A DNA stretch of 64,000 nucleotides from an uncultured Verrucomicrobiae bacterium (GTDB lineage Bacteria; Verrucomicrobiota; Verrucomicrobiia; Limisphaerales; UBA11358), in NCBI GenBank assembly GCA_963764175.1, contig CAVXRE010000013.1, positions 193,768 to 257,767 on the forward strand. The letters run 5' to 3'. This document shows positions 1-64,000 of the stretch, in pieces. The notes beneath the pieces were generated by a model. It was given only the letters and a program-made list of their open reading frames with translations. It had not been told where the DNA came from and searched no databases. Numbering within the stretch: position 1 is the first letter of the stretch; every line of letters starts with the position of its first letter. The translations under genes and the position numbers were made by a program.

Positions 1-111
1 AGGCGTAAGCGTGACCGTCAATAATCAGCAACCGATCCACAAATTCTTCCGGGAGTTCACATCCGACCCGCCGGTTCATTCAGTCCCCGCCACCCGACGA
101 CTGCGTGCCGG

Positions 112-756
112 TCATTTCGTCATCGTCGCCGGGCCGGGTTGAAAGGTCTGGCCTTCGACCGCGGGCTGCGGCGGGATTGCATTTTGCGCAAACGGCAATT
201 CGTCATCCGAATGCACGCGGTTGCCGGCCGGGTCCACGATGGTGGCCGTGACAAAAATCATCAGATTCTTCTTGGTGGCGCTCTTGCTCTGGCTCTGAAA
301 CAGACGGCCCATCAACGGGATGTCACCCAGAACAGGCACCTTGTCCTTGGTGCTCAGAACCTGCGAGGTGATCAATCCGCCAATGACGACGGTTTGGTTG
401 TCCCAGATGTCAACGGTGGTAATGACTTGCCGGATGGTAAAATCCGGCAGGACCACCGGCAGCTGCACGACGTTCAGGCCGCTGGTGACATTGGGAATGG
501 ACGGCGGAGAGTCGTAACCATTGAAATCGGTCAGCGACGGTATCAAGGTGAGATTGATCGTGCAACCATCGGACAAAACGTAGGGAACGACGTCGAGGAT
601 GGGGCCGATTTCGACCTGTTGATAATCAACCGTGATGGCCGAAACTCCCGGCGAGAAAACGTTGTTGCCCTGGGCACGAACCATATTGACGGCGGCCAAA
701 CTGGCGCACAGCAACACCGCCAGTTTGTAAATTCCGCTTGATTTGAAAGTTTTCAT
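112..756 (-). CDS. Secretin, C-terminal portion (second ORF of a split PilQ/GspD-type secretin) with its own Sec signal peptide
   Basis: 214-aa ORF. The N-terminus MKTFKSSGIYKLAVLLCASLAAVNMVRA|QG looks like a cleavable signal peptide. The rest matches the distal part of a secretin domain (GPILDVVPYVLSDG, VVIGGL, KVPVLGDIPLMGRLF, KNLMIFVTATIV). Confidence 0.8.
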   Translation of the reverse strand: MKTFKSSGIYKLAVLLCASLAAVNMVRAQGNNVFSPGVSAITVDYQQVEIGPILDVVPYVLSDGCTINLTLIPSLTDFNGYDSPPSIPNVTSGLNVVQLPVVLPDFTIRQVITTVDIWDNQTVVIGGLITSQVLSTKDKVPVLGDIPLMGRLFQSQSKSATKKNLMIFVTATIVDPAGNRVHSDDELPFAQNAIPPQPAVEGQTFQPGPATMTK

Positions 757-776
757 ATCTTCTGGTTATTAAAAAA

Positions 777-3032
777 TTATGGAGTTGTGCCCGTTCCCCC
801 GGTCGTGGCGGCGGCCGCACCCTGCTGGAAGTTAAAGCCGGTGATGACGTTGATGATCTGTGTTGCCCGCATCTGCGTCTGTCGTCCGCTGATGGTAACC
901 ACTTCCGGTTCAGCGAGTGTTTCCACTCCGCTGCGCTGCGACAGGGCCTGAATCGCGACACGGAAGTTGGGGTCCGTCAAGATGCCCGTGACCGTTGCCA
1001 GTGTCGGAGCACCGAGGGCATTGCGAAGACCAGAGGTCAGATTTTGATCATTGGCTGAAGGTGCAATCTGGCTGATCGCCGTGTTGCCTGGGAAAGTGCC
1101 AAGCGGATTGGCGGCTGAAACCGGCACATTGAGCGAAGGGGCGCTGCCGCCGTTGGCGACGACCGTGCCATTGACGAAATTCCCCAAATACCAGTCAAAA
1201 CCAAGGGCATTCTGGTCTGTTTGTTGCACTTCGATGAACCGGGATTTGATGTGGACTTGCGGAGCCACCTGATCCAAGGCCTGGATGGCGCGTTCAATGG
1301 TGTCCAAGTCCGACAGTGTTGCCCTCACAAACAACAAACCCAAACGGTCATTAAAAAACACTGATTTGCCCGCCGGAACGTTCATATTGACTCCCAGCGT
1401 GGTGAAGAAGTTTTTGGCCGCCAAGCTGACGTCGGAGGCCAGATTGATCGTGGTGATGGAGCGCAAACCACCCTGACCGCCGGTAACACCACCTCCAGCA
1501 CCGCCCGCGCCCGTGGCACCGAGAGGATTGGCTGCGCCTTGACTGCTGCCACCGCCACCGCCGCCGCCACCGCCGCTGCCGCCTGTGTTGCGAAGACCGC
1601 CCGCGCCGGGGAACGCATTCACCACACCGATGACCGCGCCGTTATTCTGCTGACCGCCACCACCGCCGCCACCACCGCCACCACCACCGCCGCCGCTGCC
1701 ACCGCCGCTGTTGTTAACCGAGCCGAAGCTGGAAGAACTGACGCTTTCCAAGCCCGCATAAAACGTGTTTGGATCCACTTTGAATGTCCGCATGTAAAGT
1801 TGGGGGGTCTCCGCGCCTTTGCTGGAAAAGACAATGCCGTAATCCAGTATCGAGTATTTGATGGGATGATCGGCCACCATCACAATCGCATCCAGCACGT
1901 CCGCCAGGCGCACGTCGGTCAAACTCAATTTAATCACAACCTGATCTACCGGCGTTACTTCACCACCAGCGCCAGTGGCGGGCGCCTGGGCTTCCGGCAA
2001 GCCTGTGGCTGGATTCACGACCGTCGGCACGCCTGCCCCTCCGGCACCAGTCGGTGTCAATGCAGCCATCTCTGTGGAAGTGTCCGGGTTGGGATTGATC
2101 AGGAAGTTTATTCCCCTTTTTTCGGGATCGCGCAACTTGGCCTGTTCGCTTAATTGCCGGATGACTTCGCTCAAAGGAAGGCCGTCGTAAGAAACATTTT
2201 CCAGGCGGATGCGGGCAAGTTTGTTGTCAATGACGTCACGGCCGGGGCCGGTGTGGGTCAAATTGGTATCAGCATAAGGATTAGGCACCGGCAGGGGATT
2301 GCGCGGCGTTGGCTGCACCCACTGTTTTTCAACCTGCTCCATGCGCGACTGGGTGTCCACCGTATGCTGGAGAGCATTGCGGTTGTACCGCGCTTGTTTG
2401 ATCAGGTTTAAGTAATAAAAGGCGCCGATGTTGTCCGGGTCCAATTTCAGCGCTTCATCCAATTTGACCTCGGCTTCATCCAATTTGCCCATTTCGTACA
2501 GCAGCTTCCCGTCGCGCACGAGCGTGCCCGCGTCGGTTTTGTCATTCACGAGGTAGGGAACTTGTTGCAAAGTCGCCTGGTCGGGCATCTTACCCTTCAT
2601 GGCGGCAAGCATTTCATCGTTCTGTTTTTTGAAGGAGAGCGCTGCGGCGTTTTGCGGATCCACCTTCAACACCTGGATGACTTGCGTGTCTGCATCAAGA
2701 AATTTGCCCTGGCTTTGCGCCTGGCGGGCGAGCGTCAGACGGGTGGAGGCCAGTCCCGAAATGGTTTGCGCCGTCTCAACGTCGATGCCCGAACCGATGG
2801 CCTGCACCAGCCCGTAGGCTTCCTGGTAAAGCTTGGCCGCGCCGGCCAAATCTCCCCGCGCGGCGGCACTTTTGGCGTCCACCAGCTTCTGGCGCAGAAC
2901 GATGGTGTTGGCCTGCCGCAATACCGCCTCGGTGACAGCTATGTCCTGGGGGCTACTGCTCTGGGCCTGTGACGTGACGGCGGAAACCGCCAGCAAAATT
3001 AAACCGAGCGAGAGGGATACTGCCTTTCTCAT
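777..3032 (-). CDS. Secretin, N-terminal portion: signal peptide, TPR-like region, secretin N-domains with poly-Gly insert, first strands of the secretin domain
   Basis: 751-aa ORF. It has a signal peptide (LILLAVSAVTSQA), helical TPR-like repeats and N-domain-like segments (IRLENVSYDGLPLSEVIRQL; VHIKSRFIEVQQTD). The C-terminus (AIQALSQRSGVETLAEPEVVTISGRQTQM) is the typical start of a secretin domain, and the ORF stops 20 nt before the next ORF. Confidence 0.8.
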   Translation of the reverse strand: MRKAVSLSLGLILLAVSAVTSQAQSSSPQDIAVTEAVLRQANTIVLRQKLVDAKSAAARGDLAGAAKLYQEAYGLVQAIGSGIDVETAQTISGLASTRLTLARQAQSQGKFLDADTQVIQVLKVDPQNAAALSFKKQNDEMLAAMKGKMPDQATLQQVPYLVNDKTDAGTLVRDGKLLYEMGKLDEAEVKLDEALKLDPDNIGAFYYLNLIKQARYNRNALQHTVDTQSRMEQVEKQWVQPTPRNPLPVPNPYADTNLTHTGPGRDVIDNKLARIRLENVSYDGLPLSEVIRQLSEQAKLRDPEKRGINFLINPNPDTSTEMAALTPTGAGGAGVPTVVNPATGLPEAQAPATGAGGEVTPVDQVVIKLSLTDVRLADVLDAIVMVADHPIKYSILDYGIVFSSKGAETPQLYMRTFKVDPNTFYAGLESVSSSSFGSVNNSGGGSGGGGGGGGGGGGGGQQNNGAVIGVVNAFPGAGGLRNTGGSGGGGGGGGGSSQGAANPLGATGAGGAGGGVTGGQGGLRSITTINLASDVSLAAKNFFTTLGVNMNVPAGKSVFFNDRLGLLFVRATLSDLDTIERAIQALDQVAPQVHIKSRFIEVQQTDQNALGFDWYLGNFVNGTVVANGGSAPSLNVPVSAANPLGTFPGNTAISQIAPSANDQNLTSGLRNALGAPTLATVTGILTDPNFRVAIQALSQRSGVETLAEPEVVTISGRQTQMRATQIINVITGFNFQQGAAAATTGGTGTTP

Positions 3033-3087
3033 GGTATGTTTCAGGTTCGTCTTACATCAGGGCTGCACAACCGGAATGTGATAACAC

Positions 3088-3870
3088 TCAGGGCGTATAT
3101 CGCAAAGTCCATTTTTTTTGGTTTGACTGGGCAGACAATACCACTTCGTTCGAGTTGATGTCAACGATTGTGTAATCGTCCCCTGCAAACCTGAGTTGAC
3201 CGCCGATGCGCTGTTCCGACCAGCTTCTGCTTTCGGGATCATACTTCAAATCCGCCATGTAGGCGTCCACCCTGCGAAAGGGTTTGTCTTTCGACAAACT
3301 AATCGACTGGCCCGTGTCGGCGAGAACCAAAACCAGAGAATCGGGATTCTCAGGCGGGCCTTGGACCTGGACAAGGGTAAAAATATCTTTCTTGGCATCG
3401 TCCATGGAGACAAAGCGCTGCTGCTTGCGGCGCATGGCAGGATACGCCGCCGCCTGACGTTCCACGCTGATGACGTAGCGTGCGCCAAAATTCGTATCAA
3501 CTGAATCCAAGGTCAGCTCCGTATAAAGCGGCGTGATGCCGGTGACGACAGCGGCTTGCGGGCCCGTTCCGGTCGCTTTGATCATTATGTTGTCCATCGT
3601 CCTCTGCCATTCAACCGGATTGAACAGTTTGTTCGTGGTGTCCAAATCCAGGTCGTAGGGCGATTGCAAGCGTTCGACGACGTTGCTTTGCTCCGTCAAG
3701 TCAAGATTTGTCAGTGCCACGACATGGCCGCTGATAATGCCCTCGCCGATTTCCCTGACCTTTTCCTGCTCGTTGGGAATGACGAACGCCATGAACACGA
3801 GTGCCCCGACCAAGCCCACCAATACAACGCTGAGCAGGATTTTCTCGTAGTTTTTCTTGATGAAATCCAT
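3088..3870 (-). CDS. Pilus-locus membrane protein, single N-terminal TM helix, function unknown (Amuc_1099-like position)
   Basis: 260-aa ORF tightly packed between the secretin and the Amuc_1100-like gene. It has an N-terminal TM (ILLSVVLVGLVGALVFMAFVI) and no catalytic motifs that I recognise. Confidence 0.6.
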   Translation of the reverse strand: MDFIKKNYEKILLSVVLVGLVGALVFMAFVIPNEQEKVREIGEGIISGHVVALTNLDLTEQSNVVERLQSPYDLDLDTTNKLFNPVEWQRTMDNIMIKATGTGPQAAVVTGITPLYTELTLDSVDTNFGARYVISVERQAAAYPAMRRKQQRFVSMDDAKKDIFTLVQVQGPPENPDSLVLVLADTGQSISLSKDKPFRRVDAYMADLKYDPESRSWSEQRIGGQLRFAGDDYTIVDINSNEVVLSAQSNQKKWTLRYTP

Positions 3871-3874
3871 GCGT

Positions 3875-4810
3875 TTAGTTTTTCGGCAACATTTTCACAA
3901 TCACAACCTCAATGGTTACGCTCAACAACTGTTCCTGCAACACCGTCTGCAACCCGCCCCTGCCGGGCATTGCCCCCGCCACGGGAGCGGGTGGAGGCGG
4001 CGGCATTCCCCTGCCCCTGCCCCTGCCTCCTCCCATGTCCGGCGAGACTTCCATCGGCACCGCTCCTGCCGGCTGGACGCTGATGTTTTTGACGATGAAT
4101 CCGTATGGCGACGAGGCAAAACCGGCGAGCGTCTTCGCTATTTCCGGTCCGAAGGCGCGGAATGTAATCGTGTAAGGTGTCAGCGCCGTCTGCCCGTTGG
4201 TCACGGAATTGTCGGCGAGATAATCCGTTTGCGGCCCGCTCAAGTCATCATCCGACACGCGGACGCGCTGGATGCCGTCCAACTGGTTGACGCCCGCCGC
4301 GAAAAGAATTTCCGAAATGGTTTCCACCTCGCCGAGTTGCACCGCCAGCGCGCCCAGGCTGCCGGGCGCGAATTTCACCCGCGAGCGCTGCGCTTCAAAC
4401 GAAAAGCTGTATTGGGGAAGGACACCAACGTTTGCATTTGTCGCATCGCGCTGCAACTGGTCAATCGTCCGGTGCAGCGCGTCCGCAAATGATTCGTTCG
4501 AAATCGGGCCGTTGGTCGGATTGGGAATTGGCGTAATCGGCTGGAAATAATTTTGCGCCTGGTTGATCCAGTCGCGGACCCGGGCCTCCTGCTGTTTGGC
4601 GGCTTCGATGTTGTTGACCTTGTCGTTGCCCGGTGAAGGGTGCTGGTTGGCCAGTTCCCGCAACGTGCTGTAAACCTCGTTCAATTTGTCAAACGCCACC
4701 GAGTTGTCCTTCCAGCTTATGTAATCGTAAAAGCCCGCCGCGCCGAGCATTCCCAGGGCCAGGACGCCGCCAATCACAAACAACAGGTTTCGCTTGATCC
4801 AAATCATCAT
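3875..4810 (-). CDS. Amuc_1100-like pilus-associated membrane protein (PilO-like slot)
   Basis: The ORF track extends to 4918. I prefer the ATG at 4810 (MMIWIKRNLLFVIGGVLALGML), 1 nt after the pilM stop. Architecture: TM anchor, helical region, C-terminal domain followed by a Gly/Arg/Pro-rich stretch (GGGRGRGRGMPPPPPAP). This is the architecture I recall for Akkermansia Amuc_1100. Needs BLAST. Confidence 0.55.
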   Translation of the reverse strand: MMIWIKRNLLFVIGGVLALGMLGAAGFYDYISWKDNSVAFDKLNEVYSTLRELANQHPSPGNDKVNNIEAAKQQEARVRDWINQAQNYFQPITPIPNPTNGPISNESFADALHRTIDQLQRDATNANVGVLPQYSFSFEAQRSRVKFAPGSLGALAVQLGEVETISEILFAAGVNQLDGIQRVRVSDDDLSGPQTDYLADNSVTNGQTALTPYTITFRAFGPEIAKTLAGFASSPYGFIVKNISVQPAGAVPMEVSPDMGGGRGRGRGMPPPPPAPVAGAMPGRGGLQTVLQEQLLSVTIEVVIVKMLPKN

Positions 4811-4811
4811 A

Positions 4812-6572
4812 TTACAATTGCAGTGGATTTTGCGGCGCGACAATGATGCTGAATGTGAAGGTGCTGTTGGCGTCCACCGGCGAGATTTGAGCGGAAGACT
4901 GCACCGACTTGGGATCAAAAACCGGGCTGGCTTTTAATTCACGCTCGACGGCGTAAACAACTTCATTGTTTGCCGCGGAATCAATGCCCGACAAATCCAC
5001 CGCGCGGCAAATCAAGGTGATGGGCTGGGCCGCGCCAGACGCTGCTCCGTTGTCGCTGGGATTCGATGTGAACGTTGCGTTGCCGCCCGGATTCGGCTTC
5101 GTCGTCATTTGTTCGATCCAAACACCGGCATCCATTTTCGGATTTTGCGCGACATACTTTTTCTTGACGTCGGCCTCGGCCCGGATGAGAGCGCGACGCA
5201 GTTCGGCCAGCACGTCACCCCAATAATACCTCTCTTCCATCCATGTCGTGGTTTGCTTCGCCTCGTTGCGGGTCGCCAGGAGTTTTGAATAGGCACTCCT
5301 GAACTGGTCCGTCCTTGCTTGCAACTGTCGCACCTTCGGCTCCAGGTTTGCAATTTCGTTCTGTTTGGACCCCGCCAATTGTTGGAACAAAAATCCCACC
5401 GCGAATGCCACCCCCACCAGACTCAGCACCGTGCAAAAGAAATAGGGCTTCTTTTCGTTGAACGCCCGCCAGCGCAACGTGCTCTCCGGCATCAAATTCA
5501 TTTCCACCGGACAATGCGCCAGGTTCCGCAAGCCCAGGCCCACGACTTCGCCGAGTGAATGCGCCACGCGCGCGAGCTCCTCCAGGTTCACCGACGGATC
5601 AATTTGCACGTTGCGGAAGGGATTGAAGTATTCGACCGGCACGTTCAGTTTCTCCGCAAAAAACTGCGCCGTGTAAGGCATGATGGACGCGCCGCCGGAC
5701 AGGAACAGGCGCTGCGGCGCCGACCCGGCTTGCTGCCCCCGGTAAAACTGTATCGTCTGGTTGACCTGGATGTGCAGCTTGGTCATGAACTGCCGCGCGA
5801 TTTTTGAAATGGCCGCCTGATTCGGATTTTCCGGCTCCTCATACGCGCCGCCCAGGCTCACAAAGCCCTCGGCGACCTTGATTTGCTCGGCGACGCCAAA
5901 CTTCAACTTGGCCTCGTTCGCAAAATCCTGCGTGATGGCATTGGCCCCCAGATTGATGCTGCGGGAAAAAACCTTTCCTTTTTCGAAGAACAACAGGTTG
6001 CTCGTCTTGGCGCCGATGTCCAACAGCATCGTGCAATCCTCCAGGTCGCCGTAGTTGTAACGGAAGGCGTTGCAAAGCGCCGCCGGCGAGGCGTCGCAAA
6101 GGTTCAGCCGCAGCTTGGCCTGCTCGGCCACACGGAACAAGCCCTCAACCACGTCGGACTTGATGGCCACCAGCAGCACTTCAAGCTCGCCGCTGGGCGC
6201 CGAGCCGAGAATCTGATAATCCCACACCACCTCTGCCAGCGGGAACGGCACGTTTTGCTGCGCCTCGTACTGGATGATTTGCGTCACCTTGCCCGCGTCC
6301 ACCGGCGGCAGTTTGACAAATTTGGAAAACACATGGAAGCCCGGCGCGCAAACGTTGGTGTTTTTGGACTGGAAGTTTTTTTCAACCAGCACTTCCTGAA
6401 GCGCCTTGAGAATGGTTGCTTCGCGGGTGGTTTCCTGCGCGCCTTCGGGGCCGAGCGGCTTGATGGCAAAGCCTTTGAGACGCAATCCACCGGCTTCGTT
6501 GACTTCAAACTCGCCGAGCTTAAGGCTGCCCGCCCCAAAATCAATCGCCAGGAATGATTTGATATTAAGCAT
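4812..6572 (-). CDS. pilM: Type IV pilus assembly protein PilM (actin/FtsA-like ATPase fold) fused to a PilN-like TM/coiled-coil tail
   Basis: 586 aa. N-terminal actin-like motifs (AIDFGAGSLKLG, LLDIGAKTSNL, LSGGAS) are followed by a TM helix (YFFCTVLSLVGVAFAVGFLF) and a periplasmic tail. Confidence 0.8.
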   Translation of the reverse strand: MLNIKSFLAIDFGAGSLKLGEFEVNEAGGLRLKGFAIKPLGPEGAQETTREATILKALQEVLVEKNFQSKNTNVCAPGFHVFSKFVKLPPVDAGKVTQIIQYEAQQNVPFPLAEVVWDYQILGSAPSGELEVLLVAIKSDVVEGLFRVAEQAKLRLNLCDASPAALCNAFRYNYGDLEDCTMLLDIGAKTSNLLFFEKGKVFSRSINLGANAITQDFANEAKLKFGVAEQIKVAEGFVSLGGAYEEPENPNQAAISKIARQFMTKLHIQVNQTIQFYRGQQAGSAPQRLFLSGGASIMPYTAQFFAEKLNVPVEYFNPFRNVQIDPSVNLEELARVAHSLGEVVGLGLRNLAHCPVEMNLMPESTLRWRAFNEKKPYFFCTVLSLVGVAFAVGFLFQQLAGSKQNEIANLEPKVRQLQARTDQFRSAYSKLLATRNEAKQTTTWMEERYYWGDVLAELRRALIRAEADVKKKYVAQNPKMDAGVWIEQMTTKPNPGGNATFTSNPSDNGAASGAAQPITLICRAVDLSGIDSAANNEVVYAVERELKASPVFDPKSVQSSAQISPVDANSTFTFSIIVAPQNPLQL

Positions 6573-6756
6573 TGTTGCTTGCTTCGTTTGCCACCGCGGA
6601 ACGCCCGCACTTTCGCAGTTTTTGTTGTGGCAGCCCGTGCTGATTACGCCAATTTATTCCACCGGTCAAACCAAATCGTTTAAAAAATGCTCCGCCAAGC
6701 CGGCTAATAAAACATTGCACATGGCTTCCGGTTGTGGCTTTATCCCCGTGGCAGGC

Positions 6757-7035
6757 ATGAACCGTTGCCGCATGAAAATTCTTTATTCCGGTCACGTGCA
6801 GGGTGTTGGTTTTCGTTATACCGCGAAAACCGCCGCCGCCGGCTTTGAAGTTGCCGGTGGTGTGCGCAACCTGCCCGACGGGCGGGTCGAATTGACCGCC
6901 GAGGGTGCGCGCGAGGAACTCGAGGCGTTCCGCCAGGCCATTCGTGGCGCGGGACTTGCTGGTTTCATCCGCGACGAAAACGTCACGTGGAGCGAAGCGC
7001 AAAATGATTTTCATGGATTTGAGATTGTTCACTAA
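6757..7035 (+). CDS. acyP: Acylphosphatase
   Basis: Only the C-terminal ~90 aa of ORF 6406..7035 look real: (MNRCR)MKILYSGHVQGVGFRY...GFEVAGGVRNLPDGRVE is the canonical acylphosphatase signature. Alternative ATG at 6772. Confidence 0.85.
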   Translation: MNRCRMKILYSGHVQGVGFRYTAKTAAAGFEVAGGVRNLPDGRVELTAEGAREELEAFRQAIRGAGLAGFIRDENVTWSEAQNDFHGFEIVH

Positions 7036-7038
7036 AGA

Positions 7039-7761
7039 ATGAAATACGCCATCATCGCTGACATCCACGGCAATCTGGAAGCGTTCCAAACCGTTTTGGC
7101 CGACATCAAAACCCAGAATGCCACGCAAATCGTCTGCCTCGGCGATGTCGTCGGCTACAACGCCAATCCCAAGGAATGCCTCAAGATTGTCCGCGATCTG
7201 AATGTCCCCTGCGTGAAGGGAAATCACGACGAATATTGCTCCACCGAAGACCGCCTCGAAGGTTTTAATCCCCATGCCGCCGACGCCGTCCACTGGACAC
7301 GCGCGCAACTGAGCGCGGAAGAAAAGCAATGGTTGCGTGACCTGAAATATACCCGCATGGTTGCCAACTTCAGCATCGTCCACGCCACGCTCGACGCGCC
7401 GCAACGCTGGGGTTACGTTTTCGACAAGCTCGCCGCCGCCGCCAGTTTCCCGTATCAAAACACACAGGTCTGCTTTTTCGGCCATACGCACGTGCCCGTC
7501 GCCTTCATGCGCGACACCGTTGTGCGCGGCGGCACCTATTCCAAATTTAAAATCGACCCCGCCAAAAAATATTTCATCAACGTTGGCGCCGTCGGCCAGC
7601 CCCGCGACAACAATCCCAAAGCCGCCTACGTGGTTTACGACATGGAGGCCGGCACCATCGAGTTGCGCAGGCTGGATTACGACATCGCCGCCGCCCAGAA
7701 AAAAATCCTCGCCGCCGGCCTCCCCGAACGCCTCGCCGAACGTCTCGAGTTCGGAAGGTAA
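7039..7761 (+). CDS. Metallophosphoesterase (calcineurin-like, YfcE/MJ0936 type)
   Basis: 240 aa with DIHGN, GDVVGY, GNHD and GHTH metal-binding motifs in canonical order. Confidence 0.85.
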   Translation: MKYAIIADIHGNLEAFQTVLADIKTQNATQIVCLGDVVGYNANPKECLKIVRDLNVPCVKGNHDEYCSTEDRLEGFNPHAADAVHWTRAQLSAEEKQWLRDLKYTRMVANFSIVHATLDAPQRWGYVFDKLAAAASFPYQNTQVCFFGHTHVPVAFMRDTVVRGGTYSKFKIDPAKKYFINVGAVGQPRDNNPKAAYVVYDMEAGTIELRRLDYDIAAAQKKILAAGLPERLAERLEFGR

Positions 7762-7797
7762 ACCCGGTCCGCCAGACACCGGCGGGGCGGAGTTCGC

Positions 7798-10083
7798 TTA
7801 CGCTGGCGTTTGCCACGGCACTTCATAAATGCGCACGGCGCTGCGAATGCCTTTGACCGTGACCGGAAACATTTCGAGGCACGTGCCGGCCAGCGCCGGG
7901 TCGTCGCGCAACAAATGGTTGTAGGTTGTGTCGCTGATGATGATGCGACCGCTGCCGGAAACATTTTCGAGCCGGGCGGCAAGGTTCACCTCGTGGCCAA
8001 ACACCGTGTAGTTATATTGGTGCGTTTCCGAACCCATGAGGCCGACGGTGACGAGGCCGGTGTTGATGCCGGTGCCGAACTGCAGGGCGCGCAAAGGCGG
8101 CCTGGGCGGCAGGCCGGCGGAAAGCCGCGCGCGGTTTTCGGCCTCGCGCGAGGCATTTTCGCCCAGACGCCTGTGATTCAATTCATGGATGGCGCGTTGC
8201 GCGTCAACCGCCGCGCGCACACAGGCCAGCGCGTGCCCTGGATTGGGCGTCGGCGCGCCCCAAAACGCCATCACGCAGTCGCCGATGTATTTGTCGAGCG
8301 TTCCGCCATGTTTTTTCACCGCGTCGGCGACGACGGAGAGGTAAAGGTTCACCGTGTTGAGCGTTTCGCCTGCAAATTCATCGAAACAGGCCTCAGCCGT
8401 CCTGGAATCCAGTTGCCGTTCACGCACAAACACCGCGACCCGCTCCTGCATTTCATCCGTCAACGTCGTGAACCCGCGAACATCGGCGAAAAACACCGTC
8501 AATTCGCGGCGCGCACCGCCGAGGGCGAGTTTTTCCGCGCTCAACAATTCGTTCATCACGTCGGGTGAAACAATTTTTGAAAAGACGGATTTTACGCGGC
8601 GCTGTTCCCTCTGTTCAAACACGACGCGATAGGTGACGAGGCTCATGTGTTCCACCAGCATCGCGCCGGCAATCGGGAAAACGAACGGCAGCCAGAGTTG
8701 AAATTGGATGAAAGCAAAAAAACCGGCGCCGACATAGGCAAGCATCAGCAGCAAAACCGCGGCGCTGGCCGAAACGGCGCGCAGTTGCCAGGTCAGAAAG
8801 GCCGTCAGCGCGCCGAGCAAAATGATGAGCGTGATCTCCATGGACAGCGAAGCACGGCGGACAAACCGGCCGGTGATGACGGAATTGGCGACGTTCCAAT
8901 GCTTGCTGATGAGCAGGGTGTCGCGTTCGAGCGGTGTTGCACCGCGGTCGGTCAGGTCGTTGCCTTGCGCCGCCGAACCGACGATAACGAGTTTGCCATG
9001 AAAGTTGTTCCGTAATTCATTGGTTTCGCCGAGCAACCGCTCCCGGTCCTGCCAGAGCAAACTTTCAATCGGCGCGCGCATCAGGCGGGGATCGTTCGGC
9101 GCAAGCCGCCAGTCGATGTAAAAATAACCCCCGGCATCCACCGGAACGATGCGCTCAATACCATTTGCACCGCGCAACGTGATGCGCCCGCGCGGCAAAT
9201 CCACGTCAGCGTGGTCCAAATCCAGCTTCAGATCACGTGCGGCGAGTTCGATGCCCATGTCCCAGACGCGCTCGTCGGAAAAGGCCCTGGCCGTCGGCGC
9301 CATGCCCGGCGGAAGCTTGTCACCGATGAAAGCAGCCAGCTCGAAATTGGTTTGGGCGTCAATCGGCACCTTGATTTCCTCGCCGTTTGAACGCGGCAAA
9401 ATGATTTGTCCCGGCTCGATGCGCGCCAGGCGAAGGTCAATGCCAAATCCCGGATCGGCTTCGACTCTTTTGAACAACGGATGCCAGCGGCGGTAGATGC
9501 GGAAGGCTTTGGCGCGGCGCAAAACGCCGTCCGAATCCTTTTCCGTCGAGATGTCACCGATGGCCAGAGCGTTGGTGACGAACAAATCCGGAGGCGTCAC
9601 TTCGGGCGTGATGGCGATGAAGACATTGTTTGCACGGCGCATTTGCAGCGCGAAGAAGTCGTCGGATTCCATCAAGCCGCCGCTGGCCATCTGCACCGGC
9701 GGATGGTCGGGACGCAGTTCGCCAAACAGCACGTCGAATCCGACGGCTTCGGCGCCTTGGGCGGAAAGTTCCTCAACGAGCCGGCCATAAACCTGCCGCG
9801 GCCAGTAAAGGCCGTAATGGAAACCAAGCCGCCCGCTTTTGACGGCGGCGATGCTGGATTCCTCCATGGAGACAAAGGCGAGGTTGGTGGCGGCGGGCGC
9901 GGGAAAATTTTGGGCCGCGCGAACACGGAGATCGTAAGTCATCCGCTCCATCCGTTCGAAGAAATCAAATTGCAGCAGGCGGACACCGCATACGAGGCCG
10001 AGGACGAATACCGCCAGAATGGCCGGTGTGCGTTTGAGCGGTTTCAAGTTCACCGCATCCAGTAAAACAAAAAACCAAGGCAA
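7798..10083 (-). CDS. CHASE2-sensor class III adenylate/guanylate cyclase
   Basis: 761 aa. It has an N-terminal TM, a large periplasmic region, a 3-TM block and a C-terminal cyclase domain (TVFFADVRGFTTL, GDCVMAFWGAP, GHEVNLAARLE). The track start codon is non-ATG (TTG). Confidence 0.85.
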   Translation of the reverse strand: MPWFFVLLDAVNLKPLKRTPAILAVFVLGLVCGVRLLQFDFFERMERMTYDLRVRAAQNFPAPAATNLAFVSMEESSIAAVKSGRLGFHYGLYWPRQVYGRLVEELSAQGAEAVGFDVLFGELRPDHPPVQMASGGLMESDDFFALQMRRANNVFIAITPEVTPPDLFVTNALAIGDISTEKDSDGVLRRAKAFRIYRRWHPLFKRVEADPGFGIDLRLARIEPGQIILPRSNGEEIKVPIDAQTNFELAAFIGDKLPPGMAPTARAFSDERVWDMGIELAARDLKLDLDHADVDLPRGRITLRGANGIERIVPVDAGGYFYIDWRLAPNDPRLMRAPIESLLWQDRERLLGETNELRNNFHGKLVIVGSAAQGNDLTDRGATPLERDTLLISKHWNVANSVITGRFVRRASLSMEITLIILLGALTAFLTWQLRAVSASAAVLLLMLAYVGAGFFAFIQFQLWLPFVFPIAGAMLVEHMSLVTYRVVFEQREQRRVKSVFSKIVSPDVMNELLSAEKLALGGARRELTVFFADVRGFTTLTDEMQERVAVFVRERQLDSRTAEACFDEFAGETLNTVNLYLSVVADAVKKHGGTLDKYIGDCVMAFWGAPTPNPGHALACVRAAVDAQRAIHELNHRRLGENASREAENRARLSAGLPPRPPLRALQFGTGINTGLVTVGLMGSETHQYNYTVFGHEVNLAARLENVSGSGRIIISDTTYNHLLRDDPALAGTCLEMFPVTVKGIRSAVRIYEVPWQTPA

Positions 10084-10160
10084 CTCAAGGCTGCTTTGGT
10101 TTTAATACCACGGCCGCGCAGGCGCCGGTTTTACAACCGGCATGGCTGGGGCGCCGATTG

Positions 10161-10961
10161 TCAATGATGACCGGAAGTCGGCGATATGAAGCAGAAAGTC
10201 CCGTCGTACGTGAACGAAACAATTTCCACATACACGGTGTCTAGCGCCGTGGCGATTTGCTGCAACAAGTTGAGCACGTCCGGCGGCAACGGGGAAACCT
10301 GGCCGTTCAGGGGATTGAATTGATTGCCTTCACCGACCAGATAAGTCATCGGAGCGCCACTTGGCCCGACGATGGAGAGCAGCACGGAATTTTTGAGAAC
10401 CGCGCACCATCCACTCGCGTCAATTTCAAACAGCGTGCCGCGCACACCGGCGATGCCGTTGGGAATTTTAATGAGGTATTGGGACGCGGCAGAGAGCTTC
10501 CTGACGCTGCAGAAGATGCGGCCCTGCTTCAAATCCAGTTCCGTGTCGCTGACAGCATCCAGGCCGGTGTTCGAAACAGTCAGCTTGTCAATCGCCATCA
10601 TGGTGTCGCCCGTCAGGCGGACCATGTTCTGTTCGGTGGAAGGTCTGTAGTCAATCAAACCGCGAATGTTCGCGTCCGGCGCCGGTCCAACCCGGTCGGG
10701 CACGGGCGCGGCCTGCGGCATCTCCACGGTCTTGCCCAGCACAACGTCCACCGCGGCGTCGTGGGCCGTTTGAATGATGGATCCCGCGGCGAGCATTTTG
10801 CCAACAACAAGCGGATGCCAGCTCCCGTCGCCCAGCGAGTATCTGGCTTCGCCCTGGATGCGGACAATGGTGGCAACACCGGGCGTGAGAGTTTGGGCTG
10901 AAGCGGCAACGGCCAAGACGAGCATCGCGCCGCACATGGTTGCGGAAAGTATGTTTCTCAT
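10161..10961 (-). CDS. FecR-domain periplasmic protein
   Basis: 266 aa with a signal peptide (AMLVLAVAASAQT) and a FecR-like segment (IQGEARYSLGDGSWHPLVVGKMLAAGSIIQT). It lies directly upstream of and co-directional with the CHASE2 cyclase. Confidence 0.7.
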   Translation of the reverse strand: MRNILSATMCGAMLVLAVAASAQTLTPGVATIVRIQGEARYSLGDGSWHPLVVGKMLAAGSIIQTAHDAAVDVVLGKTVEMPQAAPVPDRVGPAPDANIRGLIDYRPSTEQNMVRLTGDTMMAIDKLTVSNTGLDAVSDTELDLKQGRIFCSVRKLSAASQYLIKIPNGIAGVRGTLFEIDASGWCAVLKNSVLLSIVGPSGAPMTYLVGEGNQFNPLNGQVSPLPPDVLNLLQQIATALDTVYVEIVSFTYDGTFCFISPTSGHH

Positions 10962-11026
10962 AATTGTCTTCTAGAAACTGCTGCCTATTTGATACCACAT
11001 TAAAAGCCGGGGCGCAAATGTCAAAT

Positions 11027-12931
11027 TTAAAAATTCGCAGGAAAAATGCCCTTGCCGGAGGCCCTTTCAATGAGCTTTTGCCCCGCCAAATCCAGATATG
11101 AGCTGGCGATATCGTTGCCATTGCCTTCCAGCCGGAGCGACCGTTCGAACCACGGCCTGGCGGCGGCATAATCTCCGGTTTGCACGTAATGCCAGCCGAC
11201 GATGGCGACGGTGTAGTAACCGTTTGGGTCAAGCGCCTCGGCCTGGCTGAAATAGGGTCCAGCTTGGTCGTAGCGGTCCAGCCAGTCGAGGCACATGCCA
11301 GCGCGCAAATAACTGTAAGCATCATAACGGTCCAGGCTCCGGGCGCGTGCATACCATTGCATCGCCGTTTCCGCCAGGTCCTCGTAATTGTCCCCGCCGT
11401 TGAAACTTTCCGTGCGGCAGGCCTCGCCGATGTCATAGGCCGTTACAAAATTCTTCGGTTCGGCGGCAAACGCCCTTTCCAAAGCCGCCGTGTGTCGGGG
11501 TGAAAAAAGATCCGGAAACCGCTCTGCGCGCGCCTGCCAGAAGGCTTCATGGCCGCGACGCCATTCCTGGCCGGTCAAGTAAACGACACCGCCGGCGAGA
11601 GCAATTGTCAGCAGAATTTTCACCGGCAACCGCGGCATGAGCCAGTAACGCTCCGTTGCAAACCGCAGGTTGCTGCTCAACAAGGCCAGCAGCGCCACGC
11701 CGACCAGCGCGTTGGCCGGGATGTGCAGGTTGAAATCCGCCACCGAATGCACCGCCAGCGCAAACAGGCCGGCGGCCGCGCCAAGAAAAAATGCGAAGCG
11801 ATTGCTCTGCCCGCTGACGAAATCCCTTTCCGAGCGGCGGACATGCCGCCACGTTTTGGCAAGCCCGGCCACAAAAATCGCCACTCCCGCCAGAACGATG
11901 ATCCCGCCCGCGGCGCCCCAGTCGGCCAGCAGGTTCAAGTAATCGTTGTGGACGCGATCGGGGCGCGCCTGGACGTTTTCCGGCCGGTACTCGCGGAAGC
12001 GGTAGTCGTAATGCGCCGGGCCAACCCCCCACCAAAAATGGTCCAGCCACATCCGCTCCGCTGCCGTCCAGATGTCGAATCGCACGGCCAGATCGAGGGT
12101 GTTGCTGCTCTGTCCTTTTTCCACGCGCCGCATGTAGCCGGCCGTCTGTGACAAATAGTTGCTGACAAAAACGGTTCCGGCGCCGAGCAAAATCAACAAC
12201 AACAACAATGCCCGCCAGCGATGTTTGCGGTGGCCGGTCAGAGTGAGCAAAAGCGCCAGCAATCCCGCCGCCGCCGCCACCCAGCCGCCGCGTGATAGCG
12301 TCACCGCCAGGCCCGCCGCCATGATCAGCACCGCGTAACCGAGCAGGATGCGAAGAACCGCGCTCATCCGCCCGACCAGAAGAAACGCCACCGCCAGCGG
12401 GAGCAGCATCTCCAGAAATCCAGCCAGATTGTTTGGCGAAATGTAGGTGCCCGAGGCGCGACCGGGATAAGGCGAAATCAAATTCCAAACGTGGTTCGAA
12501 TGCGTCCCCATCTGGGCCACCGCGTAGCTTGAAATTCCCACGGCTAGAAAAATCATCGTGTAACTCACAATTTGCACCGACTCCTGGCGATACAGATTGT
12601 TGACGATGGCGAAGAACAAAAAGGCGTACACCAGCACCTGGATCATCTCCAGCCGCGCGACGTATTCGATGTCCGCTGTGAGATAACGCGCCACGGCGTA
12701 AACCGCAAACGCCAGAACCACCCAGCCGATTGGCGGCCAGAGCAGTTTCGGCTTGGGGCTGAACCACAACCGCAGCGCCCACACGAGCATCACGGCCAGG
12801 GCAAGCCCCTGCACGACAAGAAACGCCCACGCATCCACCGCGCCCATTGCCAGCGGGGCAAAAACCAGAATGGCGAGGACGAGCGCCAGAATTCCACGCT
12901 CGAAAAATTTGTCCAGCGCTTCACGGTTCAT
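11027..12931 (-). CDS. O-antigen ligase/polymerase-like (Wzy_C) polytopic membrane protein with C-terminal TPR domain
   Basis: About 10-12 TM helices and a large loop (RVHNDYLNLLADWG typical of Wzy_C/O-antigen ligase), then soluble TPR-like repeats. Preferred start is the ATG at 12931 (MNREALDKF); the track start is 12988. Confidence 0.75.
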   Translation of the reverse strand: MNREALDKFFERGILALVLAILVFAPLAMGAVDAWAFLVVQGLALAVMLVWALRLWFSPKPKLLWPPIGWVVLAFAVYAVARYLTADIEYVARLEMIQVLVYAFLFFAIVNNLYRQESVQIVSYTMIFLAVGISSYAVAQMGTHSNHVWNLISPYPGRASGTYISPNNLAGFLEMLLPLAVAFLLVGRMSAVLRILLGYAVLIMAAGLAVTLSRGGWVAAAAGLLALLLTLTGHRKHRWRALLLLLILLGAGTVFVSNYLSQTAGYMRRVEKGQSSNTLDLAVRFDIWTAAERMWLDHFWWGVGPAHYDYRFREYRPENVQARPDRVHNDYLNLLADWGAAGGIIVLAGVAIFVAGLAKTWRHVRRSERDFVSGQSNRFAFFLGAAAGLFALAVHSVADFNLHIPANALVGVALLALLSSNLRFATERYWLMPRLPVKILLTIALAGGVVYLTGQEWRRGHEAFWQARAERFPDLFSPRHTAALERAFAAEPKNFVTAYDIGEACRTESFNGGDNYEDLAETAMQWYARARSLDRYDAYSYLRAGMCLDWLDRYDQAGPYFSQAEALDPNGYYTVAIVGWHYVQTGDYAAARPWFERSLRLEGNGNDIASSYLDLAGQKLIERASGKGIFPANF

Positions 12932-13070
12932 TTTGATTCGCGGAAAAATGGACGAGCCGCGCTTGAGAGTAAAGCGCGCTCGAAGCAAAATTTGCGGCCG
13001 CCGACGTGAGTCGGCTCAAATTTCCCCGGCAAAATGCGAGCGGACTGACGTCCGTTGCCACAGATCCAAA

Positions 13071-13307
13071 TCAACCGCGCGCGGCCGGTTTCTTTTTGGC
13101 GGTTTCCGGACGGAATTCCAGAATTTCTCCCGGCTGGCAGTCGAGTGTGTCGCAAATGGCTTCGAGCGTGGAGAAACGGATGGCCCTGGCCTTGCCGGTT
13201 TTGAGTATGGACAGATTTTGCGGCGTGATGTCCACTGCCTCGGCCAGATCGTTCAGCCGCATTTTCCGCTGCGCGAGAACCACGTCCAGATTGACGATGA
13301 TGGGCAT
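13071..13307 (-). CDS. XRE/Cro-type HTH transcriptional regulator (YozG-like)
   Basis: 78 aa. MPIIVNLDVVLAQRKMRLNDLAEAVDITPQNLSILKTGKARAIRFSTLEAIC matches the short YozG-type HTH family. Confidence 0.85.
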   Translation of the reverse strand: MPIIVNLDVVLAQRKMRLNDLAEAVDITPQNLSILKTGKARAIRFSTLEAICDTLDCQPGEILEFRPETAKKKPAARG

Positions 13308-13311
13308 AAGC

Positions 13312-13833
13312 TTAGACGGTCAATTCCTGTTCTTCCTGAATTTTCCGGCCTTCGTCCATGATCCAGGCGATGCAAATGATTGCAAAGCCGGGAATGATCC
13401 TGAAAAACGAGCTGAGGATGAACAGCGGCACCGTGTCCGACCAAAAATTAAGCGGCCTTGGATCAAGGTTGGCGGCTTGAATCACCGAGGAAACGCAGGC
13501 CAGAATTCCTATTAAAATGCTCATGCCGCCAATTCGCCGCAAACAATGGACGATACCCGAACCAAACAATTCGCCGCGGGCATAAAACCTAAAAAGCCTG
13601 TAGGCGAACCAGAGGCCGGCAGCCCAAGCCAAATTCATCACGCCGCCCCAAACAAGACCGGCTTTTTGCACGGGATGAAGCTGGTGAAATCCCAGTCCAA
13701 AAATGATTTCCAAGGCACCGCCAAGCCCGGCCAGCACAGCGGTGAAAAAAAAGAAAGTTCGGAGAGCCGTGCTGACTTTTTGAATTCGATTCAATCGAGA
13801 ACCGGCTTTTGGAGAAATTTCATTCGCATTCAT
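13312..13833 (-). CDS. DUF2975-like 4-TM membrane protein (usual partner of YozG-type regulators)
   Basis: Four hydrophobic segments, 4 nt upstream of the XRE gene. I prefer the start at M33 (13833); the track start is 13929. Confidence 0.6.
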   Translation of the reverse strand: MNANEISPKAGSRLNRIQKVSTALRTFFFFTAVLAGLGGALEIIFGLGFHQLHPVQKAGLVWGGVMNLAWAAGLWFAYRLFRFYARGELFGSGIVHCLRRIGGMSILIGILACVSSVIQAANLDPRPLNFWSDTVPLFILSSFFRIIPGFAIICIAWIMDEGRKIQEEQELTV

Positions 13834-13875
13834 GACGCGAAGAATAAGCCCATAAATTCCGTTAGTCAAGTCTTT

Positions 13876-13894
13876 TTTATCGTATAACGATAAA
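13876..13894. promoter_or_regulatory. Perfect 8-3-8 palindrome TTTATCGT-ATA-ACGATAAA, candidate operator of the XRE/DUF2975 operon
   Basis: Read directly and confirmed by the overlapping ORF translation (YLSLYDK). It lies ~43 nt upstream of the preferred DUF2975 start in an AT-rich stretch. Confidence 0.35.
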
Positions 13895-14088
13895 TATATT
13901 CCGATTAACAATCGCACGTTGGAGTTCAAGCTTCAGCTTGTCCAAATCGCGCGCTAAAGCGTGGACATCAACGCGAAGGCTGTAAAGTTTGCGAAGGAAT
14001 TTCCCACCTTCGTTTCCCTCGCGTTCTTCGCGCGACATTTTTCTGCTGTGGCAAATTCCGGCGATTCGTTTTACCCTGTGCAACATTT

Positions 14089-15198
14089 ATGACCGATCCG
14101 CGTTACAAAAGGCTGGCGAAGCTGCTGGTGGAATATTCCACCGCGCTCAAAAGTGGCGACCGCATCCTGCTCGACATGATCGACGTGCCCGATGAATTCA
14201 CCATCGAACTCATCCGCGCCGTTCGCGCGGCGGGCGCGACGCCGTTTGCCGAGGTCCGGCACACGCGGGTTTCCCGCGAGCTTTTGCTCGGGACAAACGA
14301 AAAGCACGCCGCGCAGGTCCGCGACATCGAGCTGTTCCGCATGAAAAAAATGCAGGCATACATCGCGATTCGCGGCAGCGGGAACGCTAGTGAAAATTCC
14401 GACGTCCCCGGCGACCGGATGCAGCTTTATTCGCGCATCAACCGGCCGGTGATGGATTATCGCGTCAACAAGACGCGCTGGTGCGTGCTGCGCTGGCCGA
14501 CACCGAGCATGGCGCAGGCCGCCGGCATGAGCACGGAGGCGTTCGAGAATCTGTATTTTGATGTGTGCACGATGGATTACGCGAAGATGGCGCGCGCGAT
14601 GGTCCCTCTGGAACGCCGCATGAAACGCGCCGACCGAGTCCAGCTCAAGGCGCCCGGAACCGACCTGACGTTCAGCATCAAGGGCATCGGCGCAAAAATG
14701 TGCAAGGGCGACCGGAACATTCCCGACGGCGAGGTGTTTTCCTGCCCGGTGAAAAATTCCGTGAACGGCGTCATTCAATTCAACACGCCCACGATTTATT
14801 CCGGAACAAAATTTGAAAATGTCCGGCTCAAATTCAAGGACGGCAAAATCATCAGCGCGACGGCGAACAACCCGAAGCGGCTGAACGAAATCCTGGACAC
14901 CGACGCCGGCGCCCGTTACGTCGGCGAATTTTCGCTCGGTTTCAATCCCTATATTTTGAACCCGATGTGCGACATTTTGTTCGACGAAAAAATCGCCGGC
15001 TCGCTGCACTTCACGCCGGGGCAGGCCTACGAGGAATGCGACAACGGCAACCGCTCGGCGGTGCATTGGGACATGGTGTTGATCCAGCGTCCCGATTGGG
15101 GTGGCGGCGAGGTGTGGTTCGACGGCGAACTGATCCGGAAGGACGGCGTGTTCGTTCCGAAGGATTTGAAGCAGTTGAATCCGGCGAGTCTGAAATAA
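14089..15198 (+). CDS. Aminopeptidase, M29 family (AmpS/PepS-like)
   Basis: 369 aa. The N-terminus MTDPRYKRLAKLLVEYSTALKSGDRILL and the overall length and pattern are typical of thermophilic-type M29 aminopeptidases. Confidence 0.85.
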   Translation: MTDPRYKRLAKLLVEYSTALKSGDRILLDMIDVPDEFTIELIRAVRAAGATPFAEVRHTRVSRELLLGTNEKHAAQVRDIELFRMKKMQAYIAIRGSGNASENSDVPGDRMQLYSRINRPVMDYRVNKTRWCVLRWPTPSMAQAAGMSTEAFENLYFDVCTMDYAKMARAMVPLERRMKRADRVQLKAPGTDLTFSIKGIGAKMCKGDRNIPDGEVFSCPVKNSVNGVIQFNTPTIYSGTKFENVRLKFKDGKIISATANNPKRLNEILDTDAGARYVGEFSLGFNPYILNPMCDILFDEKIAGSLHFTPGQAYEECDNGNRSAVHWDMVLIQRPDWGGGEVWFDGELIRKDGVFVPKDLKQLNPASLK

Positions 15199-15228
15199 AA
15201 AACAGCCGCGAACCGGAGCTCGCGGCTG
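15196..15228 (-). terminator. Intrinsic terminator downstream of the LysR gene
   Basis: 9-bp perfect stem CAGCCGCGA/TCGCGGCTG with an 8-nt loop. On the minus strand it is followed by TTTTTTATTT. It lies between convergent gene ends. Confidence 0.6.
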
Positions 15229-15246
15229 CAAATCGGACCGTCAACT

Positions 15247-16128
15247 TCAGGCCGCTTCCTTGAGCAGCGCGAGGAACTGCTTCATGGCCGGCGAGAGCAC
15301 CTTGTTCTTCTTGTAGATCGCCGCGATGGGCCGGTAATAAGAACCATCTTCGACCTGCACGGCGGCAAGCGTCTGCTTGGCGATTTCCTGCACGACCGTG
15401 CCTTGCGGCACGATGGAAATACCGGCGTCAATTTCCACCGCGCGTTTCACCGTCTCGATGTTGTCGAATTCCATCGCGTGCCGCGGGTCCACGCCGTGCT
15501 CCTTCAAAATCTTGTCCAGCGCCTTGCGGGTCGGGATGTCCGGCTCGAAGCCGATGATCTTCTGCCCGGCAAGCTGTTTGAACTTGATGGATTTCTGCTT
15601 GGCGAATGGATGCTGCGGATGGCAGATCAGCACCAGCGGGTCCTTGCGCAGGGCAACGATTTCGAGCTTGGCGTCCTTGGCCGGATATGCAACCAGCCCC
15701 AAATCCACGACGTTGCTGAACACGTCGTCATAAACCTGGTTGGCGCGGCGATACTCAACATGGACGTTGACCGGCGGGTACAGCTTCATGAATTTTTTGA
15801 TGTACGGCGGCAAATCGTGAAGGCCGATGCTGTAAATCGTCGCCACCCGGATCGTGCCGGAAATGATGTCCTTCAATTCCTGCAACTTGCTGTGCAGCGA
15901 CTCATAAGTCTGGATGATTTGCTTGCTGTAATCGTAAAGCGTCTGCCCTTCGCGCGTGAGGCGGAATTTCTTTTTGCTCCGCTCGATCAGCAGCGACTTG
16001 AACTGCCGTTCGAGTGAACTGATCTGCTGGCTCACGGCAGATTGAGTGACTTCATTGATTTGCGCGGCCTTGGTAAAACTGCCCGTTTCGGCCAGGTCGC
16101 AGAACACTTTCAAGCTTTCAATTTGCAT
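15247..16128 (-). CDS. LysR-family transcriptional regulator
   Basis: 293 aa with the N-terminal HTH FCDLAETGSFTKAAQINEVTQSAVSQQISSLE and a LysR substrate-binding domain of the expected length. Confidence 0.9.
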   Translation of the reverse strand: MQIESLKVFCDLAETGSFTKAAQINEVTQSAVSQQISSLERQFKSLLIERSKKKFRLTREGQTLYDYSKQIIQTYESLHSKLQELKDIISGTIRVATIYSIGLHDLPPYIKKFMKLYPPVNVHVEYRRANQVYDDVFSNVVDLGLVAYPAKDAKLEIVALRKDPLVLICHPQHPFAKQKSIKFKQLAGQKIIGFEPDIPTRKALDKILKEHGVDPRHAMEFDNIETVKRAVEIDAGISIVPQGTVVQEIAKQTLAAVQVEDGSYYRPIAAIYKKNKVLSPAMKQFLALLKEAA

Positions 16129-16156
16129 AAGCGCGATTAAACAACAAATTCAAGTT

Positions 16157-17689
16157 TTAGTCAACAGGGTGTTTTCTGGCAAGGACTTGCTTGACCTTGG
16201 CCAGCAATTCCGCGCTCGTGAACGGCTTTTGCAGATACGACGTGCCCGTCTGCTTGTCGGCGGGCATGACATAGCCGCTCGTGCATAAGATGCTCATTGC
16301 CGGGGCCAGTTGCCGGATGTGCTCGACGAGCTCGCGCCCGCCCATGCCCGGCATCACCAAATCCGTCACGACCAGGTCTGCCTTGATGTCATCCCGCGAC
16401 AAGATCGCCAGCGCCTTTTGCCCGCTGTTCGCCGTCAAAACCTTGTAGCCATATTCCGTCAAAATCGTCTCGGCCATCGTCAGCAGCAGATTCTCGTCAT
16501 CCACCACCAGCACGGTTTCGGTGCCCTGCAAATCACCCTCCGTGCCGGCGCTTTCGTGGATGTATTCCTTTTCCGCGGGCAGATAAACCCGCGCCGACGT
16601 CCCGGCGCCGGGCTGGCTGGAAATCACCACGCCGCCGCCGTGATTGGTCACGATGCCATAGACCAGCGCCAGCCCCAGGCCCCGGTGGGATTTTTTGGTC
16701 GTGAAAAACGGCTCAAAAATCCGCGGCATCACGTCCGGTTCAATGCCACCGCCGTTGTCCGTGATTTCCACGCAAACGTAAGTGCCCGCCACCAGCCGCA
16801 CGTTGCGGTCCTGCGTCGGCTCGGTCAATTCCACGTTGCGCGTCTGCACGGTGACCTGCCCGCCCTGCCGGTCATCGCCGACCGCTTCCACGGCATTCTC
16901 CAGAATTTTTGTCAGCGCCTGCTGCACCTTCGCCTCGTCGTACCGCACGCCAAACGGGTTCTTTTCCAGTTGAACGTTCCACTGGATTTTCGCGCCGTGC
17001 GCGTTGCGGAAAAATTCCACGCACCGGTTCGCCACCTCGTTCAGGTTGCCCGCCGGGGAGCGGTGGGTTTCCTTTTCCTGGCGGCTGAAGGTCTGAAGCT
17101 CGTTGGCGATTTCCGCCGCGTGCTCGGCGGATTTTTCCACCTCCATCAGCGAACGCCGCCATGGATGCCCCGCCTCGGCCTTGCTCAAAAGCAGCGAGGT
17201 GTGGCCAAGCACGCTCGTCAACGCGTTGTTGAAATCCAGCGACACGGTCCGCGCCAGCTGCAGCGCGCAATCCAGCTTTTGTTTGAGCACCGCGCCGCTC
17301 GGGTCCGCCGCGGCCCTGGTTTCGTCGTGCATGCCCGGCCCCGCAGGCGCCGGTTCGACTGCGGGCAGCAATTGCAGGACATACCATTTGCTCCCTTCAC
17401 GGCTGAAGGCGCAAATCGCCGCCGTGAATTTTCTTGCGGTGCCATCCGCCACGCGAAGTTTCAACTCGGTGACGGGCGCGGGCAATTGCTCCCAGCGCGT
17501 GAAGAAATCCTCCGGGTTCCCGGTGTTTTCCGGCGACCAGACCGCCGACAATGGCGGCGCTTCGCCGGCCAGCACCGCGCCAAAAGTGGCCACAGCAGCC
17601 GCGTTAGCGCGCAGCACCACGCTGCCCGCGTTCAACAGCAGCGCCGGCCAGGCCGCGCCCTCCAGACCAAATACAACTTCAGGCTTCAT
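16157..17689 (-). CDS. Hybrid sensor histidine kinase / response regulator
   Basis: H-box (LTSVLGHTSLLL), HATPase boxes (DNGGGI, GLGLALV) and a C-terminal receiver (VLVVDDE ... DLVMPGMGG). Confidence 0.85.
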   Translation of the reverse strand: MKPEVVFGLEGAAWPALLLNAGSVVLRANAAAVATFGAVLAGEAPPLSAVWSPENTGNPEDFFTRWEQLPAPVTELKLRVADGTARKFTAAICAFSREGSKWYVLQLLPAVEPAPAGPGMHDETRAAADPSGAVLKQKLDCALQLARTVSLDFNNALTSVLGHTSLLLSKAEAGHPWRRSLMEVEKSAEHAAEIANELQTFSRQEKETHRSPAGNLNEVANRCVEFFRNAHGAKIQWNVQLEKNPFGVRYDEAKVQQALTKILENAVEAVGDDRQGGQVTVQTRNVELTEPTQDRNVRLVAGTYVCVEITDNGGGIEPDVMPRIFEPFFTTKKSHRGLGLALVYGIVTNHGGGVVISSQPGAGTSARVYLPAEKEYIHESAGTEGDLQGTETVLVVDDENLLLTMAETILTEYGYKVLTANSGQKALAILSRDDIKADLVVTDLVMPGMGGRELVEHIRQLAPAMSILCTSGYVMPADKQTGTSYLQKPFTSAELLAKVKQVLARKHPVD

Positions 17690-17734
17690 TTAAAATCGCA
17701 AAAGCAAGGCAGCGTACGATTCCCCGGGAAAATT

Positions 17735-18133
17735 TCAAGGAACGATGACGAATGCCCGCGGCAAAAGTTCACGCACGGAAAATTCCCGGCTTTTTTTCAA
17801 ATCACGGCTGTCCGCAACCCACACCCTCGCGGCCGGCGCGTATTCGGCCAGCAATTGCCGGCAGGCGCCGCAGGGCATCGGCCCGCCCGCCGCGCGCGCC
17901 ACGACCGCCACCGCGACAAAATTCCTCTTCCCGCCGGTCAACGCCTTGAACAGGGCCACGCGCTCCGCGCAGCAGGTCAAGCCGTAGCTCGCGCTCTCGA
18001 CATTCGCGCCGCCGATGATTTCGCCGGACTTCGTGAGCAGCGCCGCGCCGACCTTGAATTTGGAATACGGGGCGACCGATCCTTCGCGCGCCTTTGCCGC
18101 CGCGCGAATCAATGTTTGGGAATTGATTTTCAT
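17735..18133 (-). CDS. cdd: Cytidine deaminase
   Basis: Zinc motifs CCAERVA and PCGACRQ. Preferred ATG at 18133 (MKINSQTLIRAA) avoids overlap with the upstream PNP gene. Confidence 0.85.
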   Translation of the reverse strand: MKINSQTLIRAAAKAREGSVAPYSKFKVGAALLTKSGEIIGGANVESASYGLTCCAERVALFKALTGGKRNFVAVAVVARAAGGPMPCGACRQLLAEYAPAARVWVADSRDLKKSREFSVRELLPRAFVIVP

Positions 18134-18161
18134 TTTGGGAGGGACGGTCGCCGTCCCCAAT

Positions 18162-19004
18162 TCAGGGTCGCCGACACGGCAACCCTCCCGAATACAATTC
18201 TGCAAAATTAACCAGCAATTCCGCTGCCAGAACCTTCACCCGCCCGGCTGTTTCCAGCACCTCGGCGTGGGACAGTTTTTCTTTTCCGCGCCCCGCGGCC
18301 GGATTGGTCACACACGACACGGCCGCGACGTTCAAACCGCATTGCCGCGCCGCCATCGCCTCCGGCACCGTGCTCATGCCGACCGCGTCCGCGCCAAGCC
18401 GCGCAAACGCGCGGATTTCCGCCGGCGTCTCGTAGCTCGGCCCGCCCATGGCAATGTAAACTCCCGGACGAAGTTTGATTCTGCCCGCGCGCGCGGCCTT
18501 GAGCAACAACGCGTTCAACCGCGCGTCATAAACCTGCGTCATGTCCACGAACCGCGGCAGGCCCGGCGCGGTTTCGCCGCGCAACGGATTCGCGCCCATG
18601 AAATTGATGTGGTCGGCCAGCAGCATGAAATCGCCGGGGCGGAATTTCTTGCTGATGCCGCCCGCCGCGTTCGTCAGCAGCAAATCGCGGATGCCGAAGG
18701 CCGCAAGCGCGCGGACGGCGAACGTGACGCGTTCCATCGGATGGCCCTCGTAAAAATGCGCGCGCCCGCTCAAAACCAAAACCGGTGTTTTGCCGAGCCG
18801 GCCAAAATACAATTCCCCGGCGTGGCCGCTCACGGTTGGAACGGGAAAACCCGGAATTTTCGCGTAAGGAACTTTTTCCTCCACGCGCAATCTGGCCAGG
18901 ACGTGATGAAATCCGCTGCCGAGAACGATGGCGAGCGTCGGGCGCAACCGCGAAACTTTTTCGAGCCGCGCGGCGGCTGTTCGGTGTGCACCAATTGGAT
19001 TCAT
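18162..19004 (-). CDS. Purine nucleoside phosphorylase (PNP/MTAP family)
   Basis: Motifs IVLGSGF, GHAGELYFG, MGGPSYETPAE and GMSTVPE. The start is ambiguous (19004 preferred, 19049 possible). Confidence 0.85.
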   Translation of the reverse strand: MNPIGAHRTAAARLEKVSRLRPTLAIVLGSGFHHVLARLRVEEKVPYAKIPGFPVPTVSGHAGELYFGRLGKTPVLVLSGRAHFYEGHPMERVTFAVRALAAFGIRDLLLTNAAGGISKKFRPGDFMLLADHINFMGANPLRGETAPGLPRFVDMTQVYDARLNALLLKAARAGRIKLRPGVYIAMGGPSYETPAEIRAFARLGADAVGMSTVPEAMAARQCGLNVAAVSCVTNPAAGRGKEKLSHAEVLETAGRVKVLAAELLVNFAELYSGGLPCRRP

Positions 19005-19057
19005 TTGGCGTTGGCTTGATTTATTCCGCATCTGCCCTACTTTGTTCAACTTGATTT

Positions 19058-20203
19058 ATGGAATTGAACAATGACGAAATCCGCCGCTATTCGCGGCACC
19101 TGATTCTGCCCGAAGTCGGCCTGGCAGGCCAAAAGAAAATCAAGGCCGCCAGCGTCCTGTGCATCGGCTCCGGCGGCCTCGGCTCGCCCATCGCCATGTA
19201 TCTCGCCGCCGCCGGCATCGGCAAACTCGGCCTCGTGGATTTCGACACCGTGGATTATTCCAACCTCCAGCGGCAACTGCTGCACACCGACGCCGACGTG
19301 GGCCGCCCGAAAACGGAATCGGCGAAGGAAACAATCCGCGGCATCAATCCGAACGTCGAGGTTGTCCTGTACAACACCCGCATCACTTCGGAAAACGCGC
19401 TCGACCTCATCCGGCCCTACGACATCGTGGTGGACGGCACGGACAATTTCCCGACCCGCTATCTCACAAACGACGCGTGCGTGCTGCTCAAAAAGCCGAA
19501 CGTCTATGGCTCGATTTTCCGTTTCGAGGGGCAGGCCAGCGTGTTCGCGCCGCATCTGGGCGGGCCGTGTTACCGCTGTCTTTATCCCGAACCGCCGCCG
19601 CCCGGCATGGTGCCCAGTTGCGCGGAGGGCGGCGTGCTCGGCGTGCTGCCCGGCATCATCGGCTGCATCCAGGCCACGGAAATCTTGAAACTCGCCATCG
19701 GCAGGGGCAGTTCGCTCGTCGGACGTCTGCTCCTGTTCAACGCGCTCGAACTCAAGTTCCGCGAGTTGAAATTGCGCCGCGATCCGGCGTGTCCCGTTTG
19801 CGGCGAGCATCCGACCATCAGGGAATTGATTGATTACGACCAGTTCTGCGGCATCGTGCCGGAGCCGGAACCAACATCAAATCCCGATGAAGTCACGGTG
19901 CAGGACATGAAAAAGGCGCTGGACGACCCGAAGCTCGGCATCAAGGTCGTGGACGTGCGCGAACCGGACGAATACGACATCGCAAAGGTCAGGGGCGTGC
20001 CGCTGCTGCCGCTGAGCGAATTGCAAAGCCGCTTCACCGAGCTGGACCCGAACACGCAATATTATCTGCATTGCAAGGGCGGCGTGCGGTCGTTGAAGGC
20101 GGTGAATTTTTTGAAGCAGCAGGGCTTCAAATACGTCAAGAGCGTCAAAGGCGGCATCAGCGCGTGGTCGGATGAAATTGATTCGAACGTGCCGAAGTAT
20201 TGA
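19058..20203 (+). CDS. moeB: ThiF/MoeB-type adenylyltransferase with C-terminal rhodanese domain (MoeZ-like)
   Basis: Nucleotide loop VLCIGSGGLGSP, zinc Cys pairs (CYRC, CPVC) and a rhodanese active-site loop (CKGGVRS). Confidence 0.85.
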   Translation: MELNNDEIRRYSRHLILPEVGLAGQKKIKAASVLCIGSGGLGSPIAMYLAAAGIGKLGLVDFDTVDYSNLQRQLLHTDADVGRPKTESAKETIRGINPNVEVVLYNTRITSENALDLIRPYDIVVDGTDNFPTRYLTNDACVLLKKPNVYGSIFRFEGQASVFAPHLGGPCYRCLYPEPPPPGMVPSCAEGGVLGVLPGIIGCIQATEILKLAIGRGSSLVGRLLLFNALELKFRELKLRRDPACPVCGEHPTIRELIDYDQFCGIVPEPEPTSNPDEVTVQDMKKALDDPKLGIKVVDVREPDEYDIAKVRGVPLLPLSELQSRFTELDPNTQYYLHCKGGVRSLKAVNFLKQQGFKYVKSVKGGISAWSDEIDSNVPKY

Positions 20204-20277
20204 GTTTGATGAACCGCGCTCGGTGGAAATCGTCAGGCCCGGTCAAATTTATTTCCGTGCAACGCGGGCAGAGGCCC

Positions 20278-22182
20278 TTAATCACCGGGTAATTCCTGAT
20301 GCAAATGAACCAGATAAATATGTCTTTGCGGTCGTCCGGGCTGCATTGTGAATGACACTTGGTCAACCAGGTCGCCTTGATACTGGCTCATCCATTGTTC
20401 AATGTTTTCATTTGCAGCTTGAAGCGCGTTGTCTTCCACCACGATATAATGAATCCCAAGCAGTCGTAATTGTTCCGGCGTGTCGCCTGCCAAAACCCAT
20501 TCGACCCGCCGTTGTCCGAAGGGCAACCAGAGTCCAACCTCACTTCCGCCGAGCGTGCTGGCGAAGCCCACGACACGTTCGTCCGGTGGCAACTCTCTTG
20601 CGATATGATACCGCCGGCTTTCAAGCAGCGAAGACCGGACGGTGTAGGATTGCAAGGCTCTTGTGGCGAGTTCCGAGTGCGGATTTTTTTGATGAAGCCA
20701 GCCCAGAACGGTCTGGGCTGGGAACAGCGGGCGGTATCGTGACACCACCAGCAACATTGCCGTGAACAGCATGACCAGCAGGCCAAGCCGCTGCCACCAC
20801 GTCCGGCGCGTCAGACAATCGTGCCCTGCCCCGGCCAGCAGCAGCGGGAAAAGGAATGGATAATAGGGAGCCAACTGGCGCGCGTTCTCATAAGTGCCGA
20901 CCTTGGCCATGAACAGAAGCAGCAAAAGCCACGGCACCAGGCGCAACATCCGCATTTGCATTCCGCCCGCAACCCGCGCTCCGCCAGCCGTCGTTCCTGG
21001 ACGTCGCGCGGCCCAGATGGAAACCGCCGTCAACAGGCAAATTCCCAGCCCGATGCCCGCGTTTCCTTCCGAGACACCATGCGCCCCAAAACTCAACCGG
21101 CCGAAAAATTCAAACGAAGCAAAATGAGACCCGAACGGCGTCTGCACGAAATGTTCCATGGTTGCGTTCCATGATTCCACCCAGGGGAATACAGGCGGCA
21201 ATAGGTTTTGAAGCGGAATGCAGAACGCGTTTCCGATAATTCCCCAGAAGGGGGAATCCAGGTGCAAATTCGAGGCGTTCATTGGAATTCCCGTCCAGGT
21301 TCCCTGGTGCTTTAAATTGAGAACCGTCATCGGCACGATGGAAACAAGCAAACTCACGGCCACCATTGCCACGGTCACAACCGGCTGTTTGAGCAACAAC
21401 TTCAAACCCGGCCACGCCGCAATGAACCACAGCAACACCAGCGGAAGGTTTGTCTGCTTGGTATCGGTTAACAATGCGACGGCGAGCAGGGACAGCAACA
21501 GATCGCCTGTACGCCCGCTTTTTCTTGCTCGCAACGCCAGATCCACCGCCGCCAGCGCGTAAATGACCGCGAAACTGTCGTTGCCCACCGAACCGGCTTG
21601 CATCGTGTAACACCAGCCGGATGACAGCAGCCATGCCCACCACCATGCCACGCGCGCGCGCACCCGCAATCGCGTGAAGACGCTGAAAATCAAACCGGGC
21701 AGCATCAGATAGGACAACCAGTTGATCAAAAACAGAAACCGGTCGGTGCGTGTGAACAGTATCAACGGCGCCGACAGCCATTCCCATCCGCAAGCCGCGG
21801 CGTTCATGCGGAAATCAAAGGTGTGAATCCAGTGCCACTGGTTCTGCCCCAGCCAGTGCAACACCCGCGGGATGCGATAGGCGTCTGAATCGCCGTTGTT
21901 CGGCACGTACAGCATTCCTCCGGTCAGTGCCATCAACGCCAGTGCCAGGAACAACAGCGCCCCGGGGCGTCTGAAACGATGCAGTAATTTATGCCTGGCG
22001 CGGTGAATGGTTTCCCATGACTGCCATTTGAAATTTCGCCAGCGCCAAACTCCCGCAATCGCGGCGATGGCAAATACCACCAGATAGCCGCCACGATTCA
22101 ATTCGTGAAGCGCCGATAAAACCCAGCCCGCGCCGCATAGCAGCGCGGAGAGCAGAATCCAGGCGCGCACGGCGTTCAGCAT
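20278..22182 (-). CDS. Large polytopic membrane protein, putative GT-C-fold glycosyltransferase (paralog 1)
   Basis: 634 aa with more than 10 TM helices. The first extracytoplasmic loop carries NGDSDAYRIPRVLHWL. It is full-length similar to ORF 42265..44166. Confidence 0.6.
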   Translation of the reverse strand: MLNAVRAWILLSALLCGAGWVLSALHELNRGGYLVVFAIAAIAGVWRWRNFKWQSWETIHRARHKLLHRFRRPGALLFLALALMALTGGMLYVPNNGDSDAYRIPRVLHWLGQNQWHWIHTFDFRMNAAACGWEWLSAPLILFTRTDRFLFLINWLSYLMLPGLIFSVFTRLRVRARVAWWWAWLLSSGWCYTMQAGSVGNDSFAVIYALAAVDLALRARKSGRTGDLLLSLLAVALLTDTKQTNLPLVLLWFIAAWPGLKLLLKQPVVTVAMVAVSLLVSIVPMTVLNLKHQGTWTGIPMNASNLHLDSPFWGIIGNAFCIPLQNLLPPVFPWVESWNATMEHFVQTPFGSHFASFEFFGRLSFGAHGVSEGNAGIGLGICLLTAVSIWAARRPGTTAGGARVAGGMQMRMLRLVPWLLLLLFMAKVGTYENARQLAPYYPFLFPLLLAGAGHDCLTRRTWWQRLGLLVMLFTAMLLVVSRYRPLFPAQTVLGWLHQKNPHSELATRALQSYTVRSSLLESRRYHIARELPPDERVVGFASTLGGSEVGLWLPFGQRRVEWVLAGDTPEQLRLLGIHYIVVEDNALQAANENIEQWMSQYQGDLVDQVSFTMQPGRPQRHIYLVHLHQELPGD

Positions 22183-22220
22183 AAATTAAAACGAGACTGC
22201 CACGCCGTCTCGTGGCAGAC
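22183..22220 (-). terminator. Intrinsic terminator after the GT9/Wzy-like genes
   Basis: The minus strand reads GTCTGCCACG-AGACGG-CGTGGCAGTC followed by TCGTTTTAATTT, immediately before the ATG at 22182. Confidence 0.5.
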
Positions 22221-22260
22221 AATTTGATTTTGGCCGGACGAGGCGGACAGTTGCTTGCGA

Positions 22261-23289
22261 TTACGACGGGTTTCGCAGATGGGCGGCGGCGAATTTTTCA
22301 ACGCTCACCCATGCTTCCTCTTCGGTGATGTTCCACAAACAGTGCGGCGAGGCGTACCGGCAGTAATCCGAGCAGGGTTTGTAAGGACAGGATTTGCCCT
22401 CAATCCACTCCGCCGCCGGGTGCAGCGGCGCAAACCACTCCGGCAACTGCGGCCCGAAAAGCGTGAACGTCGGCACCCCGCAAAACGCGGCCAGATGCCC
22501 CGGCCCGGAATCGTTGCCGATGAACGCGCCCGCGTCATCCATCAGCGCAATCAATTCCGTCACGTTGGCCGGAGTTGCCACACCGGCTTCGCCCGCCTTC
22601 AACCACCAGTCGCGCTGGTCGGAGTCGCAAGCGACCTGGACAGAAAACGCCTTCCCTCGCAGCCGTTCGGCCAATTGTCGGTATCGTTCCAACGGCCACA
22701 CGCGCACCGGCTGGCCGGCGCCGCTGTGAATCAGCACCTTCCGGCCGCCACGCGAGGCCGGCTGGAGGACTTTTTCACGGGACGGGAGCGACACGTCCAA
22801 GGCCCGTCCGATGACGCGCCAGGATTCATAGCGATGTTCCTCCGGTTCCGCGCGGGCGACCGGCTGCGTCAAAAAACACTGGCTGCCCATGCGCCGAAAC
22901 CCAAGCCGGTTCTTTGCGCCGAAGAGTTTCAAAAGCAGATGGTCCCGCGGGTCCCAGCGCGCGGAGATGCCAGTTTCAAAATGGCCGGCCGCCAGCCTCC
23001 GGCGCAGCCGAACCATTTCCAGCAGCGGCCAGCGCCAGAGATGATATTTGTTTTTGAACGCGGTCCACGGCGCGGTGAAGGTGACGACTTTCACCTCCGG
23101 CCACAGGCGGGGTTGCAAATCGAGCGCGAAGGGCTTGGCCAGCAAAGTAACGTCATATCTCTCGGCGACGGCGCGGATGAATGGCGTCGCAATCACCAGG
23201 TCGCCCAGCCCCCAGAGTTCGACGATGAGCAATTTGGATTTCACGATTGACGATGCGTTCCGGGCCGATGGAACGAGCGCGGGTTGCAT
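22261..23289 (-). CDS. Glycosyltransferase family 9 (heptosyltransferase-like)
   Basis: Motifs WGLGDLVIATPFIRA and GNDSGPGHLAAFCGVPTFTLFGP. The preferred start at 23289 overlaps the upstream stop codon (coupled). Confidence 0.8.
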   Translation of the reverse strand: MQPALVPSARNASSIVKSKLLIVELWGLGDLVIATPFIRAVAERYDVTLLAKPFALDLQPRLWPEVKVVTFTAPWTAFKNKYHLWRWPLLEMVRLRRRLAAGHFETGISARWDPRDHLLLKLFGAKNRLGFRRMGSQCFLTQPVARAEPEEHRYESWRVIGRALDVSLPSREKVLQPASRGGRKVLIHSGAGQPVRVWPLERYRQLAERLRGKAFSVQVACDSDQRDWWLKAGEAGVATPANVTELIALMDDAGAFIGNDSGPGHLAAFCGVPTFTLFGPQLPEWFAPLHPAAEWIEGKSCPYKPCSDYCRYASPHCLWNITEEEAWVSVEKFAAAHLRNPS

Positions 23290-24851
23290 CACCGTGTGAA
23301 GGCCGGGCCGGGCCGGGAACCCGGCAAAGCGCCGCGCGGACGGAGGAATGGTTCCTTTGCTTGAACCGGCTGCGGCGCCGGCTCGCACATGCCACCGTTG
23401 AGGGCGATGCCTAATCCGATGGCACCGACAAATTTCGACAAGTCAAGACTCAGTGCGCCGCCAATAAACATGAATTGGATGACGTAAGCTAGGAATGCCG
23501 CAAAAAGGAAGGTGTTGATGGTTTGCAGTGATGGATCGCCATACCGGTAATTGCAACGCAATACTCGGAAGCCGGCCGCCAAAAACCAGAGAAACGTGAT
23601 GCACCCCCAAATGCCGAAGGGGATGATAACCGAAAGCGGCCCATTGTGGTAATCGTAGGCGAGCGCCAGTGAGTTTTGACCCGGATCAAAATTACCGGCA
23701 GCGTCGGACAGGGCCGTTTGGCCCATCATCTCGTTGTAATCCTCGGGTGTGATGGCCATTCCTTTGCCCAGCAGAAGGTATTGGGGTATCTGCGGCATAA
23801 GGGCCTTCCACATATTGACGCGCCAGTCCACAGTTGTTTGCGCCGCCTCCCTGGCTGCGGGATTAATTTGCAGCGGCAGAAAGGCCAGCGTCCGTTGAAA
23901 GGTAAACGGCAGTTTGTTCGCCAGTGGAACGATGGCAACCGCCGCCAGCACCCCGAAAAAGGCGAAGATCGGCAGCAATCTGGTCCGATGCATTCCTTCC
24001 ATGAAAAATTGAAGGGCAAAAATCAGCACGACGAACAAAAACACGCCGCGGAATCCGCCCAAAAAAACCATCAAGAGTGACAAGATCAACAGGACTGGCC
24101 GCCACAGTTTGCCTTCAAGAAAAATGCCGCGAATGCCATATCTGGCCAACAGGAAGCACCAGAGCATGACCCCGGCCGAGGAAAATCCCCCCAAACGGGT
24201 CTCTCCCAGTTCAAAATTTTGAAAGGCATAGCCGGTCGGCGGGAAAAACCAGAAGATGGGATAAGCCCACGAAGGCACAAAGGGAAACAAATCCCCGATA
24301 ATACTCGACAAGCCGCCCAGAAAAAACAGCCCCACATATAAACCTGCCCGCTGGGGAGGGATGCGCCGGGCCGTGAGCGCAAAATAGCTCAAAACACCAA
24401 TCACCAGGTAAATATATTTCTTGCCCCCGTAAACATCCGAACCAAACGCATGCAAACCAAACCCGCCGGTAAATTTGGCGGTAACCAGCACCACGCCCAT
24501 CAGGCATATCAGCGGCCAAGTTATCTGGGGCACGGGAATGAAACGCCTCTGGCTGTTCAAGGCCCTCTCCACCACGGATATCCCCAAGCTCAGCACCACC
24601 ATCACGAGCCCTAAACTGGGTGCTCCTTTTATAAAAAACAGGGTTATGCCCAGGTTCCAGCTTAATACGAGCAACGGGTGATGCCAGCGGAGCAGCAAGG
24701 GTGAAATCAGCAAGAGCGCAAGGACGCCGAAAAGTCCAAGGGTCGAATAATCCATCGGATCGGTCAGCATAAAACCGACGATGACGGCCAGCGGCACGCA
24801 AACCGCATAGACGATGAGCGACCTTAGGATGACGGGAGCATTATTCATCAA
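23289..24851 (-). CDS. Wzy-type O-antigen polymerase/ligase-like polytopic membrane protein
   Basis: 520 aa with about 12 TM helices and a large late periplasmic loop. It sits in a glycan locus next to GT9 and GT4 genes. Confidence 0.65.
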   Translation of the reverse strand: MMNNAPVILRSLIVYAVCVPLAVIVGFMLTDPMDYSTLGLFGVLALLLISPLLLRWHHPLLVLSWNLGITLFFIKGAPSLGLVMVVLSLGISVVERALNSQRRFIPVPQITWPLICLMGVVLVTAKFTGGFGLHAFGSDVYGGKKYIYLVIGVLSYFALTARRIPPQRAGLYVGLFFLGGLSSIIGDLFPFVPSWAYPIFWFFPPTGYAFQNFELGETRLGGFSSAGVMLWCFLLARYGIRGIFLEGKLWRPVLLILSLLMVFLGGFRGVFLFVVLIFALQFFMEGMHRTRLLPIFAFFGVLAAVAIVPLANKLPFTFQRTLAFLPLQINPAAREAAQTTVDWRVNMWKALMPQIPQYLLLGKGMAITPEDYNEMMGQTALSDAAGNFDPGQNSLALAYDYHNGPLSVIIPFGIWGCITFLWFLAAGFRVLRCNYRYGDPSLQTINTFLFAAFLAYVIQFMFIGGALSLDLSKFVGAIGLGIALNGGMCEPAPQPVQAKEPFLRPRGALPGSRPGPAFTR

Positions 24852-25023
24852 CCTGCAAACTGCACCTGTGGAACACGGTCATGCAACACCATTTACTCTA
24901 CCTCAATCCACCAAATCTCGGCAACCAGATTGTTCCCGCGGCGGACCGGAAATCAGGTTTGGTTGTGGCAGCGGTCGGTGACCGCCGCACACGGCTCGCA
25001 GAGCGCCGATACAATCAAATCCA

Positions 25024-26172
25024 TCAACTGGCTTTTATCACTTCCTCGTAAATATCCACGTGCCGCCTCGCCAAAACGTCAGGATGATAGCGTTCCCGGA
25101 TGATGGCGGCATTGCCAATCGGGCGGGGGTGTCCTTGTGAAATCCACCGGGCAATGGCGGCGGTCAACCCCGCCCAATCGTCCGGTGCAAAAAGTTCCGC
25201 TCCGGGCATGTTCCCGGCAGTGTCCACAATCCCCCCCACGCGTGCGCCAAAGAACTTCAACTCCCGCCCCAGCCCCTCAAGCACAACCATTGGGGCGGCA
25301 TCCTCGGTGGGGAAATGCAGCATGGCCGCCGCTGAATCGTAGTAATGCAGAAGTTCGCCCTCGGACGGCGTGCCCAAAAAGCGCGCGTACCCGGCTTCTT
25401 CCATCGGCTTGATACGCTTTTGAAACGCCGTGGTATAATCAGCCCCCGACGGGTGAACATAACCGATGAAGTGAAATTCAAAGTTTAATCCCTGCTGGTG
25501 GAGCGCCTCGGCCACGTCCAGCAATTCCAACTGGCGTTTCCGCGAAGAGATGGCGCCCACGTTGAGTAGAACACAGGGACGCGGGCCGGTGTCCGGGGGG
25601 GCATCCAGAAATGTCCGCCGGAGAGGATGCGGCATCAGCCATGTTCTCCGGGCGCGGGGCCGGACGAGTTTCTCGGTGTAGGACGAATTGCAAAACACGC
25701 CTGCCGTCCGGGGCAGGATAAAATTCTCAAGCCGCGCCGTCAGCCAGGCGTAACTCCCGATGTGTGGCCGGCCTAGGCGCGCCAGTTCGGCCATGTTCCC
25801 CTGCATGGCCACCACGTTGGGATGGCCCGAAAATATGGCGCTGATGGCGCACTCCCGTTCCGTTCCATCCCCCTGCACAATGTCCGGCCGGATCTCGCGC
25901 AGCTTCCGGCGGACGGCGCGAATGCACCCCTGGTATCCCGTGCGCAACCAGCCGATCTTGGGGACAAGCAACGGGTGAAACCAGATGTTGTCCGCCAGTT
26001 TTTCCGGCGATTGCACAGGCCGCTGCAGGCAGGAGATGACATGCAACTCCACATCGGACAGGCGCGCAAAACCGTCAATCAAGGAAGCGGTTCCTCCCGG
26101 CAGACAAGGCGTCGTCTCGGCATAGCGGCGATAAGTCTCGCGAAGGTCCATGGCCAGGAGCGCAATTTTCAT
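25024..26172 (-). CDS. Glycosyltransferase family 4 (GT-B)
   Basis: 382 aa with GT-B length and layout and a C-terminal acidic motif region (FPTEDAAPMVVLEGLG). Confidence 0.75.
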   Translation of the reverse strand: MKIALLAMDLRETYRRYAETTPCLPGGTASLIDGFARLSDVELHVISCLQRPVQSPEKLADNIWFHPLLVPKIGWLRTGYQGCIRAVRRKLREIRPDIVQGDGTERECAISAIFSGHPNVVAMQGNMAELARLGRPHIGSYAWLTARLENFILPRTAGVFCNSSYTEKLVRPRARRTWLMPHPLRRTFLDAPPDTGPRPCVLLNVGAISSRKRQLELLDVAEALHQQGLNFEFHFIGYVHPSGADYTTAFQKRIKPMEEAGYARFLGTPSEGELLHYYDSAAAMLHFPTEDAAPMVVLEGLGRELKFFGARVGGIVDTAGNMPGAELFAPDDWAGLTAAIARWISQGHPRPIGNAAIIRERYHPDVLARRHVDIYEEVIKAS

Positions 26173-26373
26173 TCAGCCATAAATATCAGATTGCACCGTG
26201 TCGGGCAAGCGTCGCCCCGCCGTGGCAGAGTCCTGATTTGCTGTAGCACCGACACTACAACAGCCGAATCGGGACATTACCCGTCGTGTTGGTTTGCGGG
26301 TTAAAGATTGTGCAAGTGATGCCTCCTCCGACAAAACCATTGGGCAGATTATGTTTCACAAGACCGCCTGATT

Positions 26374-27183
26374 ATGCAAAAATTACATTCTGTGAACACT
26401 CTTGGCAAATTCACGCTGTACTTGCAGGCGGCGGCCGCTCTCCGATCACCGCACTGGCGGGGGCTGCCCTTGATACCCAAATCTCTTTGCCCCGGCGTTC
26501 CGTACTCCCGCCATGCCTGCAACTCGTTCATCATCTGGATCAAGCAGCTTGACCTGCCATCCGCGAAGTTGATTGTGGATGTCGGGGCCAATCATGGCGA
26601 TTTTGCGAACGCGGCAAGCATTTGGTTTCCTGACGCGAAGGTCGTGGTGGCGGAACCGTTGCCAAAAATGCAGCGGTACCTGGAGCAAATCATCCGTGCC
26701 CGGCGAAACAAATGGCATTTGCTGCCCTGCGCCATCGGCGCGGAACGCGGAACCCTCCCGCTCTTTGTGGATGAAGGCCGCGATGACATTGCCAGTTTGG
26801 TGGGGTTCAGCGAGGAATACCGGAGGGCAAATACCCAGGCCCGGCTGGCGGGAGAAATGCTCTGCGAAGTAAAGACCCTGGACGAAACCGCGTCGGAAAT
26901 GGGAATTGACCACATTGACCTGCTGAAGATTGACGTGGAAGGTTTTGAATTCGAGGTGCTGAAGGGCGCCGGACAGATTCTGCAAAAAACCGACGCGGTC
27001 ATCATCGAAGTCTCGCTCGTAAGAAATGCTGGCACATCAAGCCCCCTTGTCGAAATGCTCGACCGCCTTGTGCGGCACGGTTTCCAGATTGTGAATGTCA
27101 TTCCCTCGCTCTTGGACACCAACGAACCCTGGAAACCTTGCGAGTTCAACATTCTCGCCCGGCGGGGGGCAAAATCACCTTGA
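26374..27183 (+). CDS. FkbM-family SAM-dependent methyltransferase
   Basis: VDVGANHGDF SAM motif and DLLKIDVEGFEFEVL, which is typical of FkbM. Confidence 0.75.
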   Translation: MQKLHSVNTLGKFTLYLQAAAALRSPHWRGLPLIPKSLCPGVPYSRHACNSFIIWIKQLDLPSAKLIVDVGANHGDFANAASIWFPDAKVVVAEPLPKMQRYLEQIIRARRNKWHLLPCAIGAERGTLPLFVDEGRDDIASLVGFSEEYRRANTQARLAGEMLCEVKTLDETASEMGIDHIDLLKIDVEGFEFEVLKGAGQILQKTDAVIIEVSLVRNAGTSSPLVEMLDRLVRHGFQIVNVIPSLLDTNEPWKPCEFNILARRGAKSP

Positions 27184-28374
27184 ATCGCGGGCCGTTTCGC
27201 CAGTTTTGATTTCCGCCCGTTTGCCCTCAATGCGACGTTTGTATTCCGCAAGCAGCCGGTCGCCATAATCCTGCCATGTGTTTCCTTCGGCGCCCTTCCG
27301 GCGAGCCGCCTCACCCATGCGCTGGTTCAGGGCACGGTCCTGCGCTAGCCGGATCATGGCGTCCGCAATCTGCCGCGGCTCCCGGGGACGGATGACAAAA
27401 CCTTCAATCCCGTCCTTGACCAGGGTGGTGGCGCCACTCTCATAGCTGGTGACAACCGGCAGGCCGGCGGCCATGGCTTCCAGAATGACAAGCGCAAATC
27501 CTTCCTCCTGGGAGGGAAGAACAAAAGCCGTGCAACCGGTCAACAGCCGTGCAAGCTCCTGGTGCGGCAAACTGGGATGATGGGTGAAGGTTCCTTCCCA
27601 GCGCGGACGTTCGAGCCGGAAATCGGGCCGGTAATTGCCCACACAAATCAGTTCTGCATCGGGGATGGCGCGCTTGACCAGTTCAAAGGCCCGGAAAAGA
27701 TATTGATGTCCTTTGCGCAAACAAACCATGCCCACCGAGATGAATCGCGGTTTTGGTGGCATGGATTTTCTCGGGACAAAAGTTGAAGTATCCACGCCGA
27801 ATGGGCTAACAAAACATTTATCCTCCGGCACACCGTTCGCCAGCATTGTGTCCTTGACGAAATTGGAAGGGCACAGAACCAGATCGGCCCGTTCCAATTC
27901 GCGGTTCATCCGGGCAAACATCCAGCGCGGGTTCGGCACATTTTCGCCGGGACACCAGATGTCGCATTCCCGCTGCATGTAACCGTAATATGTCGTGGGG
28001 TGGCTGTTCGAGGCGTCCACCACTTTCAAGGCGCCATGCCGGTCCGCCCAGTCAAACGGTTCGGTGGCAAAGCCCATGATGGCATGGACGGCATCGCATT
28101 TGGGCAGGGACTGCCGCTTCAGCCATCCGCGCCACAGGGGAAACAGGGCATAAAAAGGTTTTTCAACCCAGCACCACCATGGTGTCAGGCGATAAAACGG
28201 TTTCATGGCCAGATGAAACGGCCAGCAACGGTGGTATTTGCCGGGTGGCAGGCCTGTGCTGTTCTTGTCCGAAATCCACAGACCGGCCAGCGCGCCCCGC
28301 TCTTGAAACGCCCGGGCCGTCCGGCGCAGATGCCACGAACCGCACGTCGTCAGGAGAACTTGCATTGGCCGCAA
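27175..28374 (-). CDS. Glycosyltransferase family 4 (GT-B)
   Basis: 399 aa with the EX7E-type motif PSQEEGFALVILEAMAAGLPVV. Confidence 0.8.
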   Translation of the reverse strand: MRPMQVLLTTCGSWHLRRTARAFQERGALAGLWISDKNSTGLPPGKYHRCWPFHLAMKPFYRLTPWWCWVEKPFYALFPLWRGWLKRQSLPKCDAVHAIMGFATEPFDWADRHGALKVVDASNSHPTTYYGYMQRECDIWCPGENVPNPRWMFARMNRELERADLVLCPSNFVKDTMLANGVPEDKCFVSPFGVDTSTFVPRKSMPPKPRFISVGMVCLRKGHQYLFRAFELVKRAIPDAELICVGNYRPDFRLERPRWEGTFTHHPSLPHQELARLLTGCTAFVLPSQEEGFALVILEAMAAGLPVVTSYESGATTLVKDGIEGFVIRPREPRQIADAMIRLAQDRALNQRMGEAARRKGAEGNTWQDYGDRLLAEYKRRIEGKRAEIKTGETARDSR

Positions 28375-28439
28375 GACTGTAGGAGCCGGAGTTGGCGATT
28401 CAAGATATTTCCGCCGCCCGGACCTGGCATCTCAAACGT

Positions 28440-29276
28440 TCACTTCCAATCGGGCCGGTTGTTTTGCGGGCCATAGGAACCAAAATACTGGCCGAAGGTA
28501 TGGGCGCTGTAGCGCAGCCAGTTGCCCATGTCAATTTGGCCGCGCAATTTCTTCACCGCCAGATTCTTCAACGCACCACCCAGATGCCACAATTTCATGG
28601 GGTGATGATCCGGCCCCCGCTCCGCCGTGCGCGCCTCGCTGTAAGCCTTCCGAAACATGTACAAAAGCGACCCCTGATTCCTGTTCACGGTGCGCGCCGC
28701 CGGAATATAGGCCATGCGATGATTCCGTTTGAGCATTTCCCTGAGCCAAAACCTGTCCTCCCCGGTCCTGATTGATTCGCTAAAGGGACATTCCTGCCAC
28801 GCGCTCCTGCTGTAAATGGCGTTCCCGTTCCCAACTTCAGGCTCGATTTTGCGGTAATCCTCCCGGTCGTAAAGACCGACCCCCTCGCTTTCCTGCCTGA
28901 GTTCGCTCCTGCCGGTCAGTGTGTTGGGGCCATAGGCCACAACCACATCATCTGCAAAGGCCGCGATTGAGCCGCGATAGACATCCAGAAAACCGGGAAC
29001 CAGCGGAATGGTATGGGAACTGATGACCAGCACCCAGGGGTTCTTCGCCGCCTTGAAACCGAGGTTCAACGACTTGCTGTAGTTGAAGGGGCCTTCGGCA
29101 ATGATAATTTTCGCGCCACGCTTTTCGGCAATCTTCAAAGTTGAATCCCTTGACCCCGAATCCACCACAATGACCTCGTCCGGCTCGCGCAACCCCAACC
29201 CGCCGATGGCCTGATCCAGCGTTCTGGCCGAATCGCGGGTGCGGATGACAACGGAGATGGCGACTGGATTGGTCAT
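28440..29276 (-). CDS. Glycosyltransferase family 2
   Basis: AISVVIRTRDSARTL ... VVDSGSRDST. Preferred ATG at 29276 (MTNPVAIS); the track start at 29540 overlaps the upstream gene. Confidence 0.8.
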   Translation of the reverse strand: MTNPVAISVVIRTRDSARTLDQAIGGLGLREPDEVIVVDSGSRDSTLKIAEKRGAKIIIAEGPFNYSKSLNLGFKAAKNPWVLVISSHTIPLVPGFLDVYRGSIAAFADDVVVAYGPNTLTGRSELRQESEGVGLYDREDYRKIEPEVGNGNAIYSRSAWQECPFSESIRTGEDRFWLREMLKRNHRMAYIPAARTVNRNQGSLLYMFRKAYSEARTAERGPDHHPMKLWHLGGALKNLAVKKLRGQIDMGNWLRYSAHTFGQYFGSYGPQNNRPDWK

Positions 29277-29328
29277 GGACACTTTTGTTGCATGGGAAAC
29301 ACATCCAAACGATTCAAGCAAAATCTTT

Positions 29329-30195
29329 TCATGCCGTGTGCAGCAGGATGGGACGGTTATGGTCCCCACCGAACTTGGTGATTCCCACGGCGCGAATGTG
29401 CTTATAGCCAGCCGTCCGCAACAAGGCTTCAAGACATCGAAAATCAAACGCGCGATGATAGGTGGTGATGGCCAGTTTGGGATGGAATTTTGCCAGAACG
29501 GGCAGCGCCCCTTCCATCGCCTGGATTTCCGCGCCTTCAATGTCCATCTTCACAAAATCAACCCGGTCCAGTTTCAACCTTTCACAGATTGACACGAGTG
29601 TTTCCACCGCGACGGGCTGGCCGCCGGCTTGATCACCGACCTGGCCGAAGGCCGGGTAGGCAGCGTTAAACGAAAAGGAAGCCTGCCCGTGAAATGAGCC
29701 CAGCGCCGCGGCCTGGATGACCACCCGTCCGGCCTTGATTTCCTCCGCAAATGTTTTTTCGAGGCAATGGACCATTTCGGGGTTCGGCTCGATGCCAATC
29801 ACCTTGGACGCGCCGGCCTCCAGCGCCTGGAACACAAAAAAACCCTCGCAACAGCCGCAATCAATGACCACATCACCCGGCCGGATGACTGTGCCGTGGT
29901 TGAGATAAAAATGTGCGTTGGATCGGTGCTGCCAAAACACGGAAAGATATTCATTCCACAATTCGAGGTTGACCCGCGTGCTGGCGGGAAACCAGCTTTC
30001 GTGCCGGCTGCCGAACCGTAATTTCTTCAGTGCCCCGTCCTCGCCTGTCACTTCGATGTTCATTTCCGGCGAATGCACGCCCAGTGTGCGCGGATCCAGC
30101 GCAAACAAAACCGAGGTCCACGGACACAGCGTCAGCCGCCCTGACAGTTTCAGCACCAGCGGTTCGACACGTTTGATGAGTCCCGCGATTTTCAA
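29329..30195 (-). CDS. FkbM-family SAM-dependent methyltransferase
   Basis: VVIDCGCCEGFF SAM motif and FVKMDIEGAEIQAMEGA. Confidence 0.8.
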   Translation of the reverse strand: MKIAGLIKRVEPLVLKLSGRLTLCPWTSVLFALDPRTLGVHSPEMNIEVTGEDGALKKLRFGSRHESWFPASTRVNLELWNEYLSVFWQHRSNAHFYLNHGTVIRPGDVVIDCGCCEGFFVFQALEAGASKVIGIEPNPEMVHCLEKTFAEEIKAGRVVIQAAALGSFHGQASFSFNAAYPAFGQVGDQAGGQPVAVETLVSICERLKLDRVDFVKMDIEGAEIQAMEGALPVLAKFHPKLAITTYHRAFDFRCLEALLRTAGYKHIRAVGITKFGGDHNRPILLHTA

Positions 30196-30329
30196 ATGGT
30201 TGCCCTTTCAAACATCTTGCTGGAAGCGGCAGTCACAGACAAGCCCGTATCCAGTTTGATGGAGTTGTGATTTGCGCCGTGCTGTCAAAAAGTTTGTTTT
30301 TGGGGATGAATTTGAAATAATTGCCCATC

Positions 30330-31553
30330 ATGTCTCAAGATGTTGCTGCTTCATCTCCCCTCCGTGTGGCCTTTGTGAGCGGCAGCCTGCCGCTTGGCGG
30401 CTCGACTATATTTGTTTGCAACCTGGGAGGTGAACTGGTCCGCCGCGGCATTCCTGTCCGGGTGTTGAGCCTGGAAAAAGAAAATCCGCTCGGATCGGAC
30501 TTTCAACGGTTGAACATCCCCGTTCAAAGCCTGGATGACCGGCGCTTTATTTACGAAGACCGGCTGGCGGTTGTCCTCAACGAATTGGGCCGGTTCAAGC
30601 CCGCCGTTGTTCTGGCCACCTTGTCGGCCTCTTCTTTTGAAGTGTTGCGGTATCTTCCCGCCGGCGTGTTTCGAGTGGGCGTGGGGCAGGCCGATGACCC
30701 GGACGTTTATGAGATGATGCGGTATTACGCACCGCACATGGATTTGCTGGCCGTGGTGTCCAAGACCATGAAGGCCAAGGCAGAGGCCATGCCGGAATTT
30801 GGCCGCGTCCCGGTGCATTATCTTCCCTATGGCGTGCCTCTGCCGGAAAGTCTGGATGATACGGGCCACCGAAAAGGACCATTGCGCATTCTGTATCTTG
30901 GCCGCCTGTGGCAGGCGCAAAAGCGTGTCCGCCTGTTGCCGGTCATCTTTGACCGGCTGAAATCCTCCGGCATCCCGTTTCATTGGACCGTTGCGGGTGA
31001 AGGCCAGGAAGAAGCTTTTTTGCAACAGTCCATGAAACCCGCGCCACCGGAGCAAACTGTTTCTTTCACGGGAAGCATCCCTTATCGGGACGTGCCGCAA
31101 GTCCTGCGGGAACATGACGTGTTCCTGCTTACATCGGAGTTTGAAGGCCTGCCGTTGAGCCTGCTGGAAGCGATGGGCGCCGGATTGGTGCCCGTGGTCA
31201 GCGATTTGAAAAGCGGCGTCAGTGAAGTGGTGGACATCACCAATGGCATCCTCGTGCCCGTGAACGACGTGGAAGGATATGCGCTGGCCGTCATTCATCT
31301 GCACCAGCACCGGGATGAACTGGCCGCCAAATCCGCCGCCGCGCGTGCGCGGGTGAAGACGGAATTTTCCGTGGCAGCAATGACCGACCGTTGGTTGTCT
31401 GCCTTTCCGACACCGCCTGCCGCGCCGCCCGTGTGGCCGACTCGCTGGAAAATCTCCGCGCCGCTGCCGGCCAAATACCCACTGATATTCCTACCGCCCC
31501 TGCGCTTGATTCGTCGTTTTGTGAAAAAGTTTTCCATTAAGGCAACCAATTGA
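30330..31553 (+). CDS. Glycosyltransferase family 4 (GT-B)
   Basis: N-terminal SGSLPLGGSTIF and the EX7E motif SEFEGLPLSLLEAMGAGLVPV. The ATG at 30330 is preferred over the TTG at 30321. Confidence 0.8.
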   Translation: MSQDVAASSPLRVAFVSGSLPLGGSTIFVCNLGGELVRRGIPVRVLSLEKENPLGSDFQRLNIPVQSLDDRRFIYEDRLAVVLNELGRFKPAVVLATLSASSFEVLRYLPAGVFRVGVGQADDPDVYEMMRYYAPHMDLLAVVSKTMKAKAEAMPEFGRVPVHYLPYGVPLPESLDDTGHRKGPLRILYLGRLWQAQKRVRLLPVIFDRLKSSGIPFHWTVAGEGQEEAFLQQSMKPAPPEQTVSFTGSIPYRDVPQVLREHDVFLLTSEFEGLPLSLLEAMGAGLVPVVSDLKSGVSEVVDITNGILVPVNDVEGYALAVIHLHQHRDELAAKSAAARARVKTEFSVAAMTDRWLSAFPTPPAAPPVWPTRWKISAPLPAKYPLIFLPPLRLIRRFVKKFSIKATN

Positions 31554-31564
31554 AACGAAAAAAA

Positions 31565-32779
31565 ATGAATCCGGATAAAATCAAGAAATGGGAGATATTA
31601 CCCAGCACGGGGCGACATTTTGATTTGCTGGACGGACTGCGCGGTATTGCCATCTTGATGGTGGTTTGTTATCATGACTTTTATGTTAATCCCCAATCTG
31701 GGTTGCTGGTTCGGTGCATTGGCTGGCTGAATGATAGAGGGGGGGTAGGAGTGCAAATTTTTTTTATTCTTTCTGGTTTTTTGATCTCACTGCCATTTTT
31801 TAAAGTGCGGAAAACTGATATAAGCTCATGGTATGTTAAAGGCTATGCTCGGCGTAGAGTTGCCAAAATCATTCCGCCATTCTATTTCTCCTTGGTTGTT
31901 TTAACCGTCTATTATCTATTGCGATTTTCTAACCCGGAATATATCTGGGTTGCCTTCCGGTGGGCGGCTGGCATTTATAATTTCACTCCACAGACTTTAT
32001 ATTTTAACGGCGTCTATTGGAGCCTGGTCGTAGAGGTTCAATTCTATCTGCTCTTACCATTATTATTCTGGCTGACCAGTAAGCTGTGTGCTCGCAGACG
32101 TCTGATTATTATATTCGGTCTCTTTTTCTTCGTTCCATTGCTCGTGCGTGAACTAACTTGGCCGTCTGATTTAACTCTGGCTGGGGCTAAAGCCCAAATT
32201 GGGTTGACGCCATCCGAATTCACCAGCTTTCTGATGAGCCGATTCCCTTGCCAGATTGATTATTTCGCCTGGGGCATTTTGTTTGCCGGAGTTTGGTCTG
32301 CAATTCCACCAGAAGGGTTATCTGTGCCAAAGAATGGGATGAGGTTTTTCAGTCTCTTGGGGTATGTCGGTGTAATCATGATCATAACTAGCTTGGTATT
32401 GGGGGTGGTCTGGACGGCTCAATTTGATGTTATAAGCCATCCAGCAAGGTGGATGGTCGAAAGCGACCATTTACTGATTGGTGTTTCTGGCTTCTTACTT
32501 TTATTTTTCCTTTTCGACCCGCAATGTTTTGGCGCACGGCTGTTATCAACCCAATGGCTCCGCTTTGTGGGGGTTGTCAGTTATGAATGGTTTCTTTTCC
32601 ACCAACCGGTCATCTTTCTGTTTAGAGAGTTATGCCCGAAAACACATGGCAATGCGATTCTTTATTTGGTCAAAACAATTATGCCAGCAGGGTTGTCTTT
32701 CCTACTTGCCGTTTTGCTATATCGCTATTTTTCATTGCCCATTATGAATCGAGTGCGAGCAGGAATAAAGCGTTCATAA
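31565..32779 (+). CDS. Acyltransferase family 3 (O-acetyltransferase-type) membrane protein
   Basis: FDLLDGLRGIAILMVVCYH motif and about 10 TM helices. GC is markedly lower than the flanks (hand counts 38-50% per 60-nt line against ~70% just upstream). Confidence 0.85.
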   Translation: MNPDKIKKWEILPSTGRHFDLLDGLRGIAILMVVCYHDFYVNPQSGLLVRCIGWLNDRGGVGVQIFFILSGFLISLPFFKVRKTDISSWYVKGYARRRVAKIIPPFYFSLVVLTVYYLLRFSNPEYIWVAFRWAAGIYNFTPQTLYFNGVYWSLVVEVQFYLLLPLLFWLTSKLCARRRLIIIFGLFFFVPLLVRELTWPSDLTLAGAKAQIGLTPSEFTSFLMSRFPCQIDYFAWGILFAGVWSAIPPEGLSVPKNGMRFFSLLGYVGVIMIITSLVLGVVWTAQFDVISHPARWMVESDHLLIGVSGFLLLFFLFDPQCFGARLLSTQWLRFVGVVSYEWFLFHQPVIFLFRELCPKTHGNAILYLVKTIMPAGLSFLLAVLLYRYFSLPIMNRVRAGIKRS

Positions 32780-32795
32780 ACATCGGGTGAAGTAA

Positions 32796-33434
32796 TTGTC
32801 AACCTCACAAACCAATCTGGCCAACCTCAGGGTGCTTCGCGACTTCGCCACCGGTTCCGCCACCAACCTGGCCGACACGGGCGACAGCGTGGGCAAGGGT
32901 CTCACCGACAATGCAACCGCGTTTCCCACTCCACCGGTCAAACCGGCGGATTTGGCGACGCTGACAACGGGACTGCGCACGGCGATGGCCGTTGCGGCAT
33001 CCGGCGGGCCGCAGGCCACTGCGGCAAAAGACAAGGCATTCGCCGCGCTCGCTGATGCGCTGCGAAAAGACGCCCATTACGTCGAAATTCAGGCAAATCA
33101 CGATCTGGAGACGGCCCTGTCTTCCGGGTTCAACGTGGTCAGCACCAACCGCGCCCAAGCGCCGCTGGACGCGCCGGTGATCGTGGACATTGAGAACCTG
33201 GCCTCGACGCAAATCCTGCTGCGTTTAAACCCGATGGCCAATGTCCGTTCATTCCAGGTGCAAACCAGCACCGATGGAAAGACATGGACGGAAGCAGGCA
33301 TCTACACGCAATCGCGCAGGATTGTGCTGATGGGACTGACGCCGGGCATCACGTATTACGCGCGGGTGCGGGCGATTGGCGGCAGCACCGGCCGCAGCGA
33401 TTGGAGCGTGCCGGCCTCGCTCATGGCGACGTAA
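32796..33434 (+). CDS. Fibronectin type III domain protein of unknown function (no signal peptide, TTG start)
   Basis: 212 aa. The C-terminal ~90 aa follow an FN3 pattern (LRLNPMANVRSFQVQTSTDGKTWTE...LTPGITYYARVRAIG). The N-terminal Ala-rich helical region has no motif that I recognise. Confidence 0.6.
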   Translation: MSTSQTNLANLRVLRDFATGSATNLADTGDSVGKGLTDNATAFPTPPVKPADLATLTTGLRTAMAVAASGGPQATAAKDKAFAALADALRKDAHYVEIQANHDLETALSSGFNVVSTNRAQAPLDAPVIVDIENLASTQILLRLNPMANVRSFQVQTSTDGKTWTEAGIYTQSRRIVLMGLTPGITYYARVRAIGGSTGRSDWSVPASLMAT

Positions 33435-33687
33435 CCCAACAAACCTCACCCCGTCCTTTCCCACCTGATGGTGGAGGTTGTTTCCAATGCGGGACCGGGT
33501 GAGGGACATTTCCCGGCGGGAGAAATCCGCCGCGGACCCGGACGGCGGGTGACGTTCTACCTTCCTTTGACGTTGCCTGTCGTCCGGTGTTTTTTGTGCG
33601 AGACAGGAAGGTTCAACATGGGAGTCCAATCCCATCCCTTTTTCCGGCGATGCGTTTTCTCCGCCGTCTTGCGGCGAGGTTCCGGCA

Positions 33688-35205
33688 TTAAGCCGCAGCC
33701 TGCGCCGTTTTGAACCGGCGCGCGCGCACCCAGAATTCCTGCAAGTCGTCGCGATGCAGCACGAAGAACAATCCCAGCGTCAGCGCGCAAAAAATTCCGC
33801 GCAGCCACAGATTTTGTCCGCCTGAATTAAAAAATCGAAAGATAAAAACCGCCAGCACCATGCACACACCCAGTGCCAGCCAGCGGCGGAGTGAAGGCAG
33901 AATCAAATCCCCCGCCGTCAGAGAAAGATAACGCGGCGCGCGCCACGTCAGATAAGCCATCGAGACGAGCGAGCCGATGATGCTGCCGGCGAGGACACCT
34001 TTGACACCCATCGTTTGCGCGAGGGCGACGCTCATCACGATGTTGAGCAGCATGTCCACAACCGCGACCCACGACAAAACCCTGATGTCCTTCGCCAGTA
34101 TGGGAGCGCACGACAGGCAATGGTTCCACGCATGTTGCCAGATGTATAATGCCAGCAGCGCGTCAAATCCGGCGCCGGCGTAAATGCCCGGCCGGTGCGC
34201 CCACAGGTTCAGCAGATTCACAAACGGATGATTCAACACGACTAAAAACGTTCCCCCCAGCAACGCGAGGCTCATCGTCAACCCGGTGTAACGCTGGAAA
34301 CTCGCCGCCAGATGCGCCCGGTCGCCCGCCACATAAAATTGCTGCCAGCGCGGACAAAGCGAATCGAATGTCCTCCACAGGATTTGCAGGCCGTAGGTCC
34401 CCGCCTTGGATGAAACCATGAACAGTGTGACCGCCGACAGGCCGAGCAGCTTCGTGATGATCAGGCTTTGACTCAAAAAAATCACCTGTATCGCCACGCC
34501 GATGACAAAAACACCGGAGCTGAAATTGAACAACATCTTCAAATCGCTCCACCGGATGTCGCTGAAGGAAATCTTGAAACGGTGCGGCCCCCATTTTACC
34601 GCCAGCCACGGCAGAACGCCCGACACCAGCGTTGTCAACACGGCGGAATACGCGTAGGCCAGGGTGCCTGTCCCCGCCTTCAAAAACAGGAAGAACGCCA
34701 ACAGGCCCACCCAATTTGCCGCGGCGCTGGCCAGAAGCGGCCAGTAACTGCGGTTCTGCGCAAAAAGGATTCCGCCGGCAATGCGCAGTGGAAACGTCAG
34801 CGCGTTCAACGAGAGCATCCACAGCCACAACGAATGCGCCTCAGGCCGGAGCGGCTCGGCAATGTTGAACCAGGCAATCACCCAATCCGTGGAAAAATAT
34901 CCAACCAGAAAAATCAGCAGGCCCTGAAAACCGGTGACGACCAGAAAAAGACTCAACCAGCGGCCGCATTCCTTTACGTCCCCAGAATGCAGCGGCTCGC
35001 CCATCAAACGGCCAATCGAATTTGTGACGCCGAAATCCAGCAATAGAAAATAGCCGAGCGATTGGACGACGAACGACCACAGCCCCATGTGTTCCGTGTC
35101 CAGAAACTTGAGCGCCAGCGAAACCGACATCAAACCCGCCATGGCGATGCTGGCCATCTGGACATACGAAGCAAAGGCGGTATTGACGACAGCGCGGCGG
35201 CTCAT
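33688..35205 (-). CDS. Wzx-type (MOP superfamily) polysaccharide flippase
   Basis: 505 aa with 12-14 TM helices. The N-terminal pattern (NTAFASYVQMASIAMAGLMSVSLALKFL) is typical of polysaccharide biosynthesis/flippase proteins. Confidence 0.75.
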   Translation of the reverse strand: MSRRAVVNTAFASYVQMASIAMAGLMSVSLALKFLDTEHMGLWSFVVQSLGYFLLLDFGVTNSIGRLMGEPLHSGDVKECGRWLSLFLVVTGFQGLLIFLVGYFSTDWVIAWFNIAEPLRPEAHSLWLWMLSLNALTFPLRIAGGILFAQNRSYWPLLASAAANWVGLLAFFLFLKAGTGTLAYAYSAVLTTLVSGVLPWLAVKWGPHRFKISFSDIRWSDLKMLFNFSSGVFVIGVAIQVIFLSQSLIITKLLGLSAVTLFMVSSKAGTYGLQILWRTFDSLCPRWQQFYVAGDRAHLAASFQRYTGLTMSLALLGGTFLVVLNHPFVNLLNLWAHRPGIYAGAGFDALLALYIWQHAWNHCLSCAPILAKDIRVLSWVAVVDMLLNIVMSVALAQTMGVKGVLAGSIIGSLVSMAYLTWRAPRYLSLTAGDLILPSLRRWLALGVCMVLAVFIFRFFNSGGQNLWLRGIFCALTLGLFFVLHRDDLQEFWVRARRFKTAQAAA

Positions 35206-35245
35206 TGTTGCTTCAGGCTAGTGACAACTCCACCCAACGGCAAGT

Positions 35246-36121
35246 TCATGGAAATCGCACCGGCGGATTGAAAAACAGCCCGGCTATCATGCTTCGAAAC
35301 AATATCAGCGCATTTTTGAAACTACATTGACGAAAAAGCGCTGGAGTGGTCCGAAGAATCAACCGGATGGCCCCGCGGACATTGTAAAAATGATGGGTTG
35401 TTACACGTCGCATTTGCATGAAGACCATATTGCGCAGGCCGTATCGAAATTTGTCCACACTGGCATCTCCGATTTCCTCCAGCCCAACTCCAACGTTCCT
35501 TTTGGTTTTGTGAACGACGCGGCTGGTTGGAATGATCCAGCCTTTGAATTTTTTTGCGATGCGAAGTGTGAATTCCTTGTCATCACACCAAATAAACATT
35601 TCCCGCAGCGGCAGGCCGCACGCTTGCACGGCTTCCCGCCGAAATAGGACAGAAACAAATGATGATTCGTCAGTTTGCACACCTTGCAGCCAGCGTGGAT
35701 CATTGGTGGAAGCCGGCATGGTTGAGGCTGTCATGTTCATCCGATGCAATGTTCCGTCCGTCCAAAAAACCGCACTGCATAGGAATCCGGTTTCCAATTC
35801 GGATGCGTGCGCTGAAGCCAGCAACATTTCCAAAGCATCAGGCGCAGGAATTGTGTCATCGTCCATGCACCAAAACCATTCGTGCCCGTGTTCAAAGGCT
35901 GCTTTGATTCCGGCATATTGTCCGCCACTGCTGCCGAGGTTTTCCTGTTGGATGACTGTCAGTCCAGTTTGAATCTTCAACCATTCCGCGGTGCCGTCGG
36001 TGCTACCGTTGTTAATAACAATAATTTCATCCGGAACGCGCGTCTGACCGCGCACGGCCGCGAGATTTTCCTTGAGCAATTCAAGACGATTGCATGTGAC
36101 AATGACAGCGGATACAAACAT
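35246..36121 (-). CDS. Glycosyltransferase family 2 (galactofuranosyl/rhamnosyl-transferase-like)
   Basis: VSAVIVTCNRLELL, INNGSTDGT and CMDDD motifs, directly downstream of glf. A TTG start at 36157 (4-nt overlap with glf) is an alternative. Confidence 0.75.
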   Translation of the reverse strand: MFVSAVIVTCNRLELLKENLAAVRGQTRVPDEIIVINNGSTDGTAEWLKIQTGLTVIQQENLGSSGGQYAGIKAAFEHGHEWFWCMDDDTIPAPDALEMLLASAHASELETGFLCSAVFWTDGTLHRMNMTASTMPASTNDPRWLQGVQTDESSFVSVLFRREAVQACGLPLREMFIWCDDKEFTLRIAKKFKGWIIPTSRVVHKTKRNVGVGLEEIGDASVDKFRYGLRNMVFMQMRRVTTHHFYNVRGAIRLILRTTPALFRQCSFKNALILFRSMIAGLFFNPPVRFP

Positions 36122-36153
36122 GGTTAGTGTTATAATATGACTTAAAATACCAT

Positions 36154-37260
36154 TCAATCATCCGCAATTGTCTTTTGTCCGCTCAAGATCCGCCTAGCGA
36201 GAAGCATCGCGCGGGCGATGGCTTGATCCATGTCGTAATAACGATATTCGCCAAGCCGCCCGGCAATGAGCAAATTTGACATTGTTTTTGCCCGCTCACG
36301 GTAGGTGCTGTAAAGTTTGGTGTTCGCCTCATCGGGAAAGGGATACTCAAAATCGTTCGGGTCGTCCGGTGTCACCGTCACTTCGCGCGTCAGCACTGTG
36401 CCGTGAATACTTTGGATTTTTTCCGGCAGCATCATGTGCTTCCATTCCAGCGTGCGGATGTGCGGGCCGTTGGCCGGGTCGGGGTTGTTGACCTGTCCGC
36501 AGGGCTGCGCAAATTCCACTCCGGCCAGGTACTCGTGTTGCCGCCGCTGGCCGCGATATTTTAATTTTCCCAAATCGCAGCCAAAATACTCGTCAATCGG
36601 CCCGGTAAATATGACCATTTTCACAGCGTTGAATTCGCCGCGATTTTTCAGATAATCGCAATTCAGTTTCAGGGGAATGCCTTCGAGCATTTTTTGCATC
36701 AAATCCGCATAGCCGTTTTCTGGAATGCCTTGATGTTTGTGCCGCATCAAGCGCGGTTCGTCGTCTTCGCGCACATCGAAGCGCCGGGCAAGGCCCGCAT
36801 AAAGTTGGGTCGCCGGAACGCCCCATTGCTTTTCGTTGTAACCCTTGACGAATTTTTCATAGACGACGCGCGGCATCATCGCCAGCGACGCTTCCTCAAA
36901 ATTTCTTGGCACGCTGGTGAATTCGGGCCTCCAATTTTCGCCAACTACGCGGCGGATGTAGCCGGCGGCAACCGGCCAGTTTTCGCAACGACCGTCCACA
37001 AATGATTTGAGCGCGGCCTCGTATTTGTAAAATCGCGCAAAACGGTTGACGAATTGCCAAAGCTCCTCGTCGTTGGTGCGAAAATAATGCGGCCCGTAGG
37101 TGTGAATCCGAATGCCGCTGGAATGATGATGGTCATGGACATTCCCGCCGCAATGAGCGCGGCGATCAATCACCAAAACCGATCGCCCAGCCTCGACGAG
37201 CATTCGTGCGATAACTGCGCCGGTCAAACCGGAACCGACAATCAAATAATCTAAAGCCAT
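36154..37260 (-). CDS. glf: UDP-galactopyranose mutase
   Basis: 368 aa with the FAD motif YLIVGSGLTGAV, YEKFVKGYNEKQWG and GRLGEYRYYDMDQ. Confidence 0.9.
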   Translation of the reverse strand: MALDYLIVGSGLTGAVIARMLVEAGRSVLVIDRRAHCGGNVHDHHHSSGIRIHTYGPHYFRTNDEELWQFVNRFARFYKYEAALKSFVDGRCENWPVAAGYIRRVVGENWRPEFTSVPRNFEEASLAMMPRVVYEKFVKGYNEKQWGVPATQLYAGLARRFDVREDDEPRLMRHKHQGIPENGYADLMQKMLEGIPLKLNCDYLKNRGEFNAVKMVIFTGPIDEYFGCDLGKLKYRGQRRQHEYLAGVEFAQPCGQVNNPDPANGPHIRTLEWKHMMLPEKIQSIHGTVLTREVTVTPDDPNDFEYPFPDEANTKLYSTYRERAKTMSNLLIAGRLGEYRYYDMDQAIARAMLLARRILSGQKTIADD

Positions 37261-37459
37261 TAAGAAAGCGTGTGGATCAATGGCGCCGCTTCGCTTTTGT
37301 GGAAAAAGCTAATGTTTGTTTGACTTGAAATTTCCGGCACGCGTGAATCGTAGAAAAAAATCCCATGCTGACAAGAAGGAATCCACAAAATGGATAGAAC
37401 TCAAATGTGCTTGCAGTCCGATGCCGCTCTGATTCCATTCCTCAACCGCATCTTCGGGT

Positions 37460-37489
37460 TAAAGGTAGCTAAAGGTAATTAAAGGTAAA
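37460..37489 (+). repeat. Three tandem 10-nt units T-AAAGGTA-NN ending 3 nt before the ATG at 37493
   Basis: Read directly: taaaggtagc taaaggtaat taaaggtaaa t ct ATG. Confidence 0.7.
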
Positions 37490-37492
37490 TCT

Positions 37493-39085
37493 ATGCATTG
37501 TGTCATCGGTTCCGGTCCGGCGGGCGTCGCCTGCGCCAAGGCGCTGCTGGCGCGCGGCGCAACCGTGCTGATGCTCGATGCCGGCCTCGAATTGGAGCCT
37601 GACCGCACCCGGATCGTCCGTCAATTTGCCGAGGCGAAACCGTCCGCGTGGCAGGCGGGCGACCGTGACAGGTTGAAAGGCGGCATGGCCGCCGGCGCCA
37701 AGGGCATCCCGCTCAAGCTGGCGTTCGGCTCGGACTTTCCCTATCGCGAAACTGAAACGCACATCCCCTGGCAAGGCCGGAACACCAGCGTGCGGCCGTC
37801 GCTGGCACTCGGCGGCCTCAGCAACGTCTGGGGCGCAACCCTGCTGCCGTACCGCGACGCGGAGATCGCCGACTGGCCCGTCAAGAGCGCGCAACTGGAA
37901 AATCATTACCGCGCCGTGCTCGAACTCACAGGGCTGTCCGCGCAGCACGACGATCTGGAGGAATGGTTTCCGCTGCATTGCGACAATCCGAACGTGCTCC
38001 AGCCCAGCCGGCAGGCCGCGTTGCTGCTCCAGAACCTCGACCGCCATCGCGACGCCCTGCGCGAACGCGGCTGGCGGTTTGGCCGCGCGCGGCTGGCCGT
38101 GCGCGCCGCCGACGGCCCCCGCGGCATCGGCTGCATCCATTGCGGCTTTTGCATGTACGGCTGCCCTTACGGCTGCATTTTCAACAGCGCCGGCATCGTG
38201 CGCGAATTGCGCGCGGGGAAAAATTTCTCGTACCAGCGCGACGTCATCGTCACGACCGTGCGCGAAGATCCAGGCAAGGTTGTCATCGAAGGCTTCCACC
38301 GCCAGACGCGCGCCCCGCTTTCGTTTGAAGCGGACCGCGCGTACCTGGCTGCTGGCGTCATTCCGACCGCGCAAATTCTTTTGCGCTCCCAATCCGCCTA
38401 CGACCGGCCGCTGCGCCTGCGCGACAGCCAGTATTTTCTTTTCCCGCTCGTGCTGGCGCGCCGGTCGCCTGACGTCCAGACAGAATCGCTTTACACGCTC
38501 AGCCAGGTTTTCATCGAACTTTGCCGCCCGCAAGTCAGCCGCCACACCGTCCATCTGCAAATTTACACCTACAGCGATTTGATCGGGGAAGCGGTGCGGA
38601 AAACCTTCGGTCCGCTCGCGCGCCCGCTCGAAGGCCTGGCGCGGCGGCTCGAAGAACGCATGGTGATTGTGCAGGGCTACCTGCACTCGGACGAATCGCG
38701 GACGATTGAAATGACCCTGAAACGCGATGGCGCGGGGGATTGCCTGCACTTGAACGCGCTGCCCAATCCCGAAACGCGCCGCACGGTCAGGCGCGTTGTG
38801 CGCGAAATGCTCAAGCAATCGCGCCGGCTCGGCGGAATCGTTCTGCCGCCGATGCTGCAACTGGCCGAGCCCGGCCGCGGTTTCCACTGCGGCGGCTCGA
38901 TTCCGATGCGCGAAAATCCGCAGCCGTTCGAGAGCGATTGCCTCGGGCGTCCGCACGGCTGGACGCGCGTTCACGCGGTGGACGCGACGGTCCTGCCGGG
39001 CGCGCCGGCGACCACAATCACTTTTTCCGTCATGGCCAACGCCCATCGCATCGGCTGGGAAACCGCCGGGGAAAAAATTGGGTGA
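37493..39085 (+). CDS. GMC-family FAD-dependent oxidoreductase
   Basis: N-terminal VIGSGPAGVACA FAD loop, Cys cluster CIHCGFCMYGCPYGC and a GMC-like C-terminus (VHAVDATVLPGAPATTITFSVMANAHRIG). Confidence 0.75.
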   Translation: MHCVIGSGPAGVACAKALLARGATVLMLDAGLELEPDRTRIVRQFAEAKPSAWQAGDRDRLKGGMAAGAKGIPLKLAFGSDFPYRETETHIPWQGRNTSVRPSLALGGLSNVWGATLLPYRDAEIADWPVKSAQLENHYRAVLELTGLSAQHDDLEEWFPLHCDNPNVLQPSRQAALLLQNLDRHRDALRERGWRFGRARLAVRAADGPRGIGCIHCGFCMYGCPYGCIFNSAGIVRELRAGKNFSYQRDVIVTTVREDPGKVVIEGFHRQTRAPLSFEADRAYLAAGVIPTAQILLRSQSAYDRPLRLRDSQYFLFPLVLARRSPDVQTESLYTLSQVFIELCRPQVSRHTVHLQIYTYSDLIGEAVRKTFGPLARPLEGLARRLEERMVIVQGYLHSDESRTIEMTLKRDGAGDCLHLNALPNPETRRTVRRVVREMLKQSRRLGGIVLPPMLQLAEPGRGFHCGGSIPMRENPQPFESDCLGRPHGWTRVHAVDATVLPGAPATTITFSVMANAHRIGWETAGEKIG

Positions 39086-39087
39086 AT

Positions 39088-39146
39088 GGATTTGTGGATT
39101 GCTGGATGAATGGTTTGCTTCCACCAATCCAATAATCCAATAATCC
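39088..39146 (+). other. Long imperfect hairpin (26-nt arms, 7-nt loop) filling the GMC-SDR intercistronic gap
   Basis: GGATTTGTGGATTGCTGGATGAATGG tttgctt CCACCAATCCAATAATCCAATAATCC. About 20 of 26 positions pair, and the 3' arm contains CCAATAAT tandem units. Confidence 0.6.
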
Positions 39147-39150
39147 GACC

Positions 39151-40014
39151 ATGAAGAATGCGTGCGCCATCACCGGCAGCAATGGCTACCTGGGCGGCTG
39201 CCTCAAGAATTATTTCGCGGCGCAAGGCCGGGAAGTTTTGGAGCTGACCCGAAGCCCCGTGCCCGGCGCGCGGGCGGTGGCATTCCAGCTCGGCGCGGAA
39301 ATTTCACCGCAGGCGCTGGCCGGGGCGGACGCGCTCGTGCATTGCGCCTACGACTTTCAGCCGCTGCGCTGGGAGGAAATCCGCGCGGTGAACGTGGCAG
39401 GCACGCGAAAACTTTTTCAGGCCGCGCGCGCGGCGGGCATCGGCAAAATGATCTGCGTTTCGTCCATCAGCGCCTACGACGGCTGCCGCTCGCTTTACGG
39501 CAGGGCGAAACTGGAAATTGAGAAGATCGCGCTGGACAACGGCGCGCTGGTGATCCGGCCGGGGCTGGTTTACGGCGGCGGGCCCGGCGGGATGTTCGGC
39601 AGGCTCGTTGCGCAGGTCCGGAAGTCCTCCGTCATCCCGTTGATTGGGGACGGCTCGCAAATCCAGTTTCTCGTTCACAACGAGGATTTGGCCGGGTTCA
39701 TCGAAAAATTCACCGCCGGAAAAATTGAAATTGCGCCGCGCATTTTGACCGCGGCGCACGAGCAGCTGTGGCCGTTCCGGCAACTGCTTTCGGAAATTGC
39801 GCGAAGTCTGGATAAAAAGGTTAAATTTGTCCCGCTGCCGTGGCGGTTGATCTGGGCCGGGTTGAAGACGGCGGAGGCCTGCGGCGTGCGCTTGAATTTC
39901 CGCAGCGACAGCGTGGTGAGCCTGATGCATCAAAATCCCAGCCCGGATTTTTCGCCAAACGCGGCGGCGGGCTTGGTTTGCCGTCCGTTTGAAGCCGGGA
40001 AATTGCGACTTTAA
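39151..40014 (+). CDS. NAD-dependent epimerase/dehydratase (extended SDR)
   Basis: Rossmann loop ITGSNGYLGGCL and the catalytic YxxxK (YGRAK). Confidence 0.8.
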   Translation: MKNACAITGSNGYLGGCLKNYFAAQGREVLELTRSPVPGARAVAFQLGAEISPQALAGADALVHCAYDFQPLRWEEIRAVNVAGTRKLFQAARAAGIGKMICVSSISAYDGCRSLYGRAKLEIEKIALDNGALVIRPGLVYGGGPGGMFGRLVAQVRKSSVIPLIGDGSQIQFLVHNEDLAGFIEKFTAGKIEIAPRILTAAHEQLWPFRQLLSEIARSLDKKVKFVPLPWRLIWAGLKTAEACGVRLNFRSDSVVSLMHQNPSPDFSPNAAAGLVCRPFEAGKLRL

Positions 40015-40110
40015 GCACCGGGGACAGCACAGACGCGCGTGCCACCGCGTGAACGGCATTTCTTTCAGGGGTCTTTGCGCGGGTGACAGGGGTGCGACAC
40101 TTCCTGGTTT

Positions 40111-40308
40111 TCAGCCGCCGGTTGATTCTGGCGGTTGGTTTTTCCCGCGTCTTTCCCGCAGGCGCAGGGTGAGGGTTTCGGCCTCTTCGAGCCATTCCAG
40201 CTTCTCGCGGAAAGTGCTTTGCAGCCCCATCAACAGGACGTGTTTCCGCGCCCCTTCAAAGGTGCACCATTCCCAACCAGGATGCGCGTAAAGTTCTTCC
40301 TTAGTCAT
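40111..40308 (-). CDS. 65-aa hypothetical protein, translationally coupled partner of the nucleotidyltransferase
   Basis: Its start overlaps the upstream stop by 8 nt. It is predicted helical (STFREKLEWLEEAETLTLRLRERR) and has no known motif. Confidence 0.5.
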   Translation of the reverse strand: MTKEELYAHPGWEWCTFEGARKHVLLMGLQSTFREKLEWLEEAETLTLRLRERRGKNQPPESTGG

Positions 40309-40819
40309 TGGTCTTATTATCCCTCAGCTTTCGCACTTCTTCAAGCGCTTCAATATCGGCAAGGTCCTGGGGCCGACCGGCAGCGCGCTTCATGGCCATG
40401 AGCGATTCATATCCAACGACTGGGGCCTTGATGGTTCCCATGACCTCCTCCCACCTGGCCGAGGCAAATTCACGCGCAAAATCAAACGGTTCATAGACAA
40501 AAATGTCTATTGGCGTGCGCCGGTGAACGTCACTCCAGAGTTTGAGGACGACCATGTTTTTTTCCCTGCGCCACGTCTCCCGGGTTGCCGAATCGGCGAA
40601 AGCTTCGGGTGTCACAGGAATTGACATCCGGTAATCCAAGTTCAACAGAACGCGAAGACCTTTCACAATATTTTCCGGTTCAAGGCCGATGACGACGTCC
40701 ACATCCTTGGTAAAACGTTCATATCCGTGCGCGTTGACGGCCAGGTCGCCGACGATGAGATATTTCACCCGGGCGTCATTCAGCGCCTTGACGATGGCTT
40801 CAACGCTGCGAACTTCCAT
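40301..40819 (-). CDS. Nucleotidyltransferase-fold protein (minimal NTase, DUF-type)
   Basis: It has the NTase pattern hG[GS]x9-13Dh[DE]h (IVGDLAVNAHGYERFTKDVDVVI) and the C-terminal segment LMAMKRAAGRPQDLADIEAL. Preferred ATG at 40819. Confidence 0.65.
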   Translation of the reverse strand: MEVRSVEAIVKALNDARVKYLIVGDLAVNAHGYERFTKDVDVVIGLEPENIVKGLRVLLNLDYRMSIPVTPEAFADSATRETWRREKNMVVLKLWSDVHRRTPIDIFVYEPFDFAREFASARWEEVMGTIKAPVVGYESLMAMKRAAGRPQDLADIEALEEVRKLRDNKTND

Positions 40820-40920
40820 ATTCCGGTTCCATGTTATCGCCGGGCGGCTGGCCGGCAAGATTGAACCTGAAGACCTGAACCGATTGACCGCGGAATACAC
40901 ACGCGAAAAAATCTTTTGAC

Positions 40921-41004
40921 GCGAATTTCATGGATTAACACGAATTCATCCGGTGAAAACCAGTGCAATCCGTGTCTGATTTTCGTGTCCTTTCGTGGTC
41001 TCAA
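40921..41004. repeat. REP-like intergenic element, two inverted arms of the ACCACGRA/ACACGRA family
   Basis: The left arm cgaatttcatggattaacacgaattcat and the right arm aatccgtgtctgattttcgtgtcctttcgtggtctcaa are related in inverse orientation. They are also related to copies at 52659-52697, 60181-60218 and 61415-61433. Confidence 0.55.
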
Positions 41005-41025
41005 CTCCGGATGGTGGGGCCGGTT

Positions 41026-42213
41026 TCAGGCCGCGGGCGGCCGGCGCGAGACGGTTTTCAGGCCGAGCACGCTCATGAAAAAGCTGGAAAAAATGGTTTG
41101 CACGCCGACAACCACCAGCGTTGCCGCCGGAATCAGGCGGCGCAGGTTTTCCTCCATGGACGGCAGCAGGCCGAAGTGGGCCTGTTTCCAAAGCCACAAC
41201 GCGCGCAGAAATAAAATTATTCCCGCAAGCAAAACGGCCAGGCCGGCAACAATCCCTTTTTCGAGCGTAAAAATTTTGAAGACGCGCGTGAGTCTCGGGT
41301 CCTCCGGCAGCAGCCCCTCGGCAACGGCAAAAACTCTGGTGAAAAACGCGAACGCAACGAGCTGGAAACCCACAACGACCGCCATGCACGCCATCATGAG
41401 CGTGCCCACGTTCAACTCGATGCCGCCGATCATGATGTCATTCACCGACAGCATGGCGGCAAAAAAGGCTCCCAGCGCCGAGAGCAAAAGTCCCGGCACG
41501 AGAAACAGCCACCGCGGCGAGTAGAGCAGCATGAACCGCAAATGCCGCCAGCCGTCGCGCCACGGCTTCAGATGCGGCGGACGCGAGCGCCCGTCCGGGT
41601 GCAGCGTGATGGGCACCTCGGTGATTTTGAACTTCCGGAGCGTGGCCTTGATGACCATTTCGGAGGCGAATTCCATGCCCGTCGTCTGCAATTCCATTTT
41701 TTCAAACGCCTCCCGGGTGAACCCGCGCATGCCGCAATGAAAATCGTGCGCCGGACACTTGAAAAAAAAACGGCCGATGAATGACAGCACCGGGTTGCCA
41801 AGCCAGCGGTTTTTCCACGGCATCGCACCGGGCAAAATGGCCCCACCGCCAACCGGCAAACGGCAGCCCATGACCAATTCAAACCCCTCCTGAAATTTTT
41901 TGACGAAGCCGGTGAGTTCGGAAAAATCGTAGCTGTCGTCCGCGTCGGCCATGATGATCCATTTGCCGAGGGCGGCGCGGATGCCGCCGCGCAGTGCGCT
42001 GCCGTAGCCCTTTTCCTTCACCGGCACGACACGGACACCCATGTTTTTGGCGATGGCCTGCGAACCGTCAGTGCTGCCGTTGTCGGCGATGATGATTTCA
42101 CCGGGCACGCCGGCGCGTTGAATTCCCAGCCTTGCCTTTTCGATGCAACGGGCGATGGTTTCCGCTTCATTCAGGCACGGCATCACGATGCTCAGTTCAA
42201 CGGCTCCGGTCAC
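41026..42213 (-). CDS. GT2 glycosyltransferase with C-terminal 4-TM domain (polyprenyl-phosphate glycosyltransferase-like, GtrB/ArnC/DPM1 type)
   Basis: LSIVMPCLNEAETI, ADNGSTDGS and ADADDSYD (DxD), followed by four hydrophobic helices. Confidence 0.8.
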   Translation of the reverse strand: MTGAVELSIVMPCLNEAETIARCIEKARLGIQRAGVPGEIIIADNGSTDGSQAIAKNMGVRVVPVKEKGYGSALRGGIRAALGKWIIMADADDSYDFSELTGFVKKFQEGFELVMGCRLPVGGGAILPGAMPWKNRWLGNPVLSFIGRFFFKCPAHDFHCGMRGFTREAFEKMELQTTGMEFASEMVIKATLRKFKITEVPITLHPDGRSRPPHLKPWRDGWRHLRFMLLYSPRWLFLVPGLLLSALGAFFAAMLSVNDIMIGGIELNVGTLMMACMAVVVGFQLVAFAFFTRVFAVAEGLLPEDPRLTRVFKIFTLEKGIVAGLAVLLAGIILFLRALWLWKQAHFGLLPSMEENLRRLIPAATLVVVGVQTIFSSFFMSVLGLKTVSRRPPAA

Positions 42214-42264
42214 GCGTCAAACTTACCCAAACGCCCGGTCATTTGGCGAGTGCGGGTTTTTGGC

Positions 42265-44166
42265 TCACGGCAATTTGACCAGGTACCAGCCGGTCCCGGG
42301 GCCCGTGGCATTCAAACGCAGCGGGATTTTTTGGATGACTTGCGCGTTCATTCGCCTGACCCAGTCGTCGGGTGAACACCCAAACCAAAATTCAAAGCTG
42401 TCCGTTTTAACCAGAACGTATTCGATGCCGCGCTGTTTCAAATCCGCCGGCTGGTCGCCGGGACGGACGTGCTCGATGCGGCGTGAACCGAACGGCCGCC
42501 ACAGCGAGGTTTCCGGCGTGTCAAATGCGATCAGCCCCAAAATTTTCAAGTCCGGCGGCAGCGCCGCGCGCGCCGGCGCAAATGCGTCGTTCCGCTCGTG
42601 ATAGACGGAATACACGGCCTCGACACGCGCCAGCGACGGATGTTGTTCCGCGGCCGCATGGATTTTTTCCAAAAATACGCCGACCGGAAACAGCGGACGC
42701 GCCGGCGAGACAACCAGCAATCCCGCCGCGATCAAAAACACTGGAAGCGCCATCGCACGCCACCAATTTTTTTTGACCAGTTGTTCATGCCCGGGAAAAG
42801 CCAAAAAAAACGGGGCCAGCAGCGCGTAATAGGGCGCAAGGATGCGATCGATGGGATAAACCTCCGACTGGCTCAACAGCACCAGCAGCGAAATCCACGG
42901 CGCCAGGCGCAAGCCGGCAAGCCAGAGGGCTTCGGTGAAACCGGACGGCCAATGGCAAGGCGGACCACTGCGCCGCGCGGCGGCAGCCACGACGCTGACC
43001 AGAAAAAAAATGGTGACGCCGAAACCCAAGCCGGCGGTTTCCTCGACCTGCATTTCTTCGATGTGAAATCCGGCGGCCTGCGGTTCCACGACCGCCTCAC
43101 GCATGCGCCGGCTCAAACCGGAGGGAACGATTTTTTGGACCAGGCGATCCCATGCATTGACCGGAGGAAAAACCGGCGGCGCAAGATTTTGGACCGTGAT
43201 CAGCGCGGCATTTGCCGGGACCCGCAAAAATGGCGCGTTTCTTTGCGGCGTCCCCTCGATTTTCCAGCCCGTCCAGTCGCCGCAGAAATGCGCATTGAGG
43301 ACGGCGTTGGGCAAAAACGACGCGAAGGCCGCGATGGCGCAAACCGCCGCCGTTTTCAATGGCCGCCGCAACATTAATCCCGGCGAAGGAAGGATGGCAA
43401 TGGCCCACGGCAGCAGCAACGGCAGGTTGCTGGTTTTGGCGCTGGTCATCATCGCCGCCGCCAGGATCGAAACAAAAATATTGCGCGCGGACCGGGATTT
43501 TTTTGCGCGCAGCGCAAAATCAATCGCCGCCAGCGCAAATGGCGCGCCGAACAAATCGCTGCCGATGCTCCCCGCCTGCAATAAAAAGCAATAGCCGGTC
43601 GGGACAATCCACATCCAATGCCAGGCTGTGCGCCGGCGCACGCCGAGCCGCGTGAACACGCTGAACACCAGGCCCGGCAGCAGCAGAAATGAAACAACAT
43701 TGATGAGAAACAGCTCCCGGTCGGTTCCCAGCAGCGCGACGAACGGCGCGGAAACCCATTCGATGCCGCAGGAACGGTCATTCAAGCGGTCGAAAATGGT
43801 GTGAATCCAGTGCCATTGTCCCGCCGCGAGCCAGTGCAGCACGCGTGGGATGCGATAAGCCAGCGCATCATAATTTGTCGGCGGATATAGCGCGCCGCCC
43901 AAAAATGCCAGAGCCGCCAGAATCAAAAACACCAGGGGGAAAGGCCGCCGGAAACGGCGGCGGAATTTTTTCAGGCGCGCCCGGGGCAACATTTGCGCGG
44001 ACGTTCTTTTCCTCCAAACGCAAAGGACGCTGAACCCAATCAGCAGCGCAACCACATAGCCGCCGGGGTTCAGCTCGTGAACCGCGGAGAGCGCCCAGCC
44101 CGCGCAATTGAGATACGCGCAAAACCAGACCCAGAGGAGCACGACAGTCGGCATTTTGCCGGCCAT
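42265..44166 (-). CDS. Large polytopic membrane protein, putative GT-C-fold glycosyltransferase (paralog 2)
   Basis: 633 aa. It is colinear with 20278..22182 over the full length (for example NYDALAYRIPRVLHWLAAGQWHWIHT against NGDSDAYRIPRVLHWLGQNQWHWIHT). Confidence 0.6.
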   Translation of the reverse strand: MAGKMPTVVLLWVWFCAYLNCAGWALSAVHELNPGGYVVALLIGFSVLCVWRKRTSAQMLPRARLKKFRRRFRRPFPLVFLILAALAFLGGALYPPTNYDALAYRIPRVLHWLAAGQWHWIHTIFDRLNDRSCGIEWVSAPFVALLGTDRELFLINVVSFLLLPGLVFSVFTRLGVRRRTAWHWMWIVPTGYCFLLQAGSIGSDLFGAPFALAAIDFALRAKKSRSARNIFVSILAAAMMTSAKTSNLPLLLPWAIAILPSPGLMLRRPLKTAAVCAIAAFASFLPNAVLNAHFCGDWTGWKIEGTPQRNAPFLRVPANAALITVQNLAPPVFPPVNAWDRLVQKIVPSGLSRRMREAVVEPQAAGFHIEEMQVEETAGLGFGVTIFFLVSVVAAAARRSGPPCHWPSGFTEALWLAGLRLAPWISLLVLLSQSEVYPIDRILAPYYALLAPFFLAFPGHEQLVKKNWWRAMALPVFLIAAGLLVVSPARPLFPVGVFLEKIHAAAEQHPSLARVEAVYSVYHERNDAFAPARAALPPDLKILGLIAFDTPETSLWRPFGSRRIEHVRPGDQPADLKQRGIEYVLVKTDSFEFWFGCSPDDWVRRMNAQVIQKIPLRLNATGPGTGWYLVKLP

Positions 44167-44260
44167 TTCTATGCCGCGCCCGCTCTGAAATCAATCTAAT
44201 TGCTTTGCTGAAGCCGCGCCCTGCGGGCGGCGTTTGATTTAAGGTTTGCGCCCGCGCACA

Positions 44261-44295
44261 AAATCGTAAATCGTCAATCGCAAATCATAAATTCA
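44261..44295 (+). repeat. Five tandem heptamers (AAATCGT AAATCGT CAATCGC AAATCAT AAATTCA) ending 2 nt before the yajQ ATG
   Basis: Read directly from the sequence. Confidence 0.7.
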
Positions 44296-44297
44296 AC

Positions 44298-44783
44298 ATG
44301 CCTTCATTCGACATCGTTTCGCAGGTCAACTCGATGGAAATCGAGAACGCCGTCAACCAGGCCAAGAAGGAACTGGCCAACCGTTTCGATTTCAAGAACA
44401 GCAAATGGGAAATCGTGCTTGAAAAAAACGAAATCAAGCTCACCGCCGGGGACCAGTTCAAGGTCACCACGCTCAACGAAATCGTCATCGGCCGGCTCGC
44501 CAAGCGCGCCATCAGCTTAAAAAGCGTGGAGCAGTGCGAACCGGACATTTCGCCGCTCGGCCACGCTCGGCAGAGCATCAAAATCAAGCAGGGCATCGAA
44601 TCCACCATCGCCAAACAGATCACCGGCTTCATCCGCGACGGCAAGTTCAAGGTGACGACGCAGATCCAGGGCGATACCGTCCGCGTGACCGGCAAAAGCC
44701 GGGACGAACTGCAAACCGTCATCGGGGCCGTGCGCGCGAAGGAATTTCCCGTGCCCGTCCAGTTTGTGAATTTCAGGGATTAA
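44298..44783 (+). CDS. yajQ: YajQ-family (UPF0234) nucleotide/c-di-GMP-binding protein
   Basis: 161 aa. MPSFDIVSQVNSMEIENAVNQAKKELANRFDFK and the C-terminal VQFVNFRD match the YajQ family pattern and length. Confidence 0.9.
   Translation: MPSFDIVSQVNSMEIENAVNQAKKELANRFDFKNSKWEIVLEKNEIKLTAGDQFKVTTLNEIVIGRLAKRAISLKSVEQCEPDISPLGHARQSIKIKQGIESTIAKQITGFIRDGKFKVTTQIQGDTVRVTGKSRDELQTVIGAVRAKEFPVPVQFVNFRD
44743..44783 (+). repeat. Left copy of a 41-nt direct repeat (11 identical + 13 divergent + 17 identical nt) = 3' end of yajQ
   Basis: AATTTCCCGTG-cccgtccagtttg-TGAATTTCAGGGATTAA. Its partner is at 51219..51259. Confidence 0.8.
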
Positions 44784-44834
44784 CAAACCAGTTCGCGACG
44801 CCGGATTTTTTCATGGCGTCATCATGCCGCGCAA

Positions 44835-45764
44835 TCACGGTTTGCTGGTTTTTTCCAGCGAAGCTGCTACATTCCGTTCGCGTAGTATCTGACCGATTTT
44901 GTCCCTCAATTTTTTGGAAAAATCCTCAGCAGCGTCCCTCCGCAAATGCAGTGTGTCCACGAACGACGAATCCGGATAATACATCCGGCCCCAGTCGATC
45001 ACCACCACGTTGGGAAAGGCCGCCAGCCTGGCTTCAAATCCTTTCAGCTTCTCCTCATTCTGAAAATTCACATAGTACGAACGATGGTAGGGTGTAATGA
45101 CCAGAAAGAACAGGCGCTGTGGATGTTCGGTGATGTGCGCGATCAACCGGCGGTTCTTGTCCTCATCCGGGAAATAGCCGTTGGTCATTTGCAGCCGTGC
45201 GCGCACAATGTCATCAAACTTGGCTTGATCAAACGGGTGTGGGTGTAAAAATTCGACGAATCCCCGGGTCACTTTCGTCACGTGGAAGTGCTCGTTGATG
45301 TAATCCTTGAAGTACCAGTCATAATATCCAAAGTAACGGATACCGGGGATAAAATACCTCCATTCCAGCGCATGGAACCGTCTTAATAGTTGCCGAAATC
45401 TGGGGTCGGAAGCAAAAGGAATCAACTTGCCTTGATCGCCCAGGGTGCCGGCATCATGAAATTGCAGTTCAATGACAAGTGGTGTGGTTTTTGGCTTGGC
45501 AAGTTCGATCTGGAGAAGGACATCCGTCACTTCAAAAGAGGTGCCGTCCATGCCATAATTAAAGGTGTTTGAGCCCATGTCCATGTTGTGAATCTTCGAA
45601 GTGCCGAAAATGGGAATTTCATCACCACTCTCAAGGTAAAGATGCTGAATGCGCCCACAATCTGAGACCGGACGCAAGATGATGCGGTGCGTGAACCCCC
45701 AGTCCGCCAGCAGGCAACTGCCGGCGAACACCAGAAAGGCCATGATCCAAGCTTTCCATCTCAT
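44835..45764 (-). CDS. Membrane-anchored SGNH/DltD-like putative extracytoplasmic acyltransferase
   Basis: N-terminal TM (WKAWIMAFLVFAGSCLL), a candidate nucleophile block IFGTSKI and a C-terminal DxxH block (FVDTLHL). The start lies 4 nt after the MBOAT stop. The fold assignment is inferred. Confidence 0.55.
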   Translation of the reverse strand: MRWKAWIMAFLVFAGSCLLADWGFTHRIILRPVSDCGRIQHLYLESGDEIPIFGTSKIHNMDMGSNTFNYGMDGTSFEVTDVLLQIELAKPKTTPLVIELQFHDAGTLGDQGKLIPFASDPRFRQLLRRFHALEWRYFIPGIRYFGYYDWYFKDYINEHFHVTKVTRGFVEFLHPHPFDQAKFDDIVRARLQMTNGYFPDEDKNRRLIAHITEHPQRLFFLVITPYHRSYYVNFQNEEKLKGFEARLAAFPNVVVIDWGRMYYPDSSFVDTLHLRRDAAEDFSKKLRDKIGQILRERNVAASLEKTSKP

Positions 45765-45768
45765 AACA

Positions 45769-47178
45769 TCAGAACGCAGCGTAGATAAAATGTGCCGACC
45801 CCAGGTGCCCAAGGAAGAGAATCAACAACGCGCAGAGCAGTACAAACCATGGCGTTAAGCGGTCTGACGTCCGGTAGTAAAACCAAGCGACGCCAATCCA
45901 AGCCACGATGGCAGCGCAATCCAGCGCGAAGAAGTAAGGTTTGCTCTCGGGTAAATCACTGACAAACATTCCCGACATCCGCAGATGAAACAAGCGGCCG
46001 TAAATCCCCCGGGCTTGGGAAAGACTGGTTGACCGGAACAACACTTGGGTAAGGGCAAAGAAACCCAGCGTGTAAACGTTTCCCGCCCATGCCACCAGGC
46101 ACTGCGGCAGCCGTTTTAGTCGTTTGGCCCGCCACGATTTGGTGAGAAACTCGGCGGACATGGCCAGCCCCTGGCTGATTCCGAACAGCAAATAGGTCCA
46201 AGTTGCTGCGTGCCAAATGCCACAGATTGCAAAAGTGATGACCAACGCAAGAACGACTCCGAGTTTTCCCAACGTGCGTATCCGGATCAGCATCGGCAGG
46301 TAAAGATAGTCCCGCAGCCAAAATGAAAGAGTCATGTGCCAGCGCCGCCAGAGTTCGGTCACTGAAGTGCTGTTAAGCGGCCGGTCAAAATTGGGATCCA
46401 AGCGGATGCCCAAAAGCCGCGCGCTGCCGATGGCAATGTCCACGTAGCCTGAAAAATCGGCGTAGAGTTGCAGCGCATTGAAGCAGCAGGCCAGCAGGAC
46501 CGGCAGTGTGCCAAAGCCGGACGGGGATGCAAAAATGATGGAGACATATTCGTTCAGCCGGTTGGCCACCACGTATTTCTTGAAGAACCCGTATGCAATC
46601 ATTCGCAGACCTGCCAGACGGTCTTCTGCAGTGGGACAGCCCCCGGCTGTCAGTTGCGGCAACAGGCGTTCCGCCCGAGGGATGGGTCCTGATGATATCT
46701 GCGGGAAAAACAAGCCAAACAGGGCAAATTGCACAAAACCCTGGTCCAGTTTCCAAGTCCGCCGATAAGCATCGGTGACACAAGCCAGCATCTGGAAAGT
46801 GAAATAGGACAGGCCAAGGGGCGTGGCCAATCGTATCACCTCAGCGCCCGGTTCATGCCATCCGCACCGGACCAGGATTTCGCCGACAAAGCCCCCCGCA
46901 TATTTGAAGGCGATGAGGACAGCAAGGTTTATGGCTACTGTCCCGGTAAAAATCAAGGTACGATGCAACTGATCCGAAATCCGGCTTAAACTTGAAACCG
47001 CTACGTAATTGAGGCCGCACAGACCGAGCAGCAAGAACAGATAATTTACACTCGAAGCCGTGTAAAAAATCAGGCTCGCACAGAGCAAAACAACAACCCG
47101 CCAACGGCCAGGCAGCCAGGCGTGGACCACGACGATACATCCCAAGAACAGCAGGAAGATAGCGCTATCGAGGCCCAT
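45769..47178 (-). CDS. MBOAT-family membrane O-acyltransferase (AlgI/DltB-like)
   Basis: 469 aa, polytopic, with the signature LWRRWHMTLSFWLRDYLYLP including the conserved His. Confidence 0.9.
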   Translation of the reverse strand: MGLDSAIFLLFLGCIVVVHAWLPGRWRVVVLLCASLIFYTASSVNYLFLLLGLCGLNYVAVSSLSRISDQLHRTLIFTGTVAINLAVLIAFKYAGGFVGEILVRCGWHEPGAEVIRLATPLGLSYFTFQMLACVTDAYRRTWKLDQGFVQFALFGLFFPQISSGPIPRAERLLPQLTAGGCPTAEDRLAGLRMIAYGFFKKYVVANRLNEYVSIIFASPSGFGTLPVLLACCFNALQLYADFSGYVDIAIGSARLLGIRLDPNFDRPLNSTSVTELWRRWHMTLSFWLRDYLYLPMLIRIRTLGKLGVVLALVITFAICGIWHAATWTYLLFGISQGLAMSAEFLTKSWRAKRLKRLPQCLVAWAGNVYTLGFFALTQVLFRSTSLSQARGIYGRLFHLRMSGMFVSDLPESKPYFFALDCAAIVAWIGVAWFYYRTSDRLTPWFVLLCALLILFLGHLGSAHFIYAAF

Positions 47179-47197
47179 GATTCATGGTGCAGGCGGA

Positions 47198-47458
47198 TCA
47201 TCCGCCGCCGGACGGTGATGAAGCCTGTTTGCTGTGGATCAGTGCCGCCAATTCGCCCACATTCTGGAGTTGCTGAATTTCCCCGGCGGTGAATTTGACG
47301 CGGAATTTCTTCTCCACCGCCACCATAATCAATACATGGGTGATCGAATCCCAGCCATCGACGTCCTTGGCCGTAGTTGCTTCCGTGAGAGTGAGTGAAT
47401 CATTATCCAGTTGCTCCCTGAAAACTGCCGTCAGACCGTTCCACAAATTGTCATTCAT
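47198..47458 (-). CDS. Acyl/peptidyl carrier protein
   Basis: About 86 aa from the ATG at 47458. The phosphopantetheine-site context is DVDGWDSITHVLIMVAVE. Confidence 0.8.
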   Translation of the reverse strand: MNDNLWNGLTAVFREQLDNDSLTLTEATTAKDVDGWDSITHVLIMVAVEKKFRVKFTAGEIQQLQNVGELAALIHSKQASSPSGGG

Positions 47459-47564
47459 ATCGTTCCAGTTGGTTATAAGCCCGGCAATCTGGTTGGCTGC
47501 ACGGCGAACACATCGCACATCCTTAAATTAGTTACCGGGTTCTCATGGAGACTGCAATTAATCG

Positions 47565-49331
47565 TTAAGCATTGGTTGCCTCCCGGACTTCGTCCAGCGA
47601 AATATTTAGAGGACGGTCAAAATAACTGTCCACCTCCAGCTCCCACTGGTTGTCTTTTTTCTGCAAGAAACCCAGTTTAGCATAGTGGTCCTTGACCATT
47701 CCATTTTTCAGCGTGGGCACGTATTCGCCACGAACGCGTTTCAGCCCAAGTTCCCTGGCTTTTCCCACAATGGTATTCAAAACAAACTGTTCCATGCCCC
47801 GGCCCAAAACCCTGCAACTCATCAACCAAGTGTCCACAAAGAGCGCATCGCCTTGGATTTCCAATATGAGGACGGAGATCAGCCCGTTATCCCCAAACCG
47901 GTCCTTCAATTCAAAGGCGAGCGTGATATGCGCGGGGGAGCTGGCCAGTTCCGCAATCTGTTTTTCCGTGTAACGCACCGTGCGGAGGTTGAACTGGTTG
48001 GACCGCTGCGTGAGCTGGGCCACGCGGGGGATATTGAAAGGCAGAAATGATTGCACCACCGCCCTCATCTCAAGACTCTTCAGGAAGTCCGTCAGATCCA
48101 CGAACTTCTCACGCTCGGCGTGACGTTTTGCCTCCACTTGATACTCGCTGGTGCGTTGCGCATCCTGCGGCGTGTAGCTCGCAGTTTCGAAAGGATTCAA
48201 CCCGATCATGAATGTCACATATTCGGAGGGATCCGCCGGCAGATCGGGCACGCTCATGGTGGGAAAACTCTCCCGCACCAGTTGCCGCTCGGCCGGATTG
48301 TCATCGAGAAACATCATTGCTCCATAATCAATGTCAATGATGCTCTTGATGCGCCGGATGTTGGTCGCCTTGTCGTCCCAGTTCGCCATGAACACGGCAA
48401 TATCCTCCAGCCGCAGCACCATGTCCGGGTGCTTCAGGAATGGCTCACGGGCGTTGGCGTCGTCATTTTTGCTACACACGGCCAGCACGATGCCCCTGTC
48501 CCGTAATTGCTTGAGCCAGGACTGAAACGCCGTGAAGGCCGGCCCCAGCCCCAGATCGCCAATCTGTATCCGATCCAGCCCGTCGTCCCCAACCACGCCT
48601 CCCCACAAGGTGTTGTCGAGATCCAGGATGACGCATTTGAGAAAGACACCCTGGCGTGCCGCCAGCATCTTGACCACATCCCGCGCCACGAGCGGAAGAA
48701 TGCCCGGAGTCAGGGCGAACTTGGACGTGAAATAAAGTTTCGGGTCAAACAACGCCGTGCGGCCCATCTCCGCCTGCAACGCCGCCAGGTCATAGACGTG
48801 GAAATCAGCCGCCTCCCCCGCTAGCCGGGCCAGTTCCAAATTGCACCGCCGGATTTGGTTTTGGAGGGACCAGGCCACCTTGTTGGCATAGTTTCCGAAC
48901 ACTCCGTCGCCGGGATCTGCCAGATTAAAGAACAGCACCTGATATCCCCGGGCGGACAGGGTTTCGTGCAGGCTGCGCACCCGTTTTGAAAACCCGTCGG
49001 CGAGGGCACCCCGCTCGGCGACCGGGCGGGTCCCAAACTCCACCCCGATTTTCTCCCCTGCCAGATAAATGATGACCGTCCCGGGATGAAAGGCGTGCAA
49101 GGCTGAAGCAGGGTCAAAAACGGCCATCTCGATTTGATCAAATTCGCCCTCGAAAAGCTCCAGCGTAAATCCCAGGTGCCGCGCATAGCCCCGCAAAACA
49201 CCGGCCAGCAGTTGGGACGATGTATCTGCCAGCAAGGCCGCACGTATTTTCGGCAGCGCATCAATGCAAGGTTTTTTGGCGAGCTTCAATAAGGCGGCTA
49301 TATCCGGTAGGTTGTTCAGATTGTCAGACAT
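47565..49331 (-). CDS. FkbH-like HAD-IIIC phosphatase/acyl-loading enzyme with C-terminal GNAT-like domain
   Basis: HAD motif I VILDLDNTLWGGVVGDDG and a C-terminal LMSCRVLGRGMEQFVL...KNGMVKDHYAKLGF pattern typical of the FkbH family. Confidence 0.85.
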   Translation of the reverse strand: MSDNLNNLPDIAALLKLAKKPCIDALPKIRAALLADTSSQLLAGVLRGYARHLGFTLELFEGEFDQIEMAVFDPASALHAFHPGTVIIYLAGEKIGVEFGTRPVAERGALADGFSKRVRSLHETLSARGYQVLFFNLADPGDGVFGNYANKVAWSLQNQIRRCNLELARLAGEAADFHVYDLAALQAEMGRTALFDPKLYFTSKFALTPGILPLVARDVVKMLAARQGVFLKCVILDLDNTLWGGVVGDDGLDRIQIGDLGLGPAFTAFQSWLKQLRDRGIVLAVCSKNDDANAREPFLKHPDMVLRLEDIAVFMANWDDKATNIRRIKSIIDIDYGAMMFLDDNPAERQLVRESFPTMSVPDLPADPSEYVTFMIGLNPFETASYTPQDAQRTSEYQVEAKRHAEREKFVDLTDFLKSLEMRAVVQSFLPFNIPRVAQLTQRSNQFNLRTVRYTEKQIAELASSPAHITLAFELKDRFGDNGLISVLILEIQGDALFVDTWLMSCRVLGRGMEQFVLNTIVGKARELGLKRVRGEYVPTLKNGMVKDHYAKLGFLQKKDNQWELEVDSYFDRPLNISLDEVREATNA

Positions 49332-49501
49332 GAGCCATTTATAGTGTGGTCATTTAAGCGAAAACAGCGCAATTAGACAAATGCAAACTCCACCTTATAC
49401 CCAAGGAGTGTCCCATCGCACGCGTTGAATGGGGTCTTACAATTTGATTGCGAACTTCAACTTTCTTCATCCGCAGAAAGGAGTCCGCATCAAGCTGGTT
49501 A

Positions 49502-50584
49502 CTAGAGATTTACCTCAAAAAGGTTCCTGCCAGGCATGATCTCGCGCAACGCTTCCAGTAATTTCGCTGCGACATCCACTGCCGAAACCGGCTTGTTGAG
49601 GTCGTAAGTCAGGTTGGTGGAATCAGTCAGCATTCTTGGCGGGCGGACGATGACGAAGCGAATGGATTTGAACTCTAGTGCCAGCACTCGCAACAATCCT
49701 TCCACCGCCGATTTCGCCGCCACGTAGTGACTGAACTGCTCCGATGGTTTGACAGTGAAAATAGTTGAAATATGAATCACGATCGCACCCGGTTCCATCT
49801 GTGGGAGAAATGAATGTAAAAGCTTTGAACTTGCCGCCAGCGCGCGCTGAATGAAGTCGAGAAATTCCACCGGCGTCTGTGCCAGAAATTGCCGGGCCTC
49901 GATTTTAGGGAAAGCATTACATATCAAAAAATCCAGCCTGCCGAATTGTAAAAAAAAAGCGTCCTTCATGCGTTTGCAATCCTCTTCACTACTGACATCC
50001 CCCAGACATGGCAGGACTTTGACGGGGAGGAATCGGATCTCTTTTTCCAATTCATGGGCTTCCAACGAACTGGAGCGATAATTCAACGCCAGATTTGCAC
50101 CCTGTAGGGCAAAGGCCCTGGCCAGCACTCCGCCAAAACCACGGGAGGCGCCGGAAATGAAAACAGCCTTTCCCAGCATTTCAGAAGACTCTCCGACCCG
50201 GCTCCGGATATCCGCCAAGCTGTAATGCACCGGCTTGGGCCTGCGAAAGGCGCTGATCTGAAATGAATGGATTCCTGTTCCTGTGCCGGAAGCCGTCACC
50301 AGATTGAAACGGTCATCGTAAGCCATCTTCAAATTTCGCAATTCAAAATCTCTTTCCGACGATTTATTCGGTTCAAACGTGAAATTGAGTTCCGCGAATA
50401 ATGCTTGTTGACCTGGTATTTCCATTCCGACGAAATAGCTGCTCCACAGCAGCGCGCTTAATTGTCCGTACGGAAACTGGGAAGCCCCCCAGGCTGAAGT
50501 TTTTCTCGAAATCCGCCGCTGCATTCCAGTCCGGCTCATAGGGAAAAGGATCTTTAATCTTTCCCAGAACGTCCAGTTTGCCAT
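49502..50584 (-). CDS. Short-chain dehydrogenase/reductase. The N-terminal ~110 aa look like the second half of a double hotdog, so this is probably the 3' part of a frameshifted fusion gene
   Basis: ISGASRGFGG cofactor loop and YxxxK (YVAAKSA). Its 5' 212 nt overlap ORF 50373..51011 in another frame. Confidence 0.6.
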   Translation of the reverse strand: MANWTFWERLKILFPMSRTGMQRRISRKTSAWGASQFPYGQLSALLWSSYFVGMEIPGQQALFAELNFTFEPNKSSERDFELRNLKMAYDDRFNLVTASGTGTGIHSFQISAFRRPKPVHYSLADIRSRVGESSEMLGKAVFISGASRGFGGVLARAFALQGANLALNYRSSSLEAHELEKEIRFLPVKVLPCLGDVSSEEDCKRMKDAFFLQFGRLDFLICNAFPKIEARQFLAQTPVEFLDFIQRALAASSKLLHSFLPQMEPGAIVIHISTIFTVKPSEQFSHYVAAKSAVEGLLRVLALEFKSIRFVIVRPPRMLTDSTNLTYDLNKPVSAVDVAAKLLEALREIMPGRNLFEVNL

Positions 50585-51011
50585 CCCACTCTTTCGCCGC
50601 CGATAACGGCTGGAATATCCCCGGGGAATGGATTGGCGACGGCTGGTCAGAACTGCACTCCCGCCAAGTGAAGCGCATTCGTGTATGTATCTGATTGCCT
50701 TTCAGAATCTTGACCTCCACCTTCTCACCCGCCTCGGATATCTGAATCGTGTAAAGCTCCCCGACAAAAAGCGGCTTGTCAAATTTGGCCCGGACGGAAC
50801 CCAGTTCAAACCATCGGCCTCGGGCCCAAGCCCCTAAAACTGCCAAAACACCACTTACCCCGTAAACCACCGGCCGGCCAAATTGGGTCCGCCTTGAATA
50901 CTCCGGATCGACATGCAGCGGATTCCGGTCTCGGGAAATTTCCCGGAAGGCGGACATCTGGTTGGGCGTAAAGCACAAGTCCAAATTACAAACTGCAAGG
51001 CGACTGTTCAT
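50373..51011 (-). CDS. MaoC-like (R)-hydratase/dehydratase hotdog domain; probably the 5' part of a frameshifted hotdog-SDR gene
   Basis: NPLHVDPEYSRRTQFGRPVVYG is the MaoC signature. The last ~35 aa after the G-run look like out-of-frame read-through. Confidence 0.65.
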   Translation of the reverse strand: MNSRLAVCNLDLCFTPNQMSAFREISRDRNPLHVDPEYSRRTQFGRPVVYGVSGVLAVLGAWARGRWFELGSVRAKFDKPLFVGELYTIQISEAGEKVEVKILKGNQIHTRMRFTWRECSSDQPSPIHSPGIFQPLSAAKEWDGKLDVLGKIKDPFPYEPDWNAAADFEKNFSLGGFPVSVRTIKRAAVEQLFRRNGNTRSTSIIRGTQFHV

Positions 51012-51218
51012 TTCGAATCTTGAACGGTCTTTCGATTAAACACACGAGATCCACCGCTGGATGGCATTCAGTAATAGTTCCCGGTTTATTGCAATTTGAC
51101 AAGCCGCCAGTCAGTTGCAGTAAAATCCACAGGTGCGCTTGTGCGGCTGGTGGAAAGACCTTTCGACAATATTCGTTACAAGGTGCGCAAACGCCTGACT
51201 ATGCGCGCAACCCTGTGA

Positions 51219-51259
51219 AATTTCCCGTGTTGTTGCCGCTGATGAATTTCAGGGATTAA
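51219..51259 (+). repeat. Right copy of the 41-nt direct repeat (degenerate yajQ 3' end remnant)
   Basis: AATTTCCCGTG-ttgttgccgctga-TGAATTTCAGGGATTAA. It translates as KFPVLLPLMNFRD*, against EFPVPVQFVNFRD* in yajQ. Its stop overlaps the convergent RNase gene stop. Confidence 0.8.
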
Positions 51260-52650
51260 ATCTCCGCCACCTGCTTGTATTCCGGCACGATGACGTCGGC
51301 CTTTGGTTTCATTTGACGCAATGTTTCCGCATGGGCGAGGCATTGGGATTCTTCGCCGTGGATGCAGATGATTTTTTTGAGGTCGCCGGAAATTCTTTCC
51401 ACATATTGCTTCAATTCATTCCTGTCCGCGTGGCCGGAGTAGGTGTCCAGCGAAACAATTTTCGCGCGCACCGGCTGCGGTTCGCCGAAAATGTTGACGG
51501 GATTCTGCCCGGCCACAATCTGGGCGCCCAGCGTATTTTCCGCGCAGTAGCCGATGAACAGAACCAGGTTCTTCGGATCGCCGATGTGGTTTTGGAGATG
51601 ATGCCGGATGCGCCCGGCTTCGCACATGCCCGACGCGCTGATGATGATGGCGGGTTCCTTCAAATCGTTGAGTTTCTTTGACTGGTCGGCTTCGCGGATG
51701 TAGGTCAGGTTTGACATGCCAAAGGGATTCGCCTTTTCGTGCAGGAATTTATTGATCGTGTCGTTGAAACATTCCGGGTGCAGGCGGTAAATCTCCGTGG
51801 CATTCACGCTCAACGGGCTGTCCACAAAAATCGGCGCGCGCGGCAGTTTGCCCGCGAGCGTCAGCTGGTTCAGCACATAGACAATCTGCTGCGTGCGCCC
51901 CACCGAAAACGCCGGGATGATGACCTTGCCGTTTTGTTTCAAGGTTTCCAGCACCAGCCGGCCGACGGTTTCGTCGGCGTCGGCGCGCACTTCGTGTTCG
52001 CGTCCGCCGTAGGTGGATTCGATTTGCAGATAATCCACGTTTTCGCTCGCCACCGGGTCGCGGAGAATTTCGTCGTTGCCACGGCCCACGTCGCCGCTGA
52101 ACAGGTATCGGAATTTTCGGCCGCCTTCGCGCACGTCCAAAATGACCTGCGCCGAGCCGAGAATGTGCCCGGCGTCGCGGAACGTGACGGTGACGCCGTC
52201 CACGACCGGAAACGGGCGTTCGTAGCTGAAGCCGACGAATTGATGCAGCGTTTTCTCCGCGTCCGCGATGGAGTAAAGCGGTTCGACCGGCGGCAGATGT
52301 TTTTTCGCGCGCTGTTTGGAGACGAACGCGGCGTCGTCCATCTGGATGTGCGCGGAATCCACGAGCATGATGCTGCACAGGTCGCGCGTGGCGAAGGTGC
52401 AATGGATGTTGCCGGTGTAACCCTGCTTGACGAGGTTCGGCAGGTTGCCCGCATGGTCCATGTGCGCGTGGCTCAGGACGACGGCGTCAATCTGCTTCGG
52501 GTCAAACGGGAAGCAGCAGTTGCGCTGTATGGACTCCTCGCGGTGGCCCTGGAAGAGGCCGCACTCGAGCAACAGCCGCTTGCCGTTGACCTCGATCAGA
52601 TACATCGAACCGGTGGTGGTGCGCGCCGCGCCAAGGAAATGGATTTTCAT
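51256..52650 (-). CDS. MBL-fold beta-CASP family RNA-metabolising hydrolase (RNase J/CPSF-like)
   Basis: HxHxDH (SHAHMDHAG) and a C-terminal beta-CASP His motif (YSGHAD). Preferred ATG at 52650 (MKIHFLGAARTTTGS). Confidence 0.85.
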   Translation of the reverse strand: MKIHFLGAARTTTGSMYLIEVNGKRLLLECGLFQGHREESIQRNCCFPFDPKQIDAVVLSHAHMDHAGNLPNLVKQGYTGNIHCTFATRDLCSIMLVDSAHIQMDDAAFVSKQRAKKHLPPVEPLYSIADAEKTLHQFVGFSYERPFPVVDGVTVTFRDAGHILGSAQVILDVREGGRKFRYLFSGDVGRGNDEILRDPVASENVDYLQIESTYGGREHEVRADADETVGRLVLETLKQNGKVIIPAFSVGRTQQIVYVLNQLTLAGKLPRAPIFVDSPLSVNATEIYRLHPECFNDTINKFLHEKANPFGMSNLTYIREADQSKKLNDLKEPAIIISASGMCEAGRIRHHLQNHIGDPKNLVLFIGYCAENTLGAQIVAGQNPVNIFGEPQPVRAKIVSLDTYSGHADRNELKQYVERISGDLKKIICIHGEESQCLAHAETLRQMKPKADVIVPEYKQVAEI

Positions 52651-52658
52651 GCGGGGAA

Positions 52659-52697
52659 ATTTAACCACGGATGAACACGGATGGACACGGATTTTTT
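52659..52697. repeat. REP-like element / 10-nt tandem (CACGGATGRA x ~2.7) immediately upstream of the RNase start
   Basis: atttaaccacggatgaacacggatggacacggattttt, confirmed by the spurious ORF translation TTDEHGWTRIF. Confidence 0.6.
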
Positions 52698-52700
52698 TCA

Positions 52701-52778
52701 TCGTCGTCGTCCTCGTCCTCGCAATAGAAAAATTCGAGGACGAAGGCGAGAACGAAGAACGAGGAACGAGGAACGAGG
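52701..52778 (-). other. infA-RNase intergenic structure: 21-nt-arm hairpin plus four AACGAGG heptamers (CCTCGTT on the transcribed strand)
   Basis: Arms tcgtcgtcgtcctcgtcctcg / cgaggacgaaggcgagaacga (17 of 21 complementary, 9 contiguous bp at the loop). The heptamers aacgaag aacgagg aacgagg aacgagg lie at 52751-52778. Confidence 0.6.
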
Positions 52779-52788
52779 AGGATTAACT

Positions 52789-53007
52789 TCAGCTATGCCG
52801 GTAGGTGATGCGCGCCTTGTTCAAATCGTAGGGCGACATCTCGACGTTGACCTTGTCGCCGACGCTGATGCGGATGAAATTTTTCCGCATTTTGCCGGAG
52901 ATATGCGCGAGCACCTCGTGCCCGTTCGGCAGGGCGACGCGAAACATTGTGCCCGGCAGGACCTGCTTGACGCTGCCGGTCAACTCGATTGGCTCTTCTT
53001 TGGGCAT
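52789..53007 (-). CDS. infA: Translation initiation factor IF-1
   Basis: 72 aa. [70 protein letters not shown] is near-canonical IF-1. Confidence 0.95.
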
Positions 53008-53118
53008 GATTAAAGGCGGGCAAGTAATGCCAATCGTTCCGCCCAAAATCAACCCCTTTTCCGGCTGAAAATGGCATTGGACATTTGCCGCCAACCCGCT
53101 AGAATCCGGGTGTTCATT

Positions 53119-53376
53119 ATGAAATGTGAAACCACGAACACCGTTTTGACCTTCGTGCTGGGCGTGCTCGCGCTGCTGGGCGTGATCTTCGCGCTGCAAA
53201 CCATTTTCCGCACGCGGGAGTTTCGCTCGCTGAACCTGCAAGCGACCGTCGCCAACAATACCTTCCTGCGGATCCAGTCCCTGGCAAATGACGTGCAGGT
53301 TTACAACCAGAAAAATCTAAGCCCGGAACTCACCCGTATTCTTCAAGCCGCCGAGACCAAACCCGCCACCCGCTGA
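53119..53376 (+). CDS. Small single-TM protein, unknown function
   Basis: 85 aa from the ATG at 53119, with the [20 protein letters not shown] followed by a helical tail. Confidence 0.5.
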
Positions 53377-53381
53377 CCGCC

Positions 53382-53714
53382 ATGAACGAGCCTGAAATGA
53401 ATTCTCCCGCCTTCTCCGATTTGAGCGGGCAGTTGGCCGCCTTGCAACGGCAGGTTTTCACGCTGTTGCTCGCGCTGATTGTCGTCAGCGGCACGCTCAC
53501 CGTTTTTTTGTACCGGCAGGCCAGTCTCACGGCCAAGGACATCGCGACCATCAAGCCGCAGGCGCAACAGATCATTCAGGCGTACAGGCAAAAGCTGCCA
53601 GCCATGCAGACTTTCGTGGAACAGCTCACCGCCTACGCGCAGACGCATCCCGATTTCCGTCCCATTCTCCAAAAAAACGGCTTCAATCCGGCGGCGACCC
53701 TGCCTAAGAAGTAG
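53382..53714 (+). CDS. Small single-TM protein, unknown function
   Basis: 110 aa with the TM VFTLLLALIVVSGTLTVFL. It has the same architecture as the preceding ORF and a 5-nt spacing from it. Confidence 0.5.
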   Translation: MNEPEMNSPAFSDLSGQLAALQRQVFTLLLALIVVSGTLTVFLYRQASLTAKDIATIKPQAQQIIQAYRQKLPAMQTFVEQLTAYAQTHPDFRPILQKNGFNPAATLPKK

Positions 53715-54129
53715 GCGCCACCAGTTTCGCACCGCAGTTCGGGCAATAATTCGATTGCGGTGGACAACTCCGGCCGCAACCCGGACAGTCTGAATGCGCC
53801 TTCTTGTAACGATAGTGGATGACCAGATTTCGCGTGTAGGGAATCCAGGTGAACAAATAGGCGAAAATAAAAACCGAATCCTGCTGGTGGATTGAGTAAC
53901 AGAGAAAAGTCAGCGAGCCGACAAGGCTCAACCACCAGAACGCCTGCGGCACCACGACCCGCCTCTTTTTTTCCGTTGCATACCATTGCACCAGAAAACG
54001 CGACGAAAAAATCACGTTGCCCAGCCAGCCGACGACTTTCCAGACGCTCCACTCGATGCCGAATAATTTGTCGTTGTGCCAGATGAAGTCTTGCCAGACG
54101 AGATGAATCAGCCAGTCCATATTGGGCAC
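53704..54129 (-). CDS. Lipid-A-disaccharide-synthase N-terminal (LAB_N) domain membrane protein with C-terminal zinc ribbon
   Basis: GWLGNVIFSSRFLVQWYATEKKRRVVVPQAFWWLSLVGS matches the LAB_N pattern. The C-terminus CPGCGRSCPPQSNYCPNCG is a zinc ribbon. Confidence 0.7.
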   Translation of the reverse strand: MPNMDWLIHLVWQDFIWHNDKLFGIEWSVWKVVGWLGNVIFSSRFLVQWYATEKKRRVVVPQAFWWLSLVGSLTFLCYSIHQQDSVFIFAYLFTWIPYTRNLVIHYRYKKAHSDCPGCGRSCPPQSNYCPNCGAKLVAPTS

Positions 54130-54203
54130 AGCTTAGGCGACCGCTGACCGGATTTGGAGACAAATTATCCCCATCTTTCATCTGCCATTTTCAGTCTTCC
54201 TAT

Positions 54204-54416
54204 TCATCCGCCCGCGACGATTTTCACAATTTCCAGCCGGTCGCCGGCGTTGAGCCGGCGTCTGGAAAATTCGGAAGGCGCAACCGCCTCGCCGTTGTGC
54301 TCCACGACCACGCTGCGCGGCAACAGGCTTTGCGCAACCAGAAATTCCTCAATCGAACACGGCAGCTTCGCCTCTACAGACTTTCCGTTAGCAATGATTT
54401 GTTTTTGCGAAGGCAT
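54204..54416 (-). CDS. thiS: Sulfur carrier protein ThiS
   Basis: 70 aa from the ATG at 54416, ubiquitin-like, ending ...GDRLEIVKIVAGG. Confidence 0.8.
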   Translation of the reverse strand: MPSQKQIIANGKSVEAKLPCSIEEFLVAQSLLPRSVVVEHNGEAVAPSEFSRRRLNAGDRLEIVKIVAGG

Positions 54417-55257
54417 TTCTTTTTGCAAATTCCTTAAGCGTCTTAATGGCGTCCGGCTCTCCATTTGCCGCAGACTTCTTCAACCAACAAAAAGCAAGCT
54501 GTCTGCTTTGTTTGACACCCTCACCGTCCCGATAACACAACCCTAGACAGTATTGGGCATACGGGTCTTCTTTCGCGGCCAGCCGATAATGCTTCAACGC
54601 CCTTTTAAGATTCTTCCTTACCCCAACTCCATCATGAAAACACATACCGACATATGTATTAGCTTCGGCGTTACCAAACCATGCAGCTTTCCAAAACCAT
54701 TCGAAAGCTCGTCGCAGATTGGTTCGCACTCCGCGAGCCCACCAATAAGAATGGCCTATCCAGAATAACGAGCGGGCATGATTTCGCGCCGCAGCTTTCC
54801 GAAACCATATCAGTGATTCGTGGTAATTTTTCTTCACTCCCTTTCCAAACTGATACGAAAGACCCAAGTTTGATAAAGCCCTCACCTGCCCTTGTGCTGC
54901 CGCCTTTCGATACCAATAAATTGCTTTCGGCCTGTCTCGTTTGATGTGTTCGCCATAAAATAATTGATAACCGATGCTTACTTGCGCGTTTGGTTCTCCT
55001 CGTTTGGCGGCGAGTAATAGAAGTTTGATTCCCAGCTTCAGATTGCGCCTTACTCCATGCCCGTCTCGATAACATTCGCCAAGCAAGTTTTGTGCTTCCA
55101 CATTTCCCATTTCTGCGGCGCGACGATACCAATCTACCTCGTGGCGAAAACTCCTTGGACGTTCAAAACCGAAACTCCGTGCGAGTTCGAGAGCCGCAAC
55201 CGCATCGTTTTCGGCTCTCGCCTGTAAGCATTTTCTTTTTTGTAGTGTCCTATCCAT
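54388..55257 (-). CDS. Sel1-repeat (TPR-like) protein
   Basis: About 7 tandem Sel1 units (for example AIYWYRKAAAQGQVRALSNLGLSYQFGKGVKKN). GC is lower (~48% by hand count). It sits between thiH and thiS. Confidence 0.8.
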   Translation of the reverse strand: MDRTLQKRKCLQARAENDAVAALELARSFGFERPRSFRHEVDWYRRAAEMGNVEAQNLLGECYRDGHGVRRNLKLGIKLLLLAAKRGEPNAQVSIGYQLFYGEHIKRDRPKAIYWYRKAAAQGQVRALSNLGLSYQFGKGVKKNYHESLIWFRKAAARNHARSLFWIGHSYWWARGVRTNLRRAFEWFWKAAWFGNAEANTYVGMCFHDGVGVRKNLKRALKHYRLAAKEDPYAQYCLGLCYRDGEGVKQSRQLAFCWLKKSAANGEPDAIKTLKEFAKRNAFAKTNHC

Positions 55258-55266
55258 TCCGCTTAA

Positions 55267-56469
55267 TCATGCCGTCAGCGCCGCGTCCCAATCCTTCCAC
55301 ACCGGTTCGTAGCCGAGTTTGCGAATCAGATCCGCCACTTCCTGCGACGAGCGTTCATCGGCAATTTGAAATTGCCCGGTCGCGTTCGTCGCATTTTCCG
55401 GCGCGGTCGCCCATTCGCTCGCGCCGGACGCCAGCTCCACAATCCGCCCGCGCACGGTTTGATGGATTTTTTCCCTGCCCGCGCCGGTGTAACCGCCCGG
55501 CTCGGTGTGGCTCCCCGCGCTCATCATCGTGATGCCCAGCGGAATCAGCCCGTCGCGCAGCTTCGCCGGTTCGCGCGTCGAAAGCACCAGCCCGACATCG
55601 GGGAACATCAGGCGGAACGCGCAGACCAGTTGCGCGAGGTCGCGGTCGGTCATGTGCGTGAGCGGCTGGAACTCGCCCGCGCATGGACGCAGCCGCGGCA
55701 GAGAAATCGTCAATTGCGCCTTCCAGCAATTCCGCAGCAAATAATCCGCATGCGCCGCCACGCTGACGGCTTCAAACCGCCAGTCGGCCAGCCCATAAAG
55801 CGGGCTTATGCCGAGCCGGCGGAAACCGGCGGCGTAGGCGCGCTCCGGCGTTTCGAGCCGCCAGTCAAAATTCCGCTTCGGCCCGGCGGTGTGCATGTCC
55901 GCATAAATTTTGCGGTCATAAGTTTCCTGATAAACCACCAGCCCGTCCGCGCCCGCTTCGACCAGCGGACGATAATCCGCCGTTTCCATCGGCCCGACTT
56001 CGAGCGAGATGCCGGGCCAGCCGGAATGCAGCGCGGCGATGCAATCGCGCAGGTAATTGTTCGAGACAAATTTTGGATGTTCGCCCGCGACGAGCAGGAG
56101 GTTTCGGAATCCCTGCGATTTGAGTTCCGCCGCCTCGCGTTTGACTTCGTCGAGCGACAGCGTCACGCGCAGGATCGGGTTGTCGCGGGAAAAACCGCAG
56201 TATTGGCAGTTGTTGACGCACTCGTTGGAAAGGTAAAGCGGCGCGAACAACCGGATGACCTTGCCGAACCGCTGCTGCGTCATCGTGTGCGAGCGCCGGC
56301 CCATGTGCTCCAGAAATCCAGCCGCCGCCGGTGAAATCAGGCTCGCAAAATCGGCCAATGACAACTTCGGCTTTGCCAGGCTTTCACGGACCGAACCGGC
56401 GCCGGCTTCCAGCGATCTTTGCGCCAGCGACTGCGCCGGCAACGAATTGAACTCGGAGACAAAACTCAC
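55267..56469 (-). CDS. thiH: 2-iminoacetate synthase ThiH (radical SAM)
   Basis: CxxxCxxC (CVNNCQYCGF), with LISPAAAGFLEHM aligning to the E. coli ThiH N-terminus. That alignment favours the GTG at 56469 over the track start at 56592. Confidence 0.85.
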   Translation of the reverse strand: MSFVSEFNSLPAQSLAQRSLEAGAGSVRESLAKPKLSLADFASLISPAAAGFLEHMGRRSHTMTQQRFGKVIRLFAPLYLSNECVNNCQYCGFSRDNPILRVTLSLDEVKREAAELKSQGFRNLLLVAGEHPKFVSNNYLRDCIAALHSGWPGISLEVGPMETADYRPLVEAGADGLVVYQETYDRKIYADMHTAGPKRNFDWRLETPERAYAAGFRRLGISPLYGLADWRFEAVSVAAHADYLLRNCWKAQLTISLPRLRPCAGEFQPLTHMTDRDLAQLVCAFRLMFPDVGLVLSTREPAKLRDGLIPLGITMMSAGSHTEPGGYTGAGREKIHQTVRGRIVELASGASEWATAPENATNATGQFQIADERSSQEVADLIRKLGYEPVWKDWDAALTA

Positions 56470-56609
56470 AAAACACAAGGTAACAAAACGGCGGGCAAAG
56501 TCGAGGCGAGCTTGGCATTGCACATCGCATCCGATTCGTGAAACATGGACGCGCAGCGGAATTTCACATGGCACGCAAAATTTCAGAGCCACGGCAAAGC
56601 ACGGCGTTC

Positions 56610-57848
56610 ATGATTCTCGGCGTCGGCTCGTTCGCGCACAGCATCGGACAGGCGCTGGCGGACGCGGGCGCAAACGTCTCGACCTATCTCACCCGCAATT
56701 ACGGCCATTTCCCGCCGTCGCTCGCCGGGCCGGTCTTTTCGCGCGACTCGTTTCCCAGTCCGGTTCCGCTGATCAGGAAAACCGGCGTTGACGTTGTCAT
56801 TCCGCAGTCCATTGACTGGGCGCTGGCCCCGTGGGCGGAGGATTTGCTGGAATCGGGCGCCGGTATTTTCAGCCCCACACGCGAGGCGATGCGCATCGAG
56901 CGCGAACGGGATTTCGCCCGCAAGCTGTGCGCCGACTTCAGAATTCCGTTCCCGCAGGCTTACGTGGCGTCGAACCGGCTGGAGGCCGAAAAAATCCTGG
57001 CAAATCATCCGCAGCCGTTCGTCATCAAAAATCCGCTCTGCTCGCCGGCCAGCCCGATTCACACCATCTTGTGCGAGACGGTCGAGGACACGCGTGCGTG
57101 GCTCCGGCACGTGAATTATGCCGAGGGCGTTTTTTTGCAGGAATATCTCGGGCGCGCTGAGATCGGGCACATCGCGCTGGTGAGCGGCGGCGAAATTTAT
57201 CCGCTCGTCACAAACCAGGAATACAAATACGCCTTCGACGGCAACCAGGGCATCGTCGCCGGCGCGCCGCTTGGCGGTCTGGTCGAACGCGACGAAAACG
57301 ACAAATACAGTTTGGCGCGGCAGCTCATCCATCCACTTCTGCCGTGGCTGCGCAAATCCAGGTTCAACGGCCCGTTGCAGGTCACCGCCGTAAAGCGCGG
57401 CGGCAAATGGCATGTCATCGAATACAACATTCGCATCGGCGTCACCTCCGGTCCGATGATTTTGCGGATGCTCAAAAATCCGGCGGAAATTATTTTGCGG
57501 ACCGCGCGGAACCAAAAACTGGAATTGCAGTTCAACGAAAAATTGAACTTCGGCTGTTCACTCACGCTGGCGGGTTACGGCTATCCATTCACGCAGGTGC
57601 GCAGCCCGCATCTGCCGCTGGAAACGGATGGCAAATTTGATTGCGACGTGTGGTGGAACGAGGTCGCGAGCGGCGCGGACGGCAAATTGATTGCCACGGG
57701 CCATCGCATCGCGGACGTGATTGTGCTGGCGCCAAAGCTCGACGCGGCCATTGCGAGGGCTTACGCGAACATCCGCAAAATCCGCGTCGTGGGCAGTTAT
57801 TTCCGGACGGACGTCGGACAAAGTTTATGGCCGCCGGGATCGATTTGA
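56610..57848 (+). CDS. Divergent PurD-like ATP-grasp protein (phosphoribosylamine-glycine ligase family)
   Basis: PurD-like order of elements (MILGVGSFAHS; IFSPTREAMRIERERDFARKL; PFVIKNP; NQEYKYAFDGNQG), but the canonical GLAAGKGV and GPNTGGMG motifs are not conserved. Confidence 0.6.
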   Translation: MILGVGSFAHSIGQALADAGANVSTYLTRNYGHFPPSLAGPVFSRDSFPSPVPLIRKTGVDVVIPQSIDWALAPWAEDLLESGAGIFSPTREAMRIERERDFARKLCADFRIPFPQAYVASNRLEAEKILANHPQPFVIKNPLCSPASPIHTILCETVEDTRAWLRHVNYAEGVFLQEYLGRAEIGHIALVSGGEIYPLVTNQEYKYAFDGNQGIVAGAPLGGLVERDENDKYSLARQLIHPLLPWLRKSRFNGPLQVTAVKRGGKWHVIEYNIRIGVTSGPMILRMLKNPAEIILRTARNQKLELQFNEKLNFGCSLTLAGYGYPFTQVRSPHLPLETDGKFDCDVWWNEVASGADGKLIATGHRIADVIVLAPKLDAAIARAYANIRKIRVVGSYFRTDVGQSLWPPGSI

Positions 57849-57851
57849 ATC

Positions 57852-58361
57852 ATGAGAAGTCAACTTGGAAAAGAATGTCGAAAACTCTTTCGCAAAATGA
57901 TGGCGGTTGAGTTTCCAGATTACAAAGAGCACAAGGGCCAAATTGTTCCACAGGGATGGTATGTTTGGAGAAACCAGCATCAATCGGGATTATTTTTTTG
58001 GATTTTTTTGGTGATTCATCATTCAAGGGAGGAATTTACAACAGAGGCTGGTTGGAGCTTTGATGCAAAAAAACCTCCATGGACAATGATTGGCCGTGAA
58101 GAAATGGGAACTGTCCTATCGAAACCATTGGCATTCCGCACCTGCCGCTTGTGGTGTCAAGACAACTGGGGATATTGGTGGAAATTGGTATTACATCCTG
58201 AAGAGTATGAACGCGCTATTCTTTACAAAGATGACCCGATTGAAGATTGCCTGCCGTTAGTTTCTCCGGCAGTTTGGGAAGCTGGAGAAAAATTAAAGGA
58301 ATATGTGATTCCGGTTTTTGAAGAAATTGTGCAAAGGCACGGTTCGATTCGACCAAAATAA
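57852..58361 (+). CDS. Hypothetical cytoplasmic protein (low GC orphan)
   Basis: 169 aa, Trp-rich, without signal peptide or TM. One 60-nt line counted ~35% GC. It starts 4 nt after the PurD-like stop. Confidence 0.5.
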   Translation: MRSQLGKECRKLFRKMMAVEFPDYKEHKGQIVPQGWYVWRNQHQSGLFFWIFLVIHHSREEFTTEAGWSFDAKKPPWTMIGREEMGTVLSKPLAFRTCRLWCQDNWGYWWKLVLHPEEYERAILYKDDPIEDCLPLVSPAVWEAGEKLKEYVIPVFEEIVQRHGSIRPK

Positions 58362-58405
58362 TTCTTCATGTCAATTTGTATCCGTCGCGATCAAAATATT
58401 TCATT

Positions 58406-60091
58406 TTATTGATTCTTCAGCAGCTCGGCCTTGTGTTCGAAAATCCCCGCGCGTCCGGCGTTGTCAACGGACTTGAAATACACGGCAAGCTTGTAGTCCA
58501 AGTCCCGTTCAATGGTTTCGCGTTTGACCGGCGCCGTGGTCCAAACAAAACCCAGCGCCGCCAAAAGGGCCAGGAAGGCGATGGATGCCGGCAGATTTTC
58601 CCATGCCAGACCCAGCGGGCTGCGAATCAAGTCGTATCCGATAAGCCCGACGAACAAACCCAGCCCGCCATACAACAGCCATATGGAATTTCGCAAAAGC
58701 CATTGCGAGACGGCGGTGAAACGCCCGGTGACGTGCGCGTCCGCCGCCGGCAGGCACACTGCGGGCAAAATGGTCTGGAGTTTTGCGTTGCGCAACACCC
58801 TCAAGGCCTTTTCCGGACTGGGGCGAACGGTGGGCGGTTCGAGCAAATCATGTTCGTTGCCGGTGGCCATGAAAGTCTGGACGCGCTCCTCGGCCACCAA
58901 GTTCATCATGCGGGTAGGCAGCAAAAGTTCGTCCACGACGATGTGTGAGATGCGGCAAAGGCCGGCGCAAATCACGGCGGAAAAAATGAGCGGCGGGAGC
59001 AGTGCGAATTTTGTGGAAAATGCTCCGTGCAGCCAGAATTGCGCGAGCAGCCACGAAGCGAAAAGACTGGCGATGACAAAAACATTCAAGATGTCCAGGT
59101 AGCGGCTGATCGGGAAAACATCACCATAATTTGCGCGCCCAAAGGCGAGCGCGGCTGATTGCAGCAGGCTCCACAGCCCCAGCCCCAGCAGCAATTCAGC
59201 CGCCCGTGATTCCTGAAAATTTTGCCGAAAATACAAGACAAGCAGCAAAACAAACGGCAGGAAAATGAAACACGCCAGTCCCGGAGCGTCAAAAAACAGC
59301 CAGGTTAGATTGCGCATCAGCGCCGAGGCAAATTCCATCAACGAATGCGCCTGCAATGGACGGCCCACGTCCGTTGAAACGCGGAGGGCCAGACCCAAAC
59401 CAAACACGGCCAGGCAGGAAACAAGCGTGATTAAATTTCCCTTTTCCAACCGCCGATTTTTTGCAGCGCGCAAAACCGCCAACCCGCCGACGGCCACGGG
59501 AGCCAGCAAACCCGAAGCCATGGTAAACAGGCCCATGACCGCCACGGCCAATCCGAGCCACCACCACCGGCTGCCCGGCCTCGCAAACCCCAGCGCAACC
59601 ACTGTCGCCAATGAAAATATGTCCAGCATGTACTCAAGCGTGATCGCCCAAATGGCGTTTTCCCCGGCGTAGGGCAACGCGAAAAATGGCGCCAGCAGAA
59701 GACAGACGAACCATCCGTTTTTTCGACCCAGAAAATCCCACAAACAAAATGCCAGTCCGCAAACAAACGCCGTGTGGATGAATGCGTTGACCGTCATTTG
59801 CAACAAGGGTTCCCAGCGCCCGTTCAATTGGATGACGATCAAATCAAGCAGGCGCGTGAAGACAATCCTATGTCCATTGTCAGGCTCAAAGAGGGCATGC
59901 CAAGTGAAATGACCCTCCACCCAGGGCCGGAAGAAATCGTCGGCTTCATACCACTGGTCCCATAACGGCAGGGGCGACCCATAAAGCTGCACCACCCGGA
60001 GTTTTGCGCCCAGCACGACCAAAAACAACGCCGCAAGCCAGAGACTGAAACTTTTGAACGAGGCGCGAGGCGGGTTCATTGTCGAGGTCAT
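58406..60091 (-). CDS. Polytopic membrane protein (561 aa), possibly GT-C-like
   Basis: The real start is MTSTMNPPRASFKSF at 60091 (in frame with the 959-aa track ORF). It has more than 12 TM helices and an acidic first loop (LPLWDQWYEADDFF). Confidence 0.6.
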   Translation of the reverse strand: MTSTMNPPRASFKSFSLWLAALFLVVLGAKLRVVQLYGSPLPLWDQWYEADDFFRPWVEGHFTWHALFEPDNGHRIVFTRLLDLIVIQLNGRWEPLLQMTVNAFIHTAFVCGLAFCLWDFLGRKNGWFVCLLLAPFFALPYAGENAIWAITLEYMLDIFSLATVVALGFARPGSRWWWLGLAVAVMGLFTMASGLLAPVAVGGLAVLRAAKNRRLEKGNLITLVSCLAVFGLGLALRVSTDVGRPLQAHSLMEFASALMRNLTWLFFDAPGLACFIFLPFVLLLVLYFRQNFQESRAAELLLGLGLWSLLQSAALAFGRANYGDVFPISRYLDILNVFVIASLFASWLLAQFWLHGAFSTKFALLPPLIFSAVICAGLCRISHIVVDELLLPTRMMNLVAEERVQTFMATGNEHDLLEPPTVRPSPEKALRVLRNAKLQTILPAVCLPAADAHVTGRFTAVSQWLLRNSIWLLYGGLGLFVGLIGYDLIRSPLGLAWENLPASIAFLALLAALGFVWTTAPVKRETIERDLDYKLAVYFKSVDNAGRAGIFEHKAELLKNQ

Positions 60092-60180
60092 GGCGATAAA
60101 CCTTGCTGGCAGCGAGACTAATTCAAATTCATGACGACGCAAGTCCGCAAACCAACCTTGTTTCCCGGTTTGGTGGCGCC

Positions 60181-60218
60181 GGATTTTTCGTGTCTTTTGG
60201 GTTGATTCGTGGTTAAAC
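60181..60218. repeat. REP-like element upstream of alr
   Basis: ggatttttcgtgtcttttgggttgattcgtggttaaac. It is in the same orientation relative to the downstream start codon as the copy at 52659-52697. Confidence 0.55.
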
Positions 60219-60232
60219 AGTTCCTGAAGTTT

Positions 60233-61414
60233 ATGGATTTTGATTCGACCATTTTTCCGTTGCGGCCGGCGTGGGTGGAGATTGACCTCGCGCGGCTGCG
60301 AAACAACCTGCGCCTCATCCGCCGCGACCTGCCGCGTCATGTACAGTTGATGGCCGTGGTGAAGGACGAGGCTTATGGACACGGCGCGCTCGACGCGGCG
60401 CGCATCGCGCTCGAGGAAGGCGCGTGGGGCCTGGGCTTGAGCACGCTCGAAGAAGCGATGACGCTGCGTGAGGCGGGCATCACGGCGCCATTGCTGTTGC
60501 TGGGTGAACGGCAGGAAGCCGAACTGCCCTGGTGCGTGGAGCACGACCTGACCGTCTGCATCAACGGACCCCACACCGTCCGCAAGCTCGCGAGCATCGC
60601 CGCCGCACATGACAAGCGCGTACCGGTGCATCTGAAAATCCACACGGGCATGAGCCGCTTCGGCGCGCGCTGGGACGAAGCCGTGCCGCTCATCGAACAA
60701 ATTGCCGCCGAAAAATCGTTGCTGCTCGAAGGCGTGATGACGCACTTCGCGCAATCGGACGAAACGGACAAGACCTTCGCCAATCTCCAGTTCTCGCGCT
60801 TCAACGAAGTCCTGAGCGCGATGGAACAGCGGAAAGTTTCCGCGAAGCTGCGGCACACCTGCAACAGCGGAGGGTTTCTCGATCTGCCGCATGCGCATCT
60901 CGACATGGTGCGCGTGGGGATTTTGATGTATGGCGTTTTCCCGTCGTCCGTGTGCCGCCGGATTCCGGGCATCGAACCGGTCATGTCGGTCAAGGCGCGC
61001 ATCGCAGCCATTCAAAAATTGAAACCGGGCGAGGTTGTCGGTTACGGCATGCGCTACACGGCGCCATCCGAGCGGCGGATTGCGGTGTTGCCCATCGGTT
61101 ACGGCGACGGTTTCCCGCGCGTGCGCAACACCGGCGGCGCGCTCATCCACGGCCGGCGCGCCCCGCTCATCGGCGGCATCGCCATGGACGCGCTGATGGT
61201 GGACATCACGGAGATTCCCGAAGCGCAAACATGGGACGAGGCCGTGCTGATGGGGAAACAGGGCAACGAGGAAATCACCGTGCATGACATCGCGAAATTG
61301 AAAAACTCGGTGAGCTACGACGTGCTGACGAACTGGCGTCTGCGGTTGCGGAGAAAATCAGTGAACGGCGAAATCAAACCCGCTCGACCACTTGAAACTG
61401 CGGCAGCGAGATAA
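60233..61414 (+). CDS. alr: Alanine racemase
   Basis: PLP-lysine motif AVVKDEAYGHG and a C-terminal beta-domain pattern. ATG at 60233 (MDFDSTIFPLRPAWVEIDL). Confidence 0.9.
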   Translation: MDFDSTIFPLRPAWVEIDLARLRNNLRLIRRDLPRHVQLMAVVKDEAYGHGALDAARIALEEGAWGLGLSTLEEAMTLREAGITAPLLLLGERQEAELPWCVEHDLTVCINGPHTVRKLASIAAAHDKRVPVHLKIHTGMSRFGARWDEAVPLIEQIAAEKSLLLEGVMTHFAQSDETDKTFANLQFSRFNEVLSAMEQRKVSAKLRHTCNSGGFLDLPHAHLDMVRVGILMYGVFPSSVCRRIPGIEPVMSVKARIAAIQKLKPGEVVGYGMRYTAPSERRIAVLPIGYGDGFPRVRNTGGALIHGRRAPLIGGIAMDALMVDITEIPEAQTWDEAVLMGKQGNEEITVHDIAKLKNSVSYDVLTNWRLRLRRKSVNGEIKPARPLETAAAR

Positions 61415-61434
61415 TTTTTCACCACGGATGAGCA

Positions 61435-62238
61435 ATGAAGCTGCTTTTCTCCGAACAAAATTCCGATTACGAGCATTACCAGTTTCCCTACGCCATCTGG
61501 GCCGTGCCGGAGGAAGGTGAAACGCCGTCGGACATTTTCAATGCGGGATTCCTGCCGTCGTCGCGCAATCTTGACCGCTTTTATCTCTGCCGGCAGGTGC
61601 GCGTGAACCTCGCGAAATTCAAACCGTCATCAGAGAACCGCCGCATTTTGCGCAAGGGCGCGGGCATCGAGGTGAAGCTTGTGCCGCGCGACAAATATGA
61701 TTACACGCCCGAGCGCCGCCAGTTTTTCAAGACCTACGCGGACATCAAATTTGGCAAGGACGTGATGACGTTTGAGCGGCTCGACGCGCTGTTCGGTTCG
61801 CCGATCATCTCGCACCTGCTGGTGTTCACGGACGCGAAGACGGGCACGGAAGTCGGCGTGGCGACGCTTTACATCGAAGGCAGGGAGCTGGCCTATTATT
61901 ACTACGCGTTCTACGACCTGAATTATTACGCGCGCAATCTGGGCATGTTCATGATGACCTCGGCGGTGGCGCTGTTCGCCGAACGCGGCTTCAAGCAGTT
62001 CTACCTCGGCACGTGTTATTCGCAGACGGCGCTGTATAAAACACAATTTGCCGGCGCGGAATTTTTCAACGGCTTCCGCTGGTCGGATGATCTTGACGAG
62101 TTGAAATTCATCATCCGCCGTGACAAAAAGGAATTGGACCAACACTTGTTGGAAACCGAGGAATACCGCGATGAATTTTACAAGGGCGATATTGGCAAAA
62201 TCGCCGGGGCAAGCGCATTCCGGGTGAAAGTTAAGTAA
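61435..62238 (+). CDS. ATE_C-like aminoacyl-tRNA-protein transferase family protein (Bpt/Ate1-related)
   Basis: AYYYYAFYDLNYYARNLGMFMMTSAVALFAERGFKQFYLGTCYSQTALYKTQF resembles the C-terminal arginyl/leucyl transferase domain. The N-terminal Cys motif is absent. Confidence 0.5.
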   Translation: MKLLFSEQNSDYEHYQFPYAIWAVPEEGETPSDIFNAGFLPSSRNLDRFYLCRQVRVNLAKFKPSSENRRILRKGAGIEVKLVPRDKYDYTPERRQFFKTYADIKFGKDVMTFERLDALFGSPIISHLLVFTDAKTGTEVGVATLYIEGRELAYYYYAFYDLNYYARNLGMFMMTSAVALFAERGFKQFYLGTCYSQTALYKTQFAGAEFFNGFRWSDDLDELKFIIRRDKKELDQHLLETEEYRDEFYKGDIGKIAGASAFRVKVK

Positions 62239-62670
62239 GCAATTTTACCGGCTGGCAGCCAGCCAAAAGGTTTCCTTCGGGTATTCCGTGAACGCAGGTC
62301 CGAGTTAACACACCGTTTCCACCGCACACCCGGCAGGGTGTCCAGTCTTGCCCAACAAACCTGTCGTGTGTTTTCCGCCCTGCGGACATTTGCAGAGGTG
62401 GGGGAAATATTCACCAAATCCCGGAATCGTCCCGTCACATTTCGGTTACGCAACCGGTTGAGATGTCACACGTCTGAAACATTGCGCTCAAAAGCCTTTT
62501 GTAACGGGTCTGCTTGAGACCCCGGGCTGGCAAACAACCCGTCACGAAACTGAGTATAGCTGGCCAGTTTCTGGAGGTTGGCGTGCCGAAGAACCGATAG
62601 AATGGTTTCACGGTAGAACGGAAGGCTTTAAGAAAATCACGTTTAATTAAACAAAAAAAGGTAAAATTCT

Positions 62671-63636
62671 ATGCTAAACAAAAAGACAGGACTGATTGCT
62701 TTGCTCGTAGGTTTTGCTGCCAGTGAAATCATGGCAGGGACATTGAGCAGTTATTCGGTTGGGGACGTATTGGTATGTTTCCGCAACGGCGGGGCGAACG
62801 ATCTGGTGGTTGACGCGGGGCCGATTTCCACATTCACCAATTATCCTCCCAATTCCACGAACATCATCACCCAGTACACCGGCGACCAGCTAGCTTATGT
62901 CAGCACCAACGCCGTTGATTGGTCGGCCTTCACATGGTTTGACAACACGGTAAGCCCCAATTGGACGCTGTTTGTGACCAGACCCAGGGCTTCATTGAAT
63001 GTTCAGACTTCCCCGTGGGTGGACAAGACTTCGGCCAATCAACAACTTACCGCCTTGGATGTCCAAAAGATTCCATTGGGTGCGGTGGATGAAGCTGGTT
63101 ACATCCCGTCGGGTGCGGGCAGCACTCTCAACACGTCAACCGCCGTGCTCGAAGGAGATGACACTGCAACCGACCCTGATTATAAAACAGGAAAGAGCTA
63201 TGCAACTGCCCTTGGAAACGCTGATAATTTCGACGGGACCTTTCAGGGCGACCCGGAAAACGCCACACCGGCCAGTTTCACCACATCTGGAACGGTGGTT
63301 CGCTCGGATTTCTATCAGTTGACGCCAACGAGTGGTTATGGATTGGGAACATATCTGGGATATTTCGAGTTTTCAACCAACGGTGTGATGAGTTATGTGG
63401 CCTATCCCACATCCACGCCAGTCATTAAATCCATCAGCAGCTCGGGCGGCACCACGACCATCACTTACACGACCGGCACCTATGGCACTTATACGCTCCT
63501 TGGAAGCTATAGTTTGACGGCACCGATATCAACATGGTCATCCGTTGCCACCTTGTCCACCGGAGATAATTCAACCCACACCGTTACGGATACAGATCCC
63601 AACAGCCCGAAATTTTACGTCATAAAAGCCCAATAA
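62671..63636 (+). CDS. Secreted Thr/Ser-rich protein of unknown function
   Basis: 321 aa with a signal peptide (LIALLVGFAASEIMA), a C-terminal beta-rich module (TTTITYTTGTYGTYTLLGSYSL) and lower GC. Confidence 0.6.
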   Translation: MLNKKTGLIALLVGFAASEIMAGTLSSYSVGDVLVCFRNGGANDLVVDAGPISTFTNYPPNSTNIITQYTGDQLAYVSTNAVDWSAFTWFDNTVSPNWTLFVTRPRASLNVQTSPWVDKTSANQQLTALDVQKIPLGAVDEAGYIPSGAGSTLNTSTAVLEGDDTATDPDYKTGKSYATALGNADNFDGTFQGDPENATPASFTTSGTVVRSDFYQLTPTSGYGLGTYLGYFEFSTNGVMSYVAYPTSTPVIKSISSSGGTTTITYTTGTYGTYTLLGSYSLTAPISTWSSVATLSTGDNSTHTVTDTDPNSPKFYVIKAQ

Positions 63637-63699
63637 CCAACCCATAAAACCCCACAATACATTTTAACAAACAATATCAACCAAAAACAAAAATCAAAT

Positions 63700-64000
63700 A
63701 TGAAAAAAACAATGCTCCTCACCCTGGCGCTCGCCCTCGCCGGCGCCTCGTCTCTCATGGCGTCAACCGTTGACGTCTATATAACCGGTTCCACGGCGTT
63801 CCGTGCGAACTGCTATACCGCCTGCACCAAACTATACAGCAGCGCCCCAAACATCTACTATGCCAACGCTGCGAATGGTGGTGCCAATTCAGGGTTTAGT
63901 TCCAAAACAGCCTCCTGGGTCATGACCGGAACGCCCATCACCGCGCTCACAAATCTTCAAGGTGACACGCTGGTCATTCACGGCCTTTTCACCGGCTCGA
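63700..64000 (+). CDS. Secreted protein, 5' partial (runs off the window)
   Basis: My own translation is MKKTMLLTLALALAGASSLMASTVDVYITGSTAFRAN.... It has a signal peptide and no stop before 64000. Confidence 0.6.
   Translation, partial: MKKTMLLTLALALAGASSLMASTVDVYITGSTAFRANCYTACTKLYSSAPNIYYANAANGGANSGFSSKTASWVMTGTPITALTNLQGDTLVIHGLFTGS

Follow-up and report, generated by a model that had tools for sequence, protein, structure and literature searches.

A Verrucomicrobiota secretin gene split inside its barrel domain into two adjacent cistrons

To our knowledge, every secretin protomer studied so far carries its barrel domain on one chain. Secretin folding, insertion and gate opening are still under study. 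Secretins that draw on more than one gene have already been described. In rhizobial Rhc type III systems, the secretin is encoded by two, sometimes three genes (rhcC1/rhcC2), a distinguishing feature of the family with unknown functional significance (PMC3574062, PMC3973906). Here, as in the RhcC1 (NolW) and RhcC2 (Y4xJ) pair and the HrcIIC1/HrcIIC2 pair of P. syringae, secretin function comes from multiple genes. In profile searches, RhcC2 of NGR234 (475 aa) matches the full PF00263 domain (positions 1–169 of 169, E=3e-45) and NolW (234 aa) matches N0 and Secretin_N only. Since RhcC2 keeps a complete secretin domain, the Rhc split falls between domains. The NGR234 rhcC1 and rhcC2 genes are about 11.6 kb apart and differently regulated, whereas the two cistrons described here are 20 nt apart and are broken at PF00263 position 46/47, approximately; the locus lacks the Rhc arrangement of N-domains split from a self-contained secretin domain on separated genes.

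In the mitochondrial, T2SS-derived system of Naegleria and other protists, an ancestral secretin gene was split into GspD and separate GspDN1–3 or GspDL, and the pieces are proposed to interact (PMC8134430). Unlike the present case, these are eukaryotic genes, their N-domains are separated from a one-chain C-terminal secretin domain and bacterial Sec-type signal peptides are absent. An engineered system offers a mechanistic analogue for assembly in trans from two non-covalently linked barrel fragments: when E. coli OmpA is co-expressed as two fragments, strands pair in the periplasm and the native barrel is assembled in vivo (PMC8987393). Split OmpA is an artificial, monomeric 8-strand barrel that is inserted by BAM and cut in a loop between barrel strands, whereas the present split is natural, conserved in many species, located in a multimeric double-walled secretin and cut at a gate hairpin.

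PilQ of Akkermansia muciniphila (Amuc_1098) shares with the split locus both its domain order (signal peptide, TPR, a putative N-domain in the split locus, secretin) and a neighbourhood with PilM and an Amuc_1100-family gene. In A. muciniphila no outer-membrane protein is more abundant, and it is for this unsplit homologue alone that an outer-membrane location is demonstrated, by immunogold labelling (PMC4960237). However, Amuc_1098 is a single 907-residue chain encoded by one ORF in the Akkermansia locus (L059), whereas our locus is broken at the tip of Gate 1 and its downstream half has its own signal peptide; identity between the two is only about 50–55% over the C-terminal part. A literature search on split, bipartite or heteromeric secretins retrieved the Rhc case alone, and we found no description in the literature of a secretin split inside the barrel domain. 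The initial annotation of this DNA knew of no characterized secretin built from two separately exported polypeptides. In view of RhcC1/RhcC2 and mitochondrial GspD this was too strong; what survived our searches is narrower, namely that split secretin genes are known, whereas a split within the barrel domain is apparently undescribed.

Two cistrons and their surroundings

The window, as we call the whole 64,000-nt stretch that was analysed, encodes the N-terminal half of a secretin in ORF A (777..3032, minus strand, 751 aa; ORF list and translation). Its predicted layout starts with a signal peptide and a TPR region, followed by a Gly-rich linker and an N3-like domain; the first strands of the outer barrel with the lip region, and then strand 1 of Gate 1, complete it. 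Read from sequence alone, the signal peptide (MRKAVSLSLGLILLAVSAVTSQA↓Q, arrow at the predicted cleavage site; 2964..3032, minus strand) shows a hydrophobic core behind a positive n-region, together with an S-x-A site. Pfam matches cover the TPR region, and where an N-domain is expected there is a weak match to PF03958 (Secretin_N) at residues 551–592 (E=0.001; 19.7 bits, under the 28.2-bit cut-off). At this place, the AF2 model of a fused homologue, P0175, has a small alpha/beta unit (strand 531–545, helix 547–560, strand 566–578). Most homologues of A are 720–780 aa long.

ORF B (112..756, minus strand, 214 aa) begins with MKTFKSSGIYKLAVLLCASLAAVNMVRA↓QGNNVFSPGVSAITVDYQQVEIGPILDVVPYV (…VRA↓Q). 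Its predicted signal peptide (MKTFKSSGIYKLAVLLCASLAAVNMVRA↓Q; 673..756, minus strand) conforms to a leader pattern found across the split loci: in 46 of 46, B opens with a short leader built around a hydrophobic core, and the predicted cleavage site lies between Ala (−1) and Gln (+1). Scoring by script of 39 loci gave leader lengths of 22–41 aa (median 29) and n-regions whose net charge lies between 0 and +6. The reading of the mature part of ORF B with its stop codon (112..672, minus strand) is supported by PF00263, NCBIfam, an alignment to GspD and the model of the fused homologue. Among the best 120 homologues of B, whose identities reach down to 68%, every one is 197–236 aa long.

Neither ORF holds a complete secretin domain, which is reached only by A and B combined. 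ORF B matches positions 47–169 of the 169 in Pfam Secretin PF00263 (E=1.5e-27), and a Pfam profile search of the window's ORF A alone gave no PF00263 match. In A halves, NCBIfam and pairwise alignments are the sole means by which the first 46 or so PF00263 positions are detected, apart from a weak trace in one relative, L073. The NCBIfam matches of ORF A are to Amuc_1098_fam (best stretch 15–381), GspD (263–466 of 600) and PilQ (136–300), and those of ORF B to GspD (475–591 of 600), MshL (161–290) and Amuc_1098_fam (660–804 of 805).

Between the cistrons, the TAA stop of ORF A (777–779) and a 20-nt AT-rich spacer (757–776, TTTTTTAATAACCAGAAGAT) together occupy 757..779 on the minus strand, and ORF A ends ...SGRQTQMRATQIINVITGFNFQQGAAAATTGGTGTTP-TAA. 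GC content falls to 27% at 720–779, against 55–68% on either side, and the mean over 46 split loci is 33% in the spacer against 59% in the flanks. Spacers among relatives are 14–32 nt long with a base composition of 38% A and 13% G. We found no terminator-like or promoter-like site between the cistrons in the spacer. A Shine–Dalgarno-like motif occurs in only 8 of the 46 spacers, so the case for initiation at B rests solely on AT-richness and conservation.

The sequence-based claims of two ORFs, each with a Sec-type signal peptide, and of a 20-nt AT-rich spacer in an AT-rich junction had both been made in the initial annotation; coordinates, translations and leader pattern agree with the first, and the GC content of the window and of the 46 loci bears out the second. 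It had also anticipated complementary partial secretin matches, which the PF00263 and NCBIfam profiles returned, and had named a complete domain in ORF B as grounds for dismissing the split, whereas the PF00263 match of ORF B starts at position 47.

Upstream of ORF A, the genes of the same cluster span 3088..6572 on the minus strand: a PilM-like gene (4812–6572, minus strand; PilM_2 match, E=1.3e-35), a 347-aa ORF (3875–4918, minus strand) and a 260-aa ORF (3088–3870, minus strand). A Pfam search of the 260-aa and 347-aa ORFs gave no match. In a syntenic locus, L001, the order is PilM, an Amuc_1100-family protein (PF28028), a 261-aa protein, the A half, the B half and a 5′–3′ exonuclease, so that the neighbourhood includes PilM, from the window, and an Amuc_1100-type gene, by way of this synteny. 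The Amuc_1098 family (NF042912) is the top-scoring NCBIfam family for both halves, with 209.6 bits for A and 130.6 bits for B; both scores lie far under the equivalog cut-off of 750 bits, and we therefore treat the locus as a related subfamily and not as an Amuc_1098 equivalog. On these sequence comparisons, the locus is classed as a PilQ/Amuc_1098-type secretin of a type IV pilus-like cluster from a Verrucomicrobiota lineage (subdivision 3/Limisphaerales-like).

The break at the tip of the Gate-1 hairpin

The last predicted beta-strand of ORF A (RATQIINVITGFNFQ; 825..869, minus strand) corresponds to strand 1 of the Gate-1 hairpin in the alignment to V. cholerae GspD (5wq8), where it is aligned with '...FIVG453EEVPVITGS' and the break falls just past G453. 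This residue is the gate hinge of V. cholerae GspD (PMC7545093). The Gly/Ala/Thr-rich C-terminal tail that follows (QGAAAATTGGTGTTP; 780..824, minus strand) would be the first part of the broken tip loop of Gate 1; a tally of 39 split loci gives Pro or Gln as the final residue of A in 37. On the other side of the break, ORF B aligns to GspD 'DRKEVGIKLKVVPQI'. Its predicted Gate-1 strand 2 (AITVDYQQVEIGPILDVVPYV; 577–639, minus strand) includes a second hinge glycine, Gly51, and the rest of mature ORF B would complete the inner barrel and provide Gate 2, the final strands of the outer barrel along with an amphipathic helical loop, and a C-terminal tail.

The AF2 model of P0175 gives a similar picture. 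It matches the solved secretins 6w6m, 5zdh, 5wq7 and others with E of 1e-10 to 1e-12, and in it the break lies where strands 698–709 and 733–753 form a long hairpin, at a tip modelled with low confidence; strand 698–709 is the counterpart of the last strand of ORF A, and the loop equivalent to the broken tip, 710–732, has a pLDDT of about 52. The part equivalent to B includes strands 733–753, 759–774 and 797–832, a helix at 843–846 and a strand at 847–867. Our first assumption, a break in the extracellular beta-lip, is ruled out by the GspD G453 alignment together with the order reported for f1 pIV, in which the lip (199–234) precedes Gate 1 (G267–G297) and then Gate 2; the lip lies wholly within A. 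Alignment and model thus locate the break within the barrel domain, at the Gate-1 hairpin tip, and not at a domain boundary, which refines the position within the barrel-forming domain given in the initial annotation.

Conservation, selection and history of the split

Among species-level genomes, 44 of the 78 loci that were classified share the break, and its residue position with respect to a conserved VVN(Q/N)/NTF motif does not vary. The split secretin occurs in a large group of Verrucomicrobiota from soil and peat. The A and B genes are neighbours, always in one order, at each locus examined. Purifying selection acts on both halves: in most of 16 pairs, dN/dS is 0.11–0.22 for A and 0.08–0.25 for mature B, and on this account the locus looks like a natural two-chain version of a secretin. 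The B leader, at 0.24–1.2, evolves fast in sequence with its physico-chemical features kept; a raised dN/dS is usual for signal peptides.

Unsplit relatives have an unbroken loop, '...GSSGTT/VVNPG...', at the site (stroke) of the insert in split forms, and they join A and B precisely end to end; on comparison, they have no counterpart of the B leader. These relatives, Akkermansia PilQ (Amuc_1098) among them, show the split to be equivalent to an insert of about 115 nt within a Gly/Thr-rich loop; the insert carries a stop, a spacer, a start and a signal peptide. The small insertion proposed initially stands as regards stop, spacer and start, but the whole signal peptide is new and not its n-region alone. 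The orthologue comparison suggested at that stage also favours the split, as close orthologues are split at the same place and single-ORF forms are confined to distant relatives and a few nested lineages.

In trees, fused forms are nested among split ones, so the break is not indispensable and may be selectively neutral. Fitch parsimony on split and fused states requires 8 changes, and the C-terminal and full-length trees conflict over the placement of L038, which suggests recombination. The trees leave the number and direction of split and fusion events unsettled; some lineages have apparently re-fused. A separate origin of each split group is less likely, since all groups are cut at one position before VVN/VVQ, including the distant ones L051, L055, L057, P0243, P0244 and P0265.

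A further arrangement was seen in two relatives, L053 and L073, in which A runs beyond the break point into a Peptidase_S74 domain, followed by a stop and then by B with its signal peptide. We take Peptidase_S74 to be the self-cleaving chaperone domain of the phage-tailspike type. A search for further secretin–S74 fusions gave mainly stand-alone S74 'tail fiber domain' proteins and one fragment, P0391. On a tentative reading, the variant suggests selection for the free end that A has at the gate tip, an end created by a stop codon in most lineages and possibly by autoproteolysis in L053 and L073.

A probable two-chain protomer and its alternatives

We consider it likely that the locus encodes a functional, naturally split PilQ/Amuc_1098-type secretin in which two chains form one protomer. 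The A and B cistrons would be transcribed together and translated separately, with initiation in a region made up of the A/T-rich, G-poor spacer plus the opening codons of B, which are AT-rich. Each product would cross the inner membrane via Sec on its own cleavable signal peptide, and in the periplasm or outer membrane one A and one B, at 1:1, would make up the equivalent of one protomer of other secretins. To this, A would contribute the TPR region and N-domains, the lip along with the first two strands of the outer barrel, and Gate-1 strand 1. From B would come Gate-1 strand 2, what remains of the inner barrel, Gate 2, and the final strands of the outer barrel together with the amphipathic helical loop. 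Beta-strand pairing would hold the two together, and the double-walled channel would be a ring of about 12–15 A/B pairs. Both free ends, the C-terminus of A and the N-terminus of B, would then sit in the middle of the closed gate. An insert of about 115 nt in the flexible, Gly/Thr-rich loop of the gate tip would have created the break, which was then kept across most of a large clade.

Could the two ORFs instead be the remains of a single secretin gene, broken recently by mutation or by an assembly or indel error, with ORF B non-functional? Such errors do occur in this gene family, as the frameshift-like junctions of two relatives from Nanopore-based bins (L012 and L050) indicate. Against this, the same break with an intact B leader recurs in the 44 species-level genomes, dN/dS is about 0.1–0.2 on both halves and the insert codes for a signal-peptide pattern that is conserved and has no counterpart in unsplit genes. 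Three contig records, two from ENA assemblies and one from an NCBI assembly, agree with the junction DNA over 1756 nt with 0 mismatches, although one of the three may be the window's own source, and the varied spacers and leaders exclude one systematic error common to all split-clade assemblies. Conservation and selection effectively refute an artefact or pseudogene, which we regard as extremely improbable. We hold it very improbable as well that the split exists at the DNA level only and that programmed recoding (stop read-through, frameshifting or ribosomal bypass) fuses A and B. The cistrons are merely 14–32 nt apart, and the spacer length is 2 modulo 3 in the window and its three closest relatives; over 39 loci, however, spacers fall in all three frame classes (2, 0 and 1 in 22, 11 and 6 loci, respectively), and on this ground we rejected recoding or frameshifting. 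In addition, A ends in the efficient TAA stop in 36 of the 39, a fused product would place a hydrophobic leader of 22–41 residues within the gate loop, and the signal-peptidase site (Ala −1/Gln +1), sensible only for an N-terminal signal peptide, is kept in every locus.

That A and B share no protomer is unlikely. In such a case B might form a minimal-secretin channel by itself, with A as a separate TPR protein of periplasmic or pilotin-like character, or the roles might be exchanged. The N-terminal TPR region of A does resemble pilotin- or BamD-like modules, and RhcC1/RhcC2 and mitochondrial GspD/GspDN do part periplasmic domains from a self-sufficient barrel. By contrast, the first 46 secretin-profile positions are missing from B, as are the first outer-barrel strands, the lip and one strand of Gate 1, and A keeps those very barrel elements under purifying selection. 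The unvarying adjacency and order of the genes, and their exact end-to-end fusion in unsplit relatives, also argue for a shared protomer.

Whether the break in this two-chain secretin is used, and not merely tolerated, is a more tentative matter. It is possible, if doubtful, that a two-chain Gate 1 opens more easily or wider, or that the pore forms only once the halves meet in the outer membrane. In the latter case, the split would guard against toxic insertion into the inner membrane, which is known for secretins.

A natural and widespread two-chain form, cut at the gate tip, would mean that a secretin protomer can assemble in trans. The break would also mark a permissive site for engineering, for example of split reporters, gate insertions or controlled assembly. 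For annotation, hundreds of entries from Verrucomicrobiota MAGs, listed as a 'TPR repeat protein' and a short 'general secretion pathway protein D', would be the halves of one machine, and automated pipelines could count such halves as truncated or missing secretins. Finally, the family offers a handle on two questions: whether gating needs covalent continuity of Gate 1, and whether barrel formation can be made conditional on two components.

Anatomy and position of the split

On the minus strand of the window, ORF A (3032 to 777; 751 aa, ending in TAA) is followed by ORF B (756 to 112; 214 aa), with the TAA and 20 nt between them (TTTTTTAATAACCAGAAGAT), as the initial annotation described. 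In Pfam, ORF B covers only positions 47–169 of the 169 in the Secretin profile (E=1.5e-27) and is thus not a complete secretin domain, and ORF A gives TPR repeats and a weak Secretin_N match; this partial coverage agrees with the split proposed about 45 residues into the domain. The NCBIfam models show the two ORFs to be complementary, the GspD model matching ORF A at 263–466 and ORF B at 475–591, and the Amuc_1098-family model (805 positions) matching ORF A best at 15–381 and ORF B at 660–804. The junction is AT-rich, as had been noted, with 27% GC at 720–779 against 55–68% in the flanks. Two long runs of glycine (…SGGGSGGGGGGGGGGGGGGQQ… and …GGSGGGGGGGGGSS…; window ~1480–1700, residues ~445–520) separate the TPR/N-terminal region of ORF A from an N3-like domain; the equivalent segment of a fused homologue, 426–506, is predicted to be disordered (pLDDT < 50).

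About ten homologues of ORF A at 60–65% identity are 910–976 aa long, carry PF00263 and are unsplit relatives. Where one of these, P0175, reads '...GVNFQQGAASAIGAQGSSGTT VVNPGTAAITFIQQQVETGPILDVVPYV', the window reads '...GFNFQQGAAAATTGGTGTTP', stop, spacer, 'M...VRA/QGNNVFSPGVSAITVDYQQVEIGPILDVVPYV'. The split thus amounts to an insertion of ~115 nt into a Gly/Ser/Thr/Asn-rich loop, which first adds one or two residues and a stop codon, then the spacer, and lastly a start codon with a complete signal peptide. The small insertion first proposed, with its stop, spacer and start, therefore holds, except that the new part is the entire signal peptide and not its n-region alone.

In the f1 secretin pIV, the chain runs from an outer strand through the lip (199–234) to Gate 1, the inner-gate hairpin, and then to Gate 2; Gate 1 has hinges at G267 and G297 and a disordered tip at 275–289 (PMC8563730). 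Pairwise, the end of A ('...QMRA TQIINVITGF') aligns onto Vibrio cholerae GspD '...SFIVG453 EEVPVITGS', in which G453 is a proposed gate hinge (PMC7545093), and B ('QQVEIGPILDVVPYV') aligns onto 'DRKEVGIKLKVVPQI', which contains the second hinge glycine. The AlphaFold2 model of P0175 (mean pLDDT 73; secretin part mostly > 80) finds its matches among solved secretin structures: V. cholerae PilQ (1e-12), GspD, BfpB, InvG and pIV. In this model, strands 698–709 and 733–753 flank a low-confidence loop (710–732, pLDDT ~52), and the residues equivalent to the break, T725 and V726, lie in its middle. The pIV chain order and the G453 alignment rule out a break in the extracellular lip; with the model, the evidence places the break at the Gate-1 hairpin tip, inside the barrel-forming domain as initially claimed. 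The N-domains, the first outer-barrel strands and the lip thus belong to A together with one strand of the gate; the other gate strand, what remains of the inner barrel including Gate 2, and the final outer strands with the amphipathic helix belong to B. Neither half alone could form the barrel.

In this family the Gate-1 hinge glycine G453 of GspD is matched by alanine (A residues 722–725, 'RATQ', window 860–869, 'QMRA/TQ'), and fused genes read 'QMRATQ' or 'QMRSTR' there; this pairing comes from a pairwise alignment that could be off by one or two residues. A GspD G453A mutant was reported to be trapped partly open (PMC7545093).

Conservation and proposed origin of the split

An artefact or a pseudogene is ruled out by identical junctions in three contig records, by the breadth of the split and by selection on both halves. 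A protein identical to ORF B is present on at least ten contigs; for three of these records (from two ENA assemblies and an NCBI assembly, one of the three possibly being the window's own source), a 1756-nt comparison spanning the junction gives 0 mismatches. The best 120 B homologues in the database, down to 68% identity, are all 197–236 aa, and A homologues are mostly 720–780 aa. A 4.6-Mb contig has the matching order PilM, Amuc_1100-family protein, 261-aa protein, A (763 aa), B and 5′-3′ exonuclease. When orthologous loci were compared at one genome per species (80 loci, 78 classifiable), 44 were split and 34 read as single ORFs, and the split also occurs in cluster representatives with only 50–57% identity (P0243, P0244, P0265). 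Nei–Gojobori dN/dS for most of 16 pairs was 0.11–0.22 for A and 0.08–0.25 for mature B, indicating that both halves are maintained by selection; two pairs are outliers, probably because they have diverged very little or because one stretch is misaligned or frameshifted. The values for the leader, the signal-peptide segment of B (0.24–1.2), fit the usual picture for signal peptides, in which the physico-chemical pattern is kept and the sequence is not.

The 34 single-ORF calls include two loci from Nanopore-based bins (MFD04780 and MFD09286) that look split or frameshifted and misread by an indel. In L012 (~4380–4640) the A stop is lost and the frame runs through the spacer and signal-peptide segment; L050 (~4150–4500) is out of frame with an internal stop. 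These frameshift-like junctions are probably indel errors and not biology.

In every split locus, a short leader opens B; its core is hydrophobic, and residues −1 and +1 are Ala and Gln. Among the 39 scored by script, leaders are 22–41 residues long (median 29) with a net n-region charge of 0 to +6; the A stop is TAA in 36 of 39, and the last residue of A is Pro or Gln in 37 of 39. Spacers span 14–32 nt, with lengths modulo 3 of 2, 0 and 1 in 22, 11 and 6 loci, and this spread over all three frame classes excludes a conserved frameshift or bypass joining A and B. The region from which B is initiated is rich in A (38%) and poor in G (13%), and a Shine–Dalgarno-like motif occurs in only 8 of 46 spacers.

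Downstream of B, on the same strand, lies a 5′-3′ exonuclease gene (window 1–114, minus strand), with Pfam domains 5_3_exonuc_N and 5_3_exonuc in syntenic loci. Its start overlaps the B stop by 4 nt (ATGA) in locus L001, and ATGA is also present in the window at 112–115; in window-identical contigs, gene callers put the start 33–72 nt further downstream.

In a full-length neighbour-joining tree (64 loci, 888 columns, 100 bootstraps), 44 tips form a main clade with 100% support; 38 of these genes are split and 6 are fused, the fused ones all lying within one 18-tip subclade (93% support). Split genes are also found among fused relatives outside the main clade: L053 and L057 in the full-length tree, and L051, L055 and L073 in a tree of the C-terminal region; Fitch parsimony requires 8 changes. 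The nested fused genes form one group in the C-terminal-region tree, whereas in the full-length tree the fused L038 pairs with the split L023 (99%), a conflict that points to recombination within the gene. All split forms, including P0243, P0244 and P0265, are cut at one place, just before a conserved VVN/VVQ/NTF motif. This tentatively favours a single old origin, with later re-fusions and recombination, over many independent gains.

Two divergent split relatives have no A stop in the gate loop: A (L053:1822–4362 and L073:124–1029, both plus strand) continues after '...GGGTTT/SDRNVK...' into a Peptidase_S74 domain (Pfam E=6.6e-12 and 4.9e-10, above cut-off), a coiled coil and a stop, and after 16–30 nt comes B with its signal peptide (L053:4393–5067; L073:1103–1681). 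In phage endosialidase tailspikes, Peptidase_S74 is an intramolecular chaperone that cleaves itself. A search for more secretin–S74 fusions returned only one further fragment, P0391; the remaining matches, from Verrucomicrobiota and Planctomycetes, were S74 proteins standing alone. The top-scoring protein in the representative-library search, P0241 (1901 aa), has a BlaR1/M56-like membrane N-terminus and then several tandem copies of an N-domain-plus-secretin module (5 matched stretches), which may reflect a chimeric assembly or a genuine fusion of several secretins.

Proposed assembly and relation to known split secretins

A promoter-like site lies upstream of ORF A at 3164–3135. No terminator-like or promoter-like site was found in the spacer, so the two cistrons are probably co-transcribed. 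Translation of B has to start on its own. Both products would be exported by Sec and cut by signal peptidase I, A at SQA/Q and B at VRA/Q, then pair strand to strand as the equivalent of one protomer, and these equivalents would oligomerise into a ring. By analogy, the closest experimental support comes from OmpA made as two fragments, whose strands pair in the periplasm and assemble a native barrel (PMC8987393); in addition, Amuc_1098, the unsplit homologue from Akkermansia muciniphila, is an abundant outer-membrane protein (PMC4960237). We consider it likely that the A and B chains co-assemble into a working secretin. The cut may simply be tolerated, since the gate loop is long, of low complexity and predicted to be flexible, and the split may be functionally neutral.

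The initial view that no two-polypeptide secretin is known is too strong. SctC is encoded as rhcC1 (nolW) and rhcC2 in rhizobial Rhc type III systems and the related Pseudomonas syringae T3SS-2, a split whose 'functional significance [is] not known' (PMC3574062, PMC3973906), and in mitochondrial T2SS relics GspD is separate from GspDN proteins (PMC8134430). Those splits fall between domains and leave a self-sufficient barrel subunit: on pNGR234a, N0 and Secretin_N are the only domains of NolW (234 aa), PF00263 is complete in RhcC2 (475 aa; 1–169/169, E=3e-45), and the two genes are ~11.6 kb apart. In the window, by contrast, the barrel/gate domain itself is broken, the cistrons are adjacent and the signal peptide is newly acquired. 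RhcC2 (Y4xJ; L084:27670–29097, minus strand; with its neighbours, pNGR234a, NC_000914 96093–98800) has a Tad/Cpa-type domain make-up (T2SS-T3SS_pil_N, BON, complete Secretin), and its gene adjoins genes for a CpaD-family lipoprotein and a response regulator (ttsI in the literature). The Rhc 'split secretin' may thus be an SctC N-terminal fragment paired with a Cpa-like secretin and not a simple fission.

Searches of freely accessible full texts found no account of a split inside the barrel/gate domain. We class the window pair as a PilQ/Amuc_1098-like secretin split within a single domain. This split is real, widespread, not remarked on before and open to experiment, although it varies the structure of a machine that is itself well known.

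Follow-up and report, generated by a model that had tools for sequence, protein, structure and literature searches.

The Gtr systems of Salmonella and Shigella O antigens combine a flippase (GtrA), a GT2 glycosyltransferase (GtrB), and a GT-C glycosyltransferase (GtrC), with Gram-positive kin in CsbB/YfhO and GtcA. The mycobacterial decaprenyl-phosphate-arabinose (DPA) pathway comprises a UbiA-type DPPR synthase, the DprE1/DprE2 epimerase, and the Emb and Aft GT-C arabinosyltransferases. The lipid A aminoarabinose system consists of ArnC, ArnD, ArnT, and ArnEF, and in Rhizobium the ArnT-like GT-C paralogs RgtA to RgtD draw on one lipid-linked GalA donor from the GT2 enzyme RgtE. GT136 pentofuranose three-component systems have been described for Citrobacter youngae O1/O2 (Kelly et al. 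2024, PMC11127046).

Here, we analyzed a window of 64,000 nucleotides, the whole stretch of DNA under study, from an uncultured Verrucomicrobiae bacterium. It contains exactly two copies, A and B, of a membrane protein family with a predicted GT-C fold. Paralog B is part of a conserved four-gene module with a GT2 (GT2-TM), a GMC flavoprotein (Ox530), and an SDR (SDR287), and the window holds all four genes. We consider it fairly likely that they represent periplasmic glycosylation of a three-component type, built on a new family of GT-C enzymes and on an enzyme pair that probably epimerizes a lipid-linked sugar.

As in Gtr systems, a GT2 of the polyprenyl-P-hexose-synthase type adjoins a polytopic GT-C-fold transferase in or beside a surface-polysaccharide locus, a logic of decoration after assembly at the outer face of the membrane. 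However, the GT-C protein here belongs to another family with no sequence-level relationship to the Gtr enzymes, and it is predicted to have 13 TM helices, among them an additional N-terminal hairpin, and a C-terminal alpha/beta domain of 145 aa. There is also no GtrA-like gene, an oxidoreductase/SDR pair is added, and the genes are chromosomal, phylum-wide, and conserved, whereas Gtr systems are phage-borne serotype-converting cassettes. The locus resembles the DPA pathway in that genes for a flavoprotein oxidase and an SDR reductase neighbor GT-C transferases, and in its paralogous GT-C proteins, plausibly fed by one lipid-linked donor. The oxidase differs, being a GMC protein with a Cys cluster where DprE1 has the VAO/FAD_binding_4 fold. 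So does the donor synthase, a nucleotide-sugar-dependent GT2 rather than a PRPP-dependent UbiA-type enzyme, and the sugar is therefore probably a hexose or hexosamine rather than a pentofuranose.

Like the Arn system, the proposed pathway would use a GT2-made undecaprenyl-P-sugar that is edited on its lipid (in Arn, by the deformylase ArnD) before a GT-C enzyme transfers it, and, as with RgtE and RgtA to RgtD, several GT-C paralogs would share one donor. Unlike in Arn, the editing proposed is redox and not deformylation; an hhalign comparison of the family profile with Escherichia coli ArnT was null, and there are no ArnE/F-like genes. GT136, compared here through its published description, likewise places a GT-C protein in an O-antigen locus; in that protein, a TM helix is followed by a helical domain in the periplasm, and a further periplasmic domain is found at the C terminus. 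The donor is again diversified by an auxiliary epimerase, and a MOP/MATE-superfamily protein is the candidate flippase (PMC11127046). In contrast, the GT136 systems employ a UbiA-like PPPRS synthase where we find a GT2, a single SDR (ORF13) or DprE1/E2 homologs where we find GMC plus SDR, and a beta-rich C-terminal CBM where we find an alpha/beta domain with no CBM match.

Paralogs A and B and the locus between them

Paralogs A (20278-22182, minus strand, 634 aa) and B (42265-44166, minus strand, 633 aa) align colinearly from residue 1 to about 630 in BLASTP, with 251/637 identities (39%), 55% positives, 19 gap positions, and an E value of 2e-134. A sequence-only reading of this DNA had proposed that the two ORFs correspond over their whole length, and the pairwise alignment that it called for confirms, at the sequence level, that they are true paralogs whose likeness goes far past common TM composition. 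The motifs AYRIPRVLHWL..QWHWIHT, D-x-x-A-Y-R, and LFLIN..S(Y/F)L(M/L)LPGL(I/V)FSVFTRL that it had listed are seen in both proteins. Its remaining block, GWC(Y/F)..QAGS(V/I)G(N/S)D, stands for the QAGS(V/I)G(N/S)D portion, but B has GYCF instead of GWC(Y/F). Identity is highest across TM3 and the first outer loop (57%), falls to 49% across TM4-9, and is lower still in the long outer loop (31%) and the soluble domain at the C terminus (27%); A retains all family-invariant residues. The true start of B is probably Met5 (44154), as in a database protein of 629 aa with 100% identity to it (P0001). Another 633-aa ORF (16310-18211, plus strand) was rejected as a family copy and is a spurious antisense ORF.

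The interval between A and B carries Pfam-identified glycan genes for one GT9, one Wzy_C, three GT4, and three GT2 proteins, along with two FkbM methyltransferases, Acyl_transf_3, Glf, and a divergent Wzx. Paralog A is the last gene in a string that starts with a Wzy_C-domain protein of the O-antigen ligase/polymerase family (23289-24851, minus strand; Pfam 3.8e-13) and continues with a heptosyltransferase-like GT9 (22261-23388, minus strand; Pfam 6.8e-20). The GT9 probably starts near 23289, giving a protein of 342 aa that matches its counterpart in a related locus, L083. Wzy_C genes again adjoin the module in distant loci, and the window has a second one at 11027-12988. On the A side, the flank consists of ThiF, PNP, and a histidine kinase, and L083 has a matching arrangement (GT4, Wzy_C, GT9, and A, then ThiF, PNP, histidine kinase, and LysR). 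The variable center (25024-37260) contains the three GT4 genes, two of the GT2 genes (one GlfT1-like), both FkbM methyltransferases, Acyl_transf_3, an fn3 protein, Wzx (33688-35205; nine homologs pass the Pfam threshold), and Glf (36154-37260). These genes are absent from related loci, and the interior differs in a close relative.

Next to B lies the conserved chromosomal anchor YajQ/DUF520 (44298-44783, plus strand; Pfam 1.4e-55), at which, judging by synteny, the B module of Limisphaerales has its outer limit. Glycan-related genes continue past paralog B, with an MBOAT/ACP/FkbH acylation cassette beyond YajQ (44835-50584). The earlier description of A and B as the ends of the glycan cluster thus holds on the A side and is approximate on the B side, and the bracketing is one of conserved ends around a variable center. 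That description had also recognized the Wzx and Wzy-like genes, which the Pfam matches bear out, and, as it had noted, the window ORFs that were searched against Pfam included no initiating phosphoglycosyltransferase, chain-length regulator (Wzz), or OPX.

Predicted fold and invariant residues

The AlphaFold (AF2) model of B is confident (pLDDT 88, pTM 0.91), and its first 32 Foldseek matches in the PDB are GT-C enzymes without exception (probability 0.89 to 1.00, best E = 9e-6), covering at least eight families (ALG9/12, AglB, ArnT, STT3, AftD, Emb, Pmt, and PglB). The first non-GT-C match appears at rank 33 with a probability of at most 0.2. The modeled fold therefore supports the assignment of the A and B family to the GT-C-fold glycosyltransferases, in agreement with the sequence-only reading, which had recommended this search, and neither structure nor HMM searches placed the proteins in a non-glycosyltransferase family. 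The same reading could name no family, and indeed neither A nor B reaches a Pfam or NCBIfam cutoff or has a PDB sequence match reaching threshold; these PDB searches and the hhalign comparison with ArnT revealed no sequence-level link to any characterized GT-C. Faint subthreshold Pfam signals occur for PMT_2 in 3 of 55 members, as well as in database protein P0225, and for DUF2142 in 2 of 55.

The predicted topology of 13 TM helices, N-in/C-out, is backed by the positive-inside rule, with a mean K+R count in short loops across 55 sequences of 14.9 inside versus 1.1 outside. Nineteen of the 20 invariant polar residues face the periplasm in this topology, including D100, which follows a TM helix by six residues and opens the first periplasmic loop, where D-x-x-A-Y-R had been placed by eye. 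We regard D100 as a candidate for the catalytic role and D204, K244, R441, and Y447 as possible ligands of sugar or phosphate. The C-terminal periplasmic domain had no recognizable carbohydrate-binding fold when searched for a fold match.

A conserved module and its distribution

GT2-TM (41026-42213, minus strand) follows B downstream on its strand after a gap of 51 bp and is a candidate polyprenyl-phosphate-sugar synthase of the DPMS/GtrB/ArnC-like type, carrying a DxD motif (D90-A-D) and, toward its C terminus, about four TM helices. It matches Pfam GT2 (1e-27) and the NCBIfam models for AglJ, Dol-P-hexose transferase, PpgS, and ArnC; its best PDB match is Pyrococcus DPMS (Dol-P-Man synthase; 5mlz, 6.8e-10), with ArnC and GtrB lower in the list, and its orthologs carry PF26629 GT2_TM_C. 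Ox530 (37493-39085, plus strand) is a GMC-family FAD oxidoreductase by Pfam and NCBIfam, named GMC oxidoreductase or ferredoxin in databases, and is predicted to be cytoplasmic, with neither a signal peptide nor a TM segment found. Its profile matches FAD-glucose dehydrogenase (6a2u_B, 2e-9), pyranose oxidases, and fructose dehydrogenase in the PDB, and its invariant Cys cluster (C214, C217, C220, and C224) coincides in the alignment with the Cys-rich stretch of the FAD-glucose dehydrogenase. SDR287 (39151-40014, plus strand) begins 65 bp after Ox530 and is an extended SDR of the Epimerase family with intact cofactor and catalytic motifs (GxxGxxG at 9-15, YxxxK at 116-120); in distant loci the two genes overlap stop to start. 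Neither protein showed a membrane anchor. We propose Ox530 as the oxidase half and SDR287 as the reductase half of a probable lipid-linked sugar epimerase, analogous but not homologous to DprE1/DprE2. A DUF6036-like nucleotidyltransferase (40301-40900, minus strand; weak Pfam match) is inserted within the module, occurs near it in only four other loci, and probably has no role in its function.

Many loci come from related genomes with a common YajQ anchor, so co-occurrence counts reflect nonindependent events: a co-directional DPMS/GtrB/ArnC-like GT2 lies within 400 bp of the family gene in 41 of 58 genome-scan loci, and both Ox530 and SDR lie within 6 kb in 27 of 47. The former count makes the co-profiling suggested by the sequence-only reading strongly positive. 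Such a GT2, of three subtypes, adjoins 48 of 75 family gene copies. The four genes occur in at least three different orders; Akkermansiaceae-type loci, which have no YajQ anchor, run GT2, GT-C, MT, Ox530, SDR, with the Ox530 stop overlapping the SDR start. Reciprocally, a family GT-C is present in three of four Ox530-anchored loci. In locus L084, GT2-TM, Ox530, and SDR are present and the stretch from GT2-TM to YajQ contains no GT-C, although the contig ends 1.1 kb away. The Ox530/SDR pair is absent within 6 kb in about 40% of loci with full flanks and is thus not obligatory for the GT-C. Multiple family paralogs share a locus in 16 of 47 cases, tandem pairs also occur, and the surrounding glycan genes are of Wzx/Wzy, ABC (Wzm/Wzt), or exosortase type.

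Proposed pathway and alternatives

In the pathway that we propose, GT2-TM would, by homology, load polyprenyl phosphate with a sugar taken from a nucleotide sugar, at the cytoplasmic face. Conserved synteny and family chemistry suggest that Ox530 would then oxidize one hydroxyl of the lipid-linked sugar to a ketone and that SDR287 would reduce it with inverted stereochemistry, epimerizing the sugar in parallel to DprE1/DprE2 on decaprenyl-P-ribose, although with an oxidase nonhomologous to DprE1. The donor would be flipped across the membrane, for which the candidates are the Wzx-like MOP protein and the GT2's own TM domain. Finally, as fold, topology, and residue conservation suggest, B and A would pass the sugar to a glycan acceptor, which would be on the surface polysaccharide or LPS made by the variable genes between them. 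A and B most likely use a polyprenyl-phosphate-linked donor and act at the periplasmic face of the inner membrane.

It is doubtful, though quite conceivable, that Ox530 and SDR287 instead act on a soluble nucleotide sugar, make a keto- or deoxy-sugar, or serve unrelated redox chemistry, their position near the GT-C being incidental, which would leave GT-C and GT2 as a plain Gtr-type system. Many loci do have GT-C and GT2 with no Ox530/SDR within 6 kb, Epimerase-family SDRs usually act on NDP-sugars, and a membrane anchor was seen on neither protein. However, no GMC flavoenzyme is known to act on NDP-sugars, solved relatives of Ox530 oxidize free or glycosidic sugars, and DprE1 and DprE2 are likewise not known to carry TM anchors. 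The pair also adjoins the GT-C despite 35 to 40% sequence divergence and changes in gene order, with overlapping stop and start codons. It is somewhat unlikely that the module acts in the manner of ArnT or Rgt on LPS core or lipid A, decorating a conserved envelope lipid instead of an O-antigen/EPS side chain, with the same enzymology and with the variable glycan genes as mere neighbors. Such a role would suit a module that is conserved beside glycan genes that are not, the string of A with GT9 and Wzy_C (WaaL-family) genes in the window and L083, the proximity of LpxB to an A-type member in L090, and the Rhizobium precedent; yet sequence similarity to ArnT is lacking, the family also occurs in exosortase/EPS-type and ABC-transporter-type loci, and the sequence here cannot separate a Wzy_C ligase from a polymerase.

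The fold matches to AftD and EmbA/B/C, together with paralog sets, tandem pairs, and an oxidase/reductase pair that mirror mycobacterial arabinan logic, would fit Emb/Aft-like enzymes that build or branch a homopolymer from the lipid-linked donor instead of adding single side-chain residues. We judge this improbable, as Emb/AftD-type CBM-like domains are missing, the C-terminal domain has no fold match, and Wzy or ABC-type polymerization/export is already encoded in the loci. Transfer of the lipid-linked sugar to secreted or membrane proteins by PMT/TfpW-like O-glycosyltransferases is decidedly improbable. The PMT_2 model whose subthreshold signals point that way is broad across GT-C, ArnT-like enzymes included; Pmt4 and Pmt1/2 are among the fold matches, but the steady neighbors are polysaccharide assembly genes (Wzx, Wzy_C, GT4, and Wzm/Wzt), and the fn3-domain gene of this locus is not kept in related ones. 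A precedent does exist in Pseudomonas aeruginosa TfpW, a GT-C with a DprE1/E2-derived donor and a pilin target (discussed in PMC11127046). Since the transferase assignment comes from fold and the module showed no identifiable flippase gene, A and B might also be a lipid-linked-sugar flippase, scaffold, or chaperone with a GT-C-like fold. This is barely credible given the periplasmic placement of nearly all invariant polar residues, one of them acidic and at the canonical place in EL1, and solved matches that are transferases throughout.

Under the proposed three-component-type pathway, A and B probably share a donor and decorate different positions or acceptors because they are closest to each other at the catalytic loop and furthest apart in the long outer loop and C-terminal domain. 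With about 2,100 clusters at 50% identity and all named members in Verrucomicrobiota, theirs is a large, unnamed, and unannotated family that is so far restricted to this phylum.

Paralogues A and B and their predicted fold

Paralogues A (20278-22182, minus strand, 634 aa) and B (42265-44166, minus strand, 633 aa), as delimited in the ORF listing, align end to end in BLASTP (identity, 39%; positives, 55%; E = 2e-134), which bears out the full-length paralogy proposed in a sequence-only reading of this DNA. The motifs quoted in that reading are all found in both proteins, except that GWC(Y/F) is wrong for B, which reads GYCF. The database protein P0001 matches B at 100% identity and has 629 aa, so the true start of B is probably Met5 (44154). 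According to tblastn, A and B are the only two family copies in the window. A plus-strand ORF of 633 aa (16310-18211) was rejected as a third paralogue, as it has neither a Pfam match nor tblastn similarity and lies antisense to a hybrid histidine kinase; it is a long-ORF artifact of high G+C, and its equal length is a coincidence. Identity between A and B varies by region, from 57% in TM3 and the first outer loop (B residues 75-149) and 49% in TM4-TM9 (150-295) to 36% in TM10-TM13 (382-487), 31% in the long outer loop (296-381), and 27% in the C-terminal soluble domain (488-633). This regional pattern suggests that the two proteins may use a common donor and different acceptors.

Database searches returned at least 2,357 homologs of B and at least 1,072 of A. 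All are labeled "hypothetical protein," and every one with a named source comes from a Verrucomicrobiota MAG. An exhaustive profile search with the 55-sequence family alignment A1 yielded 2,098 clusters (50% identity) at E <= 1e-3; at the stricter limit of E <= 1e-30, the number was 664. The restriction to Verrucomicrobiota is an observation rather than proof, because the patterns used in our genome scan were tuned to the family.

Neither A nor B scores above the cut-off for any Pfam or NCBIfam family, and searches of PDB chains with A, B, and the 55-sequence profile gave chance matches only (E about 1), consistent with the earlier statement that the proteins could not be assigned to a named family. 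For the ArnT/PMT families (GT83 and GT39), neither protein matches Pfam PMT or PMT_2, and hhalign of the family profile against Escherichia coli ArnT was null (probability, 0.2%). A faint GT-C-clan signal is seen in the Pfam scan, in which 3 of the 55 A1 members match PMT_2 (best E = 1.4e-5), and one A/B homolog bears a precomputed PMT_2 match. DUF2142 (PF09913) matches residues 166-295 only of A with 18.4 bits (E = 0.001) against a gathering threshold of 30.1 bits; it does not match B, and it matches 2 of the 55 A1 members. With respect to GT66 (STT3/PglB/AglB) and its WWDxG motif, A and B contain no WWD; a conserved W468-W469 pair is found where TM13 begins, on the cytoplasmic face, and the residue after it is R or Q. 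Pfam also finds no Wzy_C domain in A or B, and Wzy_C is encoded by a separate gene.

One AlphaFold2 model of B, built with the A1 alignment (pLDDT, 88; pTM, 0.91), and one search program, Foldseek against the PDB, make up the whole of the fold evidence. Foldseek ranks 1 to 32 are exclusively GT-C enzymes (probabilities, 0.89-1.00; best E = 9e-6), namely ALG9, ALG12, AglB, ArnT, STT3, AftD, EmbA/B/C, Pmt4, Pmt1/2, ALG3, and PglB, and from rank 33 onward the matches are unrelated transporters with probabilities of at most 0.2. The TM-scores against GT-C structures are modest (~0.4), as expected for multidomain membrane proteins at a sequence identity of ~12%. The resemblance to GT-C enzymes first read from a loop motif is thus upheld at the level of fold.

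Secondary structure of the model and hydropathy give B 13 TM helices in an N-in/C-out arrangement, which fits the GT-C range of roughly 7-13 and includes two additional N-terminal helices compared with the canonical GT-C architecture. Lys plus Arg in the short loops averages 14.9 on the cytoplasmic side versus 1.1 on the periplasmic side over the 55 sequences, and 19 of 20 invariant polar residues in the alignment fall in periplasmic loops or outer TM halves. Invariant residues include, among others, D100, Y104, R105, R108, N129, E136, N156, D204, K244, R441, Y447, E552, and D571. The catalytic Asp of GT-C enzymes is located where the first loop outside the cytoplasm begins (PMC11127046). In the B model, this loop has 56 residues and two short helices, the first of which (99-115) is opened by D100, a residue invariant in 55/55 sequences and six positions past the TM helix at 75-93. 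The position and the conservation of D100 fit such an Asp, which makes it a candidate catalytic residue. D204 is found two outer loops further on, in what we take to be the counterpart of the loop that carries a second acidic residue in ArnT and PglB. The C-terminal 146 residues modeled alone form a predicted alpha/beta domain (pLDDT, 80.5), which cannot be called a CBM because it has no significant relative among PDB folds (best E = 0.06, to generic Rossmann-like folds). In the model, the A/B family shows the fold and the topology of GT-C enzymes.

The glycan locus and its surroundings

Unless stated otherwise, the following gene calls come from Pfam and NCBIfam. A is preceded by genes for a histidine kinase (16157-17689, minus), PNP (18162-19049, minus), and a ThiF/rhodanese protein (19058-20203, plus). 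Between A and B lie GT9 (22261-23388, minus), the Wzy_C protein (23289-24851, minus), GT4 (25024-26172, minus), an FkbM methyltransferase (26374-27183, plus), GT4 (27175-28374, minus), GT2 (28440-29540, minus), another FkbM methyltransferase (29329-30195, minus), GT4 (30321-31553, plus), Acyl_transf_3 (31550-32779, plus), an fn3 protein (32796-33434, plus), a 505-aa polytopic protein (33688-35205, minus), a GlfT1-like GT2 (35246-36157, minus), and Glf (36154-37260, minus). These are followed by the GMC-like flavoprotein Ox530 (37493-39085, plus), the SDR protein SDR287 (39151-40014, plus), a DUF6036-like nucleotidyltransferase (40301-40900, minus), and GT2-TM, a GT2 with C-terminal TM helices (41026-42213, minus). 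YajQ (44298-44783, plus) lies beyond B. The 505-aa protein has no Pfam match of its own, and its earlier designation as Wzx holds because all nine of its homologs in related loci pass the Polysacc_synt or Polysacc_synt_3 thresholds. No initiating phosphoglycosyltransferase, Wzz, or OPX protein was detected among the scanned window ORFs, in agreement with the sequence-only reading.

The longest-ORF starts of the GT9 and the 366-aa GT2 (28440-29540) overlap their upstream neighbors by 100 and 212 bp, respectively. The true starts probably lie further downstream, since the GT9 has 342 aa in the related locus L083 and residue 96 is the first of the GT2 domain. A 145-aa minus-strand ORF (44285-44722) was discarded as a high-G+C artifact antisense to YajQ, the real gene. 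A 65-aa ORF (40111-40308) follows the DUF6036-like nucleotidyltransferase gene with an 8-bp overlap, and the two (40111-40900) are possibly a toxin-antitoxin-like pair inside the GT-C module; such a nucleotidyltransferase also occurs near the module in related loci L010, L011, L021, and L056. About 7 kb outside the locus, a second Wzy_C protein with C-terminal TPR repeats (11027-12988, minus, 653 aa) has a counterpart of 635 aa at the same relative position in L083. Further upstream, 777-7779 is related to type IV pili and secretins (TPR plus Secretin_N, 777-3032; PilM, 4812-6572), and in related contigs these genes show no linkage to the glycan locus.

On the far side of YajQ, comparison with the synteny of L002 and L086 identifies an inserted cassette (44835-51011) between YajQ and the beta-CASP gene. 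It encodes a 325-aa protein lacking a Pfam match where DltD would be expected, an MBOAT/DltB-like protein (45769-47178; TIGR04091, E = 1.5e-47, under the cut-off), an unannotated 106-aa ACP-like ORF with the sequence DGWDSITH (47198-47518, minus), FkbH_N plus HAD (47565-49331), SDR/KR (49502-50584), and a possible MaoC-like ORF (50373-51011). The cassette resembles a trans-membrane acylation pathway of the Dlt kind that an FkbH-type glyceryl-ACP enzyme would load. A comparable set of FkbH, a small ORF, and MBOAT adjoins Wzm/Wzt in L087.

Conservation of a four-gene module

We scanned one genome per GTDB species, which identified 225 relatives, and kept 79 loci. Nearly all belong to Verrucomicrobiota (Limisphaerales/subdivision 3, Pedosphaera, Chthoniobacteraceae, Akkermansiaceae, and Luteolibacter). 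Several MAGs labeled as Bifidobacteriaceae, Sulfotelmatobacter, Acidoferrum, Methylomirabilota, or Dongiaceae (including those with L007, L017, L023, L024, L038, L045, and L059) carry typical verrucomicrobial versions of the locus, and their labels probably reflect misbinning or mislabeling in public records. When all window proteins were used as tblastn queries, three genes recurred in the related loci, GT2-TM, Ox530, and SDR287, and Glf, the GT4s, FkbM, and GT9 were essentially absent.

In 47 loci, the family gene is flanked on each side by at least 6 kb. Of these loci, GT2-TM lies within 6 kb in 26 and directly adjacent in 21, Ox530 and SDR287 both lie within 6 kb in 27, and all three are nearby in 19; two or three family copies are present in 16. 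When all three subtypes of GT2 are considered, a codirectional DPMS/GtrB-like GT2 sits no more than 400 bp from the family gene in 41 of 58 loci (48 of 75 gene copies), demonstrating the adjacency of GT2 to the family GT-C and suggesting, indirectly, that the GT-C may take its sugar from a lipid-phosphate-linked donor. Many loci stem from related genomes, so such counts exaggerate how many independent co-occurrences there are; a stronger argument is that these genes have been retained in at least three different orders. The usual order in Limisphaerales is beta-CASP, YajQ(-), GT-C(+), GT2(+), an optional second GT-C, SDR287(-), and Ox530(-), often with a Wzx-like gene next after Ox530. In loci of the Akkermansiaceae/Luteolibacter type, YajQ is absent and the order is GT2, GT-C, SAM methyltransferase, Ox530, SDR287, and a Wzy-like protein. 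The Akkermansiaceae-type GT2, directly upstream of GT-C, is a GtrB/ArnC-sized protein of 313 aa with two C-terminal TM helices and NCBIfam matches to AglJ (2e-57), Dol-P-hexose transferase, PpgS, and ArnC. In this gene order the Ox530 stop codon overlaps the SDR287 start codon, and such an overlap was seen in L057, L065, L071, and L080. In a reciprocal test from four Ox530 homologs, three loci contain family GT-Cs, as confirmed by tblastn, and the fourth is cut off by a contig end; one Ox530-anchored locus has a Wzm/Wzt ABC transporter in place of Wzx/Wzy.

The closest long relative, L083 on a 2.57-Mb contig, encodes an A orthologue 86% identical to A with the same flank as in the window (GT4, Wzy_C, GT9, A, and then ThiF, PNP, HK, and LysR). 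This orthologue lies ~28 kb from the B module, and the interior differs (TylF, WbqC, PIG-L, and DUF6492). The bracketing of the locus by A and B therefore reflects conserved ends around a variable center. Elsewhere, one A-type orthologue resides in a glycan locus of the exosortase/EPS type that also encodes a Bac_transf initiating enzyme, and another lies amid GT4, Wzy_C, and Wzx genes. Two related loci carry additional genes near the module. A VTT/DedA-domain protein just upstream of GT2 and GT-C in L073 (8123-8674) could be a polyprenyl-phosphate flippase or recycler, and a separate cassette of GT2, GtrA, UbiA, and a 513-aa protein in L085 (3057-7213) may be a second lipid-linked-sugar system.

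Partner enzymes, known systems, and a proposed pathway

The best solved relative of GT2-TM is the Pyrococcus dolichol-P-mannose synthase (5mlz, 6.8e-10), with ArnC and GtrB (sll0501) lower in its list of PDB matches. Sequence features of GT2-TM are a DxD motif and a C-terminal set of about four TM helices; orthologues of the protein bear PF26629 GT2_TM_C. Ox530 combines an FAD-binding GxGxxG (the Rossmann FAD motif) at its N-terminal start with a GMC_oxred_C domain, and no signal peptide or TM segment was found in it. Its 24-sequence profile, A2, matches GMC sugar oxidoreductases in the PDB, with the catalytic subunit of Burkholderia FAD-glucose dehydrogenase at the top (2e-9), followed by bacterial and fungal pyranose oxidases, fructose dehydrogenase, and cellobiose dehydrogenase. 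An invariant segment of Ox530 (C214/C217/C220/C224) aligns with the Cys-rich segment of glucose dehydrogenase, which presumably binds a 3Fe-4S cluster. The homologs returned by the Ox530 profile search are close verrucomicrobial orthologues only, and close orthologues are named "GMC oxidoreductase," "choline dehydrogenase-like flavoprotein," or "ferredoxin" in databases. SDR287 belongs to the Epimerase family of SDR proteins, retains GxxGxxG and YxxxK intact, and is encoded 65 bp downstream of Ox530.

The module works like the Gtr-type, Arn-type, GT136, and mycobacterial DPA systems and fails the specific-family tests of each. As in Gtr-type systems, a GtrB-like GT2 (polyprenyl-P-sugar synthase) adjoins the GT-C; in contrast to them, no gene for a small GtrA-family or SMR-type flippase was found in the window, where 15-53 kb holds no unassigned small hydrophobic ORF that could be GtrA-like, and a GtrA domain was seen only in the separate L085 cassette. 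As with DprE1/DprE2, an SDR reductase is encoded beside an oxidase. However, DprE1 has a VAO fold (FAD_binding_4) and Ox530 is of the nonhomologous GMC type, so the resemblance would be a functional analogy only. GT136 systems are set apart by their described features, as they have a PRPP-dependent PPPRS synthase where we find a GT2 partner and a beta-rich C-terminal CBM where we find the alpha/beta domain with no significant fold match. Kelly et al. (2024) know of no epimerases in side-chain glycosylation beyond their own SDR and DprE1/E2 homologs (PMC11127046). Our literature search found no description of the family, the module, or a GMC/SDR pair in such a role. Because the tests for membership in specific families also fail, we regard this as a GT-C family that is new by sequence and is accompanied by a novel type of auxiliary pair.

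A three-component-type system for glycosylation in the periplasm is the interpretation with the best support. GT2-TM would place a sugar on polyprenyl phosphate, Ox530 and SDR287 would probably epimerize the lipid-linked sugar by oxidation and then reduction, a flippase would bring it to the periplasm, and A and B would move it onto a glycan acceptor. The main rival to the last step has the sugar placed on LPS core or lipid A, in the manner of ArnT/Rgt systems; in its favor, GT9 and Wzy_C form one string with A, and conservation is higher in the module than in the genes around it. The epimerization step also has a rival, in which the redox pair acts on a substrate other than the lipid-linked sugar, because ~40% of loci lack Ox530 and SDR287 within 6 kb. 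Building on the three-component interpretation, we tentatively propose, while judging it somewhat more apt to fail than to hold, that this is a new phylum-specific GT-C family and that Ox530/SDR287 is a nonhomologous counterpart of DprE1/DprE2, epimerizing a GT2-made polyprenyl-phosphate hexose at the membrane. The Cys cluster of Ox530 would then be of the Fe-S type, and the pair would be previously undescribed.

GT-C enzymes and their lipid-linked donors build or decorate the outermost glycans of cells and define serotypes, and Emb and DprE1 are validated drug targets. Verrucomicrobiota is a major phylum of soil, freshwater, and the gut, and very little work has been done on its envelope glycans. 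A name for the family, whose ~2,100 sequence clusters are now labeled "hypothetical protein," and for its module gives annotators a rule and glycobiologists a concrete, testable pathway. If the proposal is true, Verrucomicrobia would have a route to surface sugars for which no nucleotide-activated precursor exists, and the DprE1/E2 principle of redox epimerization of a lipid-linked sugar may extend to hexose-type donors and a different flavoenzyme fold.

Follow-up and report, generated by a model that had tools for sequence, protein, structure and literature searches.

The duplicated 3' end of yajQ beside an acylation cassette of Limisphaerales is best read as a recombination scar at a convergent gene junction

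The DNA stretch analyzed here, a window of 64 kb, belongs to a MAG of the Limisphaerales (Verrucomicrobiota); related loci are designated by numbers preceded by L. An intact yajQ gene (DUF520 family; 44298-44783, + strand) encodes a protein of 161 amino acids, which matches Pfam PF04461 over its full length (E 1.4e-55). Between its stop and the convergent stop of a gene for a DltD-like protein, a spacer of 51 nt (44784-44834) can be read from the sequence, which constitutes the left cassette junction, contains a hairpin GACGCC(12 nt)GGCGTC at 44797-44820 and has homologous counterparts at this junction in L128 and L084. The cassette genes are all located on the - strand and encode a DltD-like, membrane-anchored protein of 302 amino acids with a predicted SGNH fold (44835-45743; the mechanical ORF reaches 45812), a DltB-like MBOAT protein (45769-47178; Pfam MBOAT, E 1e-21), an acyl carrier protein (ACP) of 86 amino acids (47198-47458; Pfam PP-binding, E 5e-5; the mechanical ORF reaches 47518, and the gene is called as 86 amino acids in L001), an FkbH-type loader with FkbH_N and HAD-IIIC phosphatase/acyltransferase parts (47565-49331; Pfam FkbH_N, E 2e-46) and a MaoC-dehydratase/SDR fusion (49502-51011; Pfam MaoC_dehydratas and adh_short on two overlapping ORFs). 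The adjacent candidate leader/promoter region of the cassette (51012-51125) is conserved in an alignment with L084, and no promoter call above chance was obtained for it. It is followed on the + strand by an ORF remnant (last 29 codons and stop; 51126-51218), which is 72% identical over 29 amino acids to a 114-amino-acid ORF of L127 (tblastn), lacks a Pfam match, shows no significant similarity to acyltransferase-3 proteins and is fused to a second copy of the yajQ 3' end (51219-51259). Over the non-coding stretch 51126-51259, 102 of the 130 aligned nucleotides are identical to L127. The second copy abuts the stop of a gene for a Beta-CASP/RMMBL RNase of the metallo-beta-lactamase fold (51256-52701, - strand; Pfam Beta-Casp, E 2e-40; RMMBL, E 1.5e-15), which is co-directional with the cassette, has infA upstream and has orthologues (72-99% identical) in 80 GTDB species.

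Family membership and fold suggest that the cassette encodes a Dlt-like pathway for extracytoplasmic acylation, presumably of surface sugars. The loader scored 289 bits with the NCBIfam FkbH domain TIGR01686 (cut-off 147 bits), the MBOAT protein matched LTA_dltB (E 1.5e-47) with 163 bits, which is below the equivalog cut-off of 375 bits, and the ACP matched NCBIfam ACP models down to E 1e-7, all of them below cut-offs. No Pfam or NCBIfam match was found for the DltD-like protein; when its AlphaFold model (pLDDT 92) was compared using Foldseek, the top 12 matches were DltD structures or an SGNH hydrolase with E-values of 3e-5 to 4e-4 and TM-scores of only 0.35-0.43, and its residues S49, D263 and H266 are invariant in 40 homologues. 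As in the Dlt pathway (DltA-D) for D-alanylation of teichoic acids in Gram-positive bacteria, a carrier protein, a DltB-like MBOAT and a membrane-anchored DltD-like SGNH protein with conserved Ser, Asp and His residues are encoded side by side. In contrast to that pathway, the cassette belongs to a Gram-negative verrucomicrobium, includes a MaoC-SDR fusion and has an FkbH-type HAD enzyme as its loader in place of the adenylating DltA, no adenylation enzyme of the DltA ligase type being encoded in it; the transferred unit is therefore probably a glycolysis-derived hydroxy-acyl group and not D-alanine. The FkbH-type enzyme would load a small hydroxy-acyl unit onto the dedicated ACP, the MBOAT and the DltD-like protein would pass it to an acceptor beyond the membrane, and a modification of the acyl group by the MaoC-SDR fusion is possible. 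Of the three lineages with the cassette at this site, two possess this fusion. In the window assembly its gene is split by one extra base in a run of G residues (50485-50490), six of which are present in the window and in L002 and five in L083 and L084, and in L084 it forms a single ORF of 502 amino acids.

The preliminary description of this DNA had contrasted a segment of 38-43% GC with flanks above 60%. The measured values do not agree with this: the 6,435-nt segment has 53.0% GC and the remainder of the window 57.1%, values under 43% occur in only 5 of 107 60-nt lines, and the flanks range from 55 to 62% and are thus not uniformly above 60%. It is the lowest-GC stretch of 6.4 kb in the window, tied with one at about 31.1 kb (53.1%), and the GC3 of the cassette genes (0.60-0.69) is moderately lower than that of yajQ (0.80) or of the RNase gene (0.77). 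The composition of the cassette is only mildly atypical.

Clearly, a direct repeat derived from the target site is present at both cassette boundaries. The left copy (44743-44783, + strand) comprises the last 41 nt of the functional yajQ gene (…EFPVPVQFVNFRD-stop) and has a sequence typical of this gene end in the clade; the right copy (51219-51259, + strand) terminates an ORF that ends in …FPVLLPLMNFRD-stop, and its TAA (51257-51259) overlaps the TTA (51256-51258) that is the reverse complement of the RNase stop. Identical blocks of 11 and 17 nt occur at equal spacing in both copies, and the only divergent part is the central 13-mer, in which 4 of 13 positions match. These coordinates, identities and the overlap of the stops are as first described, and so is the non-random origin of the repeat, which was not matched in any of 100 shuffles. 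With a profile of yajQ 3' ends (nhmmer), the right copy was matched at profile positions 47-89 (E 0.001), and the extent of the repeat in the window is 41-43 nt.

In about 25 related species yajQ (orthologues there 74-93% identical) and the beta-CASP RNase gene are convergent neighbours, and in the empty site of L012 they are only 2 nt apart (yajQ TAG-CT-TTA RNase). This arrangement bears out the proposal that an ancestral convergent gene pair was split by insertion with regeneration of the yajQ reading frame, the right copy being located where the old yajQ end would abut the RNase stop. In other species 0.5-9.7 kb of unrelated cargo separates the two genes, and hardly any two species share its content (63 clusters among 79 ORFs), with ParD/ParE, DUF6883 plus DUF4926, Y1_Tnp (IS200-like), Acyl_transf_3 and nucleotidyltransferases among the predicted products.

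An intact gene followed by a 3' fragment of its own, in the same orientation and running to the stop, is found in the window, in L023 and, for the RNase gene, in at least 11 species. In L023 a second, independent duplication of the yajQ 3' end (78 nt) surrounds a DUF6883/DUF4926 pair; within their near-identical final 62 nt or so, the two copies show 3 differences, all of them synonymous, and at all three the displaced copy agrees with the nearest relative, L022. Remnants of the RNase 3' end occur in L004, L005, L008, L010, L011, L013, L017, L019, L020, L030, L050 and L054. When mapped against the gene of their own genome, those of L004, L010, L011, L013, L017, L019, L020 and L050 start 33-341 nt upstream of the stop and end at most 2 nt from it, and that of L054 ends 15 nt short of it. 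Serial arrays are present in L011 (three remnants) and L013 (two), and 3' remnants of a further gene, purD, exist in two species (L023 and L030). Comparison of these gene orders establishes the junction as a long-lived recombination hotspot of the Limisphaerales, at which cargo is added, swapped and lost. With each addition, the 3' end of a flanking gene can be pushed downstream and persist there as a remnant.

Two further diverged lineages, L084 and L127/L128, carry this cassette at the same site. The cassette proteins of the window are 69-88% identical to those of L084, and FkbH is 82% identical to that of L127. L127/L128 have the order RNase, decayed yajQ remnant, same ORF fragment, FkbH…DltD-like, yajQ, and the decayed remnant holds the position of the right copy in the window; in L084 the cassette is present and the scar is absent. 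Third-codon identity of the RNase and FkbH genes between the window and L127/L128 is only 0.69-0.75, and all contigs that encode an identical YajQ or RNase protein carry the cassette. Since the scar has a decayed orthologue in L127/L128, the insertion happened before these and the lineage of the window diverged, and the cassette is an old resident and not a recent arrival.

On balance, the right copy is probably the scar of a displacement of the yajQ 3' end by homology-dependent recombination at the junction hotspot. Comparison of the loci shows that DNA was inserted into the tail-to-tail yajQ/RNase junction, leaving the original last 41 nt or so of yajQ beside the RNase stop, and that the incoming DNA supplied a replacement 3' end, so that yajQ stayed intact. 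Most likely, the process depends on general homology rather than on a dedicated integrase. It might have proceeded by homology-facilitated illegitimate recombination (HFIR) anchored in the flanking gene, or a circle with part of that gene's 3' end might have entered through a single crossover. With only 11 and 17 nt still identical in unbroken runs, the repeat is unlikely to permit RecA-type excision. Some observations count against this explanation. The 41 nt are short for a RecA-dependent crossover, the lineages that carry the cassette do not group as nearest neighbours in RNase sequence, for which several losses or allele exchanges must be assumed, and neither a recombination intermediate nor a donor or a breakpoint was observed, yajQ being without clear mosaic structure. 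An integrase encoded elsewhere in these genomes might also have acted in trans, the probe search having limited sensitivity and the loci covering about 20 kb each. Also, 28 of 28 flanking positions are intact around a scrambled 13-mer, whereas the orthologue in L127/L128 decayed diffusely, a pattern not accounted for by mere neutral decay of a scar.

The preliminary description had taken the two copies for att-like sites left by site-specific integration of a low-GC segment. This interpretation, understood as a recent event, is not supported. In a form that allows for an integrase that was lost or acted in trans (CIME-like), with an attP that carries a mimic of the yajQ 3' end, the copies would be attL and attR, a possibility that we regard as unlikely. 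Direct repeats of a gene 3' end lie exactly at the boundaries with the frame reconstituted, the identical 11- and 17-nt blocks could hold a crossover core, the GC3 of the cassette genes is lowered, and the serial RNase remnants of relatives resemble tandem accretion at tRNA genes. However, the composition is only mildly atypical, the insertion is older than the species splits, the cassette of L084 lacks the repeat, the remnants come from three different genes, and their length varies from event to event (41 and 78 nt for yajQ, 33-341 nt for the RNase gene). The two copies differ only in the central 13 nt, where the overlap region of a tyrosine recombinase would normally have to match; a crossover could nevertheless have taken place inside one of the identical blocks. 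The absence of recombinase, tRNA and IS noted at the outset was confirmed and extended: no recombinase or transposase is among the Pfam-annotated genes within 10 kb of yajQ, no recombinase appears in the Pfam lists of the neighbourhood, no integrase was detected in any of about 130 related loci, no tRNA was detected in the window, and phmmer probes with XerD and Hin, although of limited sensitivity, gave no match with E < 1 among 6,905 ORFs (all ORFs of at least 100 amino acids) from the window and 127 related loci of about 20 kb each. On phages and plasmids, where the earlier account had suggested looking, the cassette was not encountered, and the 41-mer is missing from viral contigs; both are absent from the phage, plasmid and viral collections searched.

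The intact flanks of the right copy would be accounted for if it had been retained for a function of its own, as a 3' signal of the RNase mRNA or a regulatory site of the cassette, by selection or gene conversion. The 28 of 28 positions preserved in the window while the orthologous scar decayed in L127/L128 agree with this, as does the adjacent non-coding stretch, which is about 87% identical to L127 (by eye, over about 96 nt) versus 69-75% at third codon positions. Also, the RNase remnants behind ParDE are closest to the gene end of their own genome, although ParDE co-diverges with the RNase. Yet the predicted fold of the right copy is no better than that of shuffled sequences (z = -0.19), promoter or terminator signals above chance are absent, Rfam gave no match between 43.5 and 53.5 kb, and the copy is carried by only one lineage, being absent in L084 and not conserved in L127/L128 despite the same RNase and cassette. 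We therefore consider retention for function quite improbable. A transposon target-site duplication or a dispersed REP/MITE-type copy, which IS200-like (RAYT) genes and REP-like hairpins at the same hotspot in L011, L020, L046 and L084 might suggest, is highly improbable and, within the reach of the tools, was ruled out by copy-number and boundary tests, as 41 nt far exceed known target-site duplications, neither terminal inverted repeats at the segment boundaries nor a transposase was found, and the motif, which is not REP-like, occurs only twice in 64 kb and, in 134 related loci, only at yajQ 3' ends, in this scar and in one other.

Genomic islands and cis-mobilizable elements of the tyrosine-recombinase type integrate into the 3' ends of tRNA or protein genes. 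They resemble the present locus in the flanking direct repeat from the target 3' end, the reconstituted gene, the displaced old end and the possible tandem accretion. They differ in that the window and its relatives lack a detected integrase and a common core or repeat length, three target genes are used at one locus, and the cassette is old and devoid of mobility genes. The integration hotspots reported by Oliveira, Touchon and Rocha in 2017 are said to exemplify flexible islands that lie between core genes and turn over through homologous recombination. As in such replacement-type islands, two core genes enclose cargo that is rarely the same from one species to the next, much of this cargo is toxin-antitoxin or surface-glycan related and without mobility genes, and the presence of alleles at the yajQ/RNase site departs from the phylogeny of the flanks. 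To our knowledge, pure double-crossover replacement leaves no scars, whereas many events at the yajQ/RNase site left duplicated gene ends, so an illegitimate or single-crossover step took place.

Closer counterparts exist. At Rhs loci, displaced 3' fragments of variable length lie downstream of the intact gene without an integrase, and for the displacement of Rhs C-termini the proposed model invokes a homologous crossover between the gene and a circle that contains part of it (Jackson et al., 2009; PMC2935791). For displaced 3' fragments in CDI/T6SS effector-immunity arrays, HFIR was proposed (Kirchberger et al., 2017; PMC5361080). Common to these systems and the present locus are an intact gene with same-orientation 3' fragments of its own, variable in length and sometimes serial, new DNA between the gene and its old tip, and the absence of an integrase. 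In Rhs/T6SS loci the incoming tip is a different toxin domain and diversity of the C-terminus is the point, whereas the regenerated yajQ end still specifies the canonical …PVQFVNFRD and it is the cargo downstream that is new; yajQ, the beta-CASP RNase gene and purD do not encode polymorphic toxins, and the window holds a single scar and not an array. In summary, the repeat is best read as a recombination scar of a kind already known from Rhs/T6SS loci, and not as the attachment site of a recently arrived mobile element.

Beyond the scar itself, the short 3' ends of yajQ, the RNase gene and purD could tentatively be viewed as portable homology handles of an integrase-free cassette system in the Limisphaerales, although we hold this to be doubtful. 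If it were true, a cassette that lies between a gene end and the displaced copy of it would be released as a loop by general recombination and would enter a new genome through one crossover at the corresponding gene, which would thereby be regenerated. Cargo would pile up between convergent genes, and the match between the handles and the resident gene would be preserved by gene conversion. The repeat of the window, interrupted at its centre, would then be a disabled handle, locking in a useful glycan-acylation cassette.

The 41-nt repeat has the form AATTTCCCGTG-(13)-TGAATTTCAGGGATTAA and occurs at 44743-44783 and 51219-51259, on the + strand in both cases and with identical outer blocks, as the preliminary description had placed it. 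When up to 3 mismatches were allowed, these were the only two matches for the pattern in the window and no match was obtained in 100 dinucleotide-preserving shuffles, which upholds the earlier exclusion of chance. The central 13-mers of the two copies agree at 4 of 13 positions, which is the chance level. The left copy terminates a full-length yajQ/DUF520 gene (Pfam E-value 1e-55) and the right copy ends a 79-codon ORF with …FPVLLPLMNFRD-stop, the TAA of which shares two bases with the TTA that forms the stop of the convergent beta-CASP RNase gene (51256-52701, minus strand), an overlap that had also been noted before. No tRNA gene was found in the 64-kb window, Rfam gave no match in the region around the repeat and the cassette, scans for promoters and terminators yielded nothing above chance, and the right copy, when folded as RNA, was not above the shuffled background (z = -0.19). 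Further gene-end scars of this type were not found in the window. At 1535-1710, tandem GCC/ACC-rich repeats of 9 and 12 nt are present, which probably represent low-complexity coding sequence.

The segment between the copies had been described as having a GC content of 38-43% against more than 60% in the flanks. However, the calculated GC content of the 6,435-nt segment was 53.0%, compared to 57.1% for the remaining window, and of its 107 lines of 60 nt just 5 were below 43%. The segment is the lowest-GC 6.4-kb stretch of the window, and a stretch at about 31 kb has 53.1%. GC3 values of the cassette genes (0.60-0.69) are moderately lower than those of yajQ (0.80) and of the RNase gene (0.77).

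The window is identical to a stretch of a 423-kb ENA contig, and the same arrangement was encountered in a second assembly, GCA_049279155.1 (a Verrucomicrobiia MAG), and in the JGI contig L083, and it is therefore no assembly artefact. A scan with the RNase protein, using one genome per GTDB species, gave 80 loci, nearly all from Limisphaerales or Verrucomicrobia subdivision 3, and about 25 of these species have yajQ downstream of, and convergent with, the RNase gene. In the related locus L012, the stops of yajQ and the RNase gene are only 2 nt apart (…AGGGATTAG-CT-TTAAATCTCC…), and this is the empty site that the preliminary description had suggested looking for. Its structural proposal, that a convergent yajQ/RNase pair was split and yajQ reconstituted, is thus supported by L012 and the convergent species. 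In the remaining species the gap between the two genes amounts to 0.5-3.1 kb, and to 9.7 kb in L024. The gaps contain 79 ORFs which fall into 63 clusters and differ in nearly every species; according to Pfam they encode ParD/ParE, a DUF6883/DUF4926 pair, IS200-like Y1 transposases, an Acyl_transf_3 protein, a nucleoside-deoxyribosyltransferase-like protein and a nucleotidyltransferase. The acylation cassette was absent from all 80 species representatives. Comparison of these loci identifies the site between yajQ and the RNase gene as a hypervariable site, or hotspot.

The other flank of yajQ (41026-44166 in the window, and its equivalents in L004-L073) is variable too. In that region a membrane protein of 633 aa that matched no family is 34-69% identical to its counterparts in relatives and a GT2 glycosyltransferase 24-90%, and both are rearranged; yajQ therefore resides between two variable glycan-related regions. 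Against the NCBIfam model for the type VII CRISPR protein Cas14, the RNase (51256-52701) reached 415 bits, far short of the cut-off of 800 bits. This score reflects generic beta-CASP similarity, and a CRISPR context was not observed.

Scanning metagenomes with FkbH as the query revealed two further lineages that carry the cassette between yajQ and the RNase gene. The first of them, L084, has the complete gene set (FkbH 83% and yajQ 87% identical to those of the window), and beside its RNase stop there are a REP-like GTCCCTGCGGGAC hairpin and a truncated and frameshifted IS200-like (RAYT-type) gene (95-420, read on the minus strand); no yajQ remnant was found next to that stop. The second lineage, represented by L127 and its complete version L128 (a 221-kb contig), is devoid of the MaoC-SDR gene and shows the order RNase, AAATTTCCCGcccgcca[c/t]agtgtgtgtattcgggacTTAA, an ORF of 107-114 codons, FkbH-ACP-MBOAT-DltD-like and yajQ. 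The scar stretch of L127/L128 aligns to the yajQ 3' end, has a normal centre (CCCG..CAGT.TG) and carries about nine scattered changes or indels. An ORF fragment that adjoins the scar is common to the window (51126-51218, 29 codons) and to this lineage (573-917 in L127 and 6095-6418 in L128, both minus strand, 107-114 codons), with 72% identity by tblastn over the 29 codons. The junction of ORF fragment and scar (…GTGAAATTTCCCG) is common to the window and L127/L128, and the left junction, from the yajQ stop to the DltD-like stop, is homologous as well. Third-codon identity between the window and the L127/L128 lineage is just 69-75% for the RNase and FkbH genes. The common scar and ORF fragment and both junctions therefore indicate one insertion and one scar that predate the split of the lineages and, with a GC content that is only mildly lower than in the rest of the window, this speaks against a low-GC mobile element that integrated recently. 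DNA identity of the RNase gene does not make the lineages with the cassette nearest neighbours (window-L004 0.907, L128-L020 0.915, window-L128 0.887), and the allele must therefore have been lost several times or exchanged via recombination in the flanks. Judged from sequence comparison, the cassette represents an old allele at a hypervariable site flanked by two core genes, with the repeat as its scar.

Between the lineages, the stretch of the ORF fragment looks better preserved than third-codon positions. Neither the fragment at 51126-51218 nor the 114-aa ORF of L127 matched any Pfam or NCBIfam family, and a label as an acyltransferase-3 C-terminus was dropped, given also a BLASTP E-value of 2.2 against the Acyl_transf_3 protein of L007.

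A profile search with the yajQ 3' end detected one more duplicate, in L023, which comprises 78 nt, follows the intact end at a distance of 650 nt and brackets the DUF6883/DUF4926 pair. Within their near-identical final 62 nt or so, the L023 copies show three differences, all of them synonymous, and the displaced copy agrees each time with the nearest relative, L022, as would be expected if the incoming DNA carried its own yajQ end. Similarly, a search with the RNase 3' end revealed remnants in L004, L005, L008, L010, L011 (three), L013 (two), L017, L019, L020, L030, L050 and L054. Those remnants that were aligned to their own gene start 33-341 nt upstream of the stop codon, show 85-100% identity and end within 2 nt of the stop, except in L054, where the end is 15 nt short. 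In L011 a whole series was found, consisting of the RNase gene, ParD-ParE, a perfect 70-82-nt remnant with REP-like hairpins, a 34-nt remnant, ORFs, and a 39-nt remnant with the same hairpins. Two more distant species, L050 (14369-14710 and 16317-16458) and L054 (7274-7597 and 9219-9360), carry RNase fragments of far greater size behind the intact gene, namely about 340 nt from its 3' end and a further piece of 142 nt from its interior. When 1.66 Mb of related loci were scanned blindly for direct repeats that were anchored at long-ORF ends, the known gene-end remnants were recovered and additionally remnants of the purD (GARS) 3' end in L023 (1137-1245 and 1953-2061) and L030 (3296-3353 and 3577-3634), with 83-84% identity. 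The purD gene is a few kb from the RNase gene and the displaced copy lies downstream of purD; gene-end scars therefore go beyond yajQ and RNase.

In nine species (L004, L005, L008, L011, L013, L017, L020, L030 and L075) a ParD/ParE module whose operator is a palindrome (GATAAC…GTTATC) directly follows the RNase stop, at about 11.4-12.1 kb of each locus, and an RNase 3' remnant comes after it in all of them except L075 (8/9). A recent spread of the module found no support, since identities between its copies run parallel to those between the RNases; ParDE is therefore old and vertically inherited. The remnants behind ParDE show decay from the upstream side only. When five of them (L004, L011, L013, L017 and L030) were compared to RNase ends, the own gene end was always at least as close as that of any other genome, with 69/69 for L011 (others at most 67), 64 for L017 (others at most 61), 39/39 for L004 (others at most 38) and a tie for L013. 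These numbers are small and hint at a homogenising process.

Comparison of the remnants with their intact genes shows that the right copy in the window is the old yajQ end and that insertions at both convergent genes have repeatedly regenerated the gene and displaced its old end, leaving remnants of variable length. We infer that this process uses general homology and no dedicated integrase. One precedent is the displacement of rhs 3' ends, for which a circle consisting of a piece of the conserved gene and a new tip has been proposed to integrate by a single homologous crossover, such that the old tip is shunted downstream and fragment length is set by the recombination point (Jackson et al., PMC2935791). 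At the present locus, a circle with a piece of yajQ or another conserved gene would integrate in the same way. Alternatively, homology-facilitated illegitimate recombination might operate with the conserved upstream part as its anchor, as proposed for T6SS effector-immunity arrays (Kirchberger et al., PMC5361080). Either model leads to variable-length remnants that extend up to the stop codon and to serial arrays, and neither requires an integrase. The feature studied here shares the workings of these systems but, unlike in rhs-type displacement, the protein tail encoded by the regenerated end stays the same and it is the cargo that changes. When yajQ was examined for a mosaic structure with a donor-type 3' part, nearest neighbours varied by segment and there was no clear breakpoint.

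A site-specific element mobilised in trans, similar to a CIME, is a less likely alternative, and the pair of copies superficially resembles att sites. However, several recombinases with different cores would be needed on three genes, and none was seen. In the window's organism and in L128, neither an integrase nor a resolvase or transposase was among the Pfam annotations within 8-10 kb of yajQ, the RNase gene and the DltD-like gene. Searches by phmmer with XerD and Hin probes, a test of limited sensitivity, covered the window and 127 loci (6,905 ORFs with a minimum length of 100 aa) and gave no match with E <1. The earlier statement that the cassette is accompanied by neither recombinase nor tRNA thus held. 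The 41-mer pattern was absent from IMG/VR, as the proposed search beyond the locus showed, and the cassette had only short matches on PLSDB plasmids and GenBank phages, covering 3-4% of the query and mostly the FkbH HAD domain; a literature search returned nothing relevant on yajQ as an integration site. With no recombinase found in the loci covered, no common core and an insert that is neither recent nor foreign in composition, the label of site-specific integration at att-like sites was not retained. Chance, a widespread REP-type element and a transposon were rejected as origins of the repeat by its copy number of two, its boundaries and its length.

In the scar of the window, the scrambling is confined to the 13 central positions, with all 28 flanking ones intact, whereas the orthologous scar of L127/L128 decayed diffusely. 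Nine independent substitutions within one 13-nt block are very unlikely; a single multi-base event is needed, together with something that keeps the rest. No second copy of the odd 13-mer, which might have served as template, was found on either strand of the window or of 134 loci. Gene conversion between the gene end and the displaced copy would explain both the 28 intact nucleotides and the closeness of remnants to their own gene, although numbers are small. Since the unbroken identities that are left measure just 11 and 17 nt, recombination between the copies that deletes the cassette should be rare now. That gene ends serve as handles of an integrase-free cassette system, matched by gene conversion, is possible, though rather unlikely.

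The cassette genes are all encoded on the minus strand, in the same direction as infA and the RNase gene. They comprise a MaoC-dehydratase/SDR fusion (49502-51011) split by one extra G at 50485-50490, an FkbH-domain/HAD-IIIC protein (47565-49331; NCBIfam 289 bits, cut-off 147), an acyl carrier protein of 86 aa (47198-47458), a DltB-like MBOAT (45769-47178) and a membrane-anchored DltD-like protein of 302 aa with no family match (44835-45743). The run at 50485-50490 of the MaoC-SDR gene consists, on the gene strand, of six G in the window and in the related locus L002, resulting in two overlapping ORFs, and of five G in L084 and in L083, an independent assembly of the window's organism that is 99-100% identical to the window, where an intact ORF of 502 aa is found; the sixth G is either a homopolymer error or a genuine on/off variation. 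A perfect 15-nt inverted repeat (50771-50785 and 51093-51107, 307 nt apart) connects the cassette leader with the MaoC codons for K-F-D-K-P-L; in L084 the coding arm is identical and the leader arm has two changes (one G-U, one mismatch). It could reflect long-range pairing between leader and coding sequence, or chance.

A structural model of the DltD-like protein built from 40 homologues reached a pLDDT of 92 and its top Foldseek matches were DltD structures (3bma, 6o93, 6pfx and 7dxm; E-value 3e-5), with TM-scores of just 0.35-0.43. Ser, Asp and His residues are invariant in the 40 homologues. A phmmer search of PDB sequences gave no match, and the likeness to DltD comes from fold comparison only. 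Because of the family matches of FkbH, ACP and MBOAT, the DltD-like fold and the invariant Ser, Asp and His, we infer a Dlt-type carrier-protein/MBOAT acylation pathway with an FkbH-type loader in place of DltA. From what is generally known about FkbH enzymes, the transferred unit would probably be a glyceryl-type hydroxy-acyl group. The four-gene core was also found in unrelated contexts (L085, L089, L131 and L132), and it is therefore a functional module which is independent of yajQ. A literature search on FkbH, MBOAT and ACP together with polysaccharide returned nothing relevant.

For the window, the result is mainly a corrective one, in that the cassette is no recent low-GC mobile element. 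The locus provides a clean multi-species record of integrase-free cargo addition beside housekeeping genes, with an empty site, scars that occur singly or in series and scars at both convergent genes, and it bears on how integrase-less integration hotspots work. The cargo itself is an unstudied variant of Dlt logic from a Gram-negative phylum, with an FkbH-type loader for DltA; from it, a new kind of O-acylation is predicted, by which a surface polymer would be modified extracytoplasmically.
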